58,909 bases of DNA, from contig QZJQ01000007.1 in the NCBI GenBank assembly GCA_003599795.1, forward strand, positions 1-58,909. The letters run 5' to 3'. Within the stretch, counting starts at the first letter, position 1. Every line of letters begins with the position of its first letter. The notes under the pieces were generated by a model. It was not told the DNA's origin and did no database searches. It worked only from the letters and a program-made list of their open reading frames with translations. Below are positions 1 through 58,909 of this stretch, one piece after another. The translations under genes and the position numbers were made by a program. The stretch comes from Nitrospiraceae bacterium (GTDB lineage Bacteria; Nitrospirota; Thermodesulfovibrionia; Thermodesulfovibrionales; UBA1546).

Positions 1-125
1 TCACTTTTTTTGATATAAACTTTTTACCGCTAAATTTATACACTTTTTACATTGTAATTGTCAAGAATATTTTTACAATTTAAAACATCGTGGTAAGTAT
101 GGAATAAGGATTGTTATAGTGGTCT

Positions 126-491
126 ATGCAGAAAAAGAGAATAAAGGCAAGCAGGGAAATTGGCGAAAAGATTAAAGGGCTGAGGAGAAAACTGAGAATT
201 TCACAGGAGGAACTGGCTGAAACATTAGGCGTTACTTATCAGCAGGTTCAAAGATACGAAAATGGCATGAATAAACTCAACGTGGAAAACATCCAGAGTG
301 TTGCAGATGCCTTAAATGTGCCTGTGTCTTATTTCTTTGAAGCTGAAAAGCCATCAATGGGGACAGAAAGGTCAGCGCCTTATTTACCACCTGATGAAAC
401 CAAGCTTTTAAGACATTTCAGAAAAATTAAAAACCGAGGTTCCAAAAATACAGTCATTCAGGTAGCCCGCCTTGCAGCAAAATCAAATTAA
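126..491 (+). CDS. XRE-family helix-turn-helix transcriptional regulator
   Basis: HTH_3 motif LRISQEELAETLGVTYQQVQRYENG. Confidence 0.85.
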   Translation: MQKKRIKASREIGEKIKGLRRKLRISQEELAETLGVTYQQVQRYENGMNKLNVENIQSVADALNVPVSYFFEAEKPSMGTERSAPYLPPDETKLLRHFRKIKNRGSKNTVIQVARLAAKSN

Positions 492-497
492 AAACCG

Positions 498-1214
498 CTA
501 TTCTTTAATGTAAAACTGCATCTTGATATTTGCCACGTCAACTATATCGCCGTCTTTAAGCTCATGGCGCCCTTCCACTGCATTTCCATTCACCTTAAGT
601 TTCTTGCCCTCAGACGGGCTGATAAAATAACCGCTCTTAGTCCTGTTAATGAGAGCGGCAACTTTCGGCGCAAAAAAACCTTTTAATTTTATTAGCGATG
701 TATCTGATTTTCCTATTGTCGTAAGCCGGCCCGCAAGCTCGTATTCCCTCTTGTCCGTATTTCCCTCAATTATTGTGAACCCGCCAAGCTTTTCTCCGAG
801 TCCTGCCTGGCCTGCTGCGCGCGCTTCTTCTATCATTGCCTTGTGCTTCTTGGGGTCAATTATTATGGTCTCGCCCATCGCAGGCTTTTTTATCTTTAGC
901 GTCTCTGTCTGGTCCTCCTCATGCTCCTGCGGCGAAATGAATATCAAAGAGTGCTTGCCTATTACAATATCATCATTGCTGCTCAGCGCGGATTCAGAAA
1001 TCCTTTTGCCGTTTACAAAAGTGCCGTTTGTGCTGTTCAGGTCTTGAATAAAAAATTTTCCCCCTCTGTTTATCAGCTTGGCATGAAAACCCGAGACAGC
1101 GAGGTTATCAATATGAATATCATTTCCCGGGTTCCTGCCGATTGTAACTGTATCCTTATCCAGAGGGATTTCTTTCAAGACTGCCTCTTTAAACTTCAGC
1201 ATAACCTTTGACAT
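498..1214 (-). CDS. Double FHA-domain protein
   Basis: N-terminal FHA (IGRNPGND..VSGFHA..DLNSTNGTFVNG) and a second, degenerate FHA at the C-terminus (TIGKSD..LKVNG..LKDGDIV). Confidence 0.85.
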   Translation of the reverse strand: MSKVMLKFKEAVLKEIPLDKDTVTIGRNPGNDIHIDNLAVSGFHAKLINRGGKFFIQDLNSTNGTFVNGKRISESALSSNDDIVIGKHSLIFISPQEHEEDQTETLKIKKPAMGETIIIDPKKHKAMIEEARAAGQAGLGEKLGGFTIIEGNTDKREYELAGRLTTIGKSDTSLIKLKGFFAPKVAALINRTKSGYFISPSEGKKLKVNGNAVEGRHELKDGDIVDVANIKMQFYIKE

Positions 1215-1228
1215 TATTGCCTCCTATG

Positions 1229-2026
1229 TCATCTGAAGAGATTTTTGAATTTCTTTAAAAAAGTTTTATCCTCAAACAAATACACAAGCGCTACGGTTAT
1301 ATTATCCTTGCCGCCGTTTTTATTGGCAATATCAATAAGCGAGCTGCAGGCGCTGCCTGGTTCATCAGAAGCGGCAACTATAGAAAGGATAACATTGTCA
1401 GGAACCATGGTTGTAAGCCCGTCACTGCAAAGGAGCACCCTGTCAGCGTCCATAAGGTCTATTTCATCAAGGTCCACTTCCACGGAAGGCATCGTGCCGA
1501 GAGCCCGCGTAATAATATTCCGTATCTCGGAACCCTCTGCCTCTTCTTTTGTAATCAGGCCGCTTTTAATCTGCTCGGACACTATTGAATGGTCATCAGT
1601 AAGCTGGACAATTGAATTTGCCCTGATAAGGTACACCCTGCTGTCGCCTGTGTGAGCTATGCTCATCTTGCCGTTGTCAAGCATAACCGCGGCTACTGTC
1701 GTTCCCATACCGCGCCATTTAACATTGCTTTGCGACGCCTCATATATCGCCAGGTTGGCAAGCCTTATGCCTGATGCAATCCTGTTTGACTCATCAGAAA
1801 ATTTTTTGTCATAATCGCCCACGAACGGCTCATTCCCTGCAGATGAGCGCTTAATATGATCCCTTATCATCTCAACTGCCATCCTGCTTGCGACCTCTCC
1901 TGCGGCAGCTCCGCCCATGCCGTCTGCAACAATAAAAAGGCGCAAATCTTCGTCAATACAAAAACTATCCTCGTTGTTCTGCCTTGAGACGCCTTTGTCT
2001 GATTTTGCCGCAGAAAGAAACTTCAT
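1229..2026 (-). CDS. PP2C-type Ser/Thr phosphatase (Stp1/PrpC family)
   Basis: RQNNEDS, VADGMGG, AHTGDSRVY, LCSDGL and GGKDNIT motifs. Confidence 0.9.
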   Translation of the reverse strand: MKFLSAAKSDKGVSRQNNEDSFCIDEDLRLFIVADGMGGAAAGEVASRMAVEMIRDHIKRSSAGNEPFVGDYDKKFSDESNRIASGIRLANLAIYEASQSNVKWRGMGTTVAAVMLDNGKMSIAHTGDSRVYLIRANSIVQLTDDHSIVSEQIKSGLITKEEAEGSEIRNIITRALGTMPSVEVDLDEIDLMDADRVLLCSDGLTTMVPDNVILSIVAASDEPGSACSSLIDIANKNGGKDNITVALVYLFEDKTFLKKFKNLFR

Positions 2027-2029
2027 CGC

Positions 2030-4516
2030 TTAACCTGCTCTTTTCATACATGAATTAACATCAGCAACCACTTCTTTACCGCTCTGGTACCTCTTTTCAA
2101 CATCCTTGGCAAGAAGTTTATCCGCTATATAAACGCAGCAGTCAGGCACATCCGGCAATAATTCTTTTGGAGAGGCATGAGGTGTATTGGCAATATTGAA
2201 CATAAGCGTTGCAATGCTGTCTCCCTTAAAGGGCTTCTCTCCTGTGAGAAGTTCAAAAAACACGACGCCAAGCGAAAACAAATCAGAGCGGCCGTCAACT
2301 TTCTTGCCCAGTACCTGTTCAGGAGACATATAGCTGGGAGTTCCAAGAATCACGCCTGTCTGCGTTTTAGATGTTGCTATAACTCTTGCTATGCCGAAGT
2401 CCGTTATCTTAACCTCCCCGCCTTTAAGAAGCATGATGTTGGAGGGTTTTATATCCCTGTGAACAATGCCCCTGCTGTGCGCATAGTCCAGCCCGCCGGC
2501 AACGGCGGCAATTATTCTTAAGGCCTCTTTAATGAGAAGCTTGCTCCCCGAAGAAGAAACAGCGCTCAGGTCTTTGCCTTCAAGAAGTTCCATTGCAACA
2601 TAAGCAACGTCATAATCCTCGCCTGCATCATAAATCGTCACGATATTAGGGTGAGAGAGTGTGCCCGCAGCCTCTGCCTCGCGGAAGAACCTTTTCTTGG
2701 TTTCATCAAGCTGCTCGGGATCAATTTCATCAAACCTCATTGTCTTAACCGCAACAAACCTGTTTATTTTTGGATCCTTACCTAAAAATACAGTGCCCAT
2801 GGCCCCGCGTCCGAGTTCTTTCTGAATCTCATACCTGCCGAGCGTAGGCCTTGTCTCAGCGCCTTCCATCAATATTGTGGCTTCTTTCTTAGCGCCTGTT
2901 GCGCCGAATATCATTGTGTCCCCTGCAGTCTTAAGCCTTTTTATCCTCTCTTTTACATCCTTGAAATTGCCTGCCTTTAATATATGCTCATGCACGGCAA
3001 CCGCCTTGTTAAACATCCTCTTGCGCTCGAAATCAAGCCCGAGATTATAGAGCAATTCCTTCACAGCCTCGTCTTCCACAGGGCATTTCCTGAATTTCTC
3101 AAAAGCAAGGTCCAGCATCCCCTGGCCTTGAAATGAAAGGCCGAGCATCTTATTTGTCTCTATGCTGTCAGTTTCAACAAGCTCTTTTCTCCTCTCTGTA
3201 ACCATGTACCTCTTGGACATTATCACAGTGTAACCCACAAAGAGCAGCAGCACCGGAGAAAGCATCATAATCCAGTAGCCGTTTGAAATAAAAAGATATG
3301 CCGCGGCTCCGCTCCATAACAACAGGAACACCAGAGAAATAATTGCGCTTATGCCTGCCTTAAGCCTTGGTATGATGAAAGAGATGAAAATTCCGAAAAA
3401 AGCCATTGCCCCAAGCTCTGCGTATAATGCCCATTCAGGCCTTGAAATAAAATTCCCGTTCAAAAGATTCTCTATCACATTCGCCTGTATTTCAATAGCC
3501 GGAAACGTATGCGCAACCGGAGTCACCTGCAATGTTGCATGCCCTGTCGCAGTATGCCCTATTAATACAATCTTGTCTTTGAATGCTTCAGGAGCAACCT
3601 TGCTGTTTATAACATCAACGAACGAATAATAAGGAAATGTATTAAATTTGCCGTTGTAATTTACAAACATCCTCCGCTGCCTGTCAGCGAGAATGTTGAT
3701 TTTGCCAATGCTCAGGCCCTTGGAAATGTTTATATCTGACATGCCATAGTTCAGATATTTCATTACTGCATGCAAGGCAAAAGACGGGAAAATGCGTCCC
3801 TTGTAATTTATAAATAAAGGCTCTCTCCTGATGGTCCCGTCCTCATCTGCAATAAGGTTCATGTGCCCAAGCGCCAAGGAGCCTGATAAAAATTCCTGAA
3901 TCGGCGCTTCCGTTTCCGAGGCATTGATATACGAACCGTATGCCGCTTCCTTTGAATTCCTCTTGAGATGTTCTCCAAGCTGCCCGGGATCAGGACTGCT
4001 CATCTGATTGCTGATTGTAAAGGAAAGCGGCAACACAACATTCTTTGCGGCGTTTATTGAGGCTGTCAGTTTCGTATCACTGTCAAGGCGCTGTTCTGCC
4101 TCGCCGAGCAGGTTGTAAATACCTGACAAATGCGCGTTGGTCTGGTATTTAGGAAGAGACTCAACCTCTTTCTTCAGCGCCCTAATCTCAAGAAGCCCTG
4201 AATTCATATCCGGCTCTGTATAGAGAATATTAACACCGATAATCTTTGCTCCATAGCCTGAAAGCAGCCCTATCATCTCGGCTATATATACACGGGGCCA
4301 GGGCCAGCGCCCGATGCCTGCAATGCTGACATCGTCTATCGTCACTATGACAACAGGGCTTGACGCCTTGCGCTGCTTGAGCTCTATCATTGAGTCGTAG
4401 GCCTTATATTCAAGCAGGCGCAGAGGATACCACTCAAAAAAATAGCCGCCCGAAATAAGCAGGGTGAGCAAAATGCCGATGAGCCAGTCAGGGAATATGG
4501 TCTTTTTTTGTTTCAT
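2030..4516 (-). CDS. CHASE2-domain membrane Ser/Thr protein kinase
   Basis: CHASE2 (GRWPWPR), 3 TM helices, TPR-like linker, Hanks kinase (LGRGAMG, HRDIKPSN, DFG, GTPSYMSPE); ATG 4516 preferred over the track start 4561. Confidence 0.88.
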   Translation of the reverse strand: MKQKKTIFPDWLIGILLTLLISGGYFFEWYPLRLLEYKAYDSMIELKQRKASSPVVIVTIDDVSIAGIGRWPWPRVYIAEMIGLLSGYGAKIIGVNILYTEPDMNSGLLEIRALKKEVESLPKYQTNAHLSGIYNLLGEAEQRLDSDTKLTASINAAKNVVLPLSFTISNQMSSPDPGQLGEHLKRNSKEAAYGSYINASETEAPIQEFLSGSLALGHMNLIADEDGTIRREPLFINYKGRIFPSFALHAVMKYLNYGMSDINISKGLSIGKINILADRQRRMFVNYNGKFNTFPYYSFVDVINSKVAPEAFKDKIVLIGHTATGHATLQVTPVAHTFPAIEIQANVIENLLNGNFISRPEWALYAELGAMAFFGIFISFIIPRLKAGISAIISLVFLLLWSGAAAYLFISNGYWIMMLSPVLLLFVGYTVIMSKRYMVTERRKELVETDSIETNKMLGLSFQGQGMLDLAFEKFRKCPVEDEAVKELLYNLGLDFERKRMFNKAVAVHEHILKAGNFKDVKERIKRLKTAGDTMIFGATGAKKEATILMEGAETRPTLGRYEIQKELGRGAMGTVFLGKDPKINRFVAVKTMRFDEIDPEQLDETKKRFFREAEAAGTLSHPNIVTIYDAGEDYDVAYVAMELLEGKDLSAVSSSGSKLLIKEALRIIAAVAGGLDYAHSRGIVHRDIKPSNIMLLKGGEVKITDFGIARVIATSKTQTGVILGTPSYMSPEQVLGKKVDGRSDLFSLGVVFFELLTGEKPFKGDSIATLMFNIANTPHASPKELLPDVPDCCVYIADKLLAKDVEKRYQSGKEVVADVNSCMKRAG

Positions 4517-4576
4517 AATTGTAGCTATGTAAATAGTATCAATTCCCTGATTCAATTGCAATACAGAATTATTTCT

Positions 4577-5827
4577 TTAACCCATTATTCCCTTGAAGTC
4601 ATTTTCGCTGACAGGCCCGAGCGCCGTAAGCGCAGTTGCGCTTTTGCTTAACAGCTTCTCCGCAAGCCCTTTAACCTGTGCGAGGCTTATGGAATTTATA
4701 TCTTTTATTATCTCCGAAGGCGAGTAATACCTGCCGTAATATATCTCCTGCCGGGCAATGTTCTGCATCCTGCTGCTCGTTGATTCAAGGCCGAGGATAA
4801 GATTGCCCTTAAGCTGAGCCTTGGCCCTTTCTACATCAACATCCGTAAGCATATCTGCCAGGCCCCTCATCTCTTTGAGGACAAGCTCTGTCACCTGAGA
4901 TACTTTCTTTTTTCCCGTCCCGGCGTAAACAGCCAATACCCCAGTATCGGCATAGGATGATATATACGAATAAACAGAATATACCAGCCCTCTTTTCTCC
5001 CTTATCTCCTGAAAAAGCCGTGAGCTTACGCCTCCGCCGAGAATTGTATTCAGAATGAACAATACGTACCTGTCTTTGCTTGCCTGAGGCATACCTTCAA
5101 CGCCGAGACACAGATGAACCTCGGAGAGTTCTTTGCCGTAAACTCTTATTTTACTGCCAAACTCCGGGCGGTCCGGAACGGTTTCAGGCTCTAACCCCTT
5201 TCTGAGAGAACTGAAATTATGATTCAGCGCATCAAGAAGCCTTTCTGTTTCAAAATTTCCAGCGCAGGCTATAACAATACCCTTTGTCCCGTAATGTTTT
5301 TTCGTGTGGCTGACAAGGTCTTCCCTTATAAATGACTTAATCGTCTCTCTTCTGCCGAGTATGGGCTGTCCTATGCCTTCACTGCCCCATATTGTCTGGT
5401 TGAAGAGGTCGTATATGTAGTCGTCAGGCGTATCCTCAACCATCTTTATCTCTTCTTTGATAATCCCCTTTTCTTTTTCTATATCTTCCTCAGGGAATGT
5501 GGAGTGAATGAATATATCAGACAGAAGCTCTATGCCTTTATCAAAATATTCATCAAGGACTTTGATATAAAACGTTGTGCTTTCCCGCGAGGTAAACGCA
5601 TTCAGGTCGCCTCCCATAGAGTCCGTGTCAACGGCGATGTCTTTTGCGGAGCGTTTCTGCGTACCTTTAAAAAACATGTGCTCAAGAAAATGCGATATGC
5701 CGTTCTTCTCAGGCGGCTCGTTCCGGGAACCGACCTTGACCCATACGCCGAGGGCCACAGAACGCACATCCTTTACCTGTTCCATAACTACCGGCATGCC
5801 GTTTTCAAGATAGGTTTTTTTGAACAT
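4577..5827 (-). CDS. M16 (pitrilysin-family) zinc peptidase
   Basis: HFLEH inverted zinc motif; usual position downstream of pnp. Confidence 0.9.
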   Translation of the reverse strand: MFKKTYLENGMPVVMEQVKDVRSVALGVWVKVGSRNEPPEKNGISHFLEHMFFKGTQKRSAKDIAVDTDSMGGDLNAFTSRESTTFYIKVLDEYFDKGIELLSDIFIHSTFPEEDIEKEKGIIKEEIKMVEDTPDDYIYDLFNQTIWGSEGIGQPILGRRETIKSFIREDLVSHTKKHYGTKGIVIACAGNFETERLLDALNHNFSSLRKGLEPETVPDRPEFGSKIRVYGKELSEVHLCLGVEGMPQASKDRYVLFILNTILGGGVSSRLFQEIREKRGLVYSVYSYISSYADTGVLAVYAGTGKKKVSQVTELVLKEMRGLADMLTDVDVERAKAQLKGNLILGLESTSSRMQNIARQEIYYGRYYSPSEIIKDINSISLAQVKGLAEKLLSKSATALTALGPVSENDFKGIMG

Positions 5828-5842
5828 GGTTGTGTACCTTTA

Positions 5843-6023
5843 TGCTGCTGCCGAACGTCTTTGAGCGGCATTGATATTTTTCGTTAACAGTTCTTGGCGA
5901 AATGAAGCGGCCACAGCCTCGACTGTCTGAGTTCCGAAAGTTTTCGGAACGAGTTTCGAGGATGTAGCGGAATAAGACTTAGAACTGTAGAAAAATATCA
6001 CAGAGAGCGAAAGACAGCACTGC
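5843..6023. repeat. Long imperfect hairpin (MITE/REP-like element)
   Basis: Nested inverted arms TGATATTTTTC/GAAAAATATCA, ACAGTTCT/AGAACTGT, CCTCGA/TCGAGG and GTTCCGAAA/TTTCGGAAC. Confidence 0.65.
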
Positions 6024-6059
6024 TTATCTATTACAAAATTTTTTGTAAACTTTGCAGCT

Positions 6060-8183
6060 TTAGTTTTTTGCGGCCTCTTTCTCCCGCATAGCCTCTTTCC
6101 TGCTTAGACGAATTTTGCCTGTCCGGTCCATCTCAATTACCTTAACAAGGACTTCTTCTCCCTCATTAAGCACATCCGTAACCTTTGCTATTCTCTTTTC
6201 ATCTATCTGGGATATATGAAGAAGGCCTTCGGTGCCAGGCATTATCTCTACAAACGCTCCAAAATCAACAATACGCTTCACCTTCCCAAGATAAATTCTG
6301 CCGACCTCTGCCTCGGCAATAATGCCGTTGATTATCTCTATTGCCTTCTGAGCCGCCATTTCATCAGCTGATGCAATATTTATCAATCCTGAATCATCAA
6401 TATCAATTTTAGCTCCGGTCTGCTCTATTATCCCTCTTATCACCTTTCCGCCCGTTCCGATGACATCCCGTATTTTTTCCTTTTTTATCTGCATGGTATA
6501 TATGCGAGGGGCGTGCTTTGCAATCTCTGTCCGCGGTTCGGCAATGGCTTCCTTCATCTTGGAAAGTATGTGGAGCCTGCCGCTTTTTGCCTGCTCAAGC
6601 GCTGTCTCCATTACTGAACGGCTTACGCCGCTTATTTTGCAGTCCATCTGGAAAGCGGTAATGCCCTTTTCAGAACCGGCAACCTTGAAATCCATGTCGC
6701 CAAGGTGGTCTTCCAGCCCGAGGATATCGGTAAGAACTACGGTTTTATCTCCTTCCTTGATAAGCCCCATTGCTATGCCTGCCACAGGCGAGGAAAGAGG
6801 CACTCCTGCATCCATCATGGACAGGGTTGCTCCGCATACTGTCGCCATGGAAGAGGAGCCGTTTGATTCAAGGATGTCTGAAACAATTCTTATGGTATAC
6901 GGAAACACTTCCTTTGAAGGGATTACATATTTTAATGCGCGCTCTGCAAGAGCCCCGTGCCCTATCTCTCTTCTGCCCGGTGAGCGGAGCGGCTTTACCT
7001 CTCCGACGCTGAACGGCGGAAAATTATAATGAAGCATGAAACTCTTATACATCTCTCCGTCAAGAGAGTCAATCTTCTGCTCGTCATCTGCTGTGCCGAG
7101 TGTCGTCACAGCAAGCGCCTGAGTCTCGCCTCGGATAAAGAGCGCCGAGCCGTGCACACGCGGAAGGAAACCAAGATTACAGGATATCTGCCTTATTTCG
7201 CTGGTTTTTCTGCCGTCAGACCTCACTCCCTTGCTGAGGATCATGTTCCTGACAATTTCTTTCTCGTAAGAATCGAAGGCATTTGCAATGTCTCTCGTTA
7301 AATCTTTGCCTGCATCTCCCGAAAGCCTCTCTGAGTTTTCAGGAGTGTTGAACTGCTTGATGGCATCTCCAAGAATTATGTCAAGGGCTTCCTGCCGCTG
7401 ATGTTTCCCCTGAATAGTGATTGCTTCATTAAGCCTTTCTGCAACAAAGGCTCTCACTTCTTTTTCAAGCGCAAGATTTTTTTCAACCGGACTGACCGGC
7501 CTTTTTGCTTTTCCTGCCTTGTCTCTGAGTTCGTTTTGCAGCGCCACAATGCGCTTAATCTCCGCATGGGCAAAATCAATGGCTTCGAGGAGCGATGATT
7601 CCGATACCTCTGCCCCCCCTCCTTCAACCATGATTATGGCATCTGCCGTTCCGGCCACAACGAGGTTAAGATCAAGCTTTTCAGTTTCGGCACTGTCCGG
7701 ATTGATTACCAATGCGCCGTTAATCATTCCCACTCTAACTGCCGCTACCGGCCCTTCAAAAGGAACATCGGATATATGCATGGCAGCAGACATTCCGATT
7801 ATGCCTAAAATGTCCGCAACATTTTCACTGCCGTATGACAGAACTGATGCGATTCCCTGAGTCTCATGATAAAATCCTTTCGGAAATAACGGCCTTAACG
7901 GGCGGTCTATGAGGCGTGATGTAAGAACTTCCTTTTCGCTCGGCCTGCCTTCCCGCTTAAAAAACCCGCCGGGGATTTTGCCTGCGGCATAGGTTCTTTC
8001 CTGATATTCAATCGTGAGGGGGAAAAAATCAAGTCCTTCCTTCTTTTTCTTGTCCGCAACTGCAGTTGCCAGTACTACGGTGTCTCCGAATCTTACTACA
8101 ACAGACCCGCCTGCCTGACGGGCCATTACGCCTGTTTCAATTATCAGCTTCTTTCCTCTAATCTCAATTTCAACTTTAGTCAT
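6060..8183 (-). CDS. pnp: Polyribonucleotide nucleotidyltransferase
   Basis: RNase PH domains (GRREIGHGALA, SNGSSSMA), KH and S1 domains. Confidence 0.97.
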   Translation of the reverse strand: MTKVEIEIRGKKLIIETGVMARQAGGSVVVRFGDTVVLATAVADKKKKEGLDFFPLTIEYQERTYAAGKIPGGFFKREGRPSEKEVLTSRLIDRPLRPLFPKGFYHETQGIASVLSYGSENVADILGIIGMSAAMHISDVPFEGPVAAVRVGMINGALVINPDSAETEKLDLNLVVAGTADAIIMVEGGGAEVSESSLLEAIDFAHAEIKRIVALQNELRDKAGKAKRPVSPVEKNLALEKEVRAFVAERLNEAITIQGKHQRQEALDIILGDAIKQFNTPENSERLSGDAGKDLTRDIANAFDSYEKEIVRNMILSKGVRSDGRKTSEIRQISCNLGFLPRVHGSALFIRGETQALAVTTLGTADDEQKIDSLDGEMYKSFMLHYNFPPFSVGEVKPLRSPGRREIGHGALAERALKYVIPSKEVFPYTIRIVSDILESNGSSSMATVCGATLSMMDAGVPLSSPVAGIAMGLIKEGDKTVVLTDILGLEDHLGDMDFKVAGSEKGITAFQMDCKISGVSRSVMETALEQAKSGRLHILSKMKEAIAEPRTEIAKHAPRIYTMQIKKEKIRDVIGTGGKVIRGIIEQTGAKIDIDDSGLINIASADEMAAQKAIEIINGIIAEAEVGRIYLGKVKRIVDFGAFVEIMPGTEGLLHISQIDEKRIAKVTDVLNEGEEVLVKVIEMDRTGKIRLSRKEAMREKEAAKN

Positions 8184-8197
8184 CTACCCTCTCTTTT

Positions 8198-8467
8198 CTA
8201 TTTTCTAAGCCCTAACCGCTCAATCACCTTTCCGTATCGTTCCTTGCTTGAGGTCTTCAGATAATCAAGCAGCTTTCTCCTCTGTCCGACAAGTTTAAGA
8301 AGTCCACGGCGTGAATGATGGTCGCTTTTGTGTGTTCTGAAATGTTCCGTAAGATAATTTATCCTCTCACTCAGAATAGCCAGCTGAACCTCCGGAGAGC
8401 CGGTATCCTTTTCGTGAACTTTGTACTGTTCCATAAGCGTCTGTTTCTTTTCCTTATTGAGAGGCAT
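8198..8467 (-). CDS. rpsO: 30S ribosomal protein S15
   Basis: DTGSPEVQ and DHHSRRGLL motifs; upstream of pnp. Confidence 0.97.
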
Positions 8468-8554
8468 TAAATCACCACCTTTCTGTTTTTAGGTAAGTAA
8501 CAGATTAACATATCGCCTTTATTTCTGTAAACCCCGATAGAAATTGAAAAACAC

Positions 8555-8583
8555 TTGACACATTATCTTTAAAATTTTATGCT
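8555..8583 (+). promoter_or_regulatory. sigma70-type promoter of argH
   Basis: TTGACA-17 bp-TATGCT ending 8 nt before the ATG. Confidence 0.55.
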
Positions 8584-8591
8584 TTCACATA

Positions 8592-9965
8592 ATGAAAAAA
8601 CCATGGGCCGGAAGGTTTACTGGAAAAACATCAAAGGCAGTTGAGCATTTTACTGAATCAATATCATTTGACCGGAGGCTGTGGAAATATGACATTGAGG
8701 GAAGCATTGCACATGCGATGATGCTCAGCAAGCAGAAAATCATATCTCAGAAAGACTCATCGGCAATAATCAGCGGGCTGAAGAATATCGCAGGAGAAAT
8801 TGAAGCAGGTAGATTCAAATTCACGGCTGAACTTGAAGATATTCACATGAACATTGAGGCGGCTCTTATCAAAAATATCGGGGACGCAGGCAAAAAACTC
8901 CATACAGCGCGTTCAAGAAACGATCAGGTTGCCCTTGACCTCAGGCTCTACCTCAGGGCTGAGACAAAGGAAATAATCTCTCTCATAAAAGACCTGCAAA
9001 AGATAATCCTTAATACGGCAGAAAAAAACACCGGAATCATCATGCCCGGTTATACGCATCTGCAAAAGGCGCAGCCGGTTCTCCTTTCGCATCATCTCCT
9101 TGCCTATGTTGAGATGCTTCAGCGGGATAAAGAGCGTTTTACTGACGCGCTCAAAAGAATAAATGTCCTTCCTCTCGGCTCTTGCGCTCTGGCAGGGACA
9201 TCATTGCCGGTTGACAGGGCTTATGCGGCAAAACTGCTTGGGTTTAAAGCAGTTTCCGAAAACAGCATTGATGCAGTCTCGGACAGGGACTTTGCAATAG
9301 AATTTTTAGCTGACGCCGGCATGCTGATTATGCATCTATCGCGTTTGGCTGAAGAACTCATCCTCTGGTCCACAGAGGAGTTCTCGTTTATTGAGCTGCC
9401 TGACGCCTTTACAACAGGCTCAAGCATAATGCCGCAAAAGAAAAACCCTGATGTAGCTGAATTGATAAGAGGCAAAAGCGGAAGAATATACGGAAATCTT
9501 ATAGCGCTCATGACAGTGATGAAAGGGCTGCCCCTTGCATACAACAGGGATATGCAGGAAGACAAGGCGCCTGTCTTTGACACCGCAGACACCGTCAAAG
9601 CATGCCTGACAGTTCTTGTACAGATGATGCCTCAGATAAAATTTATGCGGGAGAGAATGCATGAGGCTGCCGGCAAAGCATATTCCACGGCAACAGATAT
9701 AGCCGAATATCTCGTAAAAAAAGGCATTCCGTTCAGGCAGGCGCATGAGATAACAGGAAAGATTGTCCGTTACTGCATTAAGAACAAAAAACAGCTTGGA
9801 GAGATTTCTCTCGCTGAATTCAGGAATTTCTCTCAGGTTATCTCGAAAGACGTTTACTCACGCCTCAGCGCTGAAAATTCCGTTAATGCAAAGATAACAA
9901 GAGGCGGTACCTCTCCGTCTGAAGTGAGAAAGCAGATTAAGCGGCTGAAGCAGTTGATAAAATGA
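8592..9965 (+). CDS. argH: Argininosuccinate lyase
   Basis: HTARSRNDQ and [12 protein letters not shown] signatures. Confidence 0.96.
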
Positions 9966-10897
9966 AAACATCCGGAATTCTTGCTGTTTACTGTTTACTG
10001 TTTACTGTTTGCCTCATGTTTGTTTCCTGCGGCAAAAAAACACCGCCTACACTCAAGGCGTATGAAAAACCGCTTGCTCCGGCAGCTCTTAAGGCAATAC
10101 ATAGAGAGGACAGGATTATCCTCTCATGGGCCTACTCTTCAAAAAAAGAAAATTTAAAAGAATTTCATATTCTCAGGGCAGAGGACAGCAGTTTTAAGAA
10201 AATAGGAGTTGTAAGCAAGGATGCATCTGCTTATACGGATATTAATTTTAAGACCGGCACCCCCTACAAATATAAAGTGGTTGCAGAAAGCCTGAAAAAA
10301 GTCCTCAGCGACGATTCAACTGTAATTGAAATAAAGCCTGCGGTTGTGCCTCCTGCTCCAAAGAATATATCCTTCAAGGCCGGCAATGACAGCCTGAACG
10401 TTTCATGGGACAGCTCAGGCGAAAATGTGCTTTATAACGTTTACAGAACCGCTGAGAAAGGAAAATACGGCATCAACCCCGTAAATAAAGAGCCCCTGAC
10501 AATGCCAAAATATTCCGACACGCTGGAAGCAAGCGCTCCTGTTTATTATGCAATCCGCAGTCTTTTGAATAAAGAATTCCGAAGTGAGGGACCGGCGTCA
10601 GCGGAAATAACAGTGGACCCTTCAACCTTTATCCCTTCAAAGCCCGAAGGATTTCAGACAGTTGTCGCAGACGACAGAGTCGTTATTTCATGGAAAGAAA
10701 ATCCTGAGATGTGGGTGACAAAATACAGGGTTTATGATAAGGTGAATGAAAAAGACGGATTTAAGCTTATAAAAGAATCCGTGACTCCTGCGTTTACTTT
10801 AAGGGAGAAAACAGGGACAAAGCATACTTTAAGGGTAACTGCAGTCGGTCCGTTAAAAGAAAGCGAACCTTCAGAGACAGTTACATTTGATTTTTAG
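9962..10897 (+). CDS. Fibronectin type III repeat lipoprotein
   Basis: Lipobox-like FVSCGKK followed by about three FN3-like repeats. Confidence 0.75.
9984..10011. repeat. Heptamer tandem (CTGTTTA)x4 encoding the signal peptide
   Basis: ctgttta ctgttta ctgttta ctgtttg = [10 protein letters not shown]. Confidence 0.85.
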
Positions 10898-10907
10898 ATT
10901 ATGGGAA

Positions 10908-11046
10908 ATCACAAGGCAGAACACGGCATTCTCGCTCATTCTCGGGCTAACGCCCTCCGAGGAATTTTGCCTCATTATTTTTCTTGTTTAAGTTTCAGGA
11001 AAATCGGCAAAATAAAACCGCTCAAATACCATGTCCAGCCTGTGAT
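10908..11046. repeat. Structured palindromic intergenic element upstream of panB
   Basis: Terminal IR ATCACAAGGC/GCCTGTGAT, internal GGGCTAACGCCC and ATTTTGCC/GGCAAAAT stems. Confidence 0.5.
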
Positions 11047-11075
11047 GGTCAGACCAATCGGAGAGGAGCAACTAT

Positions 11076-11876
11076 ATGCCTAAGATAACCATTCAGGATT
11101 TTTTGAAGAAAAAGAGTGAGAAGAAAAAAATCACTATGCTTACGGCATACGACTATCCGTTCGCACAGATAGTTGACGAGGCTGGCATTGACGCAATACT
11201 TGTCGGAGACTCTCTCGGAATGGTGGTTCAGGGACTTGAGAACACGCTTCCGGTCACAATGGACGAGATGATATACCACACAAAGATGGTTACAAGGGCC
11301 GTAAAGAATGCAATGGTCATCGGAGATATGCCGTTCATGTCTTATCAGGCAAGCGTAAAAGATGCTGTAAGAAATGCGGGAAGGTTTCTGAAGGAGGCAG
11401 GCGCATCGGCAATAAAGATTGAAGGTGGCGCTGAGGTTGCAGAGCACATCAGGGCCATGACAAAATCAGACATCCCTGTTATGGCTCACATAGGCCTTAC
11501 TCCGCAGTCCATACACAGAATGGGCGGATATAAGGTTCAAGGCAAGACCGAAGAGGCGCAGAAAAGATTGATTGAAGAGGCGCATATCGCAGAGGACACA
11601 GGCGCCTTCTCTCTCTTGCTTGAGGCGATCCCAATGAGCCTTGCAAAAAAAATAACAGAAGAGCTTTCCATCCCTACAATCGGCATAGGCGCAGGGCCTT
11701 TTTGCGACGGGCAGGTGCTGGTTCTTCATGACGTCATAGGATTGTTTGAAAGATTCGTCCCGAAATTCGTAAAGAGATACGCTAATCTTAAGGAGGAGGC
11801 GCTGAAGGCAATAAAGGCTTATAAAAAGGATATAGAAAAAGGCACATTCCCGTCTGAAGAGCAAGGCTTTAAGTAA
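11076..11876 (+). CDS. panB: 3-methyl-2-oxobutanoate hydroxymethyltransferase
   Basis: [21 protein letters not shown] and IGIGAG..CDGQVLV motifs. Confidence 0.96.
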
Positions 11877-11929
11877 ACTTTTACAGCGCCCTTCATATTT
11901 TATTCATATTCACGCAGTAAACTGTTATC

Positions 11930-12997
11930 ATGATGCAAAGAATGCTAATCGGATTGTTTGCAGGATTGATTATGCTGGCACAGCCGGATTCATCAGCAGG
12001 GAAAAAACTTGAAAAGGCAACCTTTGCCGGAGGCTGCTTCTGGTGCACGCAGCATGCCTTTGACAAGGTAAAAGGCGTAGTGTCCACAACCGTAGGATAT
12101 ACGGGAGGACGCAAAGAAAATCCGACATACGAAGATGTATCAGCCGGAACTACAGGACACGCTGAAGCCACGGAAATAGTTTACGACCCGTCCATTGTTT
12201 CCTACTCTGAACTGCTCGATATCTTCTGGATGAATATTGACCCTACAACCGCCAACAAGCAATTCTTTGATTCAGGCACACAGTACAGAACAGCTGTTTT
12301 TTATCACAACGACAAGCAGAAACGTTTAGCAGAGGCTTCAAAAGAAAAGCTCCAGAAGTCAGGCAGATATAATAAACCGATTGTTACTGAAATCACCAGG
12401 GCGTCTAAGTTCTACAAGGCAGAAGAATATCATCAGCAATATTACAAAAAAAATGCATCAGGGTATGAGTCATACAAGAAAGCTTCGGGCAGAGAGGAAT
12501 TCCTAAAAAAAACCTGGGGCGGCTTAACATCACCGCAAAATCCGGTTAATGCAGGTAAAGAGCTGAAAAATCCTTCAAAGGAAGATATGAAGAAAAAACT
12601 GACTCCTCTTCAGTATAAAGTCACGCAGCAGTGCGCCACAGAAAAGGCGTTTGACAATGAATACTGGAATAATAAAAAAGAGGGCATATATGTTGACATC
12701 GTCTCAGGAGAACCGCTCTTCAGCTCTCTTGATAAATATGATTCAGGCACGGGATGGCCCAGTTTCAAAAAACCGCTGGAGCCAAAGAATATAATCAAAA
12801 AAGAAGACAAGAAACTCTTCATGAAAAGAACAGAGGTCAGGAGCAGAAATGCTGATTCGCATCTCGGCCACGTTTTTTCTGATGGTCCAGCGCCCACAGG
12901 ACTGCGGTATTGTATAAATTCGGCAGCCCTCCGCTTTATTCCAAAGGAAAACCTTGAAAAAGAAGGTTACGCCGAATACCTGAAGCTGTTCAGGTAA
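11930..12997 (+). CDS. msrAB: Exported bifunctional methionine sulfoxide reductase MsrA-MsrB
   Basis: Signal peptide, GGCFWC (MsrA), GTGWPSF/HLGHVF/RYCINS (MsrB). Confidence 0.93.
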
Positions 12998-13006
12998 TCC
13001 TTACAT

Positions 13007-14269
13007 TTAAAGCTTCGTAATCTTAACCTTGGATATTTTTCTGTCTTCCATCTCAAGTATGAGGAACCTGAGGTTATGATACCTGACCTGCTCGCCGACC
13101 TTCGGAAGCCTTCTGAAAAGCCCGAACACAAAACCGCCGATTGTATGAAAGTCTTCGCTCACAAGCTCTGCGCCGACAAGCTCATTGATTTCGTCAAGCC
13201 CCGTCTGCCCCGCGACTATGGAGGTCCTTTCATCAATAATCTCAACTTCCTTTTCGCCTTCCATGGCCTCAAACTCGTCCTGCAGGCCTCCGACTATTTC
13301 CTCCATTATATCCTCAAGCGTGATAAGCCCGGCTGTGCCTCCGTATTCATCCATGACAATAGCTATCTGAAATTTGTTCTTCTGCATCTCATCAAGAAGT
13401 TCCGTAACCATCTTATTTTCAGGGATGTAATAAGCCTCTCGCACAATCTCCGTTATAGGCGTATAGTTCTCTATCTTGCCCTGCGCCATCTGTTTCACTA
13501 TATCTTTTACATAAAGGATTCCTGTAACGCTGTCTATGCTCTCTTTTATAACAGGAAAGCGCGAATAACCCTCTTCCAATACAAGCTTCAGGGCATCCCC
13601 GACTGTTGAATCATCAGATATGGAGACAATCTCTGTTCGCGGCACCATAGCCTCTGTTACAACCTTATCTCCGAATTCAAAAACCTTGTGAAGCATCTCC
13701 TTCTCTTCTTCTTCAAGCGTGCCTTCCTCTTCTCCTATGCTTATCATTGTTTTAATCTCTTCTTCTGTGACAAACGGCGAGACCGGCCTTTCCTTTCCGC
13801 CAAGCAGTTTAATTATAAAGTTTGAAGAGACCTTGAATATCCATACGAGCGGAGAGATTATCTTTATGTAAAAAGCAACCGGCCTGGCAAGAAAGAGCGA
13901 GACCCTTTCTGAATGTGAAACCGCAAATGTTTTCGGCGCAAGCTCTCCGAATACAACGGTGAGAAAGGTCATGACAATTGTAGCTATTATTATCCCGTTC
14001 TCGCCAAAATACCGCAGCGCAAGAGCGGTCCCGATGGATGTGGCAAGGACTGTAAACAGGTTGCCTGAGAGTATCACTGCGCTGAAAAGCTTGTCATGCT
14101 CATCCAGTATCTTCTGAACGGCCTTGGCCCTGCTGTCGCCTTTCTCCATAAGGCTTCGTATCCTGATTTTGTTTACGGCAATAAAGGACGATTCAGAGCT
14201 TGACAAAATGGCAATAAAGACAATGGACAAGGCAATGACAACTATGGGCAATATACTATGCGGTTCCAT
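13007..14269 (-). CDS. CNNM/HlyC-CorC family transporter (DUF21-CBS-CBS-CorC)
   Basis: GELAPK, tandem CBS domains (DEYGGTAGLITLEDIMEEIVG), C-terminal CorC_HlyC. Confidence 0.9.
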   Translation of the reverse strand: MEPHSILPIVVIALSIVFIAILSSSESSFIAVNKIRIRSLMEKGDSRAKAVQKILDEHDKLFSAVILSGNLFTVLATSIGTALALRYFGENGIIIATIVMTFLTVVFGELAPKTFAVSHSERVSLFLARPVAFYIKIISPLVWIFKVSSNFIIKLLGGKERPVSPFVTEEEIKTMISIGEEEGTLEEEEKEMLHKVFEFGDKVVTEAMVPRTEIVSISDDSTVGDALKLVLEEGYSRFPVIKESIDSVTGILYVKDIVKQMAQGKIENYTPITEIVREAYYIPENKMVTELLDEMQKNKFQIAIVMDEYGGTAGLITLEDIMEEIVGGLQDEFEAMEGEKEVEIIDERTSIVAGQTGLDEINELVGAELVSEDFHTIGGFVFGLFRRLPKVGEQVRYHNLRFLILEMEDRKISKVKITKL

Positions 14270-14270
14270 A

Positions 14271-14355
14271 ATTATAAGTTATAAGTTAGGAGGTTAGAGT
14301 TAAAAGTTTCAGAATTTATCATTTTTTAAACTTTTCATTTTTAATTTTAAACTTT
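14271..14355. repeat. Degenerate heptamer array plus reverse-complement array
   Basis: taagtta taagtta ggaggtt agagtta aaagttt ... aactttt cattttt aatttta aacttt. Confidence 0.6.
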
Positions 14356-15426
14356 CAGCTTCCGTATGACCGCATCTGCCACCTCTGATGTGCCGGCCGC
14401 AGCCGGGTCATCAGGCATTGGTTTCATGTCATAGGTCACATATCGGCCTTCTTCTATGACAGAGGCTATTGCTTTTTCAAGTTTATCCGCAGCCGTAAAT
14501 TCTCCGAGATGCCTGAGCATCATCACCCCTGAAAGCATCATAGCAAACGGGTTCATTTTATTCAAACCCTTATATTTTGGCGCGCTTCCGTGCGTCGGCT
14601 CAAATACCGCCATCTCATCCCCGATGTTCGCCCCCGGCGCAAGCCCCAGCCCTCCTATAAGCCCTGCCGCAAGGTCTGAAACAATGTCTCCGTAGAGATT
14701 GGGAAGCACAATGACATCATACAGCTCGGGTTTCTGCACAAGCTGCATGCACATATTGTCAACAATCCTGTCTTCAAACTCAATTTCGCTGTAATTTGCC
14801 GCAACATTTCTTGCAACCTCAAGAAATAAGCCGTCGGAGTATTTCATTATGTTCGCCTTATGGACCGCGGTGACTTTCCTTCTTTTATTTTTTCTCGCAT
14901 ATTCAAATGCAAACCTCACTATCCTTTCAGCGCCGTAAACAGAAATAGGTTTTATGCTGATGCCCGAGTCCTGCCTTATGCTCTTTCCCGTTGTTGCTTT
15001 TACAAAATCAATCAACTGTTTTGTCTCTTCCCTGCCTTTCTGAAACTCTATGCCGGCATAAAGGTCTTCCGTGTTTTCCCGCACTATCACAAGGTCAATA
15101 TTCTCATATCTTGTCCTTGCGCCCTTGAAACTCCTGCAAGGCCTTAGGCAGCTGTAAAGATCCAGCGCCTGCCTCAATGTAACATTAACGCTCCTGAAAC
15201 CTGTGCCAACAGGTGTTGTTATAGGCCCTTTAATTGCTATCTTATTTTTTCTGATGGAATCAATTATCCTGTCAGGCAAGGGATTGCCCTCTTTCTGATA
15301 AACATCCTCTCCGGCGTCATGCACTTCCCATTTAATTGCAACGCCTGTTGCTTCAATCACGCGCCTCGTCGCTTCAGCTATTTCAGGCCCCACGCCGTCA
15401 CCGGGAATTAAAGTTATGTTATACAT
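14347..15426 (-). CDS. Isocitrate/isopropylmalate dehydrogenase family protein (probable NAD-type isocitrate dehydrogenase)
   Basis: [26 protein letters not shown] and EPTHGSAP motifs. Confidence 0.85.
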
Positions 15427-15514
15427 AAATCACTCCAATAATTTTTATATTTTTTATATGATGCATGATAGTAGTTATTCTCAATCCTGAATCTTGAATC
15501 CTGCATCGTGAGAT

Positions 15515-16750
15515 TTACGGATTTGACGTCATTATCTTTCTTGCAATGTCAGGATACTTGGCAATAAATCTCAGCTCGTCGTCAGTCATCGGTTTTTGCG
15601 TATGCAGGTTAGCATACTGAACAAGTTCAAGAACTGTTCTCGCTTCGTTGTCGTCATGAAAGTGGATTCCGAGTTTGTCATAGACATGCCTGAAGCCCTT
15701 AACGCCGCCGTATTCTCCTGTTGTTATTATCCTTCCTGTCTCAAGTAGTTCCGGTTCGCCCCGGCCCACATCCTCTGGGTCATAAAGCTCGTAATTTCGC
15801 CTGTCTTTTAAGGCTCCGTCTGCGTGAATGCCTGACTCGTGCGCAAACGCATTTGAACCTACTCCGGGCTGATTTATAGGTATCGGAAGATTAAAGGCAT
15901 AGGATGCGTATTTTGCGATTCTCCATGATTTTTTCAAGTCCACGTGTTCATCAAGATGAACCTTTGCGCTTAACCCGTGCGAAAACTTAAGGGCGAGAAT
16001 TGTGGATACAAGGTCGCAGTTTCCGCAGCGTTCCCCATAGCCGTTTATTGTCGTATTTATATAAGCATCAACACCGCCTTCTATGGATGCCTGCGCACCT
16101 GCCACCGATACCGCTTCTGCCATGCCGAGATCATTGTGGCAGTGCATCTCTATCGGAAACTTTGTAGACAGCGCAAGCGCCTTTATCCTGTCATAGATTG
16201 TTATCGGATCGTCGGCTCCGAGCGTATCGCAGTATCTGAACCTGTCAGCGCCGGCTTCCTTGCCGGCCGCTGCAAACTCTATCAGCCTGTCAAGCTCTGT
16301 CCTTGATGCATCCTCGGCATTGAGCCCTACGGTTTCAGCCCCTGATTCTTTCGCGAGTTTTACGGCTTCAACCGTTGTTTTCAGAATGTCCTTAAATGTT
16401 TTCCTGCCCTGGAATTTGCCTTGTATCATTATCTCTGATGTTGATATGGAGATATTAAGGTGTTTTATGTCAGGACAGTTTTTGAATGTGAGTTTTATGT
16501 CTTCAGGAACTGCCCTGCACCAGCCTTCAAGATGGATTCTCTTGATTGCGCCAGCCTTAACAAGCTCAAGATTGCCGTTTATATAATTCACTTCATGCTT
16601 GAGCGTAGGGAAGCCTATCTCGCTCTGATACACTCCCATCTCATCAAGATAGATGTTAAGCATGGTCTTGGAAAGCTTCGGCAGGAGTATCCTGGATGTC
16701 TGAACGCCGTCCCTGTTTGTAACATCTATAAGATAAACTTTATTTTTCAT
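15515..16750 (-). CDS. DRE-TIM metallolyase, homocitrate-synthase-like; probable Re-citrate synthase
   Basis: DVTNRDGVQT, HCHNDLG, GERCGN and HESGIH; resembles the Dehalococcoides Re-citrate synthase as recalled; adjacent to the IDH-family gene. Confidence 0.75.
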   Translation of the reverse strand: MKNKVYLIDVTNRDGVQTSRILLPKLSKTMLNIYLDEMGVYQSEIGFPTLKHEVNYINGNLELVKAGAIKRIHLEGWCRAVPEDIKLTFKNCPDIKHLNISISTSEIMIQGKFQGRKTFKDILKTTVEAVKLAKESGAETVGLNAEDASRTELDRLIEFAAAGKEAGADRFRYCDTLGADDPITIYDRIKALALSTKFPIEMHCHNDLGMAEAVSVAGAQASIEGGVDAYINTTINGYGERCGNCDLVSTILALKFSHGLSAKVHLDEHVDLKKSWRIAKYASYAFNLPIPINQPGVGSNAFAHESGIHADGALKDRRNYELYDPEDVGRGEPELLETGRIITTGEYGGVKGFRHVYDKLGIHFHDDNEARTVLELVQYANLHTQKPMTDDELRFIAKYPDIARKIMTSNP

Positions 16751-16909
16751 GTCGCAAACCTCATTTTAATTTAAACTTTTACACTCCGGCAGTTGCATAG
16801 TATAACCAAACAAGAGTTAATATTACAAACGGGCCTAATGTCAGGGCAGCGTGGACTTTTTTATGTAAAATCCGTCCAGAAAAAAATAAGAACGCATTAC
16901 TATCCTGAA

Positions 16910-17665
16910 TCATTTACTAATGTTCTCTGCTGCTTCATCGGGAATATCAAAATTTGCATATACATTCTGGACATCGTCATGGTCCTCAAGCGCATCCATA
17001 AGCCTTATCATCTGCTCTGCCGCCTTTCCGTCCAACGCTACATAATTTTTGGGAAGCATGGTTATTTCAGCAGACTCAACCGGAATATTTGCCTTCTCAA
17101 TAGCAGCCTTAACATTATTGAAGTCCTCCGGCGCTGTTATTATCTCAAAGTTTCCTTCGTCAGAGTCATTTCTCATGTCCTCAGCTCCTGCATCAAGGGC
17201 AGCAGACATTACAGAGTCTTCAGCTGCCTTCGCCTTATTAACCAGAATATAACCCTTTTTATCGAACATCCATGAAACACATCCTGTTTCGCCGAGGCTC
17301 CCGCCGTGCTTTGCCATCATATGCCTTATTTCAGGGACGGTTCTGTTTTTGTTATCAGTCATGACCTCAATCATTAGGGCAACACCTGAAGGGCCGTACC
17401 CTTCATACATGATTTCCTCATATGTAACGCCGGGAAGTTCGCCTGTGCCTTTCATGATAGCCCTTTTAATATTGTCGTGGGGCATATTGACTTCTTTTGC
17501 CTTTTCCATTGCAGTTCGCAATCTCGGATTGCCATCAGGGTCGCCGCCTCCGAACCTTGCCGCAACCGCTATCTCTTTGACAATCTTGGTAAAGGCCCTG
17601 CCCCTTTTTGCGTCGGTATGAGCCTTTTTATGTTTTATCTGAGACCATTTGGAATGTCCTGACAT
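16910..17665 (-). CDS. yebC: YebC/PmpR family protein
   Basis: [31 protein letters not shown]. Confidence 0.95.
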
Positions 17666-17693
17666 TATAATCCTCCGGTATTTTTTAGATATT

Positions 17694-19061
17694 CTATTCT
17701 TCTATATGATATTCTTTTATCTTTGTTAAAAGCGTTTTGTAACTCACCTGCAGGATTTCCGCTGCCCTGCTTTTATTTCCCTTGGTCTCTTTCAGCGCCT
17801 TTATTATCCTCTGCGTTTCAGCAATCCTTAATGCCTCTTTCGCGGCATCCTCAAGGGCTCCGTCCATCGGGAGATTCTTCATATATGATTCAAAGGCTAA
17901 AGGGCTCAGCGATATATGTTCCGGCATTATCACTTTCCCGTCGCATAATATTATCGCCCGCTCTATTGTATTTTCAAGCTCTCTGACATTGCCTTTCCAC
18001 GGATACTCAACCATCATTTCAAGGGCTTCGGCAGAGATACTCTTCAAAGGCGTCTTGAGCTCAGAGCAGTATTTGTTAAGAAAAAAATCCGCAAGCATGG
18101 GAATATCCCCGGCTCTTTCCCTGAGCAGGGGAATCCTGACAGGGAACACGCTCAGCCTGTAGTAAAGGTCTTCCCTGAATGTTTTTTCTGAAACAGCCTT
18201 CTCAATGTCCTTATTGCTTGCAGCTATAACCCTTACATCTATCTTTATCGCCTTCAGTCCCCCAATCCTTTCTATTTCTCCCTCCTGAAGCGCCCTCAGC
18301 AGTTTAGCCTGAAGCGCAGTATCCATCTCGCCTATTTCATCGAGGAATATTGTGCCCTTATCAGCCAGCTCAAATTTGCCAAGCTTCTTGAAATCAGCTC
18401 CTGTAAAAGCTCCCCTTTCATGCCCGAAAAGCTCTGACTCCAAAAGTTCCCTTGGTATGGCAGCACAGTTTATGGGGACAAACGGATATTCCTTTCTCGG
18501 GCTAAGATAATGAATGGCCCTTGCGAACAACTCCTTGCCTGTGCCGCTTTCACCGAGAATCAGCACAGTTGTCTTGCTCGGCGCAACCTTCTGTATCTGC
18601 TGCGCGACTTCCGTTATCTTTTCGCTTTTCCCTACTATCCTCGGCAGCCCGAGCTGTGATGAAAACTCCTCTTTCATGAGCATATTCTCTGTCATAAGCC
18701 TCTGAGTCTCAAGCGCCCTTTTCATAATCACAAGAAGATGGTCGGTATCAAAAGGCTTTGTAATAAAATCAAATGCGCCTTCTTTGATTGCAAGCACAGC
18801 GGTCTCAACAGAGCCAAAAGCAGTCATTACAATTACCGGCATTAAAGGATTTTCTTCCTTTGCAGCCTTTAATACATCTATGCCGTTTTTTCTGGGAAGT
18901 TTCAAATCAGTAAGGACAAGGTCAATCCTGTTTTCTTTTATCTTTTTTATGCCTTCCGGCCCGTCTTTTGCCGTTATAGTCCTGTAGCCCTCAGCCTTGA
19001 GGGTCTCATTAAGCATATCTGACATTGATTCTCTGTCTTCAACTATAAGAATGGTATTCAT
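17694..19061 (-). CDS. sigma54-dependent response regulator (NtrC family)
   Basis: Receiver domain, [22 protein letters not shown], Fis-type HTH. Confidence 0.93.
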
Positions 19062-19079
19062 GGGGAATTTTATATAGTA

Positions 19080-19859
19080 TCACATCTTTGCATTCCCAAG
19101 TGCGTCCTTGCACATGCAGTTCCTTGTATGAGGGATTCTGACAAATGTCTTTTCTAAAAGAGCCTTCACCGCTTCTGCGGATTCTGCCATTGTCCTTACA
19201 ACCTCAGTTGTGGTAAGCCTGTTGCCTGAAATACCGGCAGCAAAATTTGTGACAACACCTATCCCTGAAAAACATATCGCAAGCTCTCTTGCCAGAGACG
19301 CCTCAGGCATGCCTGTCATTCCAACCACATCAGCTCCGAGCATAGAAAACGCCTTTATTTCCGCGGCAGTTTCAAGCCTTGGGCCGTTGACACATATATA
19401 AACAGCTTTCTCTTTAAGCACAATCCCTGCGTTTTTGCCTGCCGTGAGTAATGCTGTTCGCAGTTCAGGACAGTACGGCTCTGTAAAGTCCACATGCACG
19501 ATTTCTTCTTCATCATAAAATGTTGACGCCCTGCCCTCTGTCATGTCAATAATCTGATTAAGAATGACAACATCACCCGGTTTAAGCTTGGAGTTTATTC
19601 CTCCGACCGCATTCACGGAGATAATCCTTTCAGCGCCGAGTTCTCTGAATCCCCATATATTCGCCCTGTAGTTAATCTTATGTGGTGCAATGTGATGCGG
19701 AGAGCCGTGCCTCGGAAGAAATGCGACCTCTATCCCTGATATCTCGCCAATCCTGTAAGAATCGGACGGCTCGCCGAAAGGAGTTGAGATTCTTTTCTCC
19801 TCCTTGATTACAACTCCCTCAATCTCGTAAACCCCGCTTCCGCCTATAACGCCTATCAT
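19080..19859 (-). CDS. mtnP: S-methyl-5'-thioadenosine phosphorylase
   Basis: IGGSG, PRHG..H..PHKINYRANI, GPRLETAAE, VGMT. Confidence 0.88.
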   Translation of the reverse strand: MIGVIGGSGVYEIEGVVIKEEKRISTPFGEPSDSYRIGEISGIEVAFLPRHGSPHHIAPHKINYRANIWGFRELGAERIISVNAVGGINSKLKPGDVVILNQIIDMTEGRASTFYDEEEIVHVDFTEPYCPELRTALLTAGKNAGIVLKEKAVYICVNGPRLETAAEIKAFSMLGADVVGMTGMPEASLARELAICFSGIGVVTNFAAGISGNRLTTTEVVRTMAESAEAVKALLEKTFVRIPHTRNCMCKDALGNAKM

Positions 19860-19999
19860 ATTTTCTCCTGAGACTGTTTTAAAATGTTAATGAAATTCTA
19901 ACATATAAGCGCCATGTCTATCGATAATTAAACAGTATATAGGATTCGAGAGAATTAAGGCTTTTTATATCGCGTATGTTGACTTAAAAGAGGGGGGAG

Positions 20000-20027
20000 A
20001 GGGGCTTCCGGGGGGACGGAAGCCCCT
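20000..20027 (-). terminator. GC-rich hairpin downstream of ftsZ (likely terminator)
   Basis: AGGGGCTTCCG-6 nt-CGGAAGCCCCT; the U tract on the minus strand is weak. Confidence 0.6.
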
Positions 20028-20042
20028 TTTGGGGGGAAACAA

Positions 20043-21221
20043 CTATATTACTTTTTGAACTGTTTTCCTCATAAATGCAGGCACGTCAAGCGGATCCTCA
20101 TAAGGCATGAGCGCCGGTATGTCCTCCGAACAGCTTGGAGGCAAAGGCAATGCCGGATAATCAGGCGTGAGGCTCTTCGCAAGAATCCTGTCCGAACCTT
20201 TAAAACTAACATGCTCTTTAACAGGAGTCCATTTTTTAACCTGAGGAAGCTCTACCTTCTCTTTTCTCTCCTCAAAACCTGTTGCAATCACGGTTACCCT
20301 GACCTCATCCTCAATGTCAGGATTAATCACTGCTCCGAATATTATATTTGCCTCATTATCCGCAAGGTCATAGATAAATCCTGCGGCATCCTGAACAGAA
20401 CTCTGCGAGAGGGTGAGGCCTCCTGTGATATTTAAAATAATCCCTTTTGCGCCTTCAGTTGAAGAATCTTCAAGCAATGGGTTTGATATGGCCTTTCGTG
20501 CCGCCTCAAGCGCTCCTCCGTCTCCTCTTCCAACGCCTATGCCCATTACAGCCCTTCCTGCGCCTGCCATTACAGCCTTCACATCGGCAAAGTCAAGATT
20601 TATCAGTCCGGGAATTAATATTAAATCTGATATTCCCTGAACAGCCTGCCTGAGTACGTCATTCGCAACAGCAAATGACTTTAGCATGGGCGTGCCTTTT
20701 TCAACGACAAGCCCTATCCTGTCATTTGGAACAACGATAAGGGCGTCAACACTGTTCTGAAGTTCTTTCATCCCTATGTCTGCATTGATGGCCCTTTTTC
20801 TTCCTTCATAGAAAAACGGTTTCGTAACAATGGCAACTGTCAGAGCGCCTAATTCCCTTGCAATGTTTGCCACAACAGGAGAAGCGCCCGTGCCTGTTCC
20901 GCCGCCCATTCCCGCTGTTATAAATACCATGTCAGCGCCTCTTATAGACTCTGCAACAGCATCCCTGTCTTCAAGAGCTGCCTCACGGCCTATCTCGGGG
21001 TTTGAGCCTGCTCCGAGGCCCTTTGTAAGCTCCATGCCTATCTGCACCTTTAGAGTGGCAAGCGAAGTCTCAAGTATCTGGCTGTCGGTATTAACTGCTA
21101 TGAATTCAACTCCGTGCAGGCTGGATGCTATCATGTTATTTACGGCATTGCCGCCGGCCCCTCCCACTCCTATGACCTTGATGTTCGCTCCCTGCCCTCT
21201 CACTTCCTCCATTTCAAACAT
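20043..21221 (-). CDS. ftsZ: Cell division protein FtsZ
   Basis: GMGGGTGTG, NLDFADV, C-terminal LDVPAFMRK. Confidence 0.98.
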   Translation of the reverse strand: MFEMEEVRGQGANIKVIGVGGAGGNAVNNMIASSLHGVEFIAVNTDSQILETSLATLKVQIGMELTKGLGAGSNPEIGREAALEDRDAVAESIRGADMVFITAGMGGGTGTGASPVVANIARELGALTVAIVTKPFFYEGRKRAINADIGMKELQNSVDALIVVPNDRIGLVVEKGTPMLKSFAVANDVLRQAVQGISDLILIPGLINLDFADVKAVMAGAGRAVMGIGVGRGDGGALEAARKAISNPLLEDSSTEGAKGIILNITGGLTLSQSSVQDAAGFIYDLADNEANIIFGAVINPDIEDEVRVTVIATGFEERKEKVELPQVKKWTPVKEHVSFKGSDRILAKSLTPDYPALPLPPSCSEDIPALMPYEDPLDVPAFMRKTVQKVI

Positions 21222-21243
21222 GAATTCCTCCTTTTTATAATTA

Positions 21244-21327
21244 ATAGTTAGAAGTTAAAAGTTGAAAGTTGAAAATTAAAAATTCTAAAGAATTTAACTC
21301 TTAACTCATAACTCTCAACTCTTAACT
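21244..21327. repeat. Inverted pair of heptamer arrays (AAAGTTR)n / (TAACTCT)n
   Basis: agttaga agttaaa agttgaa agttgaa aattaaa ... taactct taactca taactct caactct taact. Confidence 0.8.
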
Positions 21328-21336
21328 TGTTCATTT

Positions 21337-22665
21337 TCATATCCTCTGCCTGATTGATCCGCCCAAGGCGGATTTCCCTCTTAAATCATGCCCATTAACG
21401 CCGAAAAGATTTCTTACCCATTCTGTCATCCTGTCAAATATCCCGCCAAACATCTCTCCGTTAATTCCGAAAGCATTCGGAACAGTTTCGCCGTCCGTGC
21501 CGTGAAGAATAAGGCCTATGCCTGTTGAATACATCGGATTATTTACACTGCTCTGGAAGAGAGGCGAATTTAAAGCGCAGCTTGACTCTATTCCGGCAGG
21601 CATTCCGATTCTCACTGAAAGCCCCAGATTTGCCTCCATTAGCCTGTCAAGCCCTGCAAGCAGTGATGCGCCGCCTGTCAGTATAACTCCGGACAATCCG
21701 GGTTCAAGCCCGGCGCTGTTTTCTATCTCGCGTTTTATCAGTTCCGTAAGCTCCTCACACCTCGGCTGTATAATCTCTGCTATATACCGCCTCGGTATCT
21801 TTCTTACCTGTTTGTCGGCGCCTGCAACATCCATCTCCTCTGCTTCGTCAATCATACTTGTAATTGCACAGCCGTATTTTTTCTTTATCCTCTCCGCCTC
21901 CTGCACAGGGATTCTCAAGCCAATGCCTATATCATTCGTAAAATGATTGCCGCCAAGCGCAAGAACAGCTGTGTGCCTCAGGCTTCCGTCTTTATATATT
22001 GCAATGTCTGTTGTTCCTCCGCCTATATCAACGAGTGCTGTTCCGAGGTCTTTCTCGTCTTCCGTAAGCACCGCAGCCGCAGAGGCGATGGGCTCAAGCA
22101 CAATATCAATTACATCAATGCCTGCCCTTTCGCAGCACTTAAGAAGGTTCTGCACAGACGAGACAGCGCCCGTGACTATATGAACCTTAACCTCAAGCCT
22201 TACTCCGGCCATGCCAACAGGGTCTTTTATCCCATCCTGCCCGTCAAGTATGAATTCAGTGGGGATTACATGAAGAACCTCTCTGTCAAGCGGAACATAA
22301 ACCACGCTTGCAGAATCAATGGCGCGTTCAACATCCTGGTACTTTACTTCTTTCCCTTTTATGCCTACGGCCCCGTAACTTTCAAAACCCTTTATATGGC
22401 CTCCGGCAATCCCGACATAAACAGACTTTATTTCAATCCCGGCGATTGCCTCAGCGTCTTTTATTGCTTTTTTTATTGAATCAACCGTAGACTCTATATT
22501 TATAACAACGCCCTTTCTCAAGCCCGTTGAAGGAGCTGAACCTATTGCGATAATATCAGTCTTGCCGCCCCTTACCTCAGCAACAATGGCGCATATCTTT
22601 GTTGTGCCGACATCAAGCCCGACTACAATATTCCCTCTTCGTCCGAGCGGATCTTTTATTCTCAT
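21337..22665 (-). CDS. ftsA: Cell division protein FtsA
   Basis: GLDVGTTKI, DIGGGTTD, LTGGAS; dcw position. Confidence 0.96.
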   Translation of the reverse strand: MRIKDPLGRRGNIVVGLDVGTTKICAIVAEVRGGKTDIIAIGSAPSTGLRKGVVINIESTVDSIKKAIKDAEAIAGIEIKSVYVGIAGGHIKGFESYGAVGIKGKEVKYQDVERAIDSASVVYVPLDREVLHVIPTEFILDGQDGIKDPVGMAGVRLEVKVHIVTGAVSSVQNLLKCCERAGIDVIDIVLEPIASAAAVLTEDEKDLGTALVDIGGGTTDIAIYKDGSLRHTAVLALGGNHFTNDIGIGLRIPVQEAERIKKKYGCAITSMIDEAEEMDVAGADKQVRKIPRRYIAEIIQPRCEELTELIKREIENSAGLEPGLSGVILTGGASLLAGLDRLMEANLGLSVRIGMPAGIESSCALNSPLFQSSVNNPMYSTGIGLILHGTDGETVPNAFGINGEMFGGIFDRMTEWVRNLFGVNGHDLRGKSALGGSIRQRI

Positions 22666-23441
22666 CTTATGACCTCGTTAATAGGTTTAACTATGACCTT
22701 GTTTGCAAATCTAAGGTCAATGTAATCAACAGGAATTCCCCTCCGCATTATCTCATCTTCAAGCTCAAGCAGCCTTTGAAGCTTTTCATCATATTCCCCG
22801 TGCCCGACTTTTACGAGCATGCCGTCAACCTGCATGGAAATATCCTCCGGTTTCGCTCCATGAGGTATTATTATCTCTATGCGATCCTTCAGAGCGGTAA
22901 AACCCTTATCCTTCATGGTTCTCACAAGGCTCAGCACATCAGGAAAGACGCTGGCATTTTTGAACGGGTCTCCTGAAATTACCGGCAAAAAAGGAATGGA
23001 TTCTCCTTTTAATTCTTCAAGCATATTACCCTTATCATCCACAAAAAATGTTCGGCCGTTCATTTCAAGAAGAGCATAGGGCATGGACTCCTCAATCCTG
23101 ACCGTAAATTTATGCGGAAAATCCTTCCTGAAACTGACGGCCTTTATCCACGGTGATTTTAAAAGCCTTGCCTCAAGCTCTCCTGACGATAATCCCAAAA
23201 GGCTTTCATTCCCGTTAATTCCCATAATTGCCTTCAGCTCGCTGTCAGAGATATGTTTGTTGCCTGAAAACACGATTTCTTTTACCGGAAACATCGTCCT
23301 TCGCGCAGTATCAACGGCATATTTAGCGCCCCAGTATGCGCCTGTTATAAGCAAAACCAACGCAAATAACTTAAGCAGGCAGCGCCGTTTTTTAGCCTTT
23401 GGCGCCGCTCCCTGCTTATTTATCCTTCTGTTATTCCTCAT
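22662..23441 (-). CDS. ftsQ: Cell division protein FtsQ/DivIB
   Basis: Basic N-tail, single TM, POTRA, YIDLRF; between ddl and ftsA. Confidence 0.88.
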
Positions 23442-24406
23442 CTGTGCTTCCTTTGCTGCCTTTCAATTGCATGTTTAAGAATCTCCTCCGCGAGCGCGGG
23501 AAAATCAAGCCCTGCTTCCTTTGCAATCTTTGGCAGCAGGCTCGTTTCAGTCATGCCCGGTATTGTGTTGACTTCAAGCACATAAGGATTTCCGCCTTTA
23601 TCAATCCTCAAATCAACCCTTGTCGCGCCGGAACAGCCGAGCGCCCTGTTCGCAGAAAGCGCAATATCTTTTGCCTTCGTATACACTGCCTCATCTATTT
23701 GAGGAGGGAGTATATATTCAGTTAGGCCGGCTGTATACTTTGCCTCATAGCTGTAAAATTCAAGCGATGTTTTTACCTCAACGCCTCCGAGCGCTCTGTC
23801 ATTGAGAATCCCTATATGGATTTCCCTGCCCTCTATGTATTTTTCTATGATTACCTCGCTGCCGCATGAGAATCCGGCCTTGAGATCGCTTTCTATCTGT
23901 CCTTTGTCTTTCACTATGCTCACTCCGACGCTTGACCCCTCACTTACAGGCTTGACAACCCAAGGCAGAGGAAAGTTAGGAGTTAAGAGTTGCCCTCCTC
24001 GAGCGGGTTCGCCTGAGGCGAAAGAGTTGAGAGTTTCCGAGTTTTCACTGACGACTGTAAACGGCGGCACGGGAATCTTGTGATAAAGAAATATTTTCTT
24101 TGAAGCCGCCTTGTTCATTGCAACAGCCGAGGAAATAACATCAGATCCTGTATAGGGAATTCCCATAACTTCAAGAAGCCCCTGTATAGAGCCGTCTTCT
24201 CCCCATCCTCCGTGAAGAACAAGAAACGCTATGTCAATCTTCTCTTTTTTCAACGCCTCGCATATGTTGGGCCCCGCATCTATCGCAGCGGCATTATAGC
24301 CGAGTTTTTTCAGGGCCTTGAAAACCGCGCTTCCGCTTCTCAGCGAAACCTCCCTCTCGCTGGATGCGCCGCCCATTAGGACTCCTATCTTTTTAGTTGT
24401 TAACAT
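23438..24406 (-). CDS. ddl: D-alanine--D-alanine ligase (with in-frame repeat insertion)
   Basis: [39 protein letters not shown]. Confidence 0.95.
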
Positions 24407-24420
24407 AGCAACCTCTCAAC

Positions 24421-24480
24421 AGGGTTCAAGCAATTCAACCTTTCACCCGAACCCTTGAATCCTCTAACCCTCAAACCCTT
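24421..24480. repeat. Octamer tandem array (AACCCTTG-like)
   Basis: cccgaaccc ttgaatcc tctaaccc tcaaaccc, with a complementary agggttcaag upstream. Confidence 0.55.
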
Positions 24481-24481
24481 T

Positions 24482-25432
24482 TTATTCATCTCTCCCCACA
24501 ATCCTTATCTCCGTCTCAAGCTCTGTGCCGAAAACCTTCATTACCTTTTTTTTCACCTCATCCATAAGCTTCAAAAAATCTGACGCCTTCGCTTGGCCTT
24601 TATTGATAAAAAAATTTGCATGCACTCTGCTCACTTCAGCATCTCCAACCCGCATCCCCTTGCAGCCTGCTTCATCTATCAGCCTTCCTGCGGATGCGCC
24701 TCCGGGATTCTTAAATACGCAGCCCGCAGACATCTCTGACAGAGGCTGTGTCTCGCGTTTCTGCTTAAGAAAAGAATCTATCTTTTTTTCAACATCCTCC
24801 TTCACTTCCTTTCTCAGCCTCATGTTTGCGCTCAGGATAACAGCTCCTTCAGGCAGCATTGACGCCCTGTATTCAAGCCCGAGTTCAGAGACGCTCATCT
24901 CGTAAATCCCCTTATCAGAGTGCATTAATCTTACAGAGACAAGCGCATTCTTTATTGAATAGCCGAAGGCCCCTGCATTCCCCGCAATTGCGCCTCCGAC
25001 AGAGCCCGGTATGCCTACCAGGCCTTCAATGCCGGAGTATCCGTTTTCTCTTGAAAAACTCACAAGTTTTTGAAGCGGAGTTCCCGACTCGGCAAAAAAC
25101 AGGACCATATCCTTCTCTTCCTTTGCAATGTCATTGCGCCTGAAATTCTTCAATGAAATAACCACTCCGTATATCCCGCCGTCTTTCACAAGGATATTAG
25201 TGCCTCCGCCAACTGTCACAAAAGGTATGCGTTCTTCATTCAGCACGGTAAGAATGTTTTCCAGAGACACCGTGTCCTGCGGGCATGTGAAGACGTCTGC
25301 CTCGCCGCCTATCTGGAGATATGTATGCGCCTTCATGGGCTCCTTGAACTTCACCTCGCCATGAACTTCCAGGGAAGAAACCATCTTCTGCCACAGACGC
25401 TCATCCACTACAGTTTGCTTTTTAGTTGCCAT
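24482..25432 (-). CDS. murB: UDP-N-acetylmuramate dehydrogenase
   Basis: GGGTNILV, GIPGSVGGA..NAGA, SAGCVFKNP, HANF. Confidence 0.95.
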   Translation of the reverse strand: MATKKQTVVDERLWQKMVSSLEVHGEVKFKEPMKAHTYLQIGGEADVFTCPQDTVSLENILTVLNEERIPFVTVGGGTNILVKDGGIYGVVISLKNFRRNDIAKEEKDMVLFFAESGTPLQKLVSFSRENGYSGIEGLVGIPGSVGGAIAGNAGAFGYSIKNALVSVRLMHSDKGIYEMSVSELGLEYRASMLPEGAVILSANMRLRKEVKEDVEKKIDSFLKQKRETQPLSEMSAGCVFKNPGGASAGRLIDEAGCKGMRVGDAEVSRVHANFFINKGQAKASDFLKLMDEVKKKVMKVFGTELETEIRIVGRDE

Positions 25433-26831
25433 CGCCCCAGTCCTTTATTCTCTTTAATATCTCTTCCCCGAGTTTCCAGACATCTCCTGCGCCGAGTGTG
25501 AGAAGCACGTCTCCGCTTTTCAATCTCATAAGAAGATTTTCTATTAGTTTCTCCCTGTCGGGGAAATAAGAGGCATCCTTATGCCCGGTCTTTTTGATGC
25601 GGTCAAGCAGGGCCGTGGAATCAATGCCGTTTATCGGCTTTTCACCTGCTGAATATACGTCTGTCAAACAAAGAATATCAGCTTCAGAAAAACAGGATGC
25701 AAACTCATCCATGAGGTCTTTGGTTCTCGTATATCTGTGAGGCTGGAATATAACAACCAATCTTCCCGATAATACCGGGGCCTGCTTGGTAAGAAGCCCG
25801 TCCTTCGCCGCTTTCAGAGTGGCTTTTATTTCAGTGGGATGATGCCCGTAGTCATCAAAAATTTTTATCCCCTTTTCCTCGCCTTTTAATTCAAATCTCC
25901 TCTGTATACCGCTGAATTTTTTCAGGGCCTCTTTTATTACGCCTGTATCTATCTTCAATTCCCTTGCAACAACTATTGCCGCGAGGCTGTTGAGAATATT
26001 GTGCATGCCGGGCACAGGCAGGCTGAAATTGCCGAGGTTTTCTCCCTTATACACGACATTAAAACTCATTGTCATAAACCCTTTTCTTATATCATCTGCA
26101 TAAACGTCAGCGTCAGGCGAGAGCCCGTACGTTATATATCTTCCGTGCACATAAGGCAGAAGTTTACGAAGTTCCTCATTTTCAATGCATATTATTGACA
26201 CCCCGTAAAACGGAACCTTATTTATAAACGACAGAAAAGCATCCCTTAATGAATCCATTTTTTTAAAAAAATCCATGTGTTCCCTGTCTATATTTGTCAC
26301 AACCGCAAGGGTCGGAGAAAGCCTTAGGAATGAACCGTCGCTTTCGTCAGCCTCGGCCACAAGGAAATCTCCCTGCCCCAATCTTGCATTGCTACCCGTG
26401 GCCCTGAGTTTTCCTCCGATAACAACCGTTGGGTCCAGGCCGCTGCTTGCAATCACTGTTGCAATTAAAGAAGTTGTTGTTGTTTTGCCGTGCGCTCCTG
26501 CAATTAGAATCCCGTATTTCATTCTTGCGAGTTCAGCGAGCATCTCGGCTCTCGGGATTACAGGTATTGATTTTCTCTTTGCCTCAACCACCTCGGCATT
26601 GTCATTGGAAACAGCGGAAGATATAACCACAACATGGGCGTCATCAACATTTTCCGCTCTGTGCCCGATATATACCTTTATGCCGAGACTGCCAAGCCTG
26701 TTTGTAGTATCAGACTCCTTAACATCCGAGCCTGTGACTTCATAGCCGAGATTATGAAGGACCTCTGCTATGCCGCTCATCCCTATTCCTCCGATGCCTA
26801 CAAAGTGGATTATCCTGTATTGCTCAAACAT
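25422..26831 (-). CDS. murC: UDP-N-acetylmuramate--L-alanine ligase
   Basis: GIGGIGMSG, GAHGKTTT, EADESD, DDYGHHPTE. Confidence 0.97.
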   Translation of the reverse strand: MFEQYRIIHFVGIGGIGMSGIAEVLHNLGYEVTGSDVKESDTTNRLGSLGIKVYIGHRAENVDDAHVVVISSAVSNDNAEVVEAKRKSIPVIPRAEMLAELARMKYGILIAGAHGKTTTTSLIATVIASSGLDPTVVIGGKLRATGSNARLGQGDFLVAEADESDGSFLRLSPTLAVVTNIDREHMDFFKKMDSLRDAFLSFINKVPFYGVSIICIENEELRKLLPYVHGRYITYGLSPDADVYADDIRKGFMTMSFNVVYKGENLGNFSLPVPGMHNILNSLAAIVVARELKIDTGVIKEALKKFSGIQRRFELKGEEKGIKIFDDYGHHPTEIKATLKAAKDGLLTKQAPVLSGRLVVIFQPHRYTRTKDLMDEFASCFSEADILCLTDVYSAGEKPINGIDSTALLDRIKKTGHKDASYFPDREKLIENLLMRLKSGDVLLTLGAGDVWKLGEEILKRIKDWGDGN

Positions 26832-26844
26832 TTTCGCTCCAGCT

Positions 26845-26916
26845 AAATTTAAAATTTAAAAGTAAAAATTCAAAGATGATGAAGTCATTAATTTTGAATT
26901 TTTCATTTTGCATTTT
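26845..26916. repeat. Inverted heptamer arrays (AAAATTY / RATTTTK)
   Basis: aaattta aaattta aaagtaa aaattca ... aattttg aattttt cattttg catttt. Confidence 0.6.
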
Positions 26917-28012
26917 TATCTTTCCTCATAAGGCTCATCGCAATATCAACTATTTTATGGGCAGCATCCGGCCTGCCGACTGATCTGCTTTGCCTTTCCA
27001 TTTCATGCCTTAACTCTTTGTTCTCATAAAGCTCTCTTATATTTTCCGCCAGGATTTCTCCTGTTAAGGCCTGGTCCAGTATCATTTTTGACGCCTTAAG
27101 TTCAAGCAGCTTCCCGGCGTTAAGCTCCTGATGACGTCCTGCTGCATAGGGATACGGGATTAAGATTGCCGGCTTGCCGACGGCTGTGAGTTCAGCGAGG
27201 GTTGTCGCTCCAGCTCTTGATATCATTATGTCTGCAACCGCGTACGCCTCTGCCATTTGGTATATAAAAGGCGCCACCGTGCCGCTGAATCCCCACTTCC
27301 TGTAGGACTCCCTTACGAGCTCATAGTCCCTGTCGCCTGTCTGGTGCAGAAATTGTATTTTGTCTTTTAGGTCCAGCATATGATTAAAGGAATCTACCAC
27401 TGCGCGGTTTATGTTCCTTGCCCCGGAACTGCCGCCAAAGACAAACAGCGTAAACTTACTCCTGTCCAGTGAAAAGATGTCATAGGCAGCGTCCCTGTTT
27501 CCGGTTAAAATGCGCGTCCTGATAGGGTTCCCTGTAAAGAATGTCTTGGCCCTCGGGAAAAACGATATGCTTTCCTGATACGTTACCCCCACGGCTCCCG
27601 CAAATTTTCCAAGCAGTTTATTGGCAAGCCCCGGCACTGAATTTTGCTCCACTATCATTGAAGGGATTGACATAATGGATGCCGTAAGCACAGGGCCCAC
27701 AGACGCATAGCCTCCAACCCCTATTACAATATCGGGAGATACTGCCTTAAGAATTCCGTAAGAGTCAACAATTGAGAACAGCATCTTCCATAACGCTTTG
27801 ACCTTCCTTAACAGAGATACGCCGACAAAGCCTTCTGCCCGCAGAAATTTTATCGGATACCCCTCACGCGGAATAATCCTGGCCTCAATCCCGTGTTCCG
27901 TGCCTATGAATATCACTTCTGTTTTTTCCTCTCTTCTTTTCAATTCCTCTGCTATGGCTACGCCCGGGAAAATGTGCCCGCCGGTGCCTCCTCCTGCGAT
28001 AATCACACGCAT
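26903..28012 (-). CDS. murG: Undecaprenyl-PP-MurNAc-pentapeptide GlcNAc transferase
   Basis: GGGTGGH, GGSSGA, SRAGATT, HQELNA. Confidence 0.96.
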   Translation of the reverse strand: MRVIIAGGGTGGHIFPGVAIAEELKRREEKTEVIFIGTEHGIEARIIPREGYPIKFLRAEGFVGVSLLRKVKALWKMLFSIVDSYGILKAVSPDIVIGVGGYASVGPVLTASIMSIPSMIVEQNSVPGLANKLLGKFAGAVGVTYQESISFFPRAKTFFTGNPIRTRILTGNRDAAYDIFSLDRSKFTLFVFGGSSGARNINRAVVDSFNHMLDLKDKIQFLHQTGDRDYELVRESYRKWGFSGTVAPFIYQMAEAYAVADIMISRAGATTLAELTAVGKPAILIPYPYAAGRHQELNAGKLLELKASKMILDQALTGEILAENIRELYENKELRHEMERQSRSVGRPDAAHKIVDIAMSLMRKDKNAK

Positions 28013-28035
28013 ACAACATCCTCTGCAACAAAGTA

Positions 28036-28182
28036 GGGTTCGAGGGTTCGCGGGTTCGAGAGAAAATCCAAGAGTCCGAGCGTCAAAGTGTCAGCGTCTT
28101 CTACACTTTGATACTCTGATACTTTGATACTGTTTTTCTTTGATTCCTTGACCCCTTGACCCCTTGACCCCTTTTGACCCTT
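28036..28182. repeat. Compound octamer arrays between ftsW and murG
   Basis: (GGGTTCGA)x3, GTCAAAGT-like units, (CTTTGATA)x3, (TTGACCCC)x4. Confidence 0.75.
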
Positions 28183-29350
28183 AATTCTTTGTGCCATATA
28201 CCGCCCTCAATGCTTTTTTCCTCATTACCAGTTCTTTTGTCCTGTCAAAAACTCTTCTGCTGTCTTCTCCTTTTGAAAGATTAAGCAGAATGCCGACTGC
28301 CGCCATATTCACGAGCAGAGACGACCCCCCGTAACTTATAAACGGAAGCGGAAGCCCCTTTGTCGGAATCATCCCTGTTACAACAGAGAAATTTATCAGC
28401 GCCTGAAGCGCAATCATTATTGAAAGGCCGAAGGACAGATAATACACAAAGCTGTCTCTGGCCCTGTTAGTAACGGCAATTCCCCTCACAAACAACATCA
28501 CAAACAGCAAAACAATCACTCCCGCGCCTATCAGCCCGAGTTCTTCGCCTACGAGCGAAAAAATAAAATCCGTATGGGTTTCAGGCAGGAACAACAGCTT
28601 CTGCTTGCTCTCGCCAAGGCCCACTCCATTAATGCCTCCGCTGCCAAGGGCAATAAAGGATTGTATAAGCTGAAAGCCGCTTCCCTGAGGGTCATCCCAC
28701 GGATTAAGAAAAGACGTGACACGTTTCCACCTGTAAGGCTCTCTTATAAGTTTCACCACTACCGGGAGCGCAAATATTGCAATGGATAATAAATACCGCA
28801 ATTTCATGCCTGAAAAAAACAACATGGCAAGCGTAATTATGCCGAGGCTTATGGCAGCTCCAAAGTCAGGCTGTTTAAGGAATATAACCTGAAACACCGC
28901 CATAATTGCGACAGGCTTTATAAAAGAGGCAAAGCTGTCTGTCCTGTAATTATACGATGACATATATTTAGCAAGGAATATAACCATTGAAAGCTTTACC
29001 AGCTCCGAGGGCTGAAAGGTTGAGGGCCAAAGCTTCAGCCATCTTTTTGCTCCTCCTGCCGATATTCCCATTCCCGGAACAAAGACAAGGACAAGAAGCA
29101 GAAAGGAAAACACAAGCAAAGGCAGGGCTGCCTTCTTTAGCATCTCAGGCCTCAATCTGTAAGCGGCAAACATCACAGCAAATCCGAGCAGCATTGTAAA
29201 CAGATGCCTCTTAAAATAAAAAAACTGCGTCACATCTTTTTTTAACATCGCAGGGGATACAACTGCCGTTGAACTGTATATCATGAGCGCACCCAGTCCC
29301 AGCAAAAAAAACGTGATTAACAAAAGCCACCTGTCATACGTTTTATTCAT
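28181..29350 (-). CDS. ftsW: SEDS peptidoglycan polymerase FtsW
   Basis: GAKRW, QPSELVK, QPDFG, PETHTDFIF, PTKGLPLPFISYGGSS. Confidence 0.96.
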   Translation of the reverse strand: MNKTYDRWLLLITFFLLGLGALMIYSSTAVVSPAMLKKDVTQFFYFKRHLFTMLLGFAVMFAAYRLRPEMLKKAALPLLVFSFLLLVLVFVPGMGISAGGAKRWLKLWPSTFQPSELVKLSMVIFLAKYMSSYNYRTDSFASFIKPVAIMAVFQVIFLKQPDFGAAISLGIITLAMLFFSGMKLRYLLSIAIFALPVVVKLIREPYRWKRVTSFLNPWDDPQGSGFQLIQSFIALGSGGINGVGLGESKQKLLFLPETHTDFIFSLVGEELGLIGAGVIVLLFVMLFVRGIAVTNRARDSFVYYLSFGLSIMIALQALINFSVVTGMIPTKGLPLPFISYGGSSLLVNMAAVGILLNLSKGEDSRRVFDRTKELVMRKKALRAVYGTKN

Positions 29351-29351
29351 C

Positions 29352-30812
29352 TCAGTACAAATCCCTCACAATCTTTTTAAACTGCTCTCCCCTGTCTTTG
29401 TAATCCTTGAACATATCAAAACTCGCGCACGCGGGAGAGAGAAGCACAACATCGCCTTTTGACGCCGCTTTTCCGGAAATCATTACTGCTTCTCTCAGGC
29501 TGTCCGCAAAAACAGTCTCTGTCAGCCCGCCGAGAACTTCCTTTATCTTTTCTCTTGCCTCTCCGATGAGAACAAGTTTTTTTACCCTGCTTTTTACGAG
29601 AGGGCTCAGGAGAGAAAAATCTCCGTCCTTGTCCCTTCCGCCGGCAATTAAAATGACCGGTACTGAGAAACTCTCAAGCGACTTCACAACCGCATCCACA
29701 TTCGTGCCTTTTGAGTCATTGATGTAATCAACTCCCTCAAATTCCCTGACAAGTTCAAGGCGGTGTTCCAGCCCTTCAAACTCTTTTAAGACTTTCACTA
29801 CTGCCTCTGACGGACATCCTGCAAGGAGAGCCATGGCCGAAGCAGCCATGGCATTCTCCAGGTTGTGAACCCCTTTAATTTTTATTTCATCAGCGCGCAG
29901 AAGTTGAGAGTTAAGGGTTAAAAGCGAAGAATTGAAGTTAGAATAAATAACTCCGTCCTTGGAATAAATTCCGTTTACTTCTTTTTTACGGCTGAAGAAA
30001 TATACGTCAGGTAATCTTGAATCTTGAATCTTGAATCTTGAATCGTATAATCTCATTGTTTCCCTGTCATCCGCATTAAGGACAAGGTAATCTCCTTCCC
30101 CATGATTTGCGAATATCCGCGCCTTAGCATCCTTGTAATTCTCCATTGAATGATATCTGTCCATATGGTCAGGCGTGATATTGAGTATAGCTGCGCCTGC
30201 AGGCCTGAATGTCTCTATTGCCTCAAGCTGAAAACTTGACACCTCAGCGACGATGAAATCAACTTTTAATTTTTCACTTTTAACTTTCAACTTGTTAAGT
30301 TCCTCTGTGAGCGCATTCCCTATATTCCCTCCCATGACTGTCCTGAAACCGCCTTTATTCAGCATCTCATTTAACAGCGTTGTAGTGGTTGATTTTCCGT
30401 TTGTGCCTGTTATTGCCAGAAAGGGAATTGGGGATTGGGGATTAGGGATTGGAGTTGTTTCTTTTGCCAACCCCTGACCCCTAACCCCTAATCCCTGAGT
30501 TGCCTGATACGCAAGTTCAAGTTCACCGATAATTCTTATCCCCATCTCCCTTGCCTTCTTTAACGGAGCAATGTCCGACGGCACGCCCGGACTCAGCACT
30601 ATCATATCCACACCCTGCAGGATGCCGTCAGGATGCCCGCCGAGACTAAGCCTTATTGTAGGCAAAAGCCTCTCAACATATTTCATTAGCGCTTCTTTCG
30701 GCTTGCTGTCAGTAACCGTTACCTTTGCTCCAAAATGCGCAAGCAGATTTGAAGCGCCGGCTCCGCTCTCCGCAAGGCCGAAAACAAGTATATTCTTATT
30801 CTTTAGTTCCAT
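29352..30812 (-). CDS. murD: UDP-MurNAc-L-Ala--D-Glu ligase (four in-frame repeat insertions)
   Basis: TGTNGKSTT, EVSSFQL, NDSKGTN, SPACASFD; start ATG 30812 (MELKNK). Confidence 0.95.
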   Translation of the reverse strand: MELKNKNILVFGLAESGAGASNLLAHFGAKVTVTDSKPKEALMKYVERLLPTIRLSLGGHPDGILQGVDMIVLSPGVPSDIAPLKKAREMGIRIIGELELAYQATQGLGVRGQGLAKETTPIPNPQSPIPFLAITGTNGKSTTTTLLNEMLNKGGFRTVMGGNIGNALTEELNKLKVKSEKLKVDFIVAEVSSFQLEAIETFRPAGAAILNITPDHMDRYHSMENYKDAKARIFANHGEGDYLVLNADDRETMRLYDSRFKIQDSRLPDVYFFSRKKEVNGIYSKDGVIYSNFNSSLLTLNSQLLRADEIKIKGVHNLENAMAASAMALLAGCPSEAVVKVLKEFEGLEHRLELVREFEGVDYINDSKGTNVDAVVKSLESFSVPVILIAGGRDKDGDFSLLSPLVKSRVKKLVLIGEAREKIKEVLGGLTETVFADSLREAVMISGKAASKGDVVLLSPACASFDMFKDYKDRGEQFKKIVRDLY

Positions 30813-31929
30813 ACGCCACGTTTCTAATAATCCCTTTATTTTTTGTTTTTTTACCTTCCTCCGCAGGAACAGCATCTTCTTCTTTATCAGGCCTTGCCCT
30901 GTTAGTCTTCTTCTTTGATAAAACCCTGTCTGATTTTGTTTTATTATTTTTTGAATATGCCTTTAACTTTAAATTTTTATTTTTTGACTTTGTCGCCTCG
31001 GCAGTTCGCCCGCGGCGAGAACTTTTCTGATAATCCGCTTTTGTGAAATAAACAACAGGCTGTTCATTGCTTGCAATAACAGCAAAGCCTTTTGTTTCTA
31101 ACCGCTCCGCCTCATTCCACAAAGTCTCTCTGCTCTGCGCTCCCAGAATAGCAACTATCACCATTCCGCCTTCTTTTTCGCCGGCATACACAAAACAATG
31201 CCTCGCCGCTTTCGTATATCCCGTCTTTCCACCGACTGCGCCATTGTCAGACCACAGAAGCCTGTTAGTGTTCTCAAGGGCTATGGTCCTGCCCTGTTCC
31301 GTAGATATCTCAGCCTCTTTTTTGCCTAAAATCTCTCGTATCACAGGATATTTAAGCGCATGCCTCATTATCTTAGAGAGGTCATAAGCTGTTGTATGCT
31401 GGCCTTTCCCCGGAAGTCCTGTAGTATTTATAAACCTTGTATTATATGCCCCTATTGCAACAGCCTTTTTATTCATTAGCTGCACAAATTTCTTCTCCGA
31501 GCCCGCAACAACCTCTGCAAGGGCAAAAGCAGCGTCATTTGCCGACCTTATAAGAGCTGCATAAAGCAGGGTTTCCACAGTCAGGGTTTCTCCTGCCTTC
31601 AGCTTTGTCTCTTTAAGCGAGGGGACCTTTGCCGCCGCCTCGCTGATTGTCACTGTATCGCTCATGTCAGCCCTGTCAAGGACGACCATGGCTGTCACAA
31701 GTTTAGTTGTGCTTGCAGGAGGCAGTCTTAGGTTTGGATTTTTCGCAAACAACACCCTGCCTGTTGAAGCCTCCATGACAACCGCAGCCTTTGAGGAAAT
31801 TTCATCAGCAGATGCCGCAACGGCCAAAAATGCAAAATTTAAAATTAAAAATGCAAAAATAAAGAAGATTTTAAAATTTTGAATTGTAATTTTGAATTTT
31901 GATTTTTGAATTTTGAATTCCATTTTCAC
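30796..31929 (-). CDS. D-alanyl-D-alanine carboxypeptidase (peptidase S11) with basic C-terminal tail
   Basis: PASTTK, SAN and KTG motifs. Confidence 0.9.
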
Positions 31930-33008
31930 CTCAGCTTTAACGTTGCAAGGCTCAAAAGAGCCAGCATTATTCCGACTATCCAGAATCTGACTATCACTTT
32001 CGGCTCAGGCCATCCCTTGAGTTCAAAGTGATGATGTATCGGAGCCATTCTGAACACTCTCTTTCCCGTGAGTTTGAAAGACGCAACCTGAAACACAACC
32101 GAGAGCGTCTCTATGACAAAAATTCCTCCCACAACCGCAAGCACTATCTCCTGTTTTGTTATTACGGCAAGCGTTCCGAGCGCTCCGCCAAGAGAGAGAG
32201 AGCCGACGTCTCCCATAAACACGTCCGCCGGATATGAGTTATACCAGAGGAAACCGAGAGAGGCCCCGAGAATGGCACCGCAAAAAACAGTCAGCTCCCC
32301 GGTGCCGGGAATATAAAGAACCTGAAGGTATTGTGAAAACTTCAAGTTGCCCGATATATAAACAAGGATTCCTGTAGCAAGAACTGAAATCCCCACAAGG
32401 CCCACGGCAAGGCCGTCTATGCCGTCCGTGAGATTGACTGCATTTGAGGACCCTACGATAACAATAATTGAGAAAGGCACATAAAACCATCCGAGGTCAA
32501 AAAGCCATTTTTTGAAAAATGGGATGCTCAGGACATCGTTATAAGGGTCTTTAGGGTTCATGTAAAGGAACATGCTTATCGCTAATGCAAGAAGCACCTG
32601 CGCTCCGAATTTGTAATAGCCGCGCAGCCCCTTGGGATTTCTCTTTACAACCTTCAGATAATCATCAATAAATCCTATTGCTCCAAAACCTACGAGAGAA
32701 AAAATCATTGTCAATATATATTTATTGGCAAGGTCGCCCCACAGAAGAACAGTTGTAAGTATGGATATTATTATTAAGACTCCGCCCATAGTGGGTGTTC
32801 CTGCCTTGCCCAGATGCGTCTGCGGCCCGTCATCCCTGACCTGCTGAGTTACGCTGAACTTCCTGAGCCTTTTTATAACCTCAGGCCCGATTATGAATGC
32901 AATAAGCATCGCTGTAAGAACCGCAAGCGCACTCCTGAACGTTATATATCTAAAAACATTGAATGGGAAAAACCATTCATGCAAGCTATATAGCAGGCTA
33001 TAAAGCAT
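31926..33008 (-). CDS. mraY: Phospho-N-acetylmuramoyl-pentapeptide transferase
   Basis: [33 protein letters not shown]. Confidence 0.97.
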
Positions 33009-34368
33009 TTCCTGTCCCTCCGTTTATCTCCAGGACTTTTTCCATTCTCATTCCCCTTGAACCCTTTACTACAATCGTATCGCCTTCCCTGCACAGCCCC
33101 GCCAGTATCTTTCCCGCTTCTTCCGCATCAGAAACGCTGAACGACAGCCTTCCTGTTTTAACAAACTCTGAATGCGCTATTGCCATCAAGGGTCCGACGC
33201 CGATAAATACGTCTACCGGAAGCACTGACATCCATTCTCCAACTTTTCTGTGCGCCTCTTCAGAATATGCCCCAAGCTCAAGCATGTCTCCGAGAACAGC
33301 TATAGCCCTTTCTTTCTTAAGCCTGACAAGTTCTTTTATTGCCTCTTCCATTGACGAGGGGTTTGCGTTATAGACATCGCTTATAACCGTTGCTCCTAAC
33401 AATTTCTTAATCTCAAGCCTCATGGGCACGCCTTTAAAAGATTCAATGCCTGCTTTTATATCAAGAAGACCCATATTAAAAACCTGTCCCACTGCTGCTG
33501 CGGCAAGCGCATTATAAATGTTAAAAGCTCCGGGGATATTAAGATTTATCTCTATGCAGTTCCCGTCACCGAAGCAGAGTAAGAAATCAGAGCCTCTATC
33601 AGTCAACCTGATATCCTTTGCGAAAACATCAGCTTTATTTTTTATGCCGAATGTAATAATTTCTCCCTGATACCCTGAAACTCCCTGCATAAGAAAAGTG
33701 TCGTCAGCGTTTACCGCAACTTTCTTCACGGCGTCAAGAAGCTCAAGTTTTGCGGCTCTGACTGCCTCAAGGCTTCCGAAACCTTCAAGATGTCCAGGCC
33801 CTATATTTGTCACAACTCCGCAATCAGGCGCTGCAATACCGCAAAGTTCTCTTATGTCTCCGGGAAAGCTTGCGCCCATTTCAAGAACGATTACCTCATC
33901 ACCGGTTCTGAGTTTTATAAGGCTCAAAGGAAGGCCTATCTGATTATTGAGATTGCCTGTATTTTTGTGAACCCTGTATTTTGCGCTCAGGATTGAAGCT
34001 ATCAGTTCCTTTGTCGTCGTCTTTCCGTTGGTCCCTGTTATGCCTATGACAGGAATATTGCTTCTCATGCGGACATAACGCGCGATATCCTGTAAGGCGC
34101 TGAGGGTGTTTTTCACATATATTATTGCCTTGCCTTTCAGGTGCTCTGCAGGAGGGAAATTCACCAGCGCTCCACTTCCTTTTTCAAGCGCCTTATAAAT
34201 AAAATCGTGCCCGTCAAATCTTGCGCCGCGCAATGCTACGAATATCTCTCCCTCTCCAATTGTCCGCGAATCTATGGATACGCCTGTAAACGGATGGGAG
34301 TTGCCGTTTTTATAGACAATACGACCGCCTGTTGCATTGATAATTTCTTCTATCGTCAAATTCGCCAT
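32998..34368 (-). CDS. murF: UDP-MurNAc-tripeptide--D-Ala-D-Ala ligase
   Basis: [29 protein letters not shown]; SD-supported ATG 34368. Confidence 0.95.
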
Positions 34369-34390
34369 AACCTCTCTAAAAAATCTGATG

Positions 34391-34446
34391 CATGATTCAT
34401 GATTCATGATTCATGTTTTTTATCCTGCATCCTGTATCTTGTATCC
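34391..34446. repeat. Heptamer arrays (CATGATT)x3 and (ATCYTGY)x3 forming the MurE C-terminus
   Basis: catgatt catgatt catgatt catg ... atcctgc atcctgt atcttgt. Confidence 0.75.
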
Positions 34447-35936
34447 TCTTTAAGTTTCTCCTTTATAGCTTTCTCTGCTGTCCCCCTGTCGCTGAATTTA
34501 TGCCTTGCGCCCTTTATCTCCTGATAATCCTCGTGCCCCTTGCCTGCAATAAGCAGTATGTCGCCCTTTTCTGCGGTCTCCACTGCCTTCTGAATAGCCT
34601 TCTCCCTGTCAGGTTCAATTGTATAATTCATCCTCACTGCGCCCTTCTCTATCTCTTTTATTATCTCCATCGGTTCTTCGCTGCGGGGGTTATCAGAGGT
34701 TATCACTATATAATCGCTCAGTTTTGTTGCTATCGCTGCCATTTGCGGCCTCTTTCCCCTGTCCCTGTTGCCGCCGCAGCCAAAAACAGTAATGATTTTC
34801 CCCTGACCCTCTATAAGTTCTCTGGCAGCGCATATCAGCCTTTCAAGCGCATCTTCTGTGTGAGCATAGTCAACTATACAGAGAAAATTCTGCCCGAGGT
34901 CAACCTTTTCAAATCTTCCCTTTACAGAAACCATCTTCTTTATTCCGCTTATTACCGCTTCCCACGGCACATTCAGGCTAACAGCAGCGCCGACAGCAGA
35001 GAGTATGTTATAAACATTGTGCGTGCCTACAAGCGGAGACTGAATATTGTAGGTCCTGCCGTTGAAATTAATATCAAACACAAGCCCGTCAAATGAGTTT
35101 TTAATATTCGCCGCAGCAATATCCGCTCCTGCTTCAATGCCGTATGTAATCAAATTTCCAACTTTTGAATTCCTCAATTCAGATATCAATTCTCTTCCGT
35201 AAATATCGTCAAAATTTATTACAGACGTCCCGTCTTTCAAAAGAAGCTCTTTAAACAGCCTTTCCTTTGCCCTGAAATAGTCTTCCATTGTTATATGAAA
35301 ATCCAGATGGTCTCTTGTAAGATTTGTGAAAACTGCAATGCTGAACCCCGTATAGTCCACCCGCTTCTGCGCAAGAGCATGGGATGACACTTCTGTCACA
35401 ACATGAGTGCACCCTGCTGAAACCATTTCGTTCAATACAGCCTGAAACTCAAGCGCCTCAGGCGTGGTATGAGGGGCGTCATAATGCCTGTCCTTCACAA
35501 GATAATTGATGGTGCCTATAAGCCCCACATTTTCCCCCCATGCCTCAAGGACTGACTTTATAAGATATGTTGCCGTTGTCTTTCCGTTGGTTCCGGTTAT
35601 ACCTATAACAGTCAACTTGTCAGACGGCCTTTCGTAAAAATTATTGGATAGGCACGCAAGAGCCTTCCTGCTGTCAGCGACTTTGATGAATACGGGAATC
35701 GGTGAATCGGTTGCTGTTTTTTCCTCTTCATAAACCACCGCGACTGCGCCTTTCTTAACTGCCTCGCTGATAAAATCATGGCCGTCAACACGCTCGCCTT
35801 TTGCGGCAACAAAGACATAGCCTTGCCTGACCTTCCTCGAGTCATAGGCGATCCCCGCCACCTCAACATCATCCGCCGCTGGCGGACTGGTCATCTCTTT
35901 TATCTCCATATCCTTTATAAGCATCTTTAAGTTCAT
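34404..35936 (-). CDS. murE: UDP-MurNAc-Ala-Glu--meso-DAP ligase
   Basis: [17 protein letters not shown] (DAP-specific), AGKGHE. Confidence 0.96.
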   Translation of the reverse strand: MNLKMLIKDMEIKEMTSPPAADDVEVAGIAYDSRKVRQGYVFVAAKGERVDGHDFISEAVKKGAVAVVYEEEKTATDSPIPVFIKVADSRKALACLSNNFYERPSDKLTVIGITGTNGKTTATYLIKSVLEAWGENVGLIGTINYLVKDRHYDAPHTTPEALEFQAVLNEMVSAGCTHVVTEVSSHALAQKRVDYTGFSIAVFTNLTRDHLDFHITMEDYFRAKERLFKELLLKDGTSVINFDDIYGRELISELRNSKVGNLITYGIEAGADIAAANIKNSFDGLVFDINFNGRTYNIQSPLVGTHNVYNILSAVGAAVSLNVPWEAVISGIKKMVSVKGRFEKVDLGQNFLCIVDYAHTEDALERLICAARELIEGQGKIITVFGCGGNRDRGKRPQMAAIATKLSDYIVITSDNPRSEEPMEIIKEIEKGAVRMNYTIEPDREKAIQKAVETAEKGDILLIAGKGHEDYQEIKGARHKFSDRGTAEKAIKEKLKEDTRYRMQDKKHES

Positions 35937-35951
35937 CTATTTTAAAAAAGT

Positions 35952-36003
35952 ATCAAAGGGTCAAAGGGTCAGAGAGTCAAAGTCTCTGATACTCTGACAC
36001 TCA
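35952..36003. repeat. Inverted octamer arrays between ftsI and murE
   Basis: tcaaaggg tcaaaggg tcagagag tcaaag ... ctctgata ctctgaca. Confidence 0.65.
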
Positions 36004-36012
36004 GTTTCAACC

Positions 36013-37713
36013 TTATCTCCTCTCAACAACCAAAATATTCTTTTCTCCGACATCTTCTCTCGGCACATTCAGGTACGAGAGCGATTGTTTTGCAATCTCC
36101 TTGAACACAGGAGCCGCTATGACCCCTCCGTAAATCTGCCCCTTCGGCTCATAAATAACTACTATCATCGCTATCATCGGATTATCCGCGGGAACGAATC
36201 CCACGAATGAACCAACATATTTTTCCTTTGAATATCTCTTGGTCCTCGGGTCTATAATCTGCGCTGTCCCTGTTTTGCCCGCAACGCTATTGCCGTCAAC
36301 AGAAGCGCTTTTGCCTGTGCCGCCTTCCTCTGCAACTGTCTTCAATATATCCTTGAATATTTCTGCTGTTTTTTTTGAGATAGCCCTCTTGTTTCCCTTG
36401 GAGTTGAATGAATACACAGGGACATCATCCGGAGACCGTATCTCTGACACCACATGGGGCGTAACAAGAACGCCTCCATTCGCTATCGCCGAATAAGCCC
36501 TCAGAATCTGAAGAGGCGTAACTGCAACTTCCTGCCCTATGGATATTGCTCCTATGGAACCGGCTGACCACTTTTGAGGCAGCCGTATCCAGCCTGATAC
36601 CTCGCCGGGCAGGTCTATGCCTGTCTTTTCTCCGAAACCAAAAAGCTTTGCATACTTATATACCTTTTCCTTCCCAAGCTGCATGCCTATCATGGTGCTG
36701 CCGACATTTGAAGACTTCTGTATAACCTCTTTGAATGTGAGTACGCCGTGTTTATGCGCGTCATGAATAACAGCACCACCCACTGAGACGGCTCCCTTGC
36801 TGCAGTCAAATTTTGTGTCCAGCTTTACAATCCCCTCCTCAATAGCAGCGGAGCCGACAATTATCTTGAATGTTGAGCCCGGCTCATAACAATCTGTTAT
36901 GGCCCTGTTTCTTTTTTCAAAGTCCTTTGCATATGCCGCGGAATTTGGATCATAGGCAGGCCTGTTTGCAAACGCTAGTATCTCGCCCGTGAAGGGGTCC
37001 ATCATTATTACTGTTGCCGCAGATGCCCGCCATTGCGTCATTGCATTGTCAATCTCTTTTTCAGCTATATACTGAAGCCCCTCGTCTATTGTCAAAAATA
37101 CATTATTGCCTTTGGACTCTATATCCACGCCTGTAGAAAGCGTTCTGCCTCTTGCATCCCTCGTAACAAGGATTTTCCCTCCGGGTGTTTTTAAAAATTT
37201 ATTGTATTTCAATTCAACGCCTTCAAGAGCCTGATTATCAATGCCCACGGCTCCGATAACATGAGAAGCGAGCTTGCCCTTCGGATAAAATCTCTTTGCG
37301 TCAGGCACAAACCCAAGCCCCTTTATGTCCATCTTTTTTATCTTCTCCGATGTTTCGTGATTAAGCTTTCTTTCCACCCATACAAATCGGCCTTTGGAGG
37401 AAAACTTTGCAAGCATTGCCTCAGGCTTTTTCCCTATAACTTCCGAGACATCGTATGCCGCGGTCTTAGGAGAAACCATTGCCGCAGGATCGCAAAACAA
37501 AGATTCCACTTCAATATTCACTCCGAGTTCCCTTCCCCTTCTGTCAAATATAAATCCGCGCCTCACCTGTATGTCCTCTTGTTTGAGCTGCTGTATCTTT
37601 GCCCTCTCGGAAAACCTGCCGTGGTTAAGCACCATCAGATCCACAAGACGCAAAAATACCGCAACAAAACCAAAGATTATTGCGGTATTAAGAATTATCG
37701 CTCTCTTTCTCAT
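36013..37713 (-). CDS. ftsI: Class B penicillin-binding protein (PBP3)
   Basis: EPGSTFK, SSN and KTGTAQ motifs; dcw position. Confidence 0.93.
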   Translation of the reverse strand: MRKRAIILNTAIIFGFVAVFLRLVDLMVLNHGRFSERAKIQQLKQEDIQVRRGFIFDRRGRELGVNIEVESLFCDPAAMVSPKTAAYDVSEVIGKKPEAMLAKFSSKGRFVWVERKLNHETSEKIKKMDIKGLGFVPDAKRFYPKGKLASHVIGAVGIDNQALEGVELKYNKFLKTPGGKILVTRDARGRTLSTGVDIESKGNNVFLTIDEGLQYIAEKEIDNAMTQWRASAATVIMMDPFTGEILAFANRPAYDPNSAAYAKDFEKRNRAITDCYEPGSTFKIIVGSAAIEEGIVKLDTKFDCSKGAVSVGGAVIHDAHKHGVLTFKEVIQKSSNVGSTMIGMQLGKEKVYKYAKLFGFGEKTGIDLPGEVSGWIRLPQKWSAGSIGAISIGQEVAVTPLQILRAYSAIANGGVLVTPHVVSEIRSPDDVPVYSFNSKGNKRAISKKTAEIFKDILKTVAEEGGTGKSASVDGNSVAGKTGTAQIIDPRTKRYSKEKYVGSFVGFVPADNPMIAMIVVIYEPKGQIYGGVIAAPVFKEIAKQSLSYLNVPREDVGEKNILVVERR

Positions 37714-37735
37714 TCATCCTTTCTTGTTTTACAGG

Positions 37736-38083
37736 TTAAGGCCCTGATAACTGCCTTCCCTCCAAAGATGCCTTGAACGGGGTGTTCTTCCCGTCCCTTT
37801 TTACATAGACCACTTTTACCCTGTCGGGAAAAACCAGCGCAAGTTTTCCGCTTCCCTTGTTTTTAACGCTCTGAATGGACAGAAGGCTCGCCTTCTCTGC
37901 CATAAGTGTTTTTCTCTCTCTGAGAGTTTCCATCCTTTTATGGTCCAGAGCAGAGATGCTGTACTCTACTGTCCGCACGCTTGACCTCAGCCAGACAATT
38001 GAGAAGATGCCGAACAAAATAAGAGCTATGGACAGGGGGACAATGAAAAAAGAAAAAATACTGCCCCGGTTCATATGAGTCAT
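37736..38083 (-). CDS. ftsL: Probable cell division protein FtsL
   Basis: Single TM plus coiled coil, between rsmH and ftsI. Confidence 0.7.
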   Translation of the reverse strand: MTHMNRGSIFSFFIVPLSIALILFGIFSIVWLRSSVRTVEYSISALDHKRMETLRERKTLMAEKASLLSIQSVKNKGSGKLALVFPDRVKVVYVKRDGKNTPFKASLEGRQLSGP

Positions 38084-38991
38084 ATTTTTTCCGCCCCTCT
38101 TAATTTCGCGCTCCTCGCAGACGGATTAAATCTTATTTCTTCGTCTGAAGGGGTCATGGGTTTTTTTGTTAACATCCTTAATCCGCCCTGCTTATGTTCA
38201 TCCCTTATAAAGTTCTTTACTATCCTGTCTTCAAGCGAATGATATGAGATAACGCACAGCCTGCCTCCGCTCTTAAGAAGGCCTGCCGCCCCATTAAGCC
38301 CTTTGCTGAGCTCATTGAGTTCATCATTCACGGCAATCCTCAATGCCTGAAAGGTCTTTGTCGCAGGATGATGCTTTCCTCTTTGCCTGTAAACCTTGTA
38401 AACAATATCCGACAGTTCAGCGCAGGTATCTATCTTCTTTTTTGCCCTGTAATCAATGACTGCCCTTGCTATTTTCCGTGAGAGTCTTTCTTCTCCGTAT
38501 TCCCATAAAATCCTGTTTATTTCTTTTTCGGGATATTTATTAACAATGTGAGCTGCCGTAATTTCCTGCTCCCTGTCCATTCTCATATCAAGCGGTTCTC
38601 CTGACATGAAACTGAACCCCCTCTCAGCTGTCTTGAGATGAAACATGGATGTGCCGAGGTCCAATAAAATCCCGTCTGCTTCTGAAATGCCTGCTTCGGC
38701 GGTTAGCCTGCTGATATCGGAAAATTTCCCCTTCTTAACAATAAACCTGTTATCGGAAATTCTTTTCATTGCCATATCCAGAGCCTCTTCATCCCTGTCA
38801 ATGCCGAGAAGCCTTCCATTGCCGATATGCTTGAGTATTTCTTCTGCGTGACCGCCAAGCCCGACTGTTGCATCAACATATACTCCCCCTGATACTGGTT
38901 TCAGCAACATAACCACCTCCCTTAACATCACAGGGAGATGAATCCCGCTTAGAGATTTATCTCTAACGGGATGAATACCCTCCACATTCAC
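38080..38991 (-). CDS. rsmH: 16S rRNA m4C1402 methyltransferase
   Basis: DATVGLGGH, PLDMRMD, HPATKTFQALRI, SYHSLEDR. Confidence 0.96.
   Translation of the reverse strand: MNVEGIHPVRDKSLSGIHLPVMLREVVMLLKPVSGGVYVDATVGLGGHAEEILKHIGNGRLLGIDRDEEALDMAMKRISDNRFIVKKGKFSDISRLTAEAGISEADGILLDLGTSMFHLKTAERGFSFMSGEPLDMRMDREQEITAAHIVNKYPEKEINRILWEYGEERLSRKIARAVIDYRAKKKIDTCAELSDIVYKVYRQRGKHHPATKTFQALRIAVNDELNELSKGLNGAAGLLKSGGRLCVISYHSLEDRIVKNFIRDEHKQGGLRMLTKKPMTPSDEEIRFNPSARSAKLRGAEKI
38938..38976. mobile_element. 27-bp palindromic mini-insertion with 6-bp direct repeats in rsmH
   Basis: ATGAAT-CCCGCTTAGAGATTTATCTCTAACGGG-ATGAAT. Confidence 0.75.
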
Positions 38992-38996
38992 CGCCT

Positions 38997-39449
38997 CTAA
39001 AGCCCGTAGCTTACAAGTCTTTGTTCAACAGCTTTTTTGTCTATCTTCGCAGGGTCCACCATCGCATCCCATTCTTTCCTGTCCCAGAGTTCTATCTTGT
39101 CTATCTGCCCGACAACGACTATTTCTCCGTTTATGCCTGAGTCCTCTCTGTGAGCAACAGGAATAAGCACTCTCCCCTGCTTATCCAGTTCAATCTCAAC
39201 AGCGGATGCGATAACCTTTCTCATAAAAAACTTTACGGCCTCATCCATCTTTGGCATGGCCCTCACCCTTTCTTCAAGCCTGTTCCATTCCTCTTGAGGG
39301 TATAAATGAAGGCACTTGTCAAACGCAGCATTGACGATATAAAGTTTCGGGTTGTAGTTGGCGGAAATGATTTCCCTGAAGGGCGCGGGTATGATGATTC
39401 TGCCCTTTGGATCTACTGTATAATAATATTTTCCCGAAAAAGAAGGCAT
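38997..39449 (-). CDS. mraZ: Transcriptional regulator MraZ
   Basis: VDPKGRIIIP and LDKQGRVLIP repeats; ATG 39449 with SD GGAGG. Confidence 0.94.
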   Translation of the reverse strand: MPSFSGKYYYTVDPKGRIIIPAPFREIISANYNPKLYIVNAAFDKCLHLYPQEEWNRLEERVRAMPKMDEAVKFFMRKVIASAVEIELDKQGRVLIPVAHREDSGINGEIVVVGQIDKIELWDRKEWDAMVDPAKIDKKAVEQRLVSYGL

Positions 39450-39454
39450 CTTCC

Positions 39455-39510
39455 CTCCACCTTCTACCACTTTTTACCACTAATATAGGGGTTAAGGGAG
39501 GGCTTGTCAA
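39455..39510 (-). promoter_or_regulatory. dcw promoter with three MraZ boxes
   Basis: TTGACA-17-TATATT, then GTGGTA-aaaa-GTGGTA-gaag-GTGGAG at 10-bp period. Confidence 0.75.
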
Positions 39511-39810
39511 GAAAAAAATGAATAAAATTAAGGGGTGTCTATATTTTGTGTCCGTGGAGTGCTGTGACCACTATATAGTGTTGTGATGGGGTTATTGTTA
39601 AATGAAGATTTTATTGATGCCGCTCTGAATTTATATTAGAATGCACATTTTTTGATTTGGATGGTTCAGGAATGTGCATCTATTTCCGGCAATCAATAAC
39701 TATAAATAAAGCCATAAGGATTGAAATTATTATGAGCGCTGATGAGAATTTGAGCTTATTTCTGTTCATAAAACTTTCTCCCTATCGTAAAAGTTTATGA
39801 GTTATGAGTT

Positions 39811-40104
39811 TTATGCAACTTCGTAGTGGACGACCGACATTTCTGAACGAAGCTCATCCAATTTATCAAGAACAGATTCAACCTTATCCACAACACTGCT
39901 CTTCATATATGCCTCGCCGCAGTCTGAACAGATTTCAGCAGGCACATCCTTGATAACCACAACCTTCTCACTAATAAGAAATGGAATTGTGGTCATACCG
40001 TCGTGCATCTCTCCGCCGCATAATGGACATCTCTTAACCTTGTTTTTTCTTGTCTTCCAGTCATTTTTCCACCTCTCAAAAATAAATGGGGTCAGGTCTT
40101 GCAT
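39811..40104 (-). CDS. YgiT-type zinc-finger (MqsA-like antitoxin) protein; 5' end apparently rearranged
   Basis: CPLCGG..VVIKDVPAEICSDCGE; the N-terminus looks like a toxin-gene tail plus a REP-like motif. Confidence 0.7.
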   Translation of the reverse strand: MQDLTPFIFERWKNDWKTRKNKVKRCPLCGGEMHDGMTTIPFLISEKVVVIKDVPAEICSDCGEAYMKSSVVDKVESVLDKLDELRSEMSVVHYEVA

Positions 40105-40192
40105 TTATGCATTTATCTTTTAGCCACATTTCACATCTCCCAAATCACTTTACTCCGCTTCCTTCAAAATATATCTTTGCCCTGTCTTCTCA

Positions 40193-40579
40193 CTATTCAT
40201 AAGAAATCATATCTAATTCATCGATGAACCGATAATCACTTCGATTTTTTGTAGCTAAAGGCGCCCCTTTAATAATGGCTGTTGCTGCTATCAAGGCATC
40301 AGCAATCAGCAGGCCATGACTCAGACGATATTTATGAAGCAGTTCCACCGCCTTACCGCCAATTGATTCATCCATGCCTTCAATATTAAATCTGCCGACA
40401 AACTTATCCAGCACGGTTAATTCCCTTTTGTTTCCGCAACCGACTATTAATTCCATTTGTGTGACAACACTGATTATCGGAGTAAATTCTTTCTCTGTTT
40501 TGTCCAGAAATGAAACAGCCTTTGCTACATTGCGACCGATGTCTATCAGAATATCTGTATCAATAATAACACGTTTCAT
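40193..40579 (-). CDS. VapC PIN-domain toxin
   Basis: IIDTDILID, SVVTQMEL, DALIAATA, TKNRSDY. Confidence 0.88.
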   Translation of the reverse strand: MKRVIIDTDILIDIGRNVAKAVSFLDKTEKEFTPIISVVTQMELIVGCGNKRELTVLDKFVGRFNIEGMDESIGGKAVELLHKYRLSHGLLIADALIAATAIIKGAPLATKNRSDYRFIDELDMISYE

Positions 40580-40827
40580 GCTCTGTCAGCCCATTCGCTA
40601 CGCCTCACTTTTCTTACCCATAAGGCGCTGTCCTGCATGTCTTTTCTCTCTTTCCACATCCCGACAAAAGCTTCATCTTTAAGCTTTAACACTTTTGCTT
40701 TCTTCTCTGTGGTTTTTTCCTTATAGCGGCTGCCAAGAAACTTGATAAAGTCTGCTACCTCCTGTTGTGCCTTTTGAGGCAATTTATCGAATTGATTGAA
40801 TACTTCTGTTTTAACCGTACCAGCCAT
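40576..40827 (-). CDS. DUF2281-type antitoxin
   Basis: LPQKAQQEVADFIKFL, FVGMWKER; ATGA overlap with vapC. Confidence 0.75.
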   Translation of the reverse strand: MAGTVKTEVFNQFDKLPQKAQQEVADFIKFLGSRYKEKTTEKKAKVLKLKDEAFVGMWKERKDMQDSALWVRKVRRSEWADRA

Positions 40828-41043
40828 TTTCTTTTACCTCCTCTAAAAGGTCTTTAAGGCAAAGTTAAATACATTTCACATCCCCCAAATCTCTTTACAC
40901 CAGTTCCTTCAAAATCCTACCCTTGCCCTGCCCTATCCTGCTCTACAAAATAAGAATTCGACAGACAATATATTTTATGCAGAATTATATGGTTTTTTAC
41001 TATAGTTGTGCAATACTGAAATCATCACTCTGATTTCCCTCGC

Positions 41044-41739
41044 TTATCTTGCCACAGCCAGATTCCTGCTCAATATAATCTTCCCGAAATATCCTTCTCC
41101 AATGCTCTCGGTATGCTGGCAATTCGTCTGAACCCTGACGCCTTTTACATAAGGCGGCTCTTCTTTGAAGAATTTTCTGTAATCATCATATACATTTCTT
41201 GTCATGGTCAGCCACTTGCCTATATCCGCAGCCCCTGACTTTACCGTAATTATTTTTATTCTCAGGCTGACAGGCCACGCAACAGATTCCTCTGTTACCG
41301 TGCCTTCAGGCGCATTTGAGTCCCATATATAACTGAGTATTTTTCGGCCTTCAAACGCCACAAGAAGCTGGAGGACTTGATCATTTGTTTTATCTTTGCG
41401 GACATCGCCTTTGGGGGGCAGCTTTAAAACCTTCCACTTCCATGTGACATAAGGATAATTCTTCACATCAACTTTAACCTCTCTTCCTAACGAAAAAGAG
41501 GCGTCATCACACTTAAGCTGAATAACCTTCTCGCTGCTGTCAGAGATAATCTTTACGTCAGCGTTGCCTGACTTCTCTTTTAACTCCCACGGCGCGGCGA
41601 CGCCGCTGCTGTTAATCTTGCCGTCAAAATCAAATATAATTGACTGAGCATCCGAAAGGCTGAGCTTTACGAAAAAAATACCGGTCAATACTGAGAAAAC
41701 AATTCCAACCGCGCATATCTGCAGATATTTTCTCATCAC
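41044..41739 (-). CDS. DUF3047-like exported protein
   Basis: Signal peptide, YPYVTWKWKV..LP, LSYIWD, W...RNVYDDY..F. Confidence 0.7.
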   Translation of the reverse strand: MMRKYLQICAVGIVFSVLTGIFFVKLSLSDAQSIIFDFDGKINSSGVAAPWELKEKSGNADVKIISDSSEKVIQLKCDDASFSLGREVKVDVKNYPYVTWKWKVLKLPPKGDVRKDKTNDQVLQLLVAFEGRKILSYIWDSNAPEGTVTEESVAWPVSLRIKIITVKSGAADIGKWLTMTRNVYDDYRKFFKEEPPYVKGVRVQTNCQHTESIGEGYFGKIILSRNLAVAR

Positions 41740-41754
41740 TTCCTCTTAAGTTAA

Positions 41755-43338
41755 TTATCTCCTCTCCCTTTTCCTTGCCGGCTGGATTCTGACCTTTCTC
41801 CCTTTTATGATGCTGTCGTTGATGGCGCTTATAACCCTGTCTGCAAGGTCAGCCGGGACTTCTATAAAACTGAACTTATCAAAAAGCGCAATGTTGCTTA
41901 TTTTGCGCTCGGGGATGCCTGCTTCTGCAGAGATTGATTTGACTATATCTCCCACCTTTATCTTGTCCATCTTGCCTATGGTCATGAATAAGCGCACGGA
42001 ATCCTTCTGCTGTCCAGCATATCCTTTTCCCGGCTCCTCAATCTCCTGTATATCCTCTGTATCAAGGAGCATGCTCAGCGCTGCTGCAGCTATGTCCTCA
42101 GGAGAGTATTTCTCAAAGAGCCTTTTTGCCATGGCATATAAACGAGTGTGTTTGCCTTCTTTTATAATCTCTTCAACACCATCCGAAAGCTCTTCCTCTT
42201 TTGCCTTTCTCACTTCTTCCCTGCTCGGAAGCTTTGCCTTCTTTATTTGCGTCTTTGCTGACTGCTCTATGAGTTTTAGCTGGCGGTACTGACGCGGTGT
42301 GACAAAGGTTATCGCAATGCCGGATTTGCCTGCCCTTCCTGTCCTGCCGATCCTGTGGATATAGCCCTCAGGGTCTTGCGGAATGCTGAAGTTAATAACA
42401 TGGGAAACGTCAGGTATGTCCAGTCCGCGCGCCGCAACATCTGTGGCAACGAGTATGTCTATGTCTCCGCCCTTGAACTTTCGCATCATTTCGTCCCTGT
42501 GGCTCTGGGTGAAGTCTCCGTGGATTGCGCCTGCAGGATAGCCCATCTGCTGGAGCCTTCCGGCAACTTCATCCACCTCTTTTTTTGTATGGCAGAATAC
42601 GAGAGTAAGCGCCGGGCCCTCAACATCCAGAAGCCGGGTTAAAGCCTTTATCTTGTCTTCATCGCGCACCTCGTAAAAGACCTGCTTTATCTTGGCGACA
42701 ACCATCTCGCTCGCATCCACGCCCACATGCACGGGTTTGTTCATGTAGTTTTTTGAAATGCGGATAATTTCTTTCGGCATGGTGGCGGAAAAGAGCATCG
42801 TCTGTCTTTCTCCTGGTATTCCGCCGAGAATTTTCTCTATGTCCTCTATGAAACCCATGTTCAGCATCTCATCTGCTTCATCAAGGACTACGGCCTTTAT
42901 ATCCTTAAGAACGAGTGTCTTCCTTCTCATATGGTCCAGCACCCGTCCCGGTGTGCCAACTACAATCTCTACTCCTCTCTTCAGGCTCCGTATCTGCAGT
43001 TCTATAGATTGTCCGCCGTAAATCGGAAGCGAGACAACGCCGGCTCTCGCGCCCATCTTATTGATTTCCTGCGATACCTGAACAGCAAGCTCGCGCGTTG
43101 GCGCAAGAACTATTGCGTAGGGATACCTTCCTTTTGTCTCAGGCCTTTGTTCTATCAGCGGTATTCCAAAGGCAGCTGTCTTGCCCGTGCCTGTCTGTGC
43201 CCTGCCTATGATGTCCTTGCCCTGCAGAACCGGCGGGATTGCCATCTTCTGTATTGGAGTGGGCTCTTCAAAACCCATCTCTGAAAGCGAGACAATTATC
43301 TTATCTGAAATGCCAAATTCATTGAAATTTTTATACAC
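41755..43338 (-). CDS. DEAD-box RNA helicase with DbpA RNA-binding domain (DeaD/CsdA-like)
   Basis: PTPIQ, QTGTGKT, PTRELA, DEAD, SAT, HRIGRTGR. Confidence 0.93.
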   Translation of the reverse strand: MYKNFNEFGISDKIIVSLSEMGFEEPTPIQKMAIPPVLQGKDIIGRAQTGTGKTAAFGIPLIEQRPETKGRYPYAIVLAPTRELAVQVSQEINKMGARAGVVSLPIYGGQSIELQIRSLKRGVEIVVGTPGRVLDHMRRKTLVLKDIKAVVLDEADEMLNMGFIEDIEKILGGIPGERQTMLFSATMPKEIIRISKNYMNKPVHVGVDASEMVVAKIKQVFYEVRDEDKIKALTRLLDVEGPALTLVFCHTKKEVDEVAGRLQQMGYPAGAIHGDFTQSHRDEMMRKFKGGDIDILVATDVAARGLDIPDVSHVINFSIPQDPEGYIHRIGRTGRAGKSGIAITFVTPRQYRQLKLIEQSAKTQIKKAKLPSREEVRKAKEEELSDGVEEIIKEGKHTRLYAMAKRLFEKYSPEDIAAAALSMLLDTEDIQEIEEPGKGYAGQQKDSVRLFMTIGKMDKIKVGDIVKSISAEAGIPERKISNIALFDKFSFIEVPADLADRVISAINDSIIKGRKVRIQPARKRERR

Positions 43339-43352
43339 TTAATTATTCTCCT

Positions 43353-43532
43353 TTAAGCATCTTGTATAGGTAATGCAACCCCATCTTTTTGATCGGAAAC
43401 TATTGTTTCAGCGCCTTGTTCCTGTCCCGTATTTTTATTTAAACGCCTTTGCCGCTTTTCTTCCTGCTTCTTCTGGCGCACCAATTCTTTTTTTCTCTTG
43501 TCGCTTTTAAATGCTCCTCCGTGTCTTGCCAA
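43353..43532 (-). CDS. Small basic protein (59 aa) absent from the ORF track
   Basis: TTG start with SD GGGAG; MARHGGAFKSDKRKKELVRQKKQEEKRQRR...IQDA*; stop abuts the helicase SD. Confidence 0.7.
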   Translation of the reverse strand: MARHGGAFKSDKRKKELVRQKKQEEKRQRRLNKNTGQEQGAETIVSDQKDGVALPIQDA

Positions 43533-43721
43533 ATTATCTCCCTTCAGTTATCTGTCCCCGTTTGTTTATTCCTAACAGCCTGTAGCTTGAAGTCAGGGAG
43601 AAAATGTCATAAAAAAACCCGCAAGCGCAGGATTTTGCACGGTTTAGATATAACAAAATACTCCTTAACCTCTTCTAAGAGTATCATGCTTATTACGTCT
43701 AAAAGTCAAGGCGCAGAGGGT

Positions 43722-43750
43722 TTGACAGTGTACGATTATAGGTGTATAGT
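43722..43750 (+). promoter_or_regulatory. sigma70 promoter
   Basis: TTGACA-17-TATAGT upstream of 43788. Confidence 0.6.
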
Positions 43751-43787
43751 GAAATTAAAAAGCATGAGGAAAAGAGGAGGCAGGACT

Positions 43788-44240
43788 ATGAAAAGATTTG
43801 GCGTCATAAGATTAAGCGTCATATGTGTTATAGCGCTAACAGCGCTTGCAGGCTGTGTGCAGACAGTCACTACTTACAGCATAGACGATTATAAGACCGT
43901 GCCTAAGGTTGTTTACACGGCGTATTTTTATAGTTCCGGCATAGGCGAGAGATTAAGGGCTGTTTTCCTGAAAAGCCCTGAAACCGAGGTGGAAATTGTC
44001 CCTTATTCCCGGCAGATAACAACTGAAAAAGCTACGTTCAGCGATGCGCTGACCTTTATGGAAAAAGTAGGGGACTTCAAAAACATTTCCATACAGGGAG
44101 TAAAATATAAAGAAAAGACCATAGGCTATCTGCTCACATTCGCAAGGCCTGTATCTCCGAGGGAATCCATAGAGGTTAATGTTTACGAGCGCGATGGAAA
44201 GATTTACTTTTCAGTCACGGAAAGGAAACATGATGAGTGA
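43788..44240 (+). CDS. Hypothetical lipoprotein
   Basis: SD GGAGG, MKRFG..ALAGC lipobox; the upstream part of track ORF 43449 is antisense overlap. Confidence 0.75.
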   Translation: MKRFGVIRLSVICVIALTALAGCVQTVTTYSIDDYKTVPKVVYTAYFYSSGIGERLRAVFLKSPETEVEIVPYSRQITTEKATFSDALTFMEKVGDFKNISIQGVKYKEKTIGYLLTFARPVSPRESIEVNVYERDGKIYFSVTERKHDE

Positions 44241-44252
44241 TTGGCGGTTAGA

Positions 44253-44444
44253 TTAAGCATATGCCAAAGCTTCGTCTATGTCTTGTGGTTCAAGATATGG
44301 ATAAGCCTTTAATATGGATTCTTTTGTCTCACCGACAGACAAAAGTCCGAGGATTCTGGAAACAGGAAATCTCAAGCCTCTGATGCATGGTTTGCCGGAA
44401 CAGACTTCAGGGTCAACAGTTATTCTGTTAAATTTCATATTCAC
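44253..44444 (-). CDS. DUF433 antitoxin-like protein, possibly 3'-truncated orphan
   Basis: RITVDPEVCSGKPCIRGLR..YPYLE..DI..AL.Y; no cognate toxin follows. Confidence 0.75.
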   Translation of the reverse strand: MNMKFNRITVDPEVCSGKPCIRGLRFPVSRILGLLSVGETKESILKAYPYLEPQDIDEALAYA

Positions 44445-44621
44445 CTCCTGTCCTCATTTTAGCATAAAAGCGTTGGACATAGAGAAAAGTTGTTAGTCCT
44501 CTCCTTTTAAAAAAGGGTTTGAGGGTCGTATTCAAAAAAAGCGGTCGCTGTCCCTCGTTTCTGTTCTTATTAGGCTGTATATTAACCTAACTCTTCGGTG
44601 TGTACGTTATACAGGGGAAAG

Positions 44622-45374
44622 TCAAGAATGTCTTTGATATGCTGTCAATAACCCTATTAAATAAAAATAACCGATAAAGAAAATTATTGCGACAATCACG
44701 CGCATGGGACCGATTTTATCATGAGACACGATAAAATTGCCTTCACGATCCCATGATGTTATACCATCTTTTGTTAGGTTATTATGTGCAATAGCAAGAG
44801 TTATAAGTATAACGATCGGGAATCCTATCCCAAGCCCTCTCCACCACACTGAAAAACTACGTGTTAAAGCACTTGAAAATGTCAGTTTATCCCCTGCACC
44901 ATTCCGTAAAGAGGTTTTGAATAACCATTTCCCCGGAGTACTACCCCATGTCGATATCAAGCTTGATTCTACGAAAATCCAAATGAATATTATTAACATG
45001 CCCAATGCAAAATCTGGCATATTTGACATAGATGGGTGGAAAAACACCAATACAAAACCAGCAAGAAGTGAGAATGAACAAAGATCAAACATCCTTGCCC
45101 AAAAGCGAACCCATGGACGGACTTGGATCCCCGCAAGTAACCCTAAAGAAGGAATTGGCGGCGGTTCTTGTTTTGGCAAAGGCGGCGGATAAGGAATAAC
45201 CTTCACTAAGAAAGCTTCAACTTTAAAAGCTGGTGTCCATTTTGATAAATTGTCAGACCAAATCAGTGTCGCAGCTCCCAAAATTCCAGCGTTAAACATC
45301 TCATGCATCTTACTCTGAGGAACTGGCCCCTCTTGTTTGTTCTCCTTAACGTAATACCACATTCTTTCACTCAT
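44622..45374 (-). CDS. GYF_2 + RDD family membrane protein (cassette 3)
   Basis: WYY..QEGP..W..W GYF_2 domain; RFWARMFD..TPGKW RDD domain. Confidence 0.8.
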   Translation of the reverse strand: MSERMWYYVKENKQEGPVPQSKMHEMFNAGILGAATLIWSDNLSKWTPAFKVEAFLVKVIPYPPPLPKQEPPPIPSLGLLAGIQVRPWVRFWARMFDLCSFSLLAGFVLVFFHPSMSNMPDFALGMLIIFIWIFVESSLISTWGSTPGKWLFKTSLRNGAGDKLTFSSALTRSFSVWWRGLGIGFPIVILITLAIAHNNLTKDGITSWDREGNFIVSHDKIGPMRVIVAIIFFIGYFYLIGLLTAYQRHS

Positions 45375-45401
45375 ATTTAGCTCCTTTTAAAAACTTGTGC
45401 C

Positions 45402-45467
45402 GCCTAACGTTCACGCACAAACTAAGCCGTTAGGTTTGTGGTCTTTGCCGTTTGTGCTGTGTTAGCA
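45402..45467 (-). mobile_element. Integron attC site
   Basis: Minus strand TGCTAAC..GCACAAAC..GTTTGTGC..GTTAGGC, 66 bp. Confidence 0.75.
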
Positions 45468-46104
45468 GTTGCTCTATAATATTACTAATAAAATCTTCTT
45501 GTGCACTATTTGCATACTTCCATAATCTCTGACCAGTCCAATCCCATTGAGGATGGGATGCTTTCTGAATTTTGTATGTATTGAAGCGGCTGTATATAAA
45601 CTCCAAAACGTTTTTCCATGTAATCTGTGGAACTTCTGGATATTTTTGCTTCAGGTCTTGATTGATTTGGTTGCCAACACAAAAAAGTGAAAGGTATGCA
45701 AGTTGGTTTTCAAAGACTCCTTTTTCGTAAATTTGTTTTGCAATTCTGTCTACTGATGCTTCTGGAAAAACTCCAATAGCTCTTAACACTCTATGTATGT
45801 TCATTCTTTCTCTCTGAACCCATGGTCCGTTCAGGTTGCAAGTTTGAGACTTCACCTCAGCAATGATAATATAAGGCTTATGTTTGACTTTTGTGAAGAT
45901 TTCTTCATCGACCATGGGATTTTTCAACAACTCAGCCCTGTAAGGAAATCTTACACCCAAAATATCTACATCGGTTTCTTGTCCGCATCTACTATCTGGG
46001 TGAACAACGAAATTAACAGTTGTAAGAAAACCATTCAAACGGAAGTACCAATAGGCAAGATTTTCGGAATCAATAGGTTTGACTTCTCTCACCTTCATCT
46101 CCAA
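45430..46104 (-). CDS. Hypothetical protein, possible PD-(D/E)XK nuclease fold (cassette 2)
   Basis: E..LAYWYF..TDVDILG..IAEVK pattern. Confidence 0.55.
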   Translation of the reverse strand: MEMKVREVKPIDSENLAYWYFRLNGFLTTVNFVVHPDSRCGQETDVDILGVRFPYRAELLKNPMVDEEIFTKVKHKPYIIIAEVKSQTCNLNGPWVQRERMNIHRVLRAIGVFPEASVDRIAKQIYEKGVFENQLAYLSLFCVGNQINQDLKQKYPEVPQITWKNVLEFIYSRFNTYKIQKASHPQWDWTGQRLWKYANSAQEDFISNIIEQLLTQHKRQRPQT

Positions 46105-46125
46105 TCTTCGTTATAAGGCAATTTC

Positions 46126-46197
46126 GGATAACGACCAAGCTCACTGGCGGCGGTTCCGCTTACGCTCCATCCCCGCCAGTGCAGCGCATTGTTAGAT
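46126..46197 (-). mobile_element. Integron attC site
   Basis: Minus strand ATCTAAC-AATGCGCTGCACTGGCGG..CCGCCAGTGAGCTTGGTC-GTTATCC, 72 bp, just after the stop codon. Confidence 0.85.
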
Positions 46198-46199
46198 GC

Positions 46200-47204
46200 T
46201 CACTTATATTGTTCCTGAATGATAAAAGAATTAGCGATCATTTTAAAAAGTAGTTCAAAACGACTAAAATTTTCTTGCAGTTTTGACTCTTTACCTGGCG
46301 TAGCAGAAATCACACACTGAATGAATACCATTTTATTTCCATGTATAATAATGAAGTGCAGATTTCGCATTGTCAAAGTCAAGTCAAGTCTTTGCACTGA
46401 TTGGTCAAAAAGGATCATAGCACCTTTATGATTATCTAGAACAATGGGTTTCGCAGAAATGAACTTTCCACCATCAGAAACCATCCCTCTCAATTCACTT
46501 TCAGTGAAGAACTCATCTAAATCCTTCTGGGTTAGTGTATAACCAGGAGGTAATGGAATGTCTTTCACCATAATCAAAAACATTTCCAAACCCCTGCCAT
46601 TTTCACTTGTGAATTTTTGGATAATATTTGGCCTTTCCCCTTCTTTAGGTTGCCAGCTAATAGGATAACGAATCTGAAAATCAATACCCTTTGCTTTTGG
46701 GTGACCTTTTGTTCGGAAAATACGGTTATATCCTTTAGTGAATTCTTCCGCTGGACGATATTGAAATTGATATGTAAGCAATGTTTCCAGAATAGGGGAA
46801 GGGACATTGCCTTTAGCTCTTGATTCTACTTCGGCAAGAAACAGTACTGCGATGTCTTGATTTAACTGTTGAGGAGAGAGTGTAGATTTGAGTTGCTTCT
46901 TCATCCTTGCCACATATTCAGAATATTTATCTTTAAGCATGTCTTTCAGAGCACTTTTGATATTCTCTTCAGCAATGCCAAATGCTGTTTTGAATTCAAG
47001 GTCTGCCTTTTGAACCCGTAAACCTAGGGCTGGATATTCATCCTTTATACGATTAAGGCTAAATCGTTGTCCCATGATAAATCCCAACGTTTTGCTCAAA
47101 TCAACGTGAAGCGACTCCTGAATTGTCTGGCCAGACACGGATTGAACAGAAACAATAGTAAATGCCATGAATATGCTTATAAATAATAAACAAAAAGTTT
47201 TCAT
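46200..47204 (-). CDS. Hypothetical exported protein (cassette 1)
   Basis: 334-aa ORF with a Sec signal peptide, bounded by GTTAGATGC and GCATCTAAC. Confidence 0.7.
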   Translation of the reverse strand: MKTFCLLFISIFMAFTIVSVQSVSGQTIQESLHVDLSKTLGFIMGQRFSLNRIKDEYPALGLRVQKADLEFKTAFGIAEENIKSALKDMLKDKYSEYVARMKKQLKSTLSPQQLNQDIAVLFLAEVESRAKGNVPSPILETLLTYQFQYRPAEEFTKGYNRIFRTKGHPKAKGIDFQIRYPISWQPKEGERPNIIQKFTSENGRGLEMFLIMVKDIPLPPGYTLTQKDLDEFFTESELRGMVSDGGKFISAKPIVLDNHKGAMILFDQSVQRLDLTLTMRNLHFIIIHGNKMVFIQCVISATPGKESKLQENFSRFELLFKMIANSFIIQEQYK

Positions 47205-47220
47205 CTGCCATTATCCTTTC

Positions 47221-47315
47221 GCATCTAACTTGTTTATAATTGCACTCAGGTGCGTTTGTCCTCCTGAAAAAGGACATTTGCATCCTAAGATACAAAAGAG
47301 CGATATTCCTGTCAA
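47221..47315 (-). promoter_or_regulatory. attI-like site and Pc-like promoter at the head of the cassette array
   Basis: TTGACA-17-TATCTT, then ATAAACAA-GTTAGAT (compare attI1 TAAAACAAAGTTRRRY); no attC stem upstream. Confidence 0.6.
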
Positions 47316-47387
47316 GGAAATTTTCACATCCAAAAGCAGGACTCTGAGAAATGACAAAAGTATCGAATTATGTTGTATAATAAATCC

Positions 47388-47654
47388 ATGAAAACCATTG
47401 ATACTACAGTAAATATATCTATGAAATATCCGGTGTCCGAAAAGAAACTATCTGAGATTATAAAATCTGGAAAAACGGATAATAAATATCTTGCGCATAT
47501 ATTTGCCTTGTTTACCGATGTCCCCGCGCCTGATTTATTGGCTTTCATCAAAAAATATGATATATCCTTGCCTGCCATCAAGAAATATTACTTTAAGCAC
47601 GTAAAGAAATTTTACCCTAATGCCGAATTAGAAAATGTCTTTACGTTTAAATAA
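47388..47654 (+). CDS. Putative antitoxin partner of the AbiEii-like toxin
   Basis: Small ORF coupled by TAATG overlap to the nucleotidyltransferase; start uncertain (47370 or 47388). Confidence 0.55.
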   Translation: MKTIDTTVNISMKYPVSEKKLSEIIKSGKTDNKYLAHIFALFTDVPAPDLLAFIKKYDISLPAIKKYYFKHVKKFYPNAELENVFTFK

Positions 47655-48283
47655 TGAAATCTGCTGACTGGCTTCCTCTCTTTAAGTTCGCTTTAAAAAT
47701 CTTATCACAGGAAAAGGTTTTAAAAAGTCAGTGGTCTTTCGGCGGCGGAACTGCTTTAATGACTTACTATAATCACAGGAAAAGTAAAGATATTGATATT
47801 TTCTTGAGAGACGTCCAGCTTCTAACAAAATTTACGCCGCGATTAAACGACTATGTTGCCGAGCAAACAGATGACTATACCGAAATGTCAAACTCTCTGA
47901 AATTGAAGGTAAAGGAACAAGAGATAGATTTTATTGTTGCCCCGTTATTAACCAAAACGCCTACATTAAAAAAGATAGTGGGCAATACTCCAATTTATAT
48001 TGAAACCCCGGAAGAAATAGTAATCAAGAAAATTTTTTATAGGGCAGACGCCTTCAAAACAAGAGATGTCTTTGATCTGGCAGTTGTTATTAAGCATAAA
48101 GAGAATAGCCTTTTAGAGAATCTTGATATTTTTCAGAGTAAGATAGATGTCTTACTAAACAGGCTAAATATCCTGAAAAAAATTTACGCTATTGAATTGA
48201 AATCCCTTGATATTATAGACAGCCAGACTGCTAAGGACTCCCTCAAGATAGTACAAGAATTTATTAATAAGTTAATTCACTGA
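47654..48283 (+). CDS. AbiEii/AbiGii-family nucleotidyltransferase toxin
   Basis: [29 protein letters not shown]. Confidence 0.85.
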
Positions 48284-48308
48284 GGCAAAAACAATTTCCG
48301 TCAACAAT

Positions 48309-50873
48309 ATGCAAACCTCTATAGTCATAAAAGGCGCGCGGGAGCACAATCTCAAGAACATCAGCGTATCCATACCCAGAGAAAAGATAACTGTTATCAC
48401 CGGCCCCTCGGGCTCCGGCAAATCATCCCTTGCAATTGACACAATCTACGCCGAGGGACAGAGGCGGTATGTTGAAAGCCTTTCAGTATATGCAAGGCAG
48501 TTCCTTGAACAGCTTCAGAAACCCGACGTGGACCTTATTGAGGGGCTTTCCCCTTCCATTGCAATTGAGCAGAAAACAGTTACGAAAAGCCCGCGTTCAA
48601 CACTCGGCACAATAACCGAAATCTATGACTATATGCGTGTGCTTTACACGCGGATTGGAAAACCTTACTGCTATAACTGCGGTTCGCTTATAGCCGCGCA
48701 GGAGGCTCAGAACATAATAGATTCCGTTGTGTCACTCCCTCAGGGAACACGCATACAAATACTTGCGCCTATTGTCAGAGACAGAAAAGGTGAATATAAA
48801 AAAGAGCTTTACGATATGCTGCGCGACGGGTTTATAAGGGCGAGGATAGACGGCGTGATGTTTGACCTCACACAGGATATAAAGCTGAAGAAACAGCAGA
48901 GGCATACCATCGAGATTGTTATAGACAGGCTTCTTATAAAAACAGGGACTGAAAGGCAGATAAAGAGCGCGATTGATTCAGCATTAAAATATACGGACAC
49001 CGTTATAATTAATCTCATAGACAAAAACAAGGACATCCCTTTCAGCAGGACCATGGCATGTCCCAACTGCAGCATAAGCTACCCTGAGATTAATCCGAGA
49101 TTTTTTTCCTTCAACAGCAAATACGGAGCCTGCCCGAGATGCCACGGCATCGGGTTTGAAAACATCGGCGAGGATTTTGAGGCCGAAAAACAGGACTTCG
49201 GAGCTATAACCGATGAGGAAGTGGCCGGGTTATCAGCGTGCAAGGCGTGCAAAGGCATGAGACTGAGAAAAGAGGCGCTGAGCATAAAAATAAACGACAC
49301 AAACATAGCTGAATTTTCAAGAATGTCTGTCATCAACGCAATTCAATTTATCAATGCGCTTAAGCTTACGGACCGGGAACAGACAATAGCTTCGCGCGTG
49401 CTGAGAGAAGTCAAAGACAGGCTTTCGTTTCTCAATAAGGTCGGCCTCGGTTATCTGACAGTTGACAGGCTTTCGCTTACGCTTTCAGGCGGTGAAGCGC
49501 AGAGGATACGACTTGCAACGCAGATGGGCTCGTCCCTCACAGGAGTGCTTTATGTCCTTGACGAGCCAAGCATCGGGCTTCATCCAAGAGACTGCAAAAA
49601 ACTGCTTGAAAGCCTTTCGTCAATAAGAGACTCAGGAAATACAGTGATAATAGTTGAACATGATGAAGATACCATAAACTGGGCTGACCATGTCATTGAC
49701 ATGGGGCCGGGCGGAGGGCTTAGAGGCGGATGGATAACCGCAGAAGGCCCGCCTTCTGTTATCAGGGATAACAAAAACTCATTGACAGGCAGATACCTCA
49801 AAGGCGAACTGAGCATACCAGTGCCTGCAAAGAGGAGAAAATCAAAAGACTTCATCCATATCAACGGCGCGTCAGAATTTAATCTTAAGGATATAGATGT
49901 CAAGATGCCGCTGGGCCTGTTTACATGCATAACAGGTGTTTCAGGTTCGGGCAAGAGCACGCTGATATTTGAAACTCTATACAAAGCTATCGCCGGAAAA
50001 CTATATAAAAGCGCGCTCATCCCGGGAAAGCACAGGGAAATTACAGGCATGGAAAAAATTGACCGCATAATATGCGTGGACCAGTCTCCGTTGGGACGCA
50101 CGCCCAGGTCTAATCCCGCGACTTACACCGGGATATTCACATACATCAGGGAACTCTTTGCGCAGATTCAGGATTCAAAGATACGGGGATATACTGCATC
50201 GCGCTTCAGTTTTAATGTCGCATCCGCCTCAGGCGGAGGAAGATGCGAGTCCTGCCATGGCGGAGGCACGCTTAAGGTTGCCATGCATTTCCTTCCTGAT
50301 GTTTACATCCCATGCAATGTATGCAAAGGCAAAAGATACAATAAAGAGACGCTTGAAATAAGATATAAAGACAAAAACATAGCTGAGGTCCTTGCGATGA
50401 CGGTTTCAGAGATGCTCCGGTTCTTCAGCGCAATTCCGCTTATACGCCAGAGGCTTGAAATACTTGAAGACGTGGGGCTCGGATACATTCAGCTTGGCCA
50501 GTCCGCGACAACTCTCTCAGGCGGTGAAGCTCAAAGGGTAAGGCTTTCAAGAGAATTCGGGAAAAGGTCCTCCGCCTCAGGCGGAGGAAACACTCTTTAT
50601 CTGCTTGACGAGCCTACGACAGGACTGCACTTTGCCGACATTCAGAAACTCCTTGATGTCATAAACAGCCTCATAGACCTCGGAAACACGGTGGTTGTGA
50701 TAGAGCATAATCTTGACGTGATAAAGTCATCTGACTATATAATTGACCTTGGGCCTGAGGGCGGAGAAAAAGGCGGAAGGGTCATAGCCGCAGGAACACC
50801 TGAAGAAGTGAGCTCAAATCCTGATTCGTATACGGGGATGGCTTTGAAAAATAAATTAGCGGTGAATAGATAA
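48309..50873 (+). CDS. uvrA: Excinuclease ABC subunit A
   Basis: GAREHNLKN, two Walker A motifs (GSGKS), LSGGEAQR x2, zinc fingers. Confidence 0.96.
50223..50585. repeat. Two identical TCCGCCTCAGGCGGA palindromes in frame in uvrA (50223-50237, 50571-50585)
   Basis: Both encode SASGG at normally conserved motifs. Confidence 0.8.
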
Positions 50874-50881
50874 ATGGGTGA

Positions 50882-51943
50882 ATGGGCATGAGAAAAAAGT
50901 ATCAAAGTGTCAAAGCGTCAAAGCGTCAAAGCAGCTTCTGCTCTGCTGTTCTGCTGCTCTTCTGCTCTCTACTCATTCTGTCTGCCTGTTCTCCTGCTCA
51001 GGAAACACTCTATAAAAAAACCCGCACTTCTATGTACACCATTGTCTCGATTACTATTTCTTCTGACTCCGAAGAAAAAGCAGAAAAAGCAATTGAGATG
51101 GCATTTAACGAGTTGGACAGGCTCGCAAAGCTTTTAAACTTTTATTCCGAAGACAGCGAAGTATCCGCGATTAACAGAAACGCGGGCAACAGGCCTGTAA
51201 ATGTATCTCAGGAGACATTGGAGATAATAGATAAGGCATTGTACGTGTCGGAAAATACAGAAGGCGGATTTGACATTACAGTCGGGCCATTGGTGCGTTT
51301 GTGGGATTTTCAGAAAAAAATAATTCCTGACGGAGCAACAGTCAAAGAAAAATTAAAATTAGTGGGGTATAAAAATATCATTATAGACAAAAAAGCGTCA
51401 ACGGTCTTTCTTAAAACAAAAGGAATACAGGTAGACCTCGGCGGCATCATAAAGGGTTATGCTGCCGATAAGGCAGTCGGAGTTCTTAAGCAACAGGGCA
51501 TAAGGGCTGGCATAGTCGCGGTTGCAGGAGATATTAAAACCTTCGGTATAAGGCCCGATGGCGGTTTATGGAAGGTGGGGATTCAAAACCCAAGGCAGCA
51601 AACAGATAAAGATGAAATTATGGCAACCGTGGGCCTCTCGGATACAGCTATATCGACATCCGGGGATTACCAGAAATTTTTTATAAAAGACGGCAGAATA
51701 TATCATCACCTTTTAAACCCTAAAACAGGTTATCCTGATAACGAATGCCGCAGCGTAACCATAATAGCAAAGGACGCCGCATTTGCAGACGCCTTTGCGA
51801 CAGGCATATTTATTTTAGGGACGCAGAAAGGCATGGACACTCTGAACCGGCTGGGACTTGATGGAATTATAGTGGACAAAGATGGCAAAATACATGTAAC
51901 ACAAAATCTGCGGAGCAAGGTTGAGTTTAAAAAAGATAAGTAG
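50882..51943 (+). CDS. apbE: FAD:protein FMN transferase lipoprotein
   Basis: LSAC lipobox, FDITVGPL, DLGGIIKGY, STSGDY, YHHLLNP. Confidence 0.92.
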   Translation: MGMRKKYQSVKASKRQSSFCSAVLLLFCSLLILSACSPAQETLYKKTRTSMYTIVSITISSDSEEKAEKAIEMAFNELDRLAKLLNFYSEDSEVSAINRNAGNRPVNVSQETLEIIDKALYVSENTEGGFDITVGPLVRLWDFQKKIIPDGATVKEKLKLVGYKNIIIDKKASTVFLKTKGIQVDLGGIIKGYAADKAVGVLKQQGIRAGIVAVAGDIKTFGIRPDGGLWKVGIQNPRQQTDKDEIMATVGLSDTAISTSGDYQKFFIKDGRIYHHLLNPKTGYPDNECRSVTIIAKDAAFADAFATGIFILGTQKGMDTLNRLGLDGIIVDKDGKIHVTQNLRSKVEFKKDK

Positions 51944-51948
51944 AGCTA

Positions 51949-52470
51949 TTGATGCAATCACAGGATAAATACCGCATAGCCCTGCTCTCAGCTTATGCCA
52001 TTGCAATTCACAGTTTTGAAAACCTTCTGCCGACGCCGATACCATGGCTCAGGCTAGGCATAGCAAACATCATCACTCTTGCAACGCTCGTTCTCTACGG
52101 ATTCAGGGCCGCAATGATGGTAACGCTTATACGGGTGATAATATCCTCCATGTTCATCGGCACATTTCTTGGCCCCGGCTTTATCATGAGCTTTTGCGGA
52201 GGAGTTTCAAGCACAGCGGCAATGGGGCTTGCCTTCTCAATGTTTCCAAGGCTCTTTGGCCCTGTAGGACTCAGCCTAATCGGCGCATTATTCCACAATG
52301 CAGCCCAGCTTTTTATTGCATACGTGTTGTTCGTCCAGCAGATAAAAGCTGTCTTAATAGTAGCGCCTTTTTTGATTTTGTTAGGGACCATCACAGGCGT
52401 TGTGAACGGCATTATAGGAGGCATGCTCATCAAGAATATTTCAGAAAAATCACCCGGCGCATCCGGATGA
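51949..52470 (+). CDS. Gx transporter family (heptaprenyl diphosphate synthase component I-like) membrane protein
   Basis: P.PWLRLGIAN, SLIGALFHN..Q; typical apbE neighbour. Confidence 0.8.
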   Translation: MMQSQDKYRIALLSAYAIAIHSFENLLPTPIPWLRLGIANIITLATLVLYGFRAAMMVTLIRVIISSMFIGTFLGPGFIMSFCGGVSSTAAMGLAFSMFPRLFGPVGLSLIGALFHNAAQLFIAYVLFVQQIKAVLIVAPFLILLGTITGVVNGIIGGMLIKNISEKSPGASG

Positions 52471-53078
52471 TGCGGCTGAATGCTCATAGGGTCTTTGCCG
52501 CAGCTTCTCTTACCGCCGCGGTATCGCATATAGCAGCTGTCCTTGTCGCCGGATTTTTAACGCCTGATTATTCTCTAACTCAGAGGGCCATCAGCGACCT
52601 TGGTATCGCCGGTCAGCCATATGCCTTTCTCGTCAACTATTTCGGCTTCGCCTTGCCGGGTGTTTTTATTCTGTTGGCAGCCCTGTCAGCCCATAAGCCT
52701 TGGGCTTCTGCTTTACCGCCCAAACTTGGGCTGAGGTGCATGGCATGCGCCGGCGTGCTCCTAATTGCCGCAGGTTTCTACCCGTTTCCTTCATTGATTC
52801 ATCTCACTTCTGCTCTTCTCGCCGGGCTCTCGGCATCCATCAGCATCTTCGGGTTCTCTGTCTATATCATGAAGAATAAGGGTTATTCAGTCTTGGCTAT
52901 ATCAGGGTTCACTATCGCAATTCTCATCTTAATGGACGCCGCAACATGGGTTCTGGCTGAGACTCAGCATATCAGGATTCACGATTTCATGGGACTCCAG
53001 CAAAGGCTTGCCGCTTTTTCAGCGTTCATCTGGTTCAGCGCCTTAGCAATCGCATATACACAGAAGCTAAGGCACTAA
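52467..53078 (+). CDS. DUF998 membrane protein
   Basis: PDYS..QRAISDLG, GLQQR; ATGA overlap gives start 52467. Confidence 0.75.
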   Translation: MMRLNAHRVFAAASLTAAVSHIAAVLVAGFLTPDYSLTQRAISDLGIAGQPYAFLVNYFGFALPGVFILLAALSAHKPWASALPPKLGLRCMACAGVLLIAAGFYPFPSLIHLTSALLAGLSASISIFGFSVYIMKNKGYSVLAISGFTIAILILMDAATWVLAETQHIRIHDFMGLQQRLAAFSAFIWFSALAIAYTQKLRH

Positions 53079-53120
53079 AATATCCTTGACATTTACTCCC
53101 CTAATGTTTGACAATTCATT

Positions 53121-54056
53121 ATGACTACTAAAAAAATGAATTTTAAAAAACTACTGCTAATCCTATCAGGCGGCATCATCCCGCTGGGCTTTATTTTTTA
53201 CTCATCTGTTTTTCTGGCAACGACTTCATGCGAACCTCCGGCTTATACACCGCCGCAGGTTTATTACCGCCCGATACCTCAATTCGGCGATTTATATTCA
53301 TTCCCGAAATATAACATACCTGAAGCCAGAAAACCCGGCAGTGCAAATCTGACGGTGGTAATAACAGTCCCTGAATATAAAGACACTGCCACGCAGGAAT
53401 ATGTTGGCGGGGCCAAGGTAGCTGCAGGCGGTCCCATGACGCCTGATATGCGAAAGGTCTTCAAGAGTTTTGCCGGAAGCATGGGTGAGGATATTCAATC
53501 GCAGTTAGTTGCCAAAGGCATGACAACAAAAGGCCCTTTCAGCATGGCTGAGGTTACATACCCTGACAAAAAAGGCTCTGACCTCACAATTTCAACAGGC
53601 GTTATATTTGACATTCATTACAGCGACCCTAAGTTTAAGGAACGGGCAAACTTTGAGGGAGGAATTTCGGGGAATGTTTATACCACCACAATGTCTGTTG
53701 GCATGAAAGTCTTCTTCTATATGCTTGAGCCGATGTCGGAGGAAAAGATGTGGATAAAAAAGCTGGACCTCGGGGTTCAGGATTTTCCGGCTGAGTATGC
53801 TGTGGGACAGGAGCAATATCAAACAGGAACTACTCCGCGTACATCTGATGGTTGCGGGGGTTATTACGGGGGACATCCTACCTACGGTTGGAGAGACAAA
53901 GGCACTCTCTATGATGAAAGGGCCAAGATATTCTCTGATATATTGAAAACAGCTTATCCGCAGGTAATGAAAGCTGCATGGAATTATCTGAACACAGATG
54001 AGATGCTCAACCTGAAAATGAAATCTCAGGAAATCAGGGAGAGGAAGAGATATTAA
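53121..54056 (+). CDS. Hypothetical probable lipoprotein
   Basis: Basic N-terminus, hydrophobic stretch, atypical lipobox LATTSC. Confidence 0.6.
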   Translation: MTTKKMNFKKLLLILSGGIIPLGFIFYSSVFLATTSCEPPAYTPPQVYYRPIPQFGDLYSFPKYNIPEARKPGSANLTVVITVPEYKDTATQEYVGGAKVAAGGPMTPDMRKVFKSFAGSMGEDIQSQLVAKGMTTKGPFSMAEVTYPDKKGSDLTISTGVIFDIHYSDPKFKERANFEGGISGNVYTTTMSVGMKVFFYMLEPMSEEKMWIKKLDLGVQDFPAEYAVGQEQYQTGTTPRTSDGCGGYYGGHPTYGWRDKGTLYDERAKIFSDILKTAYPQVMKAAWNYLNTDEMLNLKMKSQEIRERKRY

Positions 54057-54124
54057 GGACTCATCTCCCTCGAGCCGCTCGGGGGTTCATAACAATATCT
54101 TTTATTTAATATCTTCCATCTGAA

Positions 54125-54964
54125 ATGTTACCTTCTATTTATTTCGGCAGCCTGGAAATTTCTACCTGGCGGCTCGCCGCTCTCGGCAGTGTAGTGATAT
54201 GCTGGATTCTCTTTCTGATACGCTCAAAAAAACTGGGTTATTCATTCTATGCGATTTTCCCGTGGTTATTATTTGCCCTGCCGGTCGGCACCTTAGGGGC
54301 TCATCTTTTTAATAAGCTGATTCCTGTTCTTGCCGGGTCTACTTACAGTCCCTCTAATTCTTTTTCCGGCCTTACCGTAATCGGAAGCATTATATCCATC
54401 CTGATATACAGCCTTCTTTACATCAAGTATGTGATGAAAACTCAGCCCATGCCTCTTATGGATGCGGTTGCCTTTACATTTCCTCTCTCAGTCCTGTTAG
54501 GCCGCATAGGCTGCCTTCTGGCCGGATGCTGTTACGGAAGAACAGCTCCTGAATCAATCGGCGCTTCTTTCCTTTCAGCCTTTACGCTGCCTCTTGATTT
54601 CTATACTCCTGCTTCAGAGGCCGGGCAGGCATATCATGACATGCCCCTTAACACCCTTGTATGGAACCTGCCTTTATTGTTTATGCTTGAGGCTTTTGTT
54701 ATATTAGTGATTACTGAAGCCTTGTATCACAAGCGTGAAAAATGGAACCTGCATCCGGGGACGGTCTTTGCATCAGCAGGCGCCCTGTATTCAGGCGGAC
54801 GGTTTTTTTTAGAGTTTATGAGGAAAGATGAGATGGTCGGCAATACTATTTTTAACGCCTGGCAGCTGGCTACATTGGTTCTCTTTCTGTTTTTTACTTT
54901 CTGGCTTTGCTTCAGCCTGTACAGGAGGCGTCAAAATCTATCGCATAACAAGGGAGGCGTTTAA
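54125..54964 (+). CDS. Divergent prolipoprotein diacylglyceryl transferase (Lgt) family protein
   Basis: GRIGC..AGCCYG and Y..GRF..EF.R motifs, multiple TM; lacks HGG and HPxQLYE. Confidence 0.75.
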   Translation: MLPSIYFGSLEISTWRLAALGSVVICWILFLIRSKKLGYSFYAIFPWLLFALPVGTLGAHLFNKLIPVLAGSTYSPSNSFSGLTVIGSIISILIYSLLYIKYVMKTQPMPLMDAVAFTFPLSVLLGRIGCLLAGCCYGRTAPESIGASFLSAFTLPLDFYTPASEAGQAYHDMPLNTLVWNLPLLFMLEAFVILVITEALYHKREKWNLHPGTVFASAGALYSGGRFFLEFMRKDEMVGNTIFNAWQLATLVLFLFFTFWLCFSLYRRRQNLSHNKGGV

Positions 54965-56494
54965 ATGAGAATAATTTTTATAAATCCAAAGCATCATCCC
55001 CATTCAATGAATTTTCACCATTGCATGGACCTTGTAGGCGTGAAATATTCTCACCTGCCGTTGTCTCTTCCTACGCTGGCAGCGCTGACCCCTGCGGACT
55101 GCAGCGTCGGGCTTATTGATGAAAATGTTGAGGCTGTAAATTTTGAAACCGATGCTGATGTTATTGCCTTGACCGGCTCGGTGCCCCAGAGAAAGAGGGT
55201 TTTTGAATTAGCGGACGAGTACAGAAAGCGCGGAAAATTTGTAGCTATCGGCGGGCCGATCTCATTTGACATGCCTGAAGAATGCAAAGCGCACGCTGAT
55301 ACGGTTTTTATCGGCGAGGCTGAATACACATGGCCTGCGTTCATAGATGATTTCAAGCAAGGGAAACAGAAGAGCCTCTACCATCAAAAAGAATTTATAA
55401 ATATTGACGATTCTCCGGTTCCTCATTTTCATCTGATGAAAACAGGCCAGTACGCAAGCGGATGCATTCAGGTAACGCGGGGATGCCCTTACCGGTGCCA
55501 CTTTTGTGATATTCCCATAAAGTACGGCGGACAGCCACGCTCTAAAAAAATAGAACAGGTTCTCAGCGAAATAAGAATTCTTTCAGAACTCGGCAATGAT
55601 TCGGTATTTATTGTGGACGACAATTTCGCAGGCAACAAACCGTATGCCAAAACCCTGTTGAAAGAGATAGCCGGCCTGCTTCCTTCTCTTCCGACCAAGA
55701 TGTACTTTTATACTCAGGCGGCCCTTGATGTGGCGAACGATGATGAACTGCTGAATTTATTCCGGGCGGCAAATTTTCTCAGGCTGTTCATAGGAATAGA
55801 GACCGGAGATAAAGGCAAACTGAGCGAACTGAACAAGAGACATCAGGTGGATATGGACATAAACCGCGCTGTTGAAAAGATCAAGTCCTACGGCATCACA
55901 GTATGGGCCGGCATCATGTTCGGGCTTGAAAGTGATGACCTGTCGTCTTTTGACAGGCAGCTTGAGTTTATCCGTGATACCAACTTTATCCCTGTACAGG
56001 TAGGACTGCTGCAGGCGCTTCCGGAAACCCCTCTTTACAGGCGCGCTCTGGAGACGAACAGGCTGCTGCAACTCCCCTCCTTACTCGGACTGACAGCGCT
56101 CAGCGAGGAAGAACTCTCCAAGGCAACGAACCTGATTCCGCAGAAGATGAGCGAGGAGGAGCTTGAGAAAAACTTTGCGCGCATCCTGAGAAAAATGTTC
56201 TCGCCGGAATCCTTCAGGCTGAAGATGATTCAGTATATCGGCTCTAACACCAGAAACCTGACATCATCAATGCCTGCCCTCAACCTAAAGACAGCAATGA
56301 TACTGGTGCGCATGCTTTCGTTTTACCTGTTCCGGGCTGACAGCAAAACGCGAAAGATGTTCTTTCATGTGCTTAAGGCTCTCGTGTCTCACAGGCTGCG
56401 GAATCTGGATGAGACTGTTTTCCATCTTCTGGCATACAAACACATGCAAACGCACTACTATAGAATAGCGGCTATCTGTGAATCCAAGAGATGA
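54965..56494 (+). CDS. B12-binding radical SAM protein (HpnP/DUF4070-like)
   Basis: N-terminal cobalamin-binding-like domain, RGCPYRCHFC, FIVDDNF, FIGIET. Confidence 0.88.
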   Translation: MRIIFINPKHHPHSMNFHHCMDLVGVKYSHLPLSLPTLAALTPADCSVGLIDENVEAVNFETDADVIALTGSVPQRKRVFELADEYRKRGKFVAIGGPISFDMPEECKAHADTVFIGEAEYTWPAFIDDFKQGKQKSLYHQKEFINIDDSPVPHFHLMKTGQYASGCIQVTRGCPYRCHFCDIPIKYGGQPRSKKIEQVLSEIRILSELGNDSVFIVDDNFAGNKPYAKTLLKEIAGLLPSLPTKMYFYTQAALDVANDDELLNLFRAANFLRLFIGIETGDKGKLSELNKRHQVDMDINRAVEKIKSYGITVWAGIMFGLESDDLSSFDRQLEFIRDTNFIPVQVGLLQALPETPLYRRALETNRLLQLPSLLGLTALSEEELSKATNLIPQKMSEEELEKNFARILRKMFSPESFRLKMIQYIGSNTRNLTSSMPALNLKTAMILVRMLSFYLFRADSKTRKMFFHVLKALVSHRLRNLDETVFHLLAYKHMQTHYYRIAAICESKR

Positions 56495-58002
56495 AAATAT
56501 GCCTTATCAACCCGCGCTTGCCGCTTTCACTGTGGGATTTTTCTTATTCCAGAGACCTTGACGGCAATGCTTTTCCCTTCCCGCCGTTATCGCTTTCTAC
56601 CTTAGCCGCTTTAACTCCGGAGAAACATGAAGTCCTCATATGCGACGAAAATGTCAAGCCTGTTGATTTTGACACAGATGTTGATATAGTCGGCATTACT
56701 GGCTACCACATCCAGAAAGAGCGGGTTTATCAACTGGCAGACTCATTCCGCAGCAAAGGAAAAACTGTGGCCCTCGGAGGGCCCTTCGTCCAAAAATCAA
56801 ATCTTGACGAGTGTGCAGAACATGCCGATGTTGTTTTTCTGGGAGAGGCTGAATATACATGGCCGTCATTCATACGCGATTTTCAATCAGGCAATACTAA
56901 ATCTTTATATGCGCAGGAAGAATTTGTGGATTTAACAGCTTCCCCTGCTCCCCGCTTTGACCTGCTTGAGCTTTCGGCATATTCAACGGCAATCATTGAA
57001 ACATCGCGCGGCTGTCCGCATTCGTGCGAGTTCTGCGAAATACCGATTCGCCTTGGCAAGCGGCCCCGGAATAAATCAGCGGAACAGGTGATGACAGAGA
57101 TTCGCAGCCTATACGCACTGGGCGCAGATTCCATTTTTATCATTGATGACAACTTCTTCGGGAATCGTAAAAGGGCCTTAGAGCTTCTTTCTGAAATCGA
57201 GCGTTTTGTCAAATCCATTGACTACCGGCTTTATTTCAGCTGCCAGTTCACAATAGATATTTCGCGTGACGAAGAGATTCTGTCTCTCATGAACAGGGCC
57301 AATTTCAGGCGCGTGTTTGTCGGCATAGAGACTCCGCGTAAACTCAGCCTGACAATGGCAGGAAAAAACCAGAACACCAATGTAGACCTGCTGGATGCTG
57401 TTCAGCGCATTCAATCAAACAACATAATCGTGTGGGGAGCTTTTATTGTAGGCTTTGACGCTGATGACACTAATATATTCAATGAGCAGCTAAGGTTTAT
57501 ACATGCAGCGTCAATCCCCGTTGCCATGGTTGGAATACTTCAGGCAATTCCCGGAACACCGCTGTACGAGCGCATCAGGCAAGAAGGCAGATTAAGGGAC
57601 AATGAAGAAGGCGGCATAAGAGGGGCTGTTAATAGCCTTATACGAACAAACATCGCACCGCTTAATATGGGCCTTGAAGAGCTTGCCAATGGATATGGAT
57701 TTCTGGTCCGGAATTTATACAGTTATGATAATTTTGCCGAAAGGCTGATAAATGCCGTTAAACTCGGTAAAAAGCATGGAGTCAAAGGCCGGGCAAAAAT
57801 CAGTAAAAAGGGGATCCTGACCTTGCTTCGTCTTTTTAAATATTACGTTTTATCAACCGACCTGCGCAGAATTTATATGTTCATGCGGATTATCGCTCAA
57901 ACGCTCCTGCACAACCCTCAGCATGTGCAAACCGTGCTCATGCACCTCGTCGTATACAAACATCTTAAGCTATTCTATGAACATGGGACATCTTCCAATT
58001 GA
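56491..58002 (+). CDS. B12-binding radical SAM protein (paralog)
   Basis: RGCPHSCEFC, FIIDDNF, FVGIETP, FIVGFD. Confidence 0.88.
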   Translation: MKICLINPRLPLSLWDFSYSRDLDGNAFPFPPLSLSTLAALTPEKHEVLICDENVKPVDFDTDVDIVGITGYHIQKERVYQLADSFRSKGKTVALGGPFVQKSNLDECAEHADVVFLGEAEYTWPSFIRDFQSGNTKSLYAQEEFVDLTASPAPRFDLLELSAYSTAIIETSRGCPHSCEFCEIPIRLGKRPRNKSAEQVMTEIRSLYALGADSIFIIDDNFFGNRKRALELLSEIERFVKSIDYRLYFSCQFTIDISRDEEILSLMNRANFRRVFVGIETPRKLSLTMAGKNQNTNVDLLDAVQRIQSNNIIVWGAFIVGFDADDTNIFNEQLRFIHAASIPVAMVGILQAIPGTPLYERIRQEGRLRDNEEGGIRGAVNSLIRTNIAPLNMGLEELANGYGFLVRNLYSYDNFAERLINAVKLGKKHGVKGRAKISKKGILTLLRLFKYYVLSTDLRRIYMFMRIIAQTLLHNPQHVQTVLMHLVVYKHLKLFYEHGTSSN

Positions 58003-58054
58003 TTTTGCTTCCTGCGCGCAGTATTATATTTCTAAAGGATGATAAGGAGAAACA

Positions 58055-58528
58055 ATGCTGACAGCTAAAGACATAATGACAAAGAATGTGACAACAGTTA
58101 ACGCATCAACCACAATAGAAGAACTGGCACGGATACTCATGGAACTTAAAATCAGCGGCGTGCCGGTTGTAGATGATAATGAAAACTTAATCGGCATAGT
58201 CACGGAAAACGACCTTATAAGCCGGGACAAAAGGCTTCACATTCCTACTGTGATGAGGCTTTTTGACGCATTCATTGTCCTTGAAAGCCAAAGCAAGATA
58301 GAAAAAGAGATTAAAAGGATGACAGCAATTACAGTGAATGACATCTATACAAAAGATGCCATAACTGTTGCTGAAGGCACGCCTGTTCAGGACATCGCCA
58401 CCATAATGTCTGAAAAAAAGGTTCACCTTATCCCTGTTGTTGAGGGGAAAAATGAGAAAAAAATTATCGGCATAATCGGCAAGATAGACTTAATCAAAGG
58501 GATAATTCGCCCCGGCGAATCCGCTTGA
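58055..58528 (+). CDS. CBS domain protein
   Basis: AKDIMT, ISGVPVVD, GIVTENDL tandem CBS. Confidence 0.88.
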   Translation: MLTAKDIMTKNVTTVNASTTIEELARILMELKISGVPVVDDNENLIGIVTENDLISRDKRLHIPTVMRLFDAFIVLESQSKIEKEIKRMTAITVNDIYTKDAITVAEGTPVQDIATIMSEKKVHLIPVVEGKNEKKIIGIIGKIDLIKGIIRPGESA

Positions 58529-58584
58529 GGCGGACAGGCAGCGCACAATAAAAACATCTTCTGTTATAATTATTTAATAAAAAA

Positions 58585-58909
58585 ATGAGCGACCTTTATG
58601 ATGTGATAATTATAGGCGGAGGCCCAGCAGGGCTTTCAGCAGCGCAGTATGCAGCAAGGGCAAAACTAAAGACAATTGTCCTTGATAAATCCAGAACCGC
58701 AGGCGCCCTTGCGTTCGCGCACAAGATAGAAAATTACCCGGGCCTTTCAGCGCCACTGACGGGAAAAGAACTGCTTGATATATTCAGAAAGCAGGCGATT
58801 GATTTCGGAGCCGAATACGTTGAGGTTCAGGTTATAGGAGTGAATCTCAGCAGCAATGCAAAAGAAGTCTTTACGATGGATAAGAACTACAGCGGCAAGA
58901 CCGTAATCA
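58585..58909 (+). CDS. trxB: Thioredoxin reductase-like FAD oxidoreductase (partial, runs off the window)
   Basis: MSDLYDVIIIGGGPAGLSAAQYAAR...IENYPG. Confidence 0.8.
   Translation, partial: MSDLYDVIIIGGGPAGLSAAQYAARAKLKTIVLDKSRTAGALAFAHKIENYPGLSAPLTGKELLDIFRKQAIDFGAEYVEVQVIGVNLSSNAKEVFTMDKNYSGKTVI

Follow-up and report, generated by a model that had tools for sequence, protein, structure and literature searches.

The window analysed here is the whole 58,909-nt stretch of contig QZJQ01000007.1 from a Nitrospirota MAG (Thermodesulfovibrionales; labelled G000), whose genome is 1.4 Mb and 75% complete. Short GC-rich hairpins lie in or at the ends of ftsA, ddl, a Peptidase_S11 gene, a Mur ligase gene, uvrA and a CBS-domain gene, the families of these copy-bearing ORFs being confirmed by Pfam. 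The basic unit, 15 nt long, folds as a perfect hairpin of six base pairs closed by a 3-nt loop, and it is stable as DNA (-5.9 kcal/mol). Two related forms occur: the 15-nt single hairpin, T-CCGCC-NNN-GGCGG-A, and a 27–29-nt double hairpin. Relatives used for comparison carry labels such as G001, G003, G005 and G008; ten are congeners, and correlations were drawn over a set of 31 genomes. The hosts are a group of groundwater bacteria. The copies in the window are:

21358..21372, reverse strand: single 15-nt hairpin in the FtsA C-terminal tail, seven codons upstream of the stop; sense-strand loop TTG; predicted peptide SALGG
23993..24022, reverse strand: double-hairpin module in ddl, made up of TTCGCC-TCA-GGCGAA and a second, degenerate hairpin, within a 7–8-nt repeat array
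30992..31018, reverse strand: 27-nt double-hairpin module in the C-terminal part of the Peptidase_S11 (D-Ala-D-Ala carboxypeptidase) gene; a clean +27
35872..35886, reverse strand: single hairpin near the Mur ligase N-terminus; predicted peptide SPPAAD (PPAAD over the 15-mer)
50223..50237, forward strand: first uvrA single hairpin, before the C-terminal zinc-finger cysteines; predicted peptide SASGG
50571..50585, forward strand: second uvrA single hairpin, in the loop that joins the ABC signature helix to Walker B; predicted peptide SASGG
58506..58534, forward strand: 29-nt double hairpin closing the CBS-domain gene at its 3' end; the second hairpin's TGA loop is the stop codon

An earlier sequence-only reading of this DNA had reported exact TCCGCC-N3-GGCGGA copies at 21358, 35872, 50223 and 50571, translated as SALGG, PPAAD and twice as SASGG, and these positions and translations are correct. 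It had also proposed that deleting 12 nt at each uvrA site restores the usual protein spacing. Removing them at both sites does recover the spacing of relatives and solved structures: both insertions are missing at the protein level in 11 of 11 relatives, nine of which align across the second site as DNA, all without the 12 nt, and the UvrA chains 2r6f and 9gxw, aligned residue by residue, contain neither. The change at the first site is clean (GCA|GGAGGA to GCA-TCCGCCTCAGGC-GGAGGA), and at the second the codon ACA is replaced. The two uvrA copies have 19 nt in common, including the native GGAA of the first site.

Orthologs of other genes likewise contain the empty sites that the reading had called for, at murE and the CBS gene end as at both uvrA sites. 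The Mur ligase gene is murE by its cluster position; its hairpin is shared with G003, where the loop differs by one base, and G001 and G008 lack the hairpin and are 9 nt shorter. The end of ftsA is a hot spot, with no hairpin in one congener (G008) and CCCGA-type hairpins at the same place in G001, G003 and G005. The Peptidase_S11 site is empty in G005 and bears no target duplication. The copies reported in ddl (TTCGCC-TGA-GGCGAA on the forward strand, at 24008) and at the CBS gene end are real, but had been assigned to the single 15-mer and belong to the 27–29-nt two-hairpin module. We found no clean empty site for ddl, as every relative has a different repeat array, or a shorter loop, at that point of Ddl. 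The CBS copy at 58520–58534 does supply the stop, its TGA loop ending the ORF at 58055..58528, but it is not an exact motif, having one mismatch (TCCGCT). This double hairpin is present in G000 and G001 and absent from G002, G003, G005 and G008, where the protein ends in ...GITGRAQ*; the insertion shifts the frame and provides the stop.

Abundance of the hairpin family

The motif is strongly over-represented, as had been predicted. The window holds four exact copies versus 0.01 expected, and none of 100 shuffles produced at least four. The G000 genome contains 11, all with a spacer of three bases; a scan of the same genome with spacers of 0 to 9 found TCCGCC and GGCGGA at no other distance. 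Among its 492 perfect 6-N3-6 palindromes, TCCGCC is the most frequent stem. Allowing 0, 1 or 2 mismatches gives 11, 13 and 64 copies in G000, compared with 0, 1 and 45 for the reversed-motif control, and the wider family YCGCC-N3-GGCGR has 36 copies versus 4 for its control. Relatives carry 58 (G003), 18 (G008) and 14 (G005) exact copies, with a reversed control of 0 in all three. G001, which is 100% complete, has 29 copies, and counts span 2 to 78 among family members.

The family is present in nine named MAGs, and the 29-mer double-hairpin pattern was found at 15 loci, all in Nitrospirae-type MAGs; the contexts of this 29-mer showed no Rfam or tRNA identity. By a crude ORF test that used no gene caller, 33 of the 36 G000 family copies lie inside a spanning open frame of at least 90 aa. 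CRISPR arrays, tested as a source of the hairpins, were not found in G000.

Insertion signature and local copying

The hairpin copies are derived insertions. At 24 sites compared with congeners, the net length change is +12 at 17, +9 at three, +21 at one, +24 at two and +8 at one, and a plain +15 occurs at none. The 15-mer thus typically takes the place of three target bases, which refines the earlier proposal of a 12–15 bp element: the net gain is indeed 12 nt, but it arises from a 15-mer inserted in exchange for a triplet. None of the filled/empty alignments at these 24 sites contains a target duplication. In-frame filled/empty pairs include both uvrA sites, murE, four further loci (C17, C24, C44 and C46) and 12 sites filled in relatives. 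The claim that the element keeps the frame holds at 17 of 24 sites (net 12 nt) and fails at the CBS gene. Frame-keeping appears to be partly the work of selection, since the +8 case is at a site that probably does not code for protein and the CBS insert breaks the reading frame.

Translation of 25 distinct coding sites gives Ser-Ala-x-Gly-Gly for 19 copies. The copies that survive inside genes are mostly those whose translation is this flexible peptide, in loops and tails, and the four amino acids added to essential enzymes are predicted to be harmless. RNA contigs of run X19 come from relatives without the uvrA insert.

An expected target rule did not emerge from the ortholog alignments, the 24 sites having no fixed target sequence. 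The flanks of 36 G000 and 35 G003 copies contain no GTAG/CGTC tag; only the first flank base stands out, with G or T directly 3' of the hairpin in 51 of 70 flanks, and GGN codons follow many targets. In a small sample, loop orientation is unbiased with respect to GC skew (6:4 for TCA, 3:3 for TGA). Two simple rules were rejected. The replaced triplet does not become the loop (a match at 1–2 of 10 sites), and 'CA' directly 5' of the insertion was found at 6 of 10 sites in the first set, yet at 3 of the 11 G000 copies. Replaced triplets showed microhomology to the ends of the hairpin at 7 of the first 10 sites (P = 0.011) but, by our reading, at about 1 of 7 sites added later.

Loop variants are passed on as multi-copy subfamilies. 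In G003, TCA and TGA account for 26 of 50 loops, and TAA (8 copies), TCT (7), TTT (4) and TCG (3) recur. Copies also cluster: G000 has two pairs less than 400 nt apart (0.17 expected, P = 0.009), and four of five neighbour pairs in G003 have loop and orientation in common (P = 0.004). One member of a G003 pair (C27) is also present in G000, and the other is specific to G003. In many cases a new copy arises no more than a few hundred bases from an existing one and is alike in loop and orientation, and from this and the multi-copy subfamilies it follows that copying is replicative and often local.

Flanks are shared beyond expectation as well. G000 has 15 pairs of copies with at least 4 nt of flank in common (5.9 expected) and G003 has eight with at least 6 nt (0.65 expected); two copies on one G003 contig (C99) share GGAGC, and GGACAG follows copies with three different loops. 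Between species, stems differ at 4 of 96 positions, versus 69 of 450 in the flanks (P = 0.0025), and one 3'-UTR site shows a compensatory stem change, TCCGAC/GTCGGA. At some spots, such as the ftsA end and a G008 site (L201) compared with G000, different genomes carry different hairpin families.

Candidate mechanisms of spread

We regard these copies, with high confidence, as real insertions that spread replicatively. The reading we prefer as a whole, to which we give slightly less than an even chance, is that they form a lineage-specific, non-coding and non-autonomous family of GC-rich mini-hairpins spread by patch copying; the patch-copy mechanism taken by itself is tentative. Under this mechanism, replicative spread would involve hairpin DNA that is exposed as a single strand while the genome is replicated or repaired. 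With an older copy as template, a short patch bearing the stable hairpin would be written into a new site, either by template switching or because a stray single strand anneals there, much as short-patch illegitimate recombination works. The element itself would contribute no enzyme, and selection would afterwards purge out-of-frame or harmful copies. Flank sequence that seems to have been copied with the hairpin (the 19 nt of the uvrA pair, GGAGC on C99), the DNA stability of the fold, the lack of strand bias and the searches that turned up no partner enzyme count in favour of this reading. Several observations speak against patch copying. Short-patch illegitimate recombination is extremely rare where its rate has been determined, and the microhomology of the first sites did not carry over to those added later. 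The constant exchange of 15 bases for three is not expected of a loose patch mechanism, families of 11–58 copies need a drive and none is known for short-patch illegitimate recombination, and the shared GGACAG flank suggests a longer element or a target preference instead. Moreover, stem conservation above that of the flanks points to constraint on the hairpin itself, whether through a function or through an enzyme that reads it.

Such an enzyme is central to a reading that we consider possible but rather unlikely, namely a REP- or PATE-like non-autonomous element moved in trans by an HUH/Y1 transposase (RAYT or IS200/IS605 TnpA) that recognises the folded hairpin and pastes it without target duplication. 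The sequence-only reading had argued that the element, if mobile, must be mobilised in trans, which fits a unit that encodes nothing and a G000 assembly in which no Y1/RAYT gene was found. The features that recall REPs are conserved stems, variable loops, insertion without target duplication, hopping over short distances and bursts confined to lineages. Stem conservation exceeds the flank rate, Y1_Tnp genes occur in nine of ten congeners, and the hairpins that terminate IS200-type elements of G005 and G014 have CCGCC/GGCGG at their core. However, G000 has no Y1_Tnp (PF01797) match and neither does G001, a complete genome with its own insertion, although this absence is weak evidence because MAGs often miss multi-copy transposase genes. 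The suggested co-occurrence with RAYT is likewise unsupported, since copy number does not follow Y1_Tnp count across the 31 genomes (Spearman rho 0.17, p = 0.37). There is neither a GTAG/CGTC tag nor a fixed target sequence nor a strand bias, 15 nt is shorter than the 20–40 bp of REPs, and three target bases are lost, whereas precise HUH insertion does not remove target bases. Intragenic REPs are known, according to an excerpt of PMC3733652.

It is improbable, in our estimate, that the hairpins were instead kept, and perhaps recruited, for a role as RNA or DNA structures, so that selection and not selfish copying would account for their spread. Such a role might be to stabilise mRNA, to mark processing points where genes end within long operons, or to bind a protein as palindromes. 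Stems conserved at synonymous positions between species, the compensatory 3'-UTR change, the occupation of one spot by different hairpin families, and copies at gene ends (the ftsA tail, the murE start, the CBS stop and one 5'UTR) would suit this explanation. It sits poorly with presence and absence that vary between close species, with arbitrary positions within enzymes such as UvrA, with the wide range of copy counts and with the lack of an Rfam family match; wobble mismatches do not favour the sense strand (3–4 of 5), an uninformative outcome for this RNA-level test. A further possibility is that palindromes are made on the spot at Gly-rich GGN GGN sequences, where template switching of the fold-back or quasi-palindrome type would create them, their likeness being mutational convergence. 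The GGN codons after many targets and the G/T bias of the first flank base agree with this, as does the same 21-mer capping long hairpins in unrelated phyla. But fold-back on the native uvrA GGAGGA predicts TCCTCC, not TCCGCC; identical 15-mers occur at unrelated sites, loop subfamilies are multi-copy, and most replaced triplets are unrelated to the hairpin. This explanation already fits the data poorly, and we hold it to be very improbable. An assembly or binning artefact in the G000 MAG is scarcely credible. Both uvrA insertions are unique to G000, contigs from relatives that span the uvrA sites in four public runs lack the inserts (one is 98% identical over 155 nt), and no public sequencing run containing the window was found (best share, 0.26). 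Yet the family, including orthologous copies in common, recurs in the independent assemblies G001, G003, G005 and G008 and in the nine named MAGs, and the uvrA insertions keep the frame, lie mid-contig and consist of a single defined sequence.

Other candidate partners were rejected. For the 23S-rRNA-IVS four-helix protein, the correlation with copy number is rho 0.28 over 31 genomes, and the arrays that border its G000 cassettes are octamer repeats with no mini-hairpin. A reverse transcriptase was not found in eight of ten congeners, and DUF559/Vsr-like nuclease cassettes end in a distinct CCCCTCC-type hairpin. The idea that patch recombination is elevated because RecJ has been lost is contradicted by the finding of RecJ in 30 of 31 genomes; it was missed only in the incomplete G000.

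A bolder form of the patch-copy reading, which we think unlikely, treats the 15-nt hairpin as a piece of DNA that propagates itself with no dedicated enzyme. The stability of its fold would let a short single-stranded patch enter new positions as the genome replicates, each time with the loss of three target bases. If so, no smaller replicating genetic element has been described, essential proteins would receive a steady supply of four-residue loop insertions, and stem conservation would reflect upkeep by the cell or by a hairpin-reading protein. More generally, the 15-nt hairpin is among the shortest repeats seen behaving like mobile DNA. It moves the lower size limit for dispersed, replicating insertion DNA to 15 bases (12 net) and raises the question of how so small a hairpin gets recognised and copied. 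Essential proteins (UvrA, FtsA, Mur ligase, Ddl and, in a relative, a DnaK-region protein) also gain in-frame indels from it repeatedly, which bears on the evolution of protein loops. Such four-residue insertions can mislead alignments, phylogenies and the annotation of Nitrospirota MAGs, for example through the changed stop codon at the CBS gene.

Comparison with known repeats

Rickettsia palindromic elements (families RPE-1 to RPE-8), to which the hairpins had been likened, belong to an intracellular alphaproteobacterium, are roughly 100–150 bp, or about ten times longer, and are mostly old and fixed; they were reportedly described by Ogata et al. (2000/2002) and by Claverie and Ogata (2003). 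The hairpins are 15–29 nt (the 15-nt unit adding 12), polymorphic between congeners, and replace three target bases. The likeness holds for in-frame insertion with empty sites, but not for length, as the sequence-only reading had itself remarked in calling its element far shorter. In both cases palindromic repeats lie in frame within genes for functional proteins, can be read through as added surface residues and encode no transposase (an excerpt of PMC3733652).

The REP/BIME/REPIN-RAYT systems, as described in excerpts of PMC3116915 and PMC3733652, are alike in their GC-rich hairpins, which combine conserved stems with variable loops and come singly or doubled, and in having copy numbers specific to each lineage, no target duplication and some intragenic copies. 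REPs are imperfect palindromes of 20–40 bp (PMC3733652, in excerpt). Neither this length, the GTAG/CGTC tag nor a co-occurring RAYT gene was found here, and instead of being mainly extragenic the G000 copies are predominantly intragenic by the crude ORF test. Similarly, the family lacks the fixed target (24 sites) and the strand bias (small sample) of IS200/IS605-derived PATEs and MITEs.

Cyanobacterial small dispersed repeats (SDRs) are likewise very small, betray their mobility only through filled/empty pairs, nest in other repeats and have no known transposase. The hairpins share with them precise filled/empty pairs and nesting, but belong to another phylum and have another sequence, and SDRs are slightly longer; Elhai et al. 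(2008) reportedly gave about 20–27 nt, mainly from non-coding or repeat DNA. We know of no net +12 '15 for 3' rule, and no dominance of one reading frame, described for SDRs. The microindels of short-patch illegitimate recombination (SPDIR) also swap a few target bases for a short ectopic sequence with no dedicated enzyme and no duplication, which compares with the three-base replacement at 17 of 24 sites and the inconsistent microhomology seen here. However, SPDIR events are one-off, variable in sequence and very rare, whereas one defined hairpin recurs here tens of times per genome. According to an excerpt of the SPDIR study (bioRxiv 10.1101/2023.11.22.568220), wild-type Acinetobacter shows fewer than about 1e-12 such events per cell. 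Our literature search, with subscription journals outside its coverage, returned papers on RPEs, REPs, SDRs and heptamer repeats, and none on a 12–15-nt in-frame hairpin or on Thermodesulfovibrio repeats.

Heptamer and octamer tandem-array hairpins of the same lineage occur in the same genomes and also lie in frame in housekeeping genes. Their closest published relative is the cyanobacterial STRR. They consist of AT-richer tandem 7–8-nt units with a different sequence at each locus, whereas the mini-hairpin is one constant GC-rich sequence. The mini-hairpins were inserted secondarily into the arrays, which exist with and without them, and the double-hairpin module often lies inside an array or at its tip. 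The loop of one DUF559-cassette hairpin also houses a nested double module.

Hairpin copies in the window and the source genome

The window contains four exact copies of the 15-mer TCCGCC-NNN-GGCGGA, against 0.01 expected; at least four occur in 0 of 100 shuffles. All six palindromes that the sequence-only reading had placed in core genes were found:

21358, ftsA, exact copy
24008, ddl, variant TTCGCC-TGA-GGCGAA
35872, murE, exact copy
50223, uvrA, exact copy
50571, uvrA, exact copy
58520, end of the CBS gene, one mismatch; the loop TGA is the stop codon, as that reading had stated

FtsA, D-Ala-D-Ala ligase, a Mur ligase (called murE from its place in the cluster) and the CBS-domain protein are confirmed by Pfam. 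The best named relatives of UvrA are from Nitrospirae/Thermodesulfovibrionales MAGs. This UvrA (48309-50873) has 854 aa, and it and its orthologs are shorter than the matched full-length solved UvrAs (916-993 aa); contig C2 of the source genome carries a second uvrA paralog of ~940 aa.

The source assembly, G000 (1.40 Mb, 63 contigs, 44% GC, ~75% complete; the window is contig C3), holds 11 exact copies, all with a three-base spacer, and none of the reversed motif, so that the over-representation implied by the sequence-only reading extends genome-wide. With 0/1/2 mismatches there are 11/13/64 copies, the reversed motif giving 0/1/45. Among 492 perfect 6-N3-6 palindromes the most frequent stem is TCCGCC; next come TTCGCC (7), CTCGCC (4) and GTCGCC (4). 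YCGCC-N3-GGCGR, the wider family, is represented by 36 copies, 33 of them enclosed by an open frame of 90 aa or more in a crude test made with no gene caller. Exact copies recur in the related genomes G003 (58), G008 (18) and G005 (14), with 0 in the reversed control; the wider motif numbers 13 to 78 per genome in the genus, 4 and 2 in two sister genera, and is low in most order-level relatives.

Empty sites and the insertion rule

Both four-residue inserts of UvrA, FNVA[SASG]GGRCE and KRS[SASG]G, are missing from 11 of 11 relatives (82-96% identical) and from the solved chains 2r6f and 9gxw, compared residue by residue; removal of 12 nt thus gives the usual spacing, as had been proposed. The first site is clean at the DNA level (GCA-GGAGGA becomes GCA-TCCGCCTCAGGC-GGAGGA), and at the second the 15-mer stands in place of the codon ACA. 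Contigs spanning the uvrA sites in four public sequencing runs all lack the 12 nt, one being 98% identical over 155 nt; no public run holding the window itself was found, and the inserts are known from the source assembly. At murE, G003 shares the hairpin with one loop base different; the hairpin is absent from G001 and G008, which are shorter there by 9 nt. The ftsA tail has five states in five congeners: G008 has no hairpin, and G001, G003 and G005 have CCCGA-type hairpins. The CBS end carries a related 29-nt double hairpin in G000 and G001 that is absent from four other genomes. In ddl the hairpin forms one half of a double module within a 7-8-nt repeat array; relatives have other arrays or a shorter loop there, so a clean empty site was not obtained. 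Empty sites were therefore found for both uvrA copies, murE, the ftsA tail (G008) and the CBS end, but not for ddl. Judged from these alignments, the hairpin copies of the source genome are insertions. The claim that they keep the frame holds for uvrA (net +12) but not for the CBS end, where the double hairpin shifts the frame and the protein consequently ends ...IIRPGESA-stop rather than ...ITGRAQ-stop.

The insertion rule was drawn from 24 single-hairpin sites that are filled in one congener and alignable without the hairpin in another (11 filled in G000, 13 in G003 or G005).

Net length change at the 24 compared sites
+12 nt: 17 sites; 3 target bases exchanged for the 15-mer
+9 nt: 3 sites; murE, ftsA, C9:32068 (contig:position)
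+21 nt: 1 site
+24 nt: 2 sites; compound
+8 nt: 1 site; G005 locus L205, probably non-coding
plain +15 nt: 0 sites

The best alignment in every +12 case sets the 15-mer in place of three target bases, and no target duplication was seen at these sites (n = 24). One +12 case sits in a 5′UTR (C9:14558), so frame selection is not an obvious cause of the three-base loss, although the few non-coding cases do not decide the matter. A resemblance of the replaced triplet to the hairpin ends at 7 of the first 10 sites (P = 0.011) no longer held, in our reading, at seven later sites and was dropped. The double module gives a clean +27 without duplication at 30992-31018 of the window (versus G005), and in G001 versus G000, G003 and G008; the ORF at 30796..31929 is a Peptidase_S11 carboxypeptidase (Pfam). 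MurE of G005 (locus L102, orthologous to window ~35715) carries two tandem 35-nt units, each a double hairpin plus TGAATCGG, read in two different frames; the resulting 19-residue insertion is absent from G000.

Copying, site history and mechanism

Loops in G003 (n = 50) are TCA/TGA (26), TAA (8), TCT (7), TTT (4) and TCG (3); such variants form multi-copy subfamilies, and new copies therefore derive from existing ones. Two pairs in G000 lie within 400 nt of each other (0.17 expected, P = 0.009), and 4 of 5 neighbour pairs in G003 share loop and orientation (P = 0.004). In one G003 pair the two copies form a 66-nt tandem duplication; in a second pair, G000 shares the older copy and lacks the newer one. 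Flank sharing among copies exceeds chance, the uvrA copies having 19 nt in common, including the native GGAA of the first site.

Across 25 distinct coding sites, the hairpin reads S-A-x-G-G (19), P-P-x-A-E/D (4) or R-L-R-R (2; P = 3e-5). This dominance is compatible with loops and tails retaining those copies whose peptide does the least harm. No stem position differs between species in the five orthologous pairs computed (0 of 60); inclusion of three more shared sites, compared by eye, gives 4 of 96, versus 69 of 450 in the flanks (P = 0.0025). Loops differ at 5 of 15. One 3′-UTR site shows a compensatory stem change, and at two sites in addition to ftsA another genome carries a hairpin of a different family. 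Given these observations, either the hairpin is constrained as nucleic acid or sites are re-used. Local trees are mosaic: C24, C44 and the CBS end fit shared ancestry, while C17 and C9:14558 do not and need independent events at a single site.

The searches turned up no partner gene. Y1_Tnp was found neither in G000 nor in G001, which is complete, and shows no correlation with hairpin copy number, contrary to the co-occurrence with RAYT/TnpA genes envisaged for mobilization in trans. Most congeners yielded no reverse transcriptase, and 23S-IVS-protein and DUF559 cassettes were rejected as their arms differ from the hairpin. RecJ is present throughout the relatives examined; in 17 of 30 its match is broken in two near model position 146-150, inside a single open frame, which suggests an in-frame recJ insertion there. 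As DNA the hairpin has a stability of -5.9 kcal/mol, and asymmetric loops show no strand bias. On these results we weakly prefer a mechanism in which replication or repair would copy a short hairpin-bearing patch from a copy already present, often one close by. The strongest alternative is an enzyme that reads the hairpin, for example an HUH transposase, and that is either unassembled or unknown; an IS200-type element of G005 assembled as its own 549-nt contig (L105) shows how MAGs can lose genes of this type. Neither patch copying nor such an enzyme explains the constant three-base loss, the conserved stems and the site re-use. The IS200-type element, also present in G014 (L106), encodes a 143-aa Y1 transposase and has terminal hairpins CCCCGCCT-GTAA-AGGCGGGG and CCACGCCT-GTAA-AGGCGTGG.

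Relation to known repeats and neighbouring families

The proposed analogy with Rickettsia palindromic elements stands insofar as the hairpin lies in frame within genes, though it is far shorter, and other likenesses accompany it. A conserved stem, a variable loop and single and double forms recall REPs, although the 15-mer fails every defining REP feature that could be tested. Cyanobacterial SDRs are tiny repeats known only from filled/empty pairs, and the hairpin is likewise tiny and recognised in this way. No earlier description of such a hairpin was found in the literature searched, which did not cover subscription journals; what is new here is a short lineage-specific hairpin family with a quantified insertion rule. 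The 29-mer double hairpin occurs at 15 loci among 185,579 species' genomes, all Nitrospirae-type MAGs. The 21-mer extended form has single occurrences in many phyla, mainly tipping long hairpins, so the central hairpin sequence is not unique to the lineage. In several Nitrospirae MAGs (L165, L166, L169, L170, L175, L177, L012) the 29-mer lies within a longer conserved repeat, GAGGCAAAATCCTC-29-mer-GGAGTCA...CGACCGAGAATGAGCG, which has no match in Rfam. At L174 and L167 ('Nitrospira sp.' MAG) the double hairpin follows an apparent 5′ half of a class-II tRNA (GGAGGGGTGCCAGAGTGG...), where ARAGORN calls no tRNA.

G000 also carries 25 copies of another hairpin family, (T)CCCGA-N4-6-TCGGG(A) (e.g., C9:14114, C44:12997, C1:43986). 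Some tip evident rho-independent terminators; others lie in frame in genes, at spots holding the TCCGCC hairpin in other genomes, and the family also occupies the ftsA site of G001, G003 and G005. Nearly all intergenic spacers of the dcw cluster are long imperfect hairpins:

21240-21330
24407-24487
26833-26905
28020-28185
30260-30300
30420-30505
31811-31927
34375-34458
35945-36010

Their arms are tandem runs of a 7-8-nt unit that differs per spacer (e.g., GTTAAAA/TTTTAAC, GGGTTCGA/TCAAGGGG, GGGGATT/AATCCCC), and similar pieces are scattered across the genomes of relatives.

Follow-up and report, generated by a model that had tools for sequence, protein, structure and literature searches.

A probable chimeric, integrase-less remnant of an integron-like gene-capture platform in a Nitrospiraceae bacterium

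Clusters of attC sites without an integrase are common and their origin is debated. This raises the question of which platform the small cassette array on contig QZJQ01000007.1 of an uncultured Nitrospiraceae bacterium descends from, and in which state this platform is preserved; here, the origin is readable from the sequence. The analysed stretch of 58,909 nucleotides (referred to as the window) had been preliminarily described as harboring three co-oriented, AT-rich genes with two attC sites between them, an arrangement that ORFs, GC content and attC covariance models confirmed. The same description regarded the genes as an integrase-less attC array which retained an expression and capture platform and was possibly served in trans. 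The first of these views is supported by the present results, while the nature of the platform has to be revised.

The low-GC insert spans 44569-47361 (~2.8 kb), its limits being set by conserved flanks on both sides. GC content amounts to 0.36-0.40 across 44001-48000 in 1-kb bins, the other bins featuring 0.42-0.50 except three. The conserved flank on the DUF433 side matches G008:C25 at ~94% as far as 44560 and stops at ~44568, and the AbiE-side flank is 89% identical to G006:C21 from 47362 onward, with its gene pair occupying the position expected for the integrase. As part of the overall explanation favored below, the insert probably sits in a variable spot between the DUF433 gene and the AbiE pair. 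The far end of the array is truncated by the end remnant of an IS3-family element, the outer TG(A) of which supplies the stop codon of gene 3. Eight of the nine G005 copies of this repeat lie no more than about 100 nt from a contig end, and in G005:C177 the repeat continues into an open frame, whose 90-aa product resembles an IS3-family OrfA by eye only. The features of the locus are compiled in Table 1.

Table 1. Coordinates of the features at the array and its flanks (positions within the window).
Feature	Position	Strand	Basis or remark
Flank: DUF433 gene	44253..44444	-	Pfam match; kept in genus
IS3-family terminal inverted repeat remnant	44574..44622	-	82-89% identical to 9 G005 copies
Gene 3, GYF_2 + RDD membrane protein	44622..45374	-	Pfam PF14237, PF06271
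Cassette 3, own attC missing	44623..45407	-	Start G|TTAGGC (R' of attC2)
attC2, second class	45402..45467	-	R3, 29.1 bits; long stem begins 1 nt after R''
Cassette 2 including attC2	45408..46131	-	Bounded by R' of attC1 and R' of attC2
Gene 2, 222 aa	45430..46098	-	ORF, listed to 46104
attC1, canonical type	46126..46199	-	R1 and R2 models; fold; strict pattern rule
Cassette 1 including attC1, 1097 nt	46132..47228	-	88% identical unit in L060
Gene 1, 334 aa, N-terminal signal-peptide-like segment	46200..47204	-	ORF
3' part of attI-type site	47225..47253	-	Palindrome GCAC-CTGA-GTGC (47242-47253), A-rich run, crossover G|TTAG
Crossover, recipient G (47229) / cassette 1 TT...	47228..47229	-	L060 cassette homology begins here
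Promoter + leader module of multi-copy sRNA-like gene family of the genus	47255..47330	-	82-89% identity over ~76 nt
Hairpin TGTCCT/AGGACA	47257..47276		At G+C hairpin position of recombinase-linked platforms
Sigma-70-like promoter TTGACA-17-TATCTT, into array	47287..47315	-	10/12 consensus; predicted
Flank: divergent 94-aa ORF + AbiEii-type nucleotidyltransferase	47362..48283	+	Pfam and PADLOC matches

All three ORFs lie on the minus strand in the same orientation. Cassette 1 recurs in an unrelated MAG (L060), where the limits of the copy fall exactly at the predicted crossover points and both flanks are different; judged by this copy, cassette 1 is a discrete mobile unit with a canonical attC at its end. 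The perfect complementarity of GTTAGATGC and GCATCTAAC, previously noticed as bounding the cassette, was verified, as the cassette start and its own R'' correspond in 9/9 positions, a pairing which is unique in the 1.2 kb examined. The product of gene 1 gave no match in searches of Pfam, NCBIfam and PADLOC; the protein collection includes 278 relatives of it, and those with a name are hypothetical proteins from several phyla. Because the start of cassette 2, TTATCC, agrees with the complement of its own R'' in only 4/7 positions, the status of this cassette as a unit is less sure. The stop codon of gene 2 is situated inside attC2, in its loop. Likewise, Pfam, NCBIfam and PADLOC contained no family match for gene 2, for which the same collection lists 448 relatives (those with a name again hypothetical and from several phyla), and close relatives were absent from the genome contig collection searched. 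A PD-(D/E)xK-like motif in its translation is a mere impression from reading. Gene 3 is of full length, aligning end to end with eight relatives of 247-259 aa. Downstream of it no attC was detected, just a short R-box pairing of 8.1 bits, and the attC of cassette 3 is lost to the IS3-family end.

In attC1 (46126-46197), 5 nt separate the R'' box ATCTAAC from an L stem in which one base is bulged, and 6 nt separate this stem from the R' box GTTATCC; the DNA fold of the site reaches -16.8/-17.5 kcal/mol (z -2.8/-2.2). Two covariance models, R1 and R2, were derived from 6 and 12 attC sites that neighbor canonical intI genes in relatives. They scored attC1 with 26.2 bits (E 1e-3) and 23.3 bits (E 8e-4), respectively, as the sole match in the window below E 0.1 for either model, the E-values of such home-made models being rough: at genome scale, attC1 comes out at no better than E 0.019, its score being equalled on another contig. 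A third model, R3, was built from five attC sites in four other genomes, all from arrays headed by recombinases without the insertion of canonical IntI. It matched attC2 with 29.1 bits and E 7e-5 at exactly the coordinates in Table 1, this being the single R3 match below E 1 in the window and the single one in the assembly. Two homologues of attC2, located behind other genes in G008:C5 and G008:C15, obtained R3 scores of 41.5 and 31.7 bits, respectively. The same model did not match attC1, which therefore lies outside the second class, and it yielded 0 matches at 6 canonical-array loci. R2 reached at most 4.2 bits on attC2, and 3-7 bits on attC2 plus its homologues, i.e., these sites are undetected by it. 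The fold of attC2 is no better than that of shuffled sequences (z -0.4/-1.0), and the consensus fold of three attC2-type sites comprised 0 compensatory pairs. The sites are separated by 659 nt, each backed by a model, and neither hairpin is followed by a T-run. According to these model matches, attC1 and attC2 are unrelated members of two attC classes, in line with the dissimilarity already noted. In addition, an ad hoc pattern script had been tried, the strict rules of which found attC1 and gave 2 matches in the window compared to 0.45 in shuffles; since its loose rules produced 10 matches versus 6.75 in shuffles, the script was dropped and the covariance models were used instead.

The attI-like site claimed upstream of cassette 1 proved to be real in part, as the junction there comprises the 3' 30-48 nt of an attI-type site. 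TTAGATGC, which had been counted among its elements, belongs to cassette 1 and lies outside the recipient site, whereas 29/29 bases of the stretch listed in Table 1 are identical to positions 159-187 of L151, a site which a co-oriented recombinase gene (315-aa product) precedes by 95 nt. Both sequences part right after GTTAG, and the homology to L151 thus stops 4 bases beyond the crossover. Alignment to G006:C276 extends over 48 nt (z 11; 0/300 shuffles reach the score), and for the whole site z values of 22.8 against L151/G011:C79 and of 11.3 against G006:C276 were obtained. The architecture of an arm, a G+C hairpin, a palindrome arm, an A-rich run and G|TTA was found at 6/9 recombinase loci examined in relatives. 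In related Thermodesulfovibrionales, the recombinase gene precedes the site by 95-150 nt, on the same strand as site and cassettes, and at all four recombinase loci with enough downstream DNA the start of the first cassette pairs with its own R'' in 9/9 positions. Sequence identity of these recombinases to the canonical IntI of G001 amounts to 37-41%, and they are devoid of its insertion; a HARP-like N-terminal segment is weakly indicated in two of four (18.2 and 22.5 bits, both under the cut-off of 25). They are IntI-sister tyrosine recombinases heading cassette arrays, and their position and the junction anatomy suggest their putative role. Within the genus, canonical IntI occurs in G001, G005 and G006 and the insertion-less type in G003, G005, G006 and G007. 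The attI sites of six canonical integrons from relatives have only the A/T-rich run and GTTA in common with the site in the window. Hence, the latter appears to be attI-derived and of the non-canonical type associated with an insertion-less, co-oriented recombinase, to which the platform is to be assigned instead of to a canonical integron. Significant similarity to the platforms is limited to ~48 nt, with a degenerate first arm and no relation of the part upstream of the -10 to their post-stop region (z <=1.0), so that the site may be non-functional. A 21-base pattern of the site was not found in the metagenome contig collection, and a search of the rest of the genome for the region 47221-47315, which had been thought worth tracing, revealed no other copy of site or promoter module. 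No paper describing arrays headed by insertion-less recombinases was found among the titles and abstracts surveyed.

In front of this site, the promoter recognized previously was recovered in the predicted direction into the array. Promoter-like sites in the region show no excess (13 versus 9.9 in shuffles, sd 2.7). The hexamers of this promoter are kept with 0-1 change in four other full module copies aligned and in two G006 copies. The full relatives of the module are G007:C17, G008:C24, G002:C28 and G007:C110, accompanied by the partial copies G006:C295 and G006:C37. Five of these six precede a (CAGA)n-containing unit with a terminator at its end; the copy in G007:C17 precedes a lipoprotein gene. 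Rfam revealed no family in 45705-48865 of the window or in three sRNA-like loci (4 sources, 22,146 bases). The TGTCCT/AGGACA hairpin, present as reported before, takes the same alignment position as the CCCC..GGGG hairpins of G006:C276 and L151. As hairpin and leader resemble the sRNA-type module as well as the platforms, the exact junction of the chimera is uncertain. The 26 nt before the crossover showed no relation to the bodies of the sRNA-like genes, 109-418 of 500 shuffles scoring as well. In view of the leader and hairpin in common, it is conceivable, albeit doubtful, that the genus acquired its multi-copy (CAGA)n sRNA-like genes from such platforms. Regarding the supposed maintenance of an expression and capture platform, promoter and 3' part of attI are indeed retained; nevertheless, the distal attI was replaced and the promoter part is a copy of that of the sRNA-like family.

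The reported lack of intI in the window was corroborated and, by a genome search, extended to the assembly; an integrase remnant was not found either. The best TIGR02249 score in the assembly was 75.9 bits compared to a cut-off of 265 and belongs to an Xer-like gene on another contig. PF00589 matched one gene in the whole assembly, again Xer-like, and the sole match to the insertion-less recombinases in this genome (G000) is 33% identical and Xer-like as well. Since the assembly is 74.7% complete, the genome may nevertheless contain a recombinase.

Together, the replacement of the recombinase gene and distal attI, the cut by an IS3-family element and the lack of IntI or its sister in the assembly indicate that the locus is probably a chimeric, integrase-less (CALIN-like) remnant of an integron-like gene-capture platform, with promoter and leader of an sRNA-like family standing where recombinase gene and distal attI would be expected. 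The array would have been built by site-specific recombination at G|TT while some recombinase was available, which would have been a canonical IntI or one of the insertion-less type; the genus contains both. Its present boundaries may have resulted from recombination via the short leader and hairpin similarity and from an IS3-mediated deletion. The promoter would transcribe all three cassettes, each equipped with its own putative ribosome-binding site, and the array would now be frozen unless a recombinase is provided by the unassembled quarter of the genome or by an incoming element.

The preliminary description went further by proposing a satellite served in trans, i.e., a working platform whose attI part and promoter still capture and express cassettes with a recombinase encoded elsewhere. 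The identity of the 29-nt core and proximal palindrome to a recombinase-linked site agrees with this, as do two attC sites that are intact by their models and belong to different classes in the first and second cassettes, which is expected from repeated captures from different donors; moreover, both recombinase types occur in the genus and a quarter of the genome is unassembled. However, the only tyrosine recombinase of the assembly is the one Xer-like gene, the distal arm of the platform is missing or replaced, as is its post-stop part, the genome contains no second copy of site or module, and cassette 3 is fixed through the loss of its attC. A working satellite is accordingly considered unlikely, and with no recombinase found in the assembly for service in trans, the proposal stays conjectural.

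Insertion of cassettes at a non-specific secondary site (attG) below a resident promoter, with an incidental resemblance to attI, would fit the resident type of promoter, the missing integrase remnant and the insertion of cassettes at GWT sites reported by Loot et al. (bioRxiv 10.1101/2022.09.11.507474). A resident promoter with secondary-site insertion was an initial reading of the present analysis and was abandoned after the match of the window to the recombinase-linked site of L151. The 29 identical bases run through the crossover, a second relative is similar over 48 nt, and the 26 nt preceding the crossover do not stem from an sRNA-like gene body, which renders this scenario improbable. 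That no integron-related element exists, the hairpins being terminators or chance palindromes between ordinary genes, could be argued from the poor fold of attC2 and from similar R2 scores elsewhere in the genome. Yet two independent models match exactly both intergenic sites, the limits of cassette 1 agree with those of the L060 copy, its start pairs with its own R'' in 9/9 positions, and T-runs are lacking after both hairpins, so that hardly any likelihood is left for it.

The chimeric remnant shows how gene-capture systems decay and exchange parts. Recombinases without the insertion would not be called integrases by standard integron searches as they lack the domain that is looked for, and the locus suggests that a second integron-like system, overlooked so far, accounts for some "orphan" arrays of environmental phyla. 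A mixed array at one capture site provides concrete substrates for probing cassette exchange between both systems and makes it possible to examine whether cassette recombination truly requires the extra domain of IntI. It is conceivable, albeit doubtful, that the window records an exchange between two integron classes, with a canonical-attC cassette in first place at the capture site of the insertion-less class and the next cassette carrying this class's own attC type. If so, insertion-less recombinases would act on canonical attC without the helix thought to read extrahelical bases or, alternatively, canonical IntI would use a foreign attI, and an integrase-less stub of attI and promoter could survive as a site of expression that is supplied in trans.

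Among known systems, CALINs are attC clusters without an integron integrase (Cury et al., 2016, PMC4889954). The locus resembles them in its two attC sites, its co-oriented and promoterless-looking cassettes, the lack of a nearby integrase, its small extent and the IS remnant that terminates it on one side; features of this kind are among the CALIN origins given in that paper. By home-made models, two clustered attC sites without an integrase are present (a CALIN requires at least two), the formal definition being that of IntegronFinder. Unlike a CALIN, the window features a partial attI-type site of a non-canonical recombinase type with a strong promoter in front, and its two attC sites are of two classes. 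With canonical integrons, e.g., G001:C17 of the same genus, the array shares a promoter 28-66 nt upstream of the G|TT crossover, a first cassette beginning with the complement of its own R'' and an A/T-rich run before the crossover. In contrast to them, no adjoining intI with the additional domain was found; the homologous sites of relatives lie downstream of, and co-oriented with, a recombinase gene instead of being divergent, this recombinase lacks the IntI insertion, and the site itself is built as palindrome-hairpin-palindrome. The canonical attC models recognize attC1 and not attC2, and a canonical G|TT boundary was found for cassette 1 (9/9, L060 copy), cassette 2 pairing in only 4/7 positions. 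Insertions at attG sites and SALINs (Loot et al., bioRxiv 10.1101/2022.09.11.507474) are likewise small arrays outside a complete integron and have a resident-type promoter; according to this source, cassettes near resident promoters are expressed and many CALINs hold only two cassettes. The recipient site in the window is no arbitrary GWT and differs by matching a recombinase-linked site exactly over 29 nt. Compared to the arrays headed by insertion-less recombinases in Thermodesulfovibrionales relatives, the window is devoid of the recombinase 95-150 nt upstream, the canonical attC of its first cassette is unrecognized by R3, and its promoter part is foreign to the platform. Still, it is these arrays that the attI core, the hairpin and the proximal palindrome match, and attC2 fits the model made from their attC sites.

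The window carries a real cassette array, which holds two classes of attC sites and follows an attI-derived junction; no recombinase is in view, the promoter part is chimeric and the distal end is cut by an IS. The cassette array noted in the preliminary description is thus confirmed, with attC1 being recovered by two covariance models of canonical attC sites (R1 and R2) and attC2 by a third model (R3). All three ORFs of the array are co-oriented on the minus strand. Neither gene 1 (334 aa, signal-peptide-like N-terminus) nor gene 2 (222 aa) gave a family match in Pfam, NCBIfam or PADLOC. The gene 1 protein has 278 relatives, the named ones being annotated as hypothetical and spread over several phyla, and the gene 2 product has 448. 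Gene 3 encodes a GYF_2 and RDD membrane protein, which is full length when compared with eight relatives.

Features of the array, its flanks and related loci (L, stretches of DNA)
Feature	Location	Strand	Description
attC1	46126-46197	minus	R'' ATCTAAC, 5-nt spacer, L'' stem with one bulged base, loop, L', 6-nt spacer, R' GTTATCC
attC2	45402-45467	minus	R3 match
DUF433 gene	44253-44444	minus	left flank
94-aa ORF and AbiEii-type gene	47370-48283	plus	divergent pair, right flank
sRNA-like family member	L030 about 1860-2040 (G008:C24)
sRNA-like family member	L031 about 3990-4190 (G002:C28)
sRNA-like family member	L033 about 2905-3270 (G007:C110)
sRNA-like family member	L064 about 405-615 (G006:C295)
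sRNA-like family member	L065 about 620-840 (G006:C37)
Insertion-less recombinase loci	L157 (G025:C1), L152 and L153 (G003), L155 (G006:C276), L158 (G013:C25), L151/L160		co-oriented, upstream of cassette arrays; structured attI, own attC class

Homology of the left flank to a contig of a relative (G008:C25, ~94% identity) extends to about 44560, and that of the right flank to G006:C21 (89% identity) begins at 47362. Since the flank homology stops there, the variable insert comprises 44569-47361, and the array start at 44569 proposed earlier agrees with its left limit. The array site varies within the genus, as the DUF433-to-UvrA-like interval in G008 carries a single unrelated 226-aa ORF. GC amounts to 0.36-0.40 across 44001-48000, the remaining 1-kb bins of the window ranging from 0.42 to 0.50 save three. 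Besides, addiction-type modules are dense in the region (MqsA-like, PIN + DUF2281, DUF433, AbiE pair), with toxin-antitoxin-like pairs (an MqsA-like ORF; a PIN + DUF2281 pair) at 39811-40827 between the dcw cluster and the DeaD helicase.

The attC1 site begins 1 base past the gene 1 stop codon and folds as DNA at -16.8/-17.5 kcal/mol (z -2.8/-2.2). R1 was built from six attC sites adjoining canonical intI genes in five relatives and R2 from 12 such sites, the window sequence being excluded from both. R1 gave attC1 as its sole match in the window (26.2 bits, E 1e-3 in a 217-kb search); R2 with filters off gave 23.3 bits (E 8e-4), the runner-up being a trivial palindrome (E 0.19). Taken alone, this model support is just moderate, because E rises to 0.019 at the scale of the whole host assembly and two more single attC-like sites occur on other contigs (G000:C24:12431-12486 and G000:C1:23676-23734, i.e., L056 and L058; R2 23.8 and 20.8 bits). 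Both of these directly follow a small ORF and may be isolated cassettes.

The case for attC1 is made by context evidence, namely the boundaries of cassette 1 and its copy in another MAG. The first nine bases of the cassette (GTTAGATGC, minus strand, 47229-47221) pair without mismatch with its own extended R'' (46199-46191), the sole 9/9 complement within the 1.2 kb examined; in the canonical integrons of relatives, this complement amounts to 8 or 9 of 9 bases in five of six cases and 7/9 in the sixth. In one of these canonical integrons, that of a member of the genus (G001:C17; L026 1-1539), the second attC is directly followed by a high-GC catalase-peroxidase-like gene, which might represent a large cassette or mark the array end. 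Moreover, a 'Proteobacteria' MAG contig (L060) bears a copy of cassette 1 with 88% identity, whose homology begins exactly at G|TTAGATGC and stops no more than 3 bases from the attC1 R'. Its flanks are unrelated DNA on both sides with further small co-oriented ORFs and attC-like sites, and its own attC is decayed by 3-nt deletions (R2 10.2 bits). Judging from these sequence comparisons, cassette 1 is a mobile unit. L060 further features an array of small co-oriented ORFs at 2590-5000 with a repeated attC 3' half (AACTGCGGSGTTTGGGG GTTAG), which was recognised by neither R2 nor R3.

The attC2 site went undetected with R2 (4.2 bits or less), folds no better than shuffles, and the R''/R' pairing of cassette 2 is just 4/7, i.e., without complementarity. 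Homologues occur at G008:C5 and G008:C15, each behind unrelated genes, with no compensatory changes found among the three sites. The decisive test for attC2 is the match to R3, a model from five attC sites of arrays in four other genomes with an insertion-less recombinase, a tyrosine recombinase sister to IntI but without the IntI-specific insertion. R3 hit exactly the attC2 interval (29.1 bits, E 7e-5) as its sole window match below E 1 and its sole match in the host assembly (E 0.0017), and scored 41.5 and 31.7 bits on the two G008 sites. Six canonical-array loci and L060 gave no R3 match, and with R2 no significant match was obtained in four arrays of the second type. As the models do not cross-recognise each other's arrays, attC1 and attC2 belong to two classes, the second featuring a 10-12-bp stem beginning 1-4 bases past R'' and a 3-6-nt spacer ahead of R'.

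Upstream of cassette 1, window 47225-47253 is identical to L151 (counted once with the identical L160, G011:C79) over 29/29 bases and diverges straight after GTTAG, which is the pattern expected if one capture site holds different first cassettes. In L151, a 315-aa tyrosine recombinase is encoded on the same strand, its gene ending 95 nt ahead of this site. Alignment of the window site (47225-47365) gave z 22.8 for L151, z 11.3 for G006:C276 (48 nt, hairpin to crossover), z 3.6 for G025:C1 and z 2.7 for G003:C135; two sites of the G013/G003:C125 type gave no alignment. A 21-base string across the crossover matched a single locus, L151, among 596 Gb of species genomes and was absent from a metagenome collection.

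Upstream of the -10 element, window 47285-47365 is unlike any of six platforms, i.e., recombinase-linked attI regions (z 1.0 or less in 6/6). Instead, 47255-47330 reproduces a module of about 76 nt carrying TTGACA-17-TATCTT, which is 82-89% identical at four places in the genus and partial at two more. In five of the six places, a (CAGA)n-run unit and an intrinsic terminator follow; in G007:C17, the module is fused to a lipoprotein gene. Besides its consensus promoter and roughly 35-nt leader, the corresponding multi-copy sRNA-like family, without a match in Rfam, features a conserved GCCTCTGGCATTAAT stretch, a (CAGA)n run that varies in length and an intrinsic terminator. As the leader and hairpin of the module are similar to the platform hairpin, the chimera junction is placed somewhere in 47255-47276. 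A derivation of the 26 nt ahead of the crossover from the sRNA-like body was rejected, the comparison not being significant. Further copies of the promoter module in the host assembly, a search proposed in the preliminary description, were not found.

At the distal end, the 45-50 nt directly behind gene 3 (44574-44622) recur in nine copies in G005 at 82-89% identity; eight of these copies are situated no more than about 100 nt from a contig end. In G005:C177, the repeat runs on into an open frame with a 90-aa product which, judged by eye alone, is IS3-family OrfA-like. The outer TG(A) of this IS-end repeat supplies the gene 3 stop codon. No attC was found downstream of gene 3 and no second copy of the IS end in the host assembly. 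From the IS-end repeat and the missing attC, it follows that the array was cut by an IS which has since been mostly lost. The conserved stretch 44445-44568 upstream of the DUF433 gene features a short palindrome and a T-run (AGCGACCGC TTTTTTT, minus strand), which could end transcripts leaving the array.

The claim that an integrase is lacking holds for the whole host assembly (1.40 Mb, 63 contigs, 74.7% complete, the window being contig C3): neither IntI nor the sister recombinase is present, a Xer-like gene with 33% identity being the sole match. Ways in which CALINs (attC clusters lacking an integrase) may arise are listed by Cury et al. (2016; PMC4889954). The insertion of cassettes at secondary sites is treated by Loot et al. 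(bioRxiv 10.1101/2022.09.11.507474); at the window, the 29-nt identity to L151 argues against it. The array was probably built by a recombinase now gone or unassembled. The recombinase gene may have been lost via recombination in the short leader/hairpin stretch common to module and platform, or else through a rearrangement involving the AbiE module. The module promoter is predicted to drive transcription through the cassettes.

Among the relatives, nine loci with split matches to TIGR02249 (integron integrase) were examined. The L151 recombinase reaches 225.5 bits on NF040815 (cut-off 220) and 200.9 bits in two pieces on TIGR02249 (cut-off 265), the first piece stopping at profile position 180. 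At six of nine loci, the recombinase stop is followed by an arm, a G+C hairpin, an inverted arm or palindrome, an A-rich run, G|TTA and a gene with ribosome-binding site; arm sequences vary between these loci, and the inverted-repeat relation is preserved. As for the other three, G006:C59 is partly alike, one runs off its contig and G023:C7 is different. At all four loci where 2.9 kb or more of downstream DNA is available, the start of the first cassette finds a 9/9 complement in the R'' of an attC-like palindrome at a distance of 0.6-1.8 kb; the remaining two of the six platform loci have <160 nt of downstream DNA. Two of four recombinases scanned gave a sub-threshold HARP-like N-terminal match (18.2 and 22.5 bits, cut-off 25). 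Matches to the family at E 1e-60 or better came from 15 of the 151 genomes sampled in the order, four of these being distant (43-46% identity).

Compared with the canonical IntI of G001, these recombinases are 37-41% identical and devoid of its roughly 40-residue insertion. They would escape standard integron criteria, and in the literature listings and abstracts covered no description was found of cassette arrays headed by insertion-less, co-oriented recombinases. Regarding the window, the preliminary interpretation finds partial support: an integrase-less array with attI-derived site and promoter stands, and a canonical or intact platform served in trans is a hypothesis. The locus is a decayed, chimeric member, of interest mainly for pointing to and connecting two classes of attC sites and recombinases within one phylum.

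Follow-up and report, generated by a model that had tools for sequence, protein, structure and literature searches.

A portable four-gene cassette of Nitrospirota that probably builds a specially anchored lipoprotein

Four adjacent genes in a 58,909-nucleotide stretch of DNA from a Nitrospiraceae bacterium (GCA_003599795.1, QZJQ01000007.1:1-58909; hereafter the window) form a real unit whose order is not due to chance, and the cassette is a portable set found in a small group of uncultured Nitrospirota from groundwater. The genes encode a predicted lipoprotein (lipoP), a divergent Lgt paralogue (LgtL), and two radical SAM enzymes of apparent B12 type (rSAM1 and rSAM2). Its product is probably a lipoprotein with a special anchor, made by chemistry that has not yet been described. 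In the explanation we favour, with a rough probability of 0.4, LgtL would be an Lgt dedicated to lipoP, which it lipidates, and the anchor would be tailored by the two rSAM enzymes. The four genes would then represent one self-contained, horizontally mobile module, the product of which is a specially anchored lipoprotein with an HpaA fold.

Layout and distribution of the cassette

ORF calls placed lipoP at 53121-54056 (311 aa), LgtL at 54125-54964 (279 aa), rSAM1 at 54965-56494 (509 aa), and rSAM2 at 56491-58002 (503 aa), all on the + strand, in agreement with the four co-oriented genes that a sequence-only reading had described in 53121-58002. The tight coupling noted in that reading was also present, as TAAATG at 54962-54967 between LgtL and rSAM1 and as ATGA at 56491-56494 between rSAM1 and rSAM2. 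Just 5' of lipoP, a consensus scan gave a promoter-like site, TTGACA-18-GACAAT (53086..53115, + strand, 10/12 matches); this is a pattern match only, and it fits better if lipoP starts at Met6 (ATG 53136), the start used in most homologues. A short GC-rich inverted repeat at 54067..54085 (+ strand) was read by eye in the 68 bp that separate lipoP from LgtL and was absent from the list of the terminator scan.

LgtL occurred in 8 of 401 Nitrospirota genomes. Orthologues of rSAM1 with at least 71% identity were found only in these eight genomes among the 401, and strong matches to lipoP were confined to the same eight. The four-gene order was kept in all seven of the other LgtL-holding genomes, which belong to three families, with rSAM2 interrupted by a contig end in two of the seven. 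Among the 24 cassette-type metagenome loci in which the downstream DNA exceeded 250 bp, LgtL lay directly 3' of lipoP in 23; thus the association, which had been proposed from the window, is conserved in other genomes. The flanks of the cassette were unrelated between lineages, and one locus had an IS-type integrase. With no neighbour shared between lineages, a fifth partner need not be assumed. A cassette-free genome of the same genus (G280, 99% complete) had one lgt, and lipoP was not found in it. CobS, which we counted as cobalamin supply, was found in 5/5 cassette genomes examined.

The lipoprotein and its apical cysteine loop

lipoP matched no Pfam family at E ≤ 0.01, no NCBIfam model, and not PF05211. 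The AF2 model (pLDDT 89.5) nevertheless gave its best Foldseek PDB matches with Helicobacter pylori HP0492 (2i9i, E 1.3e-9), 3bgh (1.7e-9), and HpaA (8t8d, 1.2e-8), all at a probability of 1.00. The ESM Atlas neighbours of lipoP were PF05211 clusters (0.95-0.98), and some relatives had precomputed PF05211 matches (P0201, P0228, P0231, and others). As modelled, lipoP has the fold of the Helicobacter HpaA lipoproteins. It shares with the HpaA/HP0410/HP0492 family (NLBH, PF05211) the elongated alpha/beta fold and its apical beta extension (Foldseek E ~1e-9), as well as a predicted N-terminal lipoprotein signal, whereas identity in the structural alignments was only 10-13%, the hosts are environmental Nitrospirota instead of Helicobacter, and the anchor is conserved at about 26 residues. 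Linkage between such a gene and an Lgt paralogue is new. The NLBH superfamily has been stated to be exclusive to Helicobacteraceae (PMC10936181); contrary to this statement, we found distant relatives in several phyla. Second-tier structure matches of lipoP were CsgG, PelC, and FlgT (E 6e-5 to 1e-3, TM ~0.2-0.3).

The N-terminal sequence predicts an exported lipoprotein. Lys9 and Lys10 in the basic N-terminus were conserved in the cassette-type alignment, and the non-canonical lipobox LATTSC was present as had been described. Its Cys37, preceded by T-T-S, was conserved in 27/27 cassette-type sequences; position -1 was G, A, or S, position -2 was T in 23/27, and position -3 was T in lipoP of the window and L or I in the other cassette-type sequences. 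The bacterial consensus is given as [LVI][ASTVI][GAS]C in PMC12462473. The uncharged stretch before the lipobox spanned 25-27 residues in the cassette type, as compared with 13-22 in distant relatives, and this conserved stretch of about 26 residues carried an IPLxFxxYP motif. A Gly-rich insertion with the pattern KDTxxQEYxGG...GGxMT (residues 87-107) was specific to the cassette type.

The loop with a second Cys to which the sequence-only reading had drawn attention, SDGCGGYYGGHPTYGW, was confirmed, and in the model it forms an apical loop with the sequence S-D-G-Cys245-G-G. Of the cassette-type metagenome loci, 26 had a readable loop, and each of these carried a Cys within [D/G][G/E]CG[G/E]. 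For H. pylori HpaA, the apical loops are reported as the variable, function-specific part, as they appear to be in lipoP, and the exposed apical LLF loop as required for adhesion (PMC10936181). lipoP has Cys-Gly-Gly instead of this hydrophobic LLF, and its relatives lacking the loop Cys often have exposed hydrophobic tips there (e.g., GFLVG, GLFG, and GFWGG).

As a new result, the apical [D/N]GCGG motif was found to accompany a neighbouring Lgt gene in HpaA-like proteins of two clades. GCGG was carried by 6 of 52 distant lipoP-like loci, and an Lgt ORF lay directly upstream in 6/6. An upstream Lgt ORF was found in 1 of the 46 distant loci without GCGG, 27 of which had at least 500 bp of upstream DNA available; this single case, an Lgt fragment at locus L164, counts against the link. 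As a control, the surroundings of Lgt genes from other bacteria were examined, and none of these 80 loci had an HpaA-like ORF. In the lipoP tree, the distant clade with GCGG was separate from that of the cassette, and no rSAM gene was detected at the distant pairs (tblastn, E ≤ 1e-6). The Lgt genes beside the distant GCGG proteins formed a single clade; therefore, these pairs represent few independent events.

We propose that lipoP is exported through Sec and that LgtL moves diacylglyceryl from a phosphoglycerolipid onto a conserved Cys of lipoP, either the lipobox-like Cys37 or Cys245 of the apical D-G-C-G-G, with Cys245 slightly favoured. The GCGG motif co-occurred with an atypical lipobox, having P, H, Q, or T at -2, so that this association does not tell Cys37 from Cys245. 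For lipidation at Cys245, a loop that belongs to a periplasmic domain would need access to a site lying beneath the membrane surface. To our knowledge, the Cys on which Lgt acts always comes after a signal peptide embedded in the membrane.

At L166, one of the distant loci, genes for a MacB/FtsX-type permease and an ABC ATPase of the LolCDE kind came after the Lgt gene and the gene of the GCGG protein.

LgtL as a divergent third Lgt

LgtL matched PF01790 (LGT) with 88.7 bits against a cut-off of 24.9, whereas it scored under the NCBIfam Lgt cut-offs (TIGR00544, 46.9 vs 118.9; NF000778, 66.2 vs 334). The AF2 model (pLDDT 90.5) had a single Foldseek PDB match at E ≤ 0.001, E. coli Lgt (5azb, E 4.1e-7, TM 0.65), and LgtL has, in this model, the seven-helix Lgt fold. 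In the Lgt tree, LgtL was a distinct clade on a long separate branch with an SH-aLRT support of 100. A search for a separate canonical lgt, suggested with the sequence-only reading, found two further lgt genes in the same genome (261 and 235 bits), one adjoining lsp. Thus, LgtL is not the sole lgt; compared with the canonical enzyme (E. coli 5azb/5azc) of the Lgt-Lsp-Lnt pathway, with which it shares the fold and signature residues, it is a third paralogue beside two ordinary lgt genes, and in every case its gene is flanked by one particular lipoprotein gene on one side and two rSAM genes on the other.

The motifs of LgtL were as described earlier: GR and RFFLEFMR are present, GLTVIGS stands for GG(H/Y)GG, and WNLPLLFMLE stands for HPxQLYE. 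In the alignment with E. coli Lgt, R143, R239, E243, R246, Y235, G99, G142, G145, and G154 were kept as R127, R226, E230, R233, Y222, G82, G126, G129, and G138 of LgtL, respectively. R127, R226, and R233 were invariant across 61 sequences; in the LgtL family itself, these three were among 32 positions invariant in 16 sequences with identities down to 31%. Mutation of R143, R239, E243, or R246 is reported as not tolerated in E. coli Lgt (PMC4728403). In the predicted helices, the conserved residues of LgtL clustered towards the periplasmic side. The active site would face the periplasm, where the kept arginine/glutamate network would activate the C3-O bond of phosphatidylglycerol.

Three residues described as essential in E. 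coli Lgt (PMC13251419) were replaced in LgtL: Y26 by R16, H103 by I86, and N146 by C130. The same source calls H103 poorly conserved, and the N146-to-C change, like E151-to-C, also occurred in the housekeeping lgt beside lsp. The HPxQLYE head motif was absent; LgtL has LNTLVWN...LPLLFMLE there, with extra residues before it. Since the E202Q variant of E. coli Lgt retains activity (PMC4728403), HPxQLYE is not strictly catalytic. The Cys-rich GRxGCxxxGCCxG of LgtL is not special, as it is also present in the lsp-adjacent housekeeping lgt and in Lgt of many other bacteria.

By alignment, LgtL keeps the catalytic arginine network and shows changes in arm-2/H103 and in the head domain. These elements have been reported to determine protein-substrate specificity (PMC13251419), and in our proposal they are rebuilt in an LgtL dedicated to the one substrate, lipoP. 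The earlier suggestion of a dedicated Lgt for the neighbouring lipoprotein gained support from these departures from ordinary Lgt and, independently, from the link between GCGG and adjacent Lgt in the second clade. A further comparison by description is the tailoring of lipoprotein lipid forms in Firmicutes (e.g., the two-component N-acyl transferase of S. aureus), in which accessory genes beyond the core pathway are likewise reported (PMC7387801). The Firmicutes acyltransferases act on the N-terminus of many lipoproteins, whereas the cassette combines an Lgt paralogue and rSAM enzymes tied to one lipoprotein.

The radical SAM pair and competing explanations

Both rSAM1 and rSAM2 matched PF04055 (63.3 and 56.2 bits vs 29.5) and DUF4070. 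CxxxCxxC was conserved in 12/12 rSAM1 orthologues at residue 174 and in 12/12 rSAM2 orthologues at residue 175; both proteins are thus predicted to carry the radical SAM core and cluster motif. B12-binding PF02310 scored 26.4 and 27.6 bits, just under the cut-off of 32.1, which counts against the main reading; related paralogues in other genomes scored 28 to 50 bits, on both sides of the cut-off. rSAM2 is a paralogue of rSAM1 with the same architecture and approximately 39% identity. Ninety-seven invariant positions were common to both paralogue sets, and 29 were invariant within each set but different between sets.

Neither protein reached an NCBIfam equivalog model. Scores were far below the cut-offs for HpnR (49.5 and 49.4 vs 650), HpnJ (63.9 and 68.2 vs 577.6), and the ladderane model TIGR04072 (74 vs 360), and no HpnP model was among the best 25 NCBIfam families listed for either protein. 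The sequence-only reading had compared the pair with HpnP-type enzymes. The domain architecture bears out this comparison, as HpnP-like proteins are described with B12, radical SAM, and DUF4070 domains (PMC10697835), but the hopanoid role does not hold. Squalene-hopene cyclase (PF13243) was not found in the genomes G000 (75% complete), G196 (100%), and G154 (99%), whereas it was present in G118. Because the cyclase was not found in complete genomes of the genus to which the window belongs, hopanoid methylation was rejected for this genus.

According to a 2026 review (PMC13459092), every lipid-modifying B12 rSAM enzyme that it covers acts on hydrocarbon chains, and paralogous pairs working sequentially on such chains are a known theme. 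Enzymes of this kind include HpnP, HpnR, HpnJ, the GDGT ring synthases GrsA/GrsB, the GMGT methylase Gmm, and candidate ladderane enzymes, with which rSAM1 and rSAM2 share the order of B12-like, radical SAM, and DUF4070 domains and an intact CxxxCxxC. Our literature searches found no lipid-modifying B12 rSAM enzyme linked to Lgt or a lipoprotein, and both words were absent from the review text. In the favoured explanation, the cytoplasmic rSAM1 and rSAM2 would perform two successive radical steps, most likely C-methylation or C-C bond formation, and their target would most likely be the hydrocarbon chains of the future lipid anchor of lipoP. The cytoplasmic location of these enzymes speaks against this, given an LgtL site facing the periplasm, as do the nearest non-cassette rSAM paralogues, the varied contexts of which do not point to one substrate class.

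It is also conceivable, but rather unlikely, that the rSAM pair acts on lipoP itself and not on a lipid. Before Sec export, the two enzymes would then, for example, C-methylate or cross-link sites within the insertion 87-107, the conserved N-terminal helix, or the DGCGG loop, and LgtL would only lipidate. The rSAM genes occur only with cassette-type lipoP, and only this type has the insertion, the IPLxFxxYP anchor of about 26 residues, and a remodelled LgtL head, whereas the distant GCGG-plus-Lgt pairs lacked a detectable rSAM gene at the same tblastn threshold (E ≤ 1e-6). Weak NCBIfam matches included the MCR glutamine C-methyltransferase TIGR04014 (75 and 83 bits), ApyD, and rSAM_ocin_1; however, all matches to protein or RiPP methylases were far under their cut-offs, and the Pfam search gave no RRE or SPASM peptide-recognition domain. 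Moreover, a Sec substrate of 311 residues would need to be modified while unfolded, and the sequence around the loop Cys differs among orthologues.

An unlikely alternative is that the module is a membrane-lipid pathway, in which the rSAM enzymes alter phospholipid chains, LgtL is a lipid-to-lipid or small-acceptor transferase, and lipoP is not a substrate but an accessory, such as a periplasmic lipid-binding, transport, or pore protein. This would agree with the well-documented lipid-modifying B12 rSAM enzymes (PMC13459092), with paralogous rSAM genes elsewhere that adjoin PEMT-family and GNAT genes or a 3-beta-HSD-type gene, and with CsgG, PelC, and FlgT being ring-forming envelope lipoproteins. 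It leaves the link between the Cys loop and adjacent Lgt in the rSAM-free clade unexplained; in addition, the changes in LgtL affect protein-specificity elements and not lipid-binding arginines, and our literature searches found no Lgt-fold transferase with a non-protein acceptor.

Replacement of Y26, H103, and N146 could mean that LgtL is inactive or performs other chemistry. We consider it improbable, however, that LgtL is catalytically dead or regulatory, or that lipoP assists Lgt-type enzymes as a partner or cofactor (e.g., an accessory protein of lipoprotein biogenesis), with the rSAM enzymes as an unrelated co-transferred step. The LolCDE-kind genes at L166 hint at general lipoprotein handling, but a dead enzyme is difficult to reconcile with the strong conservation of the LgtL family, including its three invariant arginines, and with cysteine substitutions that a housekeeping lgt shares. 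Translational coupling (TAAATG, ATGA), together with the strictly shared occurrence of the four genes, argues against the rSAM genes as unrelated passengers. Finally, a chance adjacency of genes without a common function is scarcely credible, being contradicted by the shared distribution of LgtL, rSAM1, and lipoP and by a gene order that stays constant across three families with unrelated flanks and in nearly all informative metagenome loci.

Four genes inherited as one unit

The source metagenome-assembled genome, a Nitrospirota assembly totalling 1.40 Mb over 63 contigs with a completeness of 74.7%, carries on the contig forming the window (C3) four genes on the plus strand: lipoP (53121–54056, 311 aa), LgtL, a divergent paralogue of Lgt (54125–54964, 279 aa), and two radical SAM genes, rSAM1 (54965–56494, 509 aa) and rSAM2 (56491–58002, 503 aa). 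The tight coupling claimed by the sequence-only reading was confirmed, TAAATG being the LgtL stop with the rSAM1 start and ATGA the overlap of rSAM1 with rSAM2, and all sequence motifs that it named were found in the window proteins. A spacer of 68 bp separates lipoP from LgtL; a short GC-rich inverted repeat within it (54067–54085), spotted by eye only, could lessen read-through into the enzyme genes.

The upstream region (50882–53078) encodes ApbE (an FMN transferase), a membrane protein of the PF07456 "heptaprenyl diphosphate synthase component I" family and a DUF998 protein. A 344-aa ORF at 52044–53078 overstates the extent of the DUF998 gene, whose Pfam match is confined to 52470–53078. 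These three genes on the 5' side, and the CBS and TrxR genes on the 3' side, were kept beside the cassette in its own genus only. Contigs from one aquifer RNA library lay over 27 of the 30 bins of 52400–58600, mostly at 88–95% likeness; relatives are their source, so they are no evidence that the region is expressed.

LgtL was present in eight of 401 evenly sampled Nitrospirota genomes, its own genome counted. The seven others comprised three of seven genomes of its own family, one of four of another family in the same order, and three of 64 of a family outside the class. Orthologues of rSAM1 (at least 71% identity) and strong lipoP matches were confined to the same eight genomes, with five weak lipoP matches elsewhere; rSAM1 paralogues of at most 41% identity occurred in 180 of the 401 (match at E ≤ 1e-40). 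The proposed association of the four genes was conserved, as the order lipoP, LgtL, rSAM1, rSAM2 was found in all seven other LgtL genomes, with rSAM2 truncated by the contig end in two. Of the cassette-type metagenome loci (some of them near-duplicates of each other), 24 had over 250 bp of DNA downstream of lipoP. LgtL came directly next in 23 of these, and rSAM1 followed LgtL in all 14 of those whose DNA reached far enough; the lone exception, L124, carries just the first 148 lipoP residues. Around 10 divergent cassette loci the flanking genes were unrelated, and no fifth conserved gene was found. The four genes are inherited together as a unit, and their chance adjacency is for practical purposes excluded.

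In the same genus, the genome G280 (99% complete) does not have the cassette; it lacks lipoP and carries a single lgt. In another genome of the genus (L093, G396:C68, 4954–5933), lipoP is broken into two adjoining pieces, each in its own frame (residues 6–182 and 166–311), reflecting either a frameshift or an assembly error. Mobile-element-type genes, encoding an rve-family integrase and a Gp49-like protein, adjoin the cassette in some lineages (L094, G154:C25, 8331–9320, and L107, 924–1274), which fits horizontal movement of the module.

LgtL and the HpaA-fold protein beside it

Lgt is usually viewed as a single housekeeping enzyme that serves all lipoproteins via one lipobox rule, and the module is a natural example of an extra Lgt tied genetically to one candidate substrate protein. 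LgtL matched PF01790 at 88.7 bits and scored under every NCBIfam Lgt cut-off. The only significant PDB match of its structural model (pLDDT 90.5) was E. coli Lgt (5azb; E = 4.1e-7, TM 0.65). In alignment with the latter, G99, D129, G142, R143, G145, G154, Y235, R239, E243, and R246 were kept, and Y26→R, H103→I (within GLTVIGS), N146→C, and E151→C were altered; the HPSQLYE stretch is missing, with extra residues inserted ahead of that place. Mutation of R143, R239, E243, or R246 is described as not tolerated in E. coli Lgt, and a role in activating the C3–O bond of phosphatidylglycerol is proposed for these residues (PMC4728403). Such a pattern of kept and changed residues would be expected of an Lgt with the same chemistry and a new protein substrate. 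The elements in which LgtL differs from ordinary Lgt, arm-2 with H103 and the head domain, are those recently reported to set protein-substrate specificity (PMC13251419), and their alteration, together with the LgtL/lipoP pairing, makes substrate choice by Lgt directly testable with a matched enzyme–substrate pair. The supplementary Lgt alignments of PMC13251419 and PMC4728403 may already hold Nitrospirota paralogues.

The sequence-only reading took LgtL for a dedicated enzyme and asked for a separate canonical lgt to be confirmed; one or two ordinary lgt copies were present in every cassette genome tested, and lsp was single-copy in each of five. The substitutions N146→C and E151→C are not peculiar to LgtL, being shared by the lsp-adjacent housekeeping lgt of this genome and by many other bacteria. 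The Cys-rich motif GRxGCxxxGCCxG was rejected as a hallmark of LgtL on finding it in that lgt and in 531 tblastn-confirmed relatives in other bacteria. In a genome of another family (L095, G118:C38, 5640–6443), an ordinary lgt (286 bits) sits some 300 bp away from the rSAM2 end, convergent to it.

No Pfam or NCBIfam model matched lipoP. Its AlphaFold2 model, built from 56 sequences (mean pLDDT 89.5), had as best PDB matches the three solved HpaA-family lipoproteins of H. pylori (2i9i, E = 1.3e-9; 3bgh; 8t8d), followed with far weaker scores by the ring-forming envelope lipoproteins CsgG, PelC, and FlgT; its ESM Atlas neighbours were PF05211 clusters. The N-terminus has two conserved lysines, an uncharged stretch, and then a lipobox-like Cys (Cys37 in lipoP) that all 27 cassette-type sequences share. 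This stretch spans 25–27 residues, compared with 13–22 in distant relatives, and includes a motif of P21 (25/26), F24 (26/27), Y27 (22/27), and P28 (22/27). Immediately before the Cys, lipoP reads T-T-S, and its orthologues read L-T-G, I-T-A, or the like. A Gly-rich insertion (residues 87–107) is found in the cassette type only. In the AlphaFold2 model, a second Gly-rich element, the loop S-D-G-C245-G-G, connects the long strands 209–238 and 252–265; it is the counterpart of the apical part that is described as variable in HpaA (PMC10936181).

The radical SAM pair and its possible substrate

Both rSAM1 and rSAM2 have PF04055 and DUF4070, with an N-terminal B12-binding match slightly below threshold, and this domain order is the same as the architecture described for HpnP-like proteins (PMC10697835). 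The CxxxCxxC motif was kept in 12 of 12 orthologues of each, with strong overall conservation, and CobS was present in all five cassette genomes tested. Their NCBIfam scores were far under the cut-off for every characterised family; matches below it included PhpK, MCR glutamine methyltransferase, TIGR04013, the ladderane-associated TIGR04072, HpnJ, BchE, and HpnR. Searches with rSAM1 gave only generic DUF4070/radical SAM clusters in the ESM Atlas and only remote PDB sequence matches, namely AprD4 (6fd2), 9ccb, and MiaB.

The analogy with HpnP drawn by the sequence-only reading did not extend to hopanoids in the genus of the window. Squalene-hopene cyclase was not found in two of its genomes, G196 (100% complete) and G154 (99%), so hopanoids are not the substrate there. 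HpnP-type hopanoid methylation was accordingly ruled out for the genus, the HpnR and HpnJ models also being far under cut-off.

We propose that LgtL is a substrate-dedicated Lgt paralogue that would lipidate the adjacent HpaA-fold lipoP, and that the two radical SAM enzymes would tailor the hydrocarbon part of the anchor or of its donor lipid. All the chemical steps are proposals, and we give this reading a probability of roughly 0.4. Three features found in the cassette type only co-vary with the rSAM genes: the long conserved anchor and the Gly-rich insertion of lipoP, and the remodelled head domain of LgtL. The strongest alternative, which we regard as unlikely, is modification of the lipoP polypeptide by the radical SAM pair ahead of export. 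A pathway acting on lipids only, with lipoP as an accessory protein, is more doubtful still. A non-catalytic or partner role for LgtL, or for lipoP, is very improbable.

If the radical SAM enzymes do act on a lipoprotein anchor or on the lipid donated for it, as in the lipidation reading that we prefer, this would be a new substrate class for lipid-modifying radical SAM chemistry. No described system couples an Lgt to a pair of B12-type radical SAM enzymes. Full-text literature searching that combined Lgt with B12 radical SAM returned no paper, and a review from 2026 on radical SAM enzymes that modify lipids (PMC13459092) uses none of the words lipoprotein, Lgt, or DUF4070.

The nearest non-cassette rSAM paralogues (34–37% identity) lie in varied contexts, including one with a 3-beta-HSD-type gene, one with GNAT and PEMT-family genes, and a triple tandem with methyltransferase, CoA-transferase, and OEP/HlyD genes. 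Paralogue loci of the B12/radical SAM/DUF4070 type include L198 (G377:C20, 5560–19279) and L199 (G075:C21); at one paralogue locus, genes for a large methyltransferase-domain protein, two CoA-transferases, and three tandem radical SAM proteins are followed by those for TPR-PilZ, OEP, and HlyD proteins.

The apical-loop motif and adjacent Lgt genes in distant relatives

The wider HpaA-like lipoprotein family to which lipoP belongs (proteins P0182–P0329, loci L126–L177) has source labels that include Nitrospirota, Smithella, Thermoanaerobaculia, Holophaga, Elusimicrobiota, and Gammaproteobacteria. This shows that distant relatives of the HpaA fold exist in environmental bacteria of several phyla, contrary to a statement in the HpaA structure paper that the superfamily is exclusive to Helicobacteraceae (PMC10936181). 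LgtL-type and radical SAM genes were absent from all 52 distant-relative metagenome loci (29–39% identity). The loop motif of lipoP, in the form [D/N]GCGG, stood at the matching alignment position in six of them, and each of these six had an Lgt ORF directly upstream (121–147 bits in L154, L160, L166, L174, and L175; a contig-edge fragment in L168). Among the 46 loci lacking the motif, 27 of which had at least 500 bp of upstream DNA, one had an upstream Lgt (L164, a weak fragment). As a control, the surroundings of Lgt genes from other bacteria were examined at 80 loci, and none had an HpaA-like ORF.

The Lgt genes adjacent to the distant GCGG proteins lack the arm-2 H/Y-G-G (GFSVFG, GLSTFG), as does LgtL, and unlike LgtL they keep HPxQxYE. 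In a quick tree they formed a single clade (99 SH-aLRT), suggesting few independent events. A quick tree of the lipoprotein family placed the cassette clade (100 SH-aLRT) apart from the clade of other GCGG proteins, and the motif was patchy inside the latter. GCGG was present in 54 of 109 full-length clusters of the enlarged family. Many relatives without the loop Cys have glycine-flanked hydrophobic tips at the loop site (GFLVG, GLFG, GFWGG), which recall the exposed LLF loop described as required for adhesion by HpaA (PMC10936181). GCGG proteins also tended to have an unusual lipobox with P, H, or Q at −2. Taken together, the data tie the Lgt paralogue to this subtype of lipoprotein, in which it may serve either of the two cysteines.

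Given that the Cys-Gly-Gly apical loop goes with a neighbouring Lgt, lipidation at a site other than the N-terminus becomes a possibility. A far-reaching reading, which we consider unlikely, is that an Lgt paralogue places diacylglyceryl on the internal Cys at the tip of a periplasmic domain (the D-G-C-G-G loop of an HpaA-fold protein), with radical SAM remodelling of the anchor chains in addition in the Nitrospirota cassette. Were this so, the protein would be lipid-anchored at both ends, or via its apex. It would be the first known product of Lgt-type lipidation at a place other than the N-terminus, and the first case of radical SAM enzymes tailoring the anchor of a lipoprotein.

Pairs of the distant GCGG and Lgt type gave no match in five named-locus genomes or in 301 genomes of the phylum of G403; matches in two of 301 genomes of the phylum of G401 were neither of the GCGG type nor adjoining an Lgt. 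At L166 (2398–4330), genes for a MacB/FtsX-type permease and a LolCDE-type ABC ATPase come after such a pair, and together these genes make up a cluster whose theme is lipoprotein handling. Recurrent neighbours of the non-GCGG distant homologues were a DUF2085 membrane protein (L127, L152, L156), a DUF6973 protein (L142, L147, L162), and a convergent UbiA-family prenyltransferase (L129, L133, L145).
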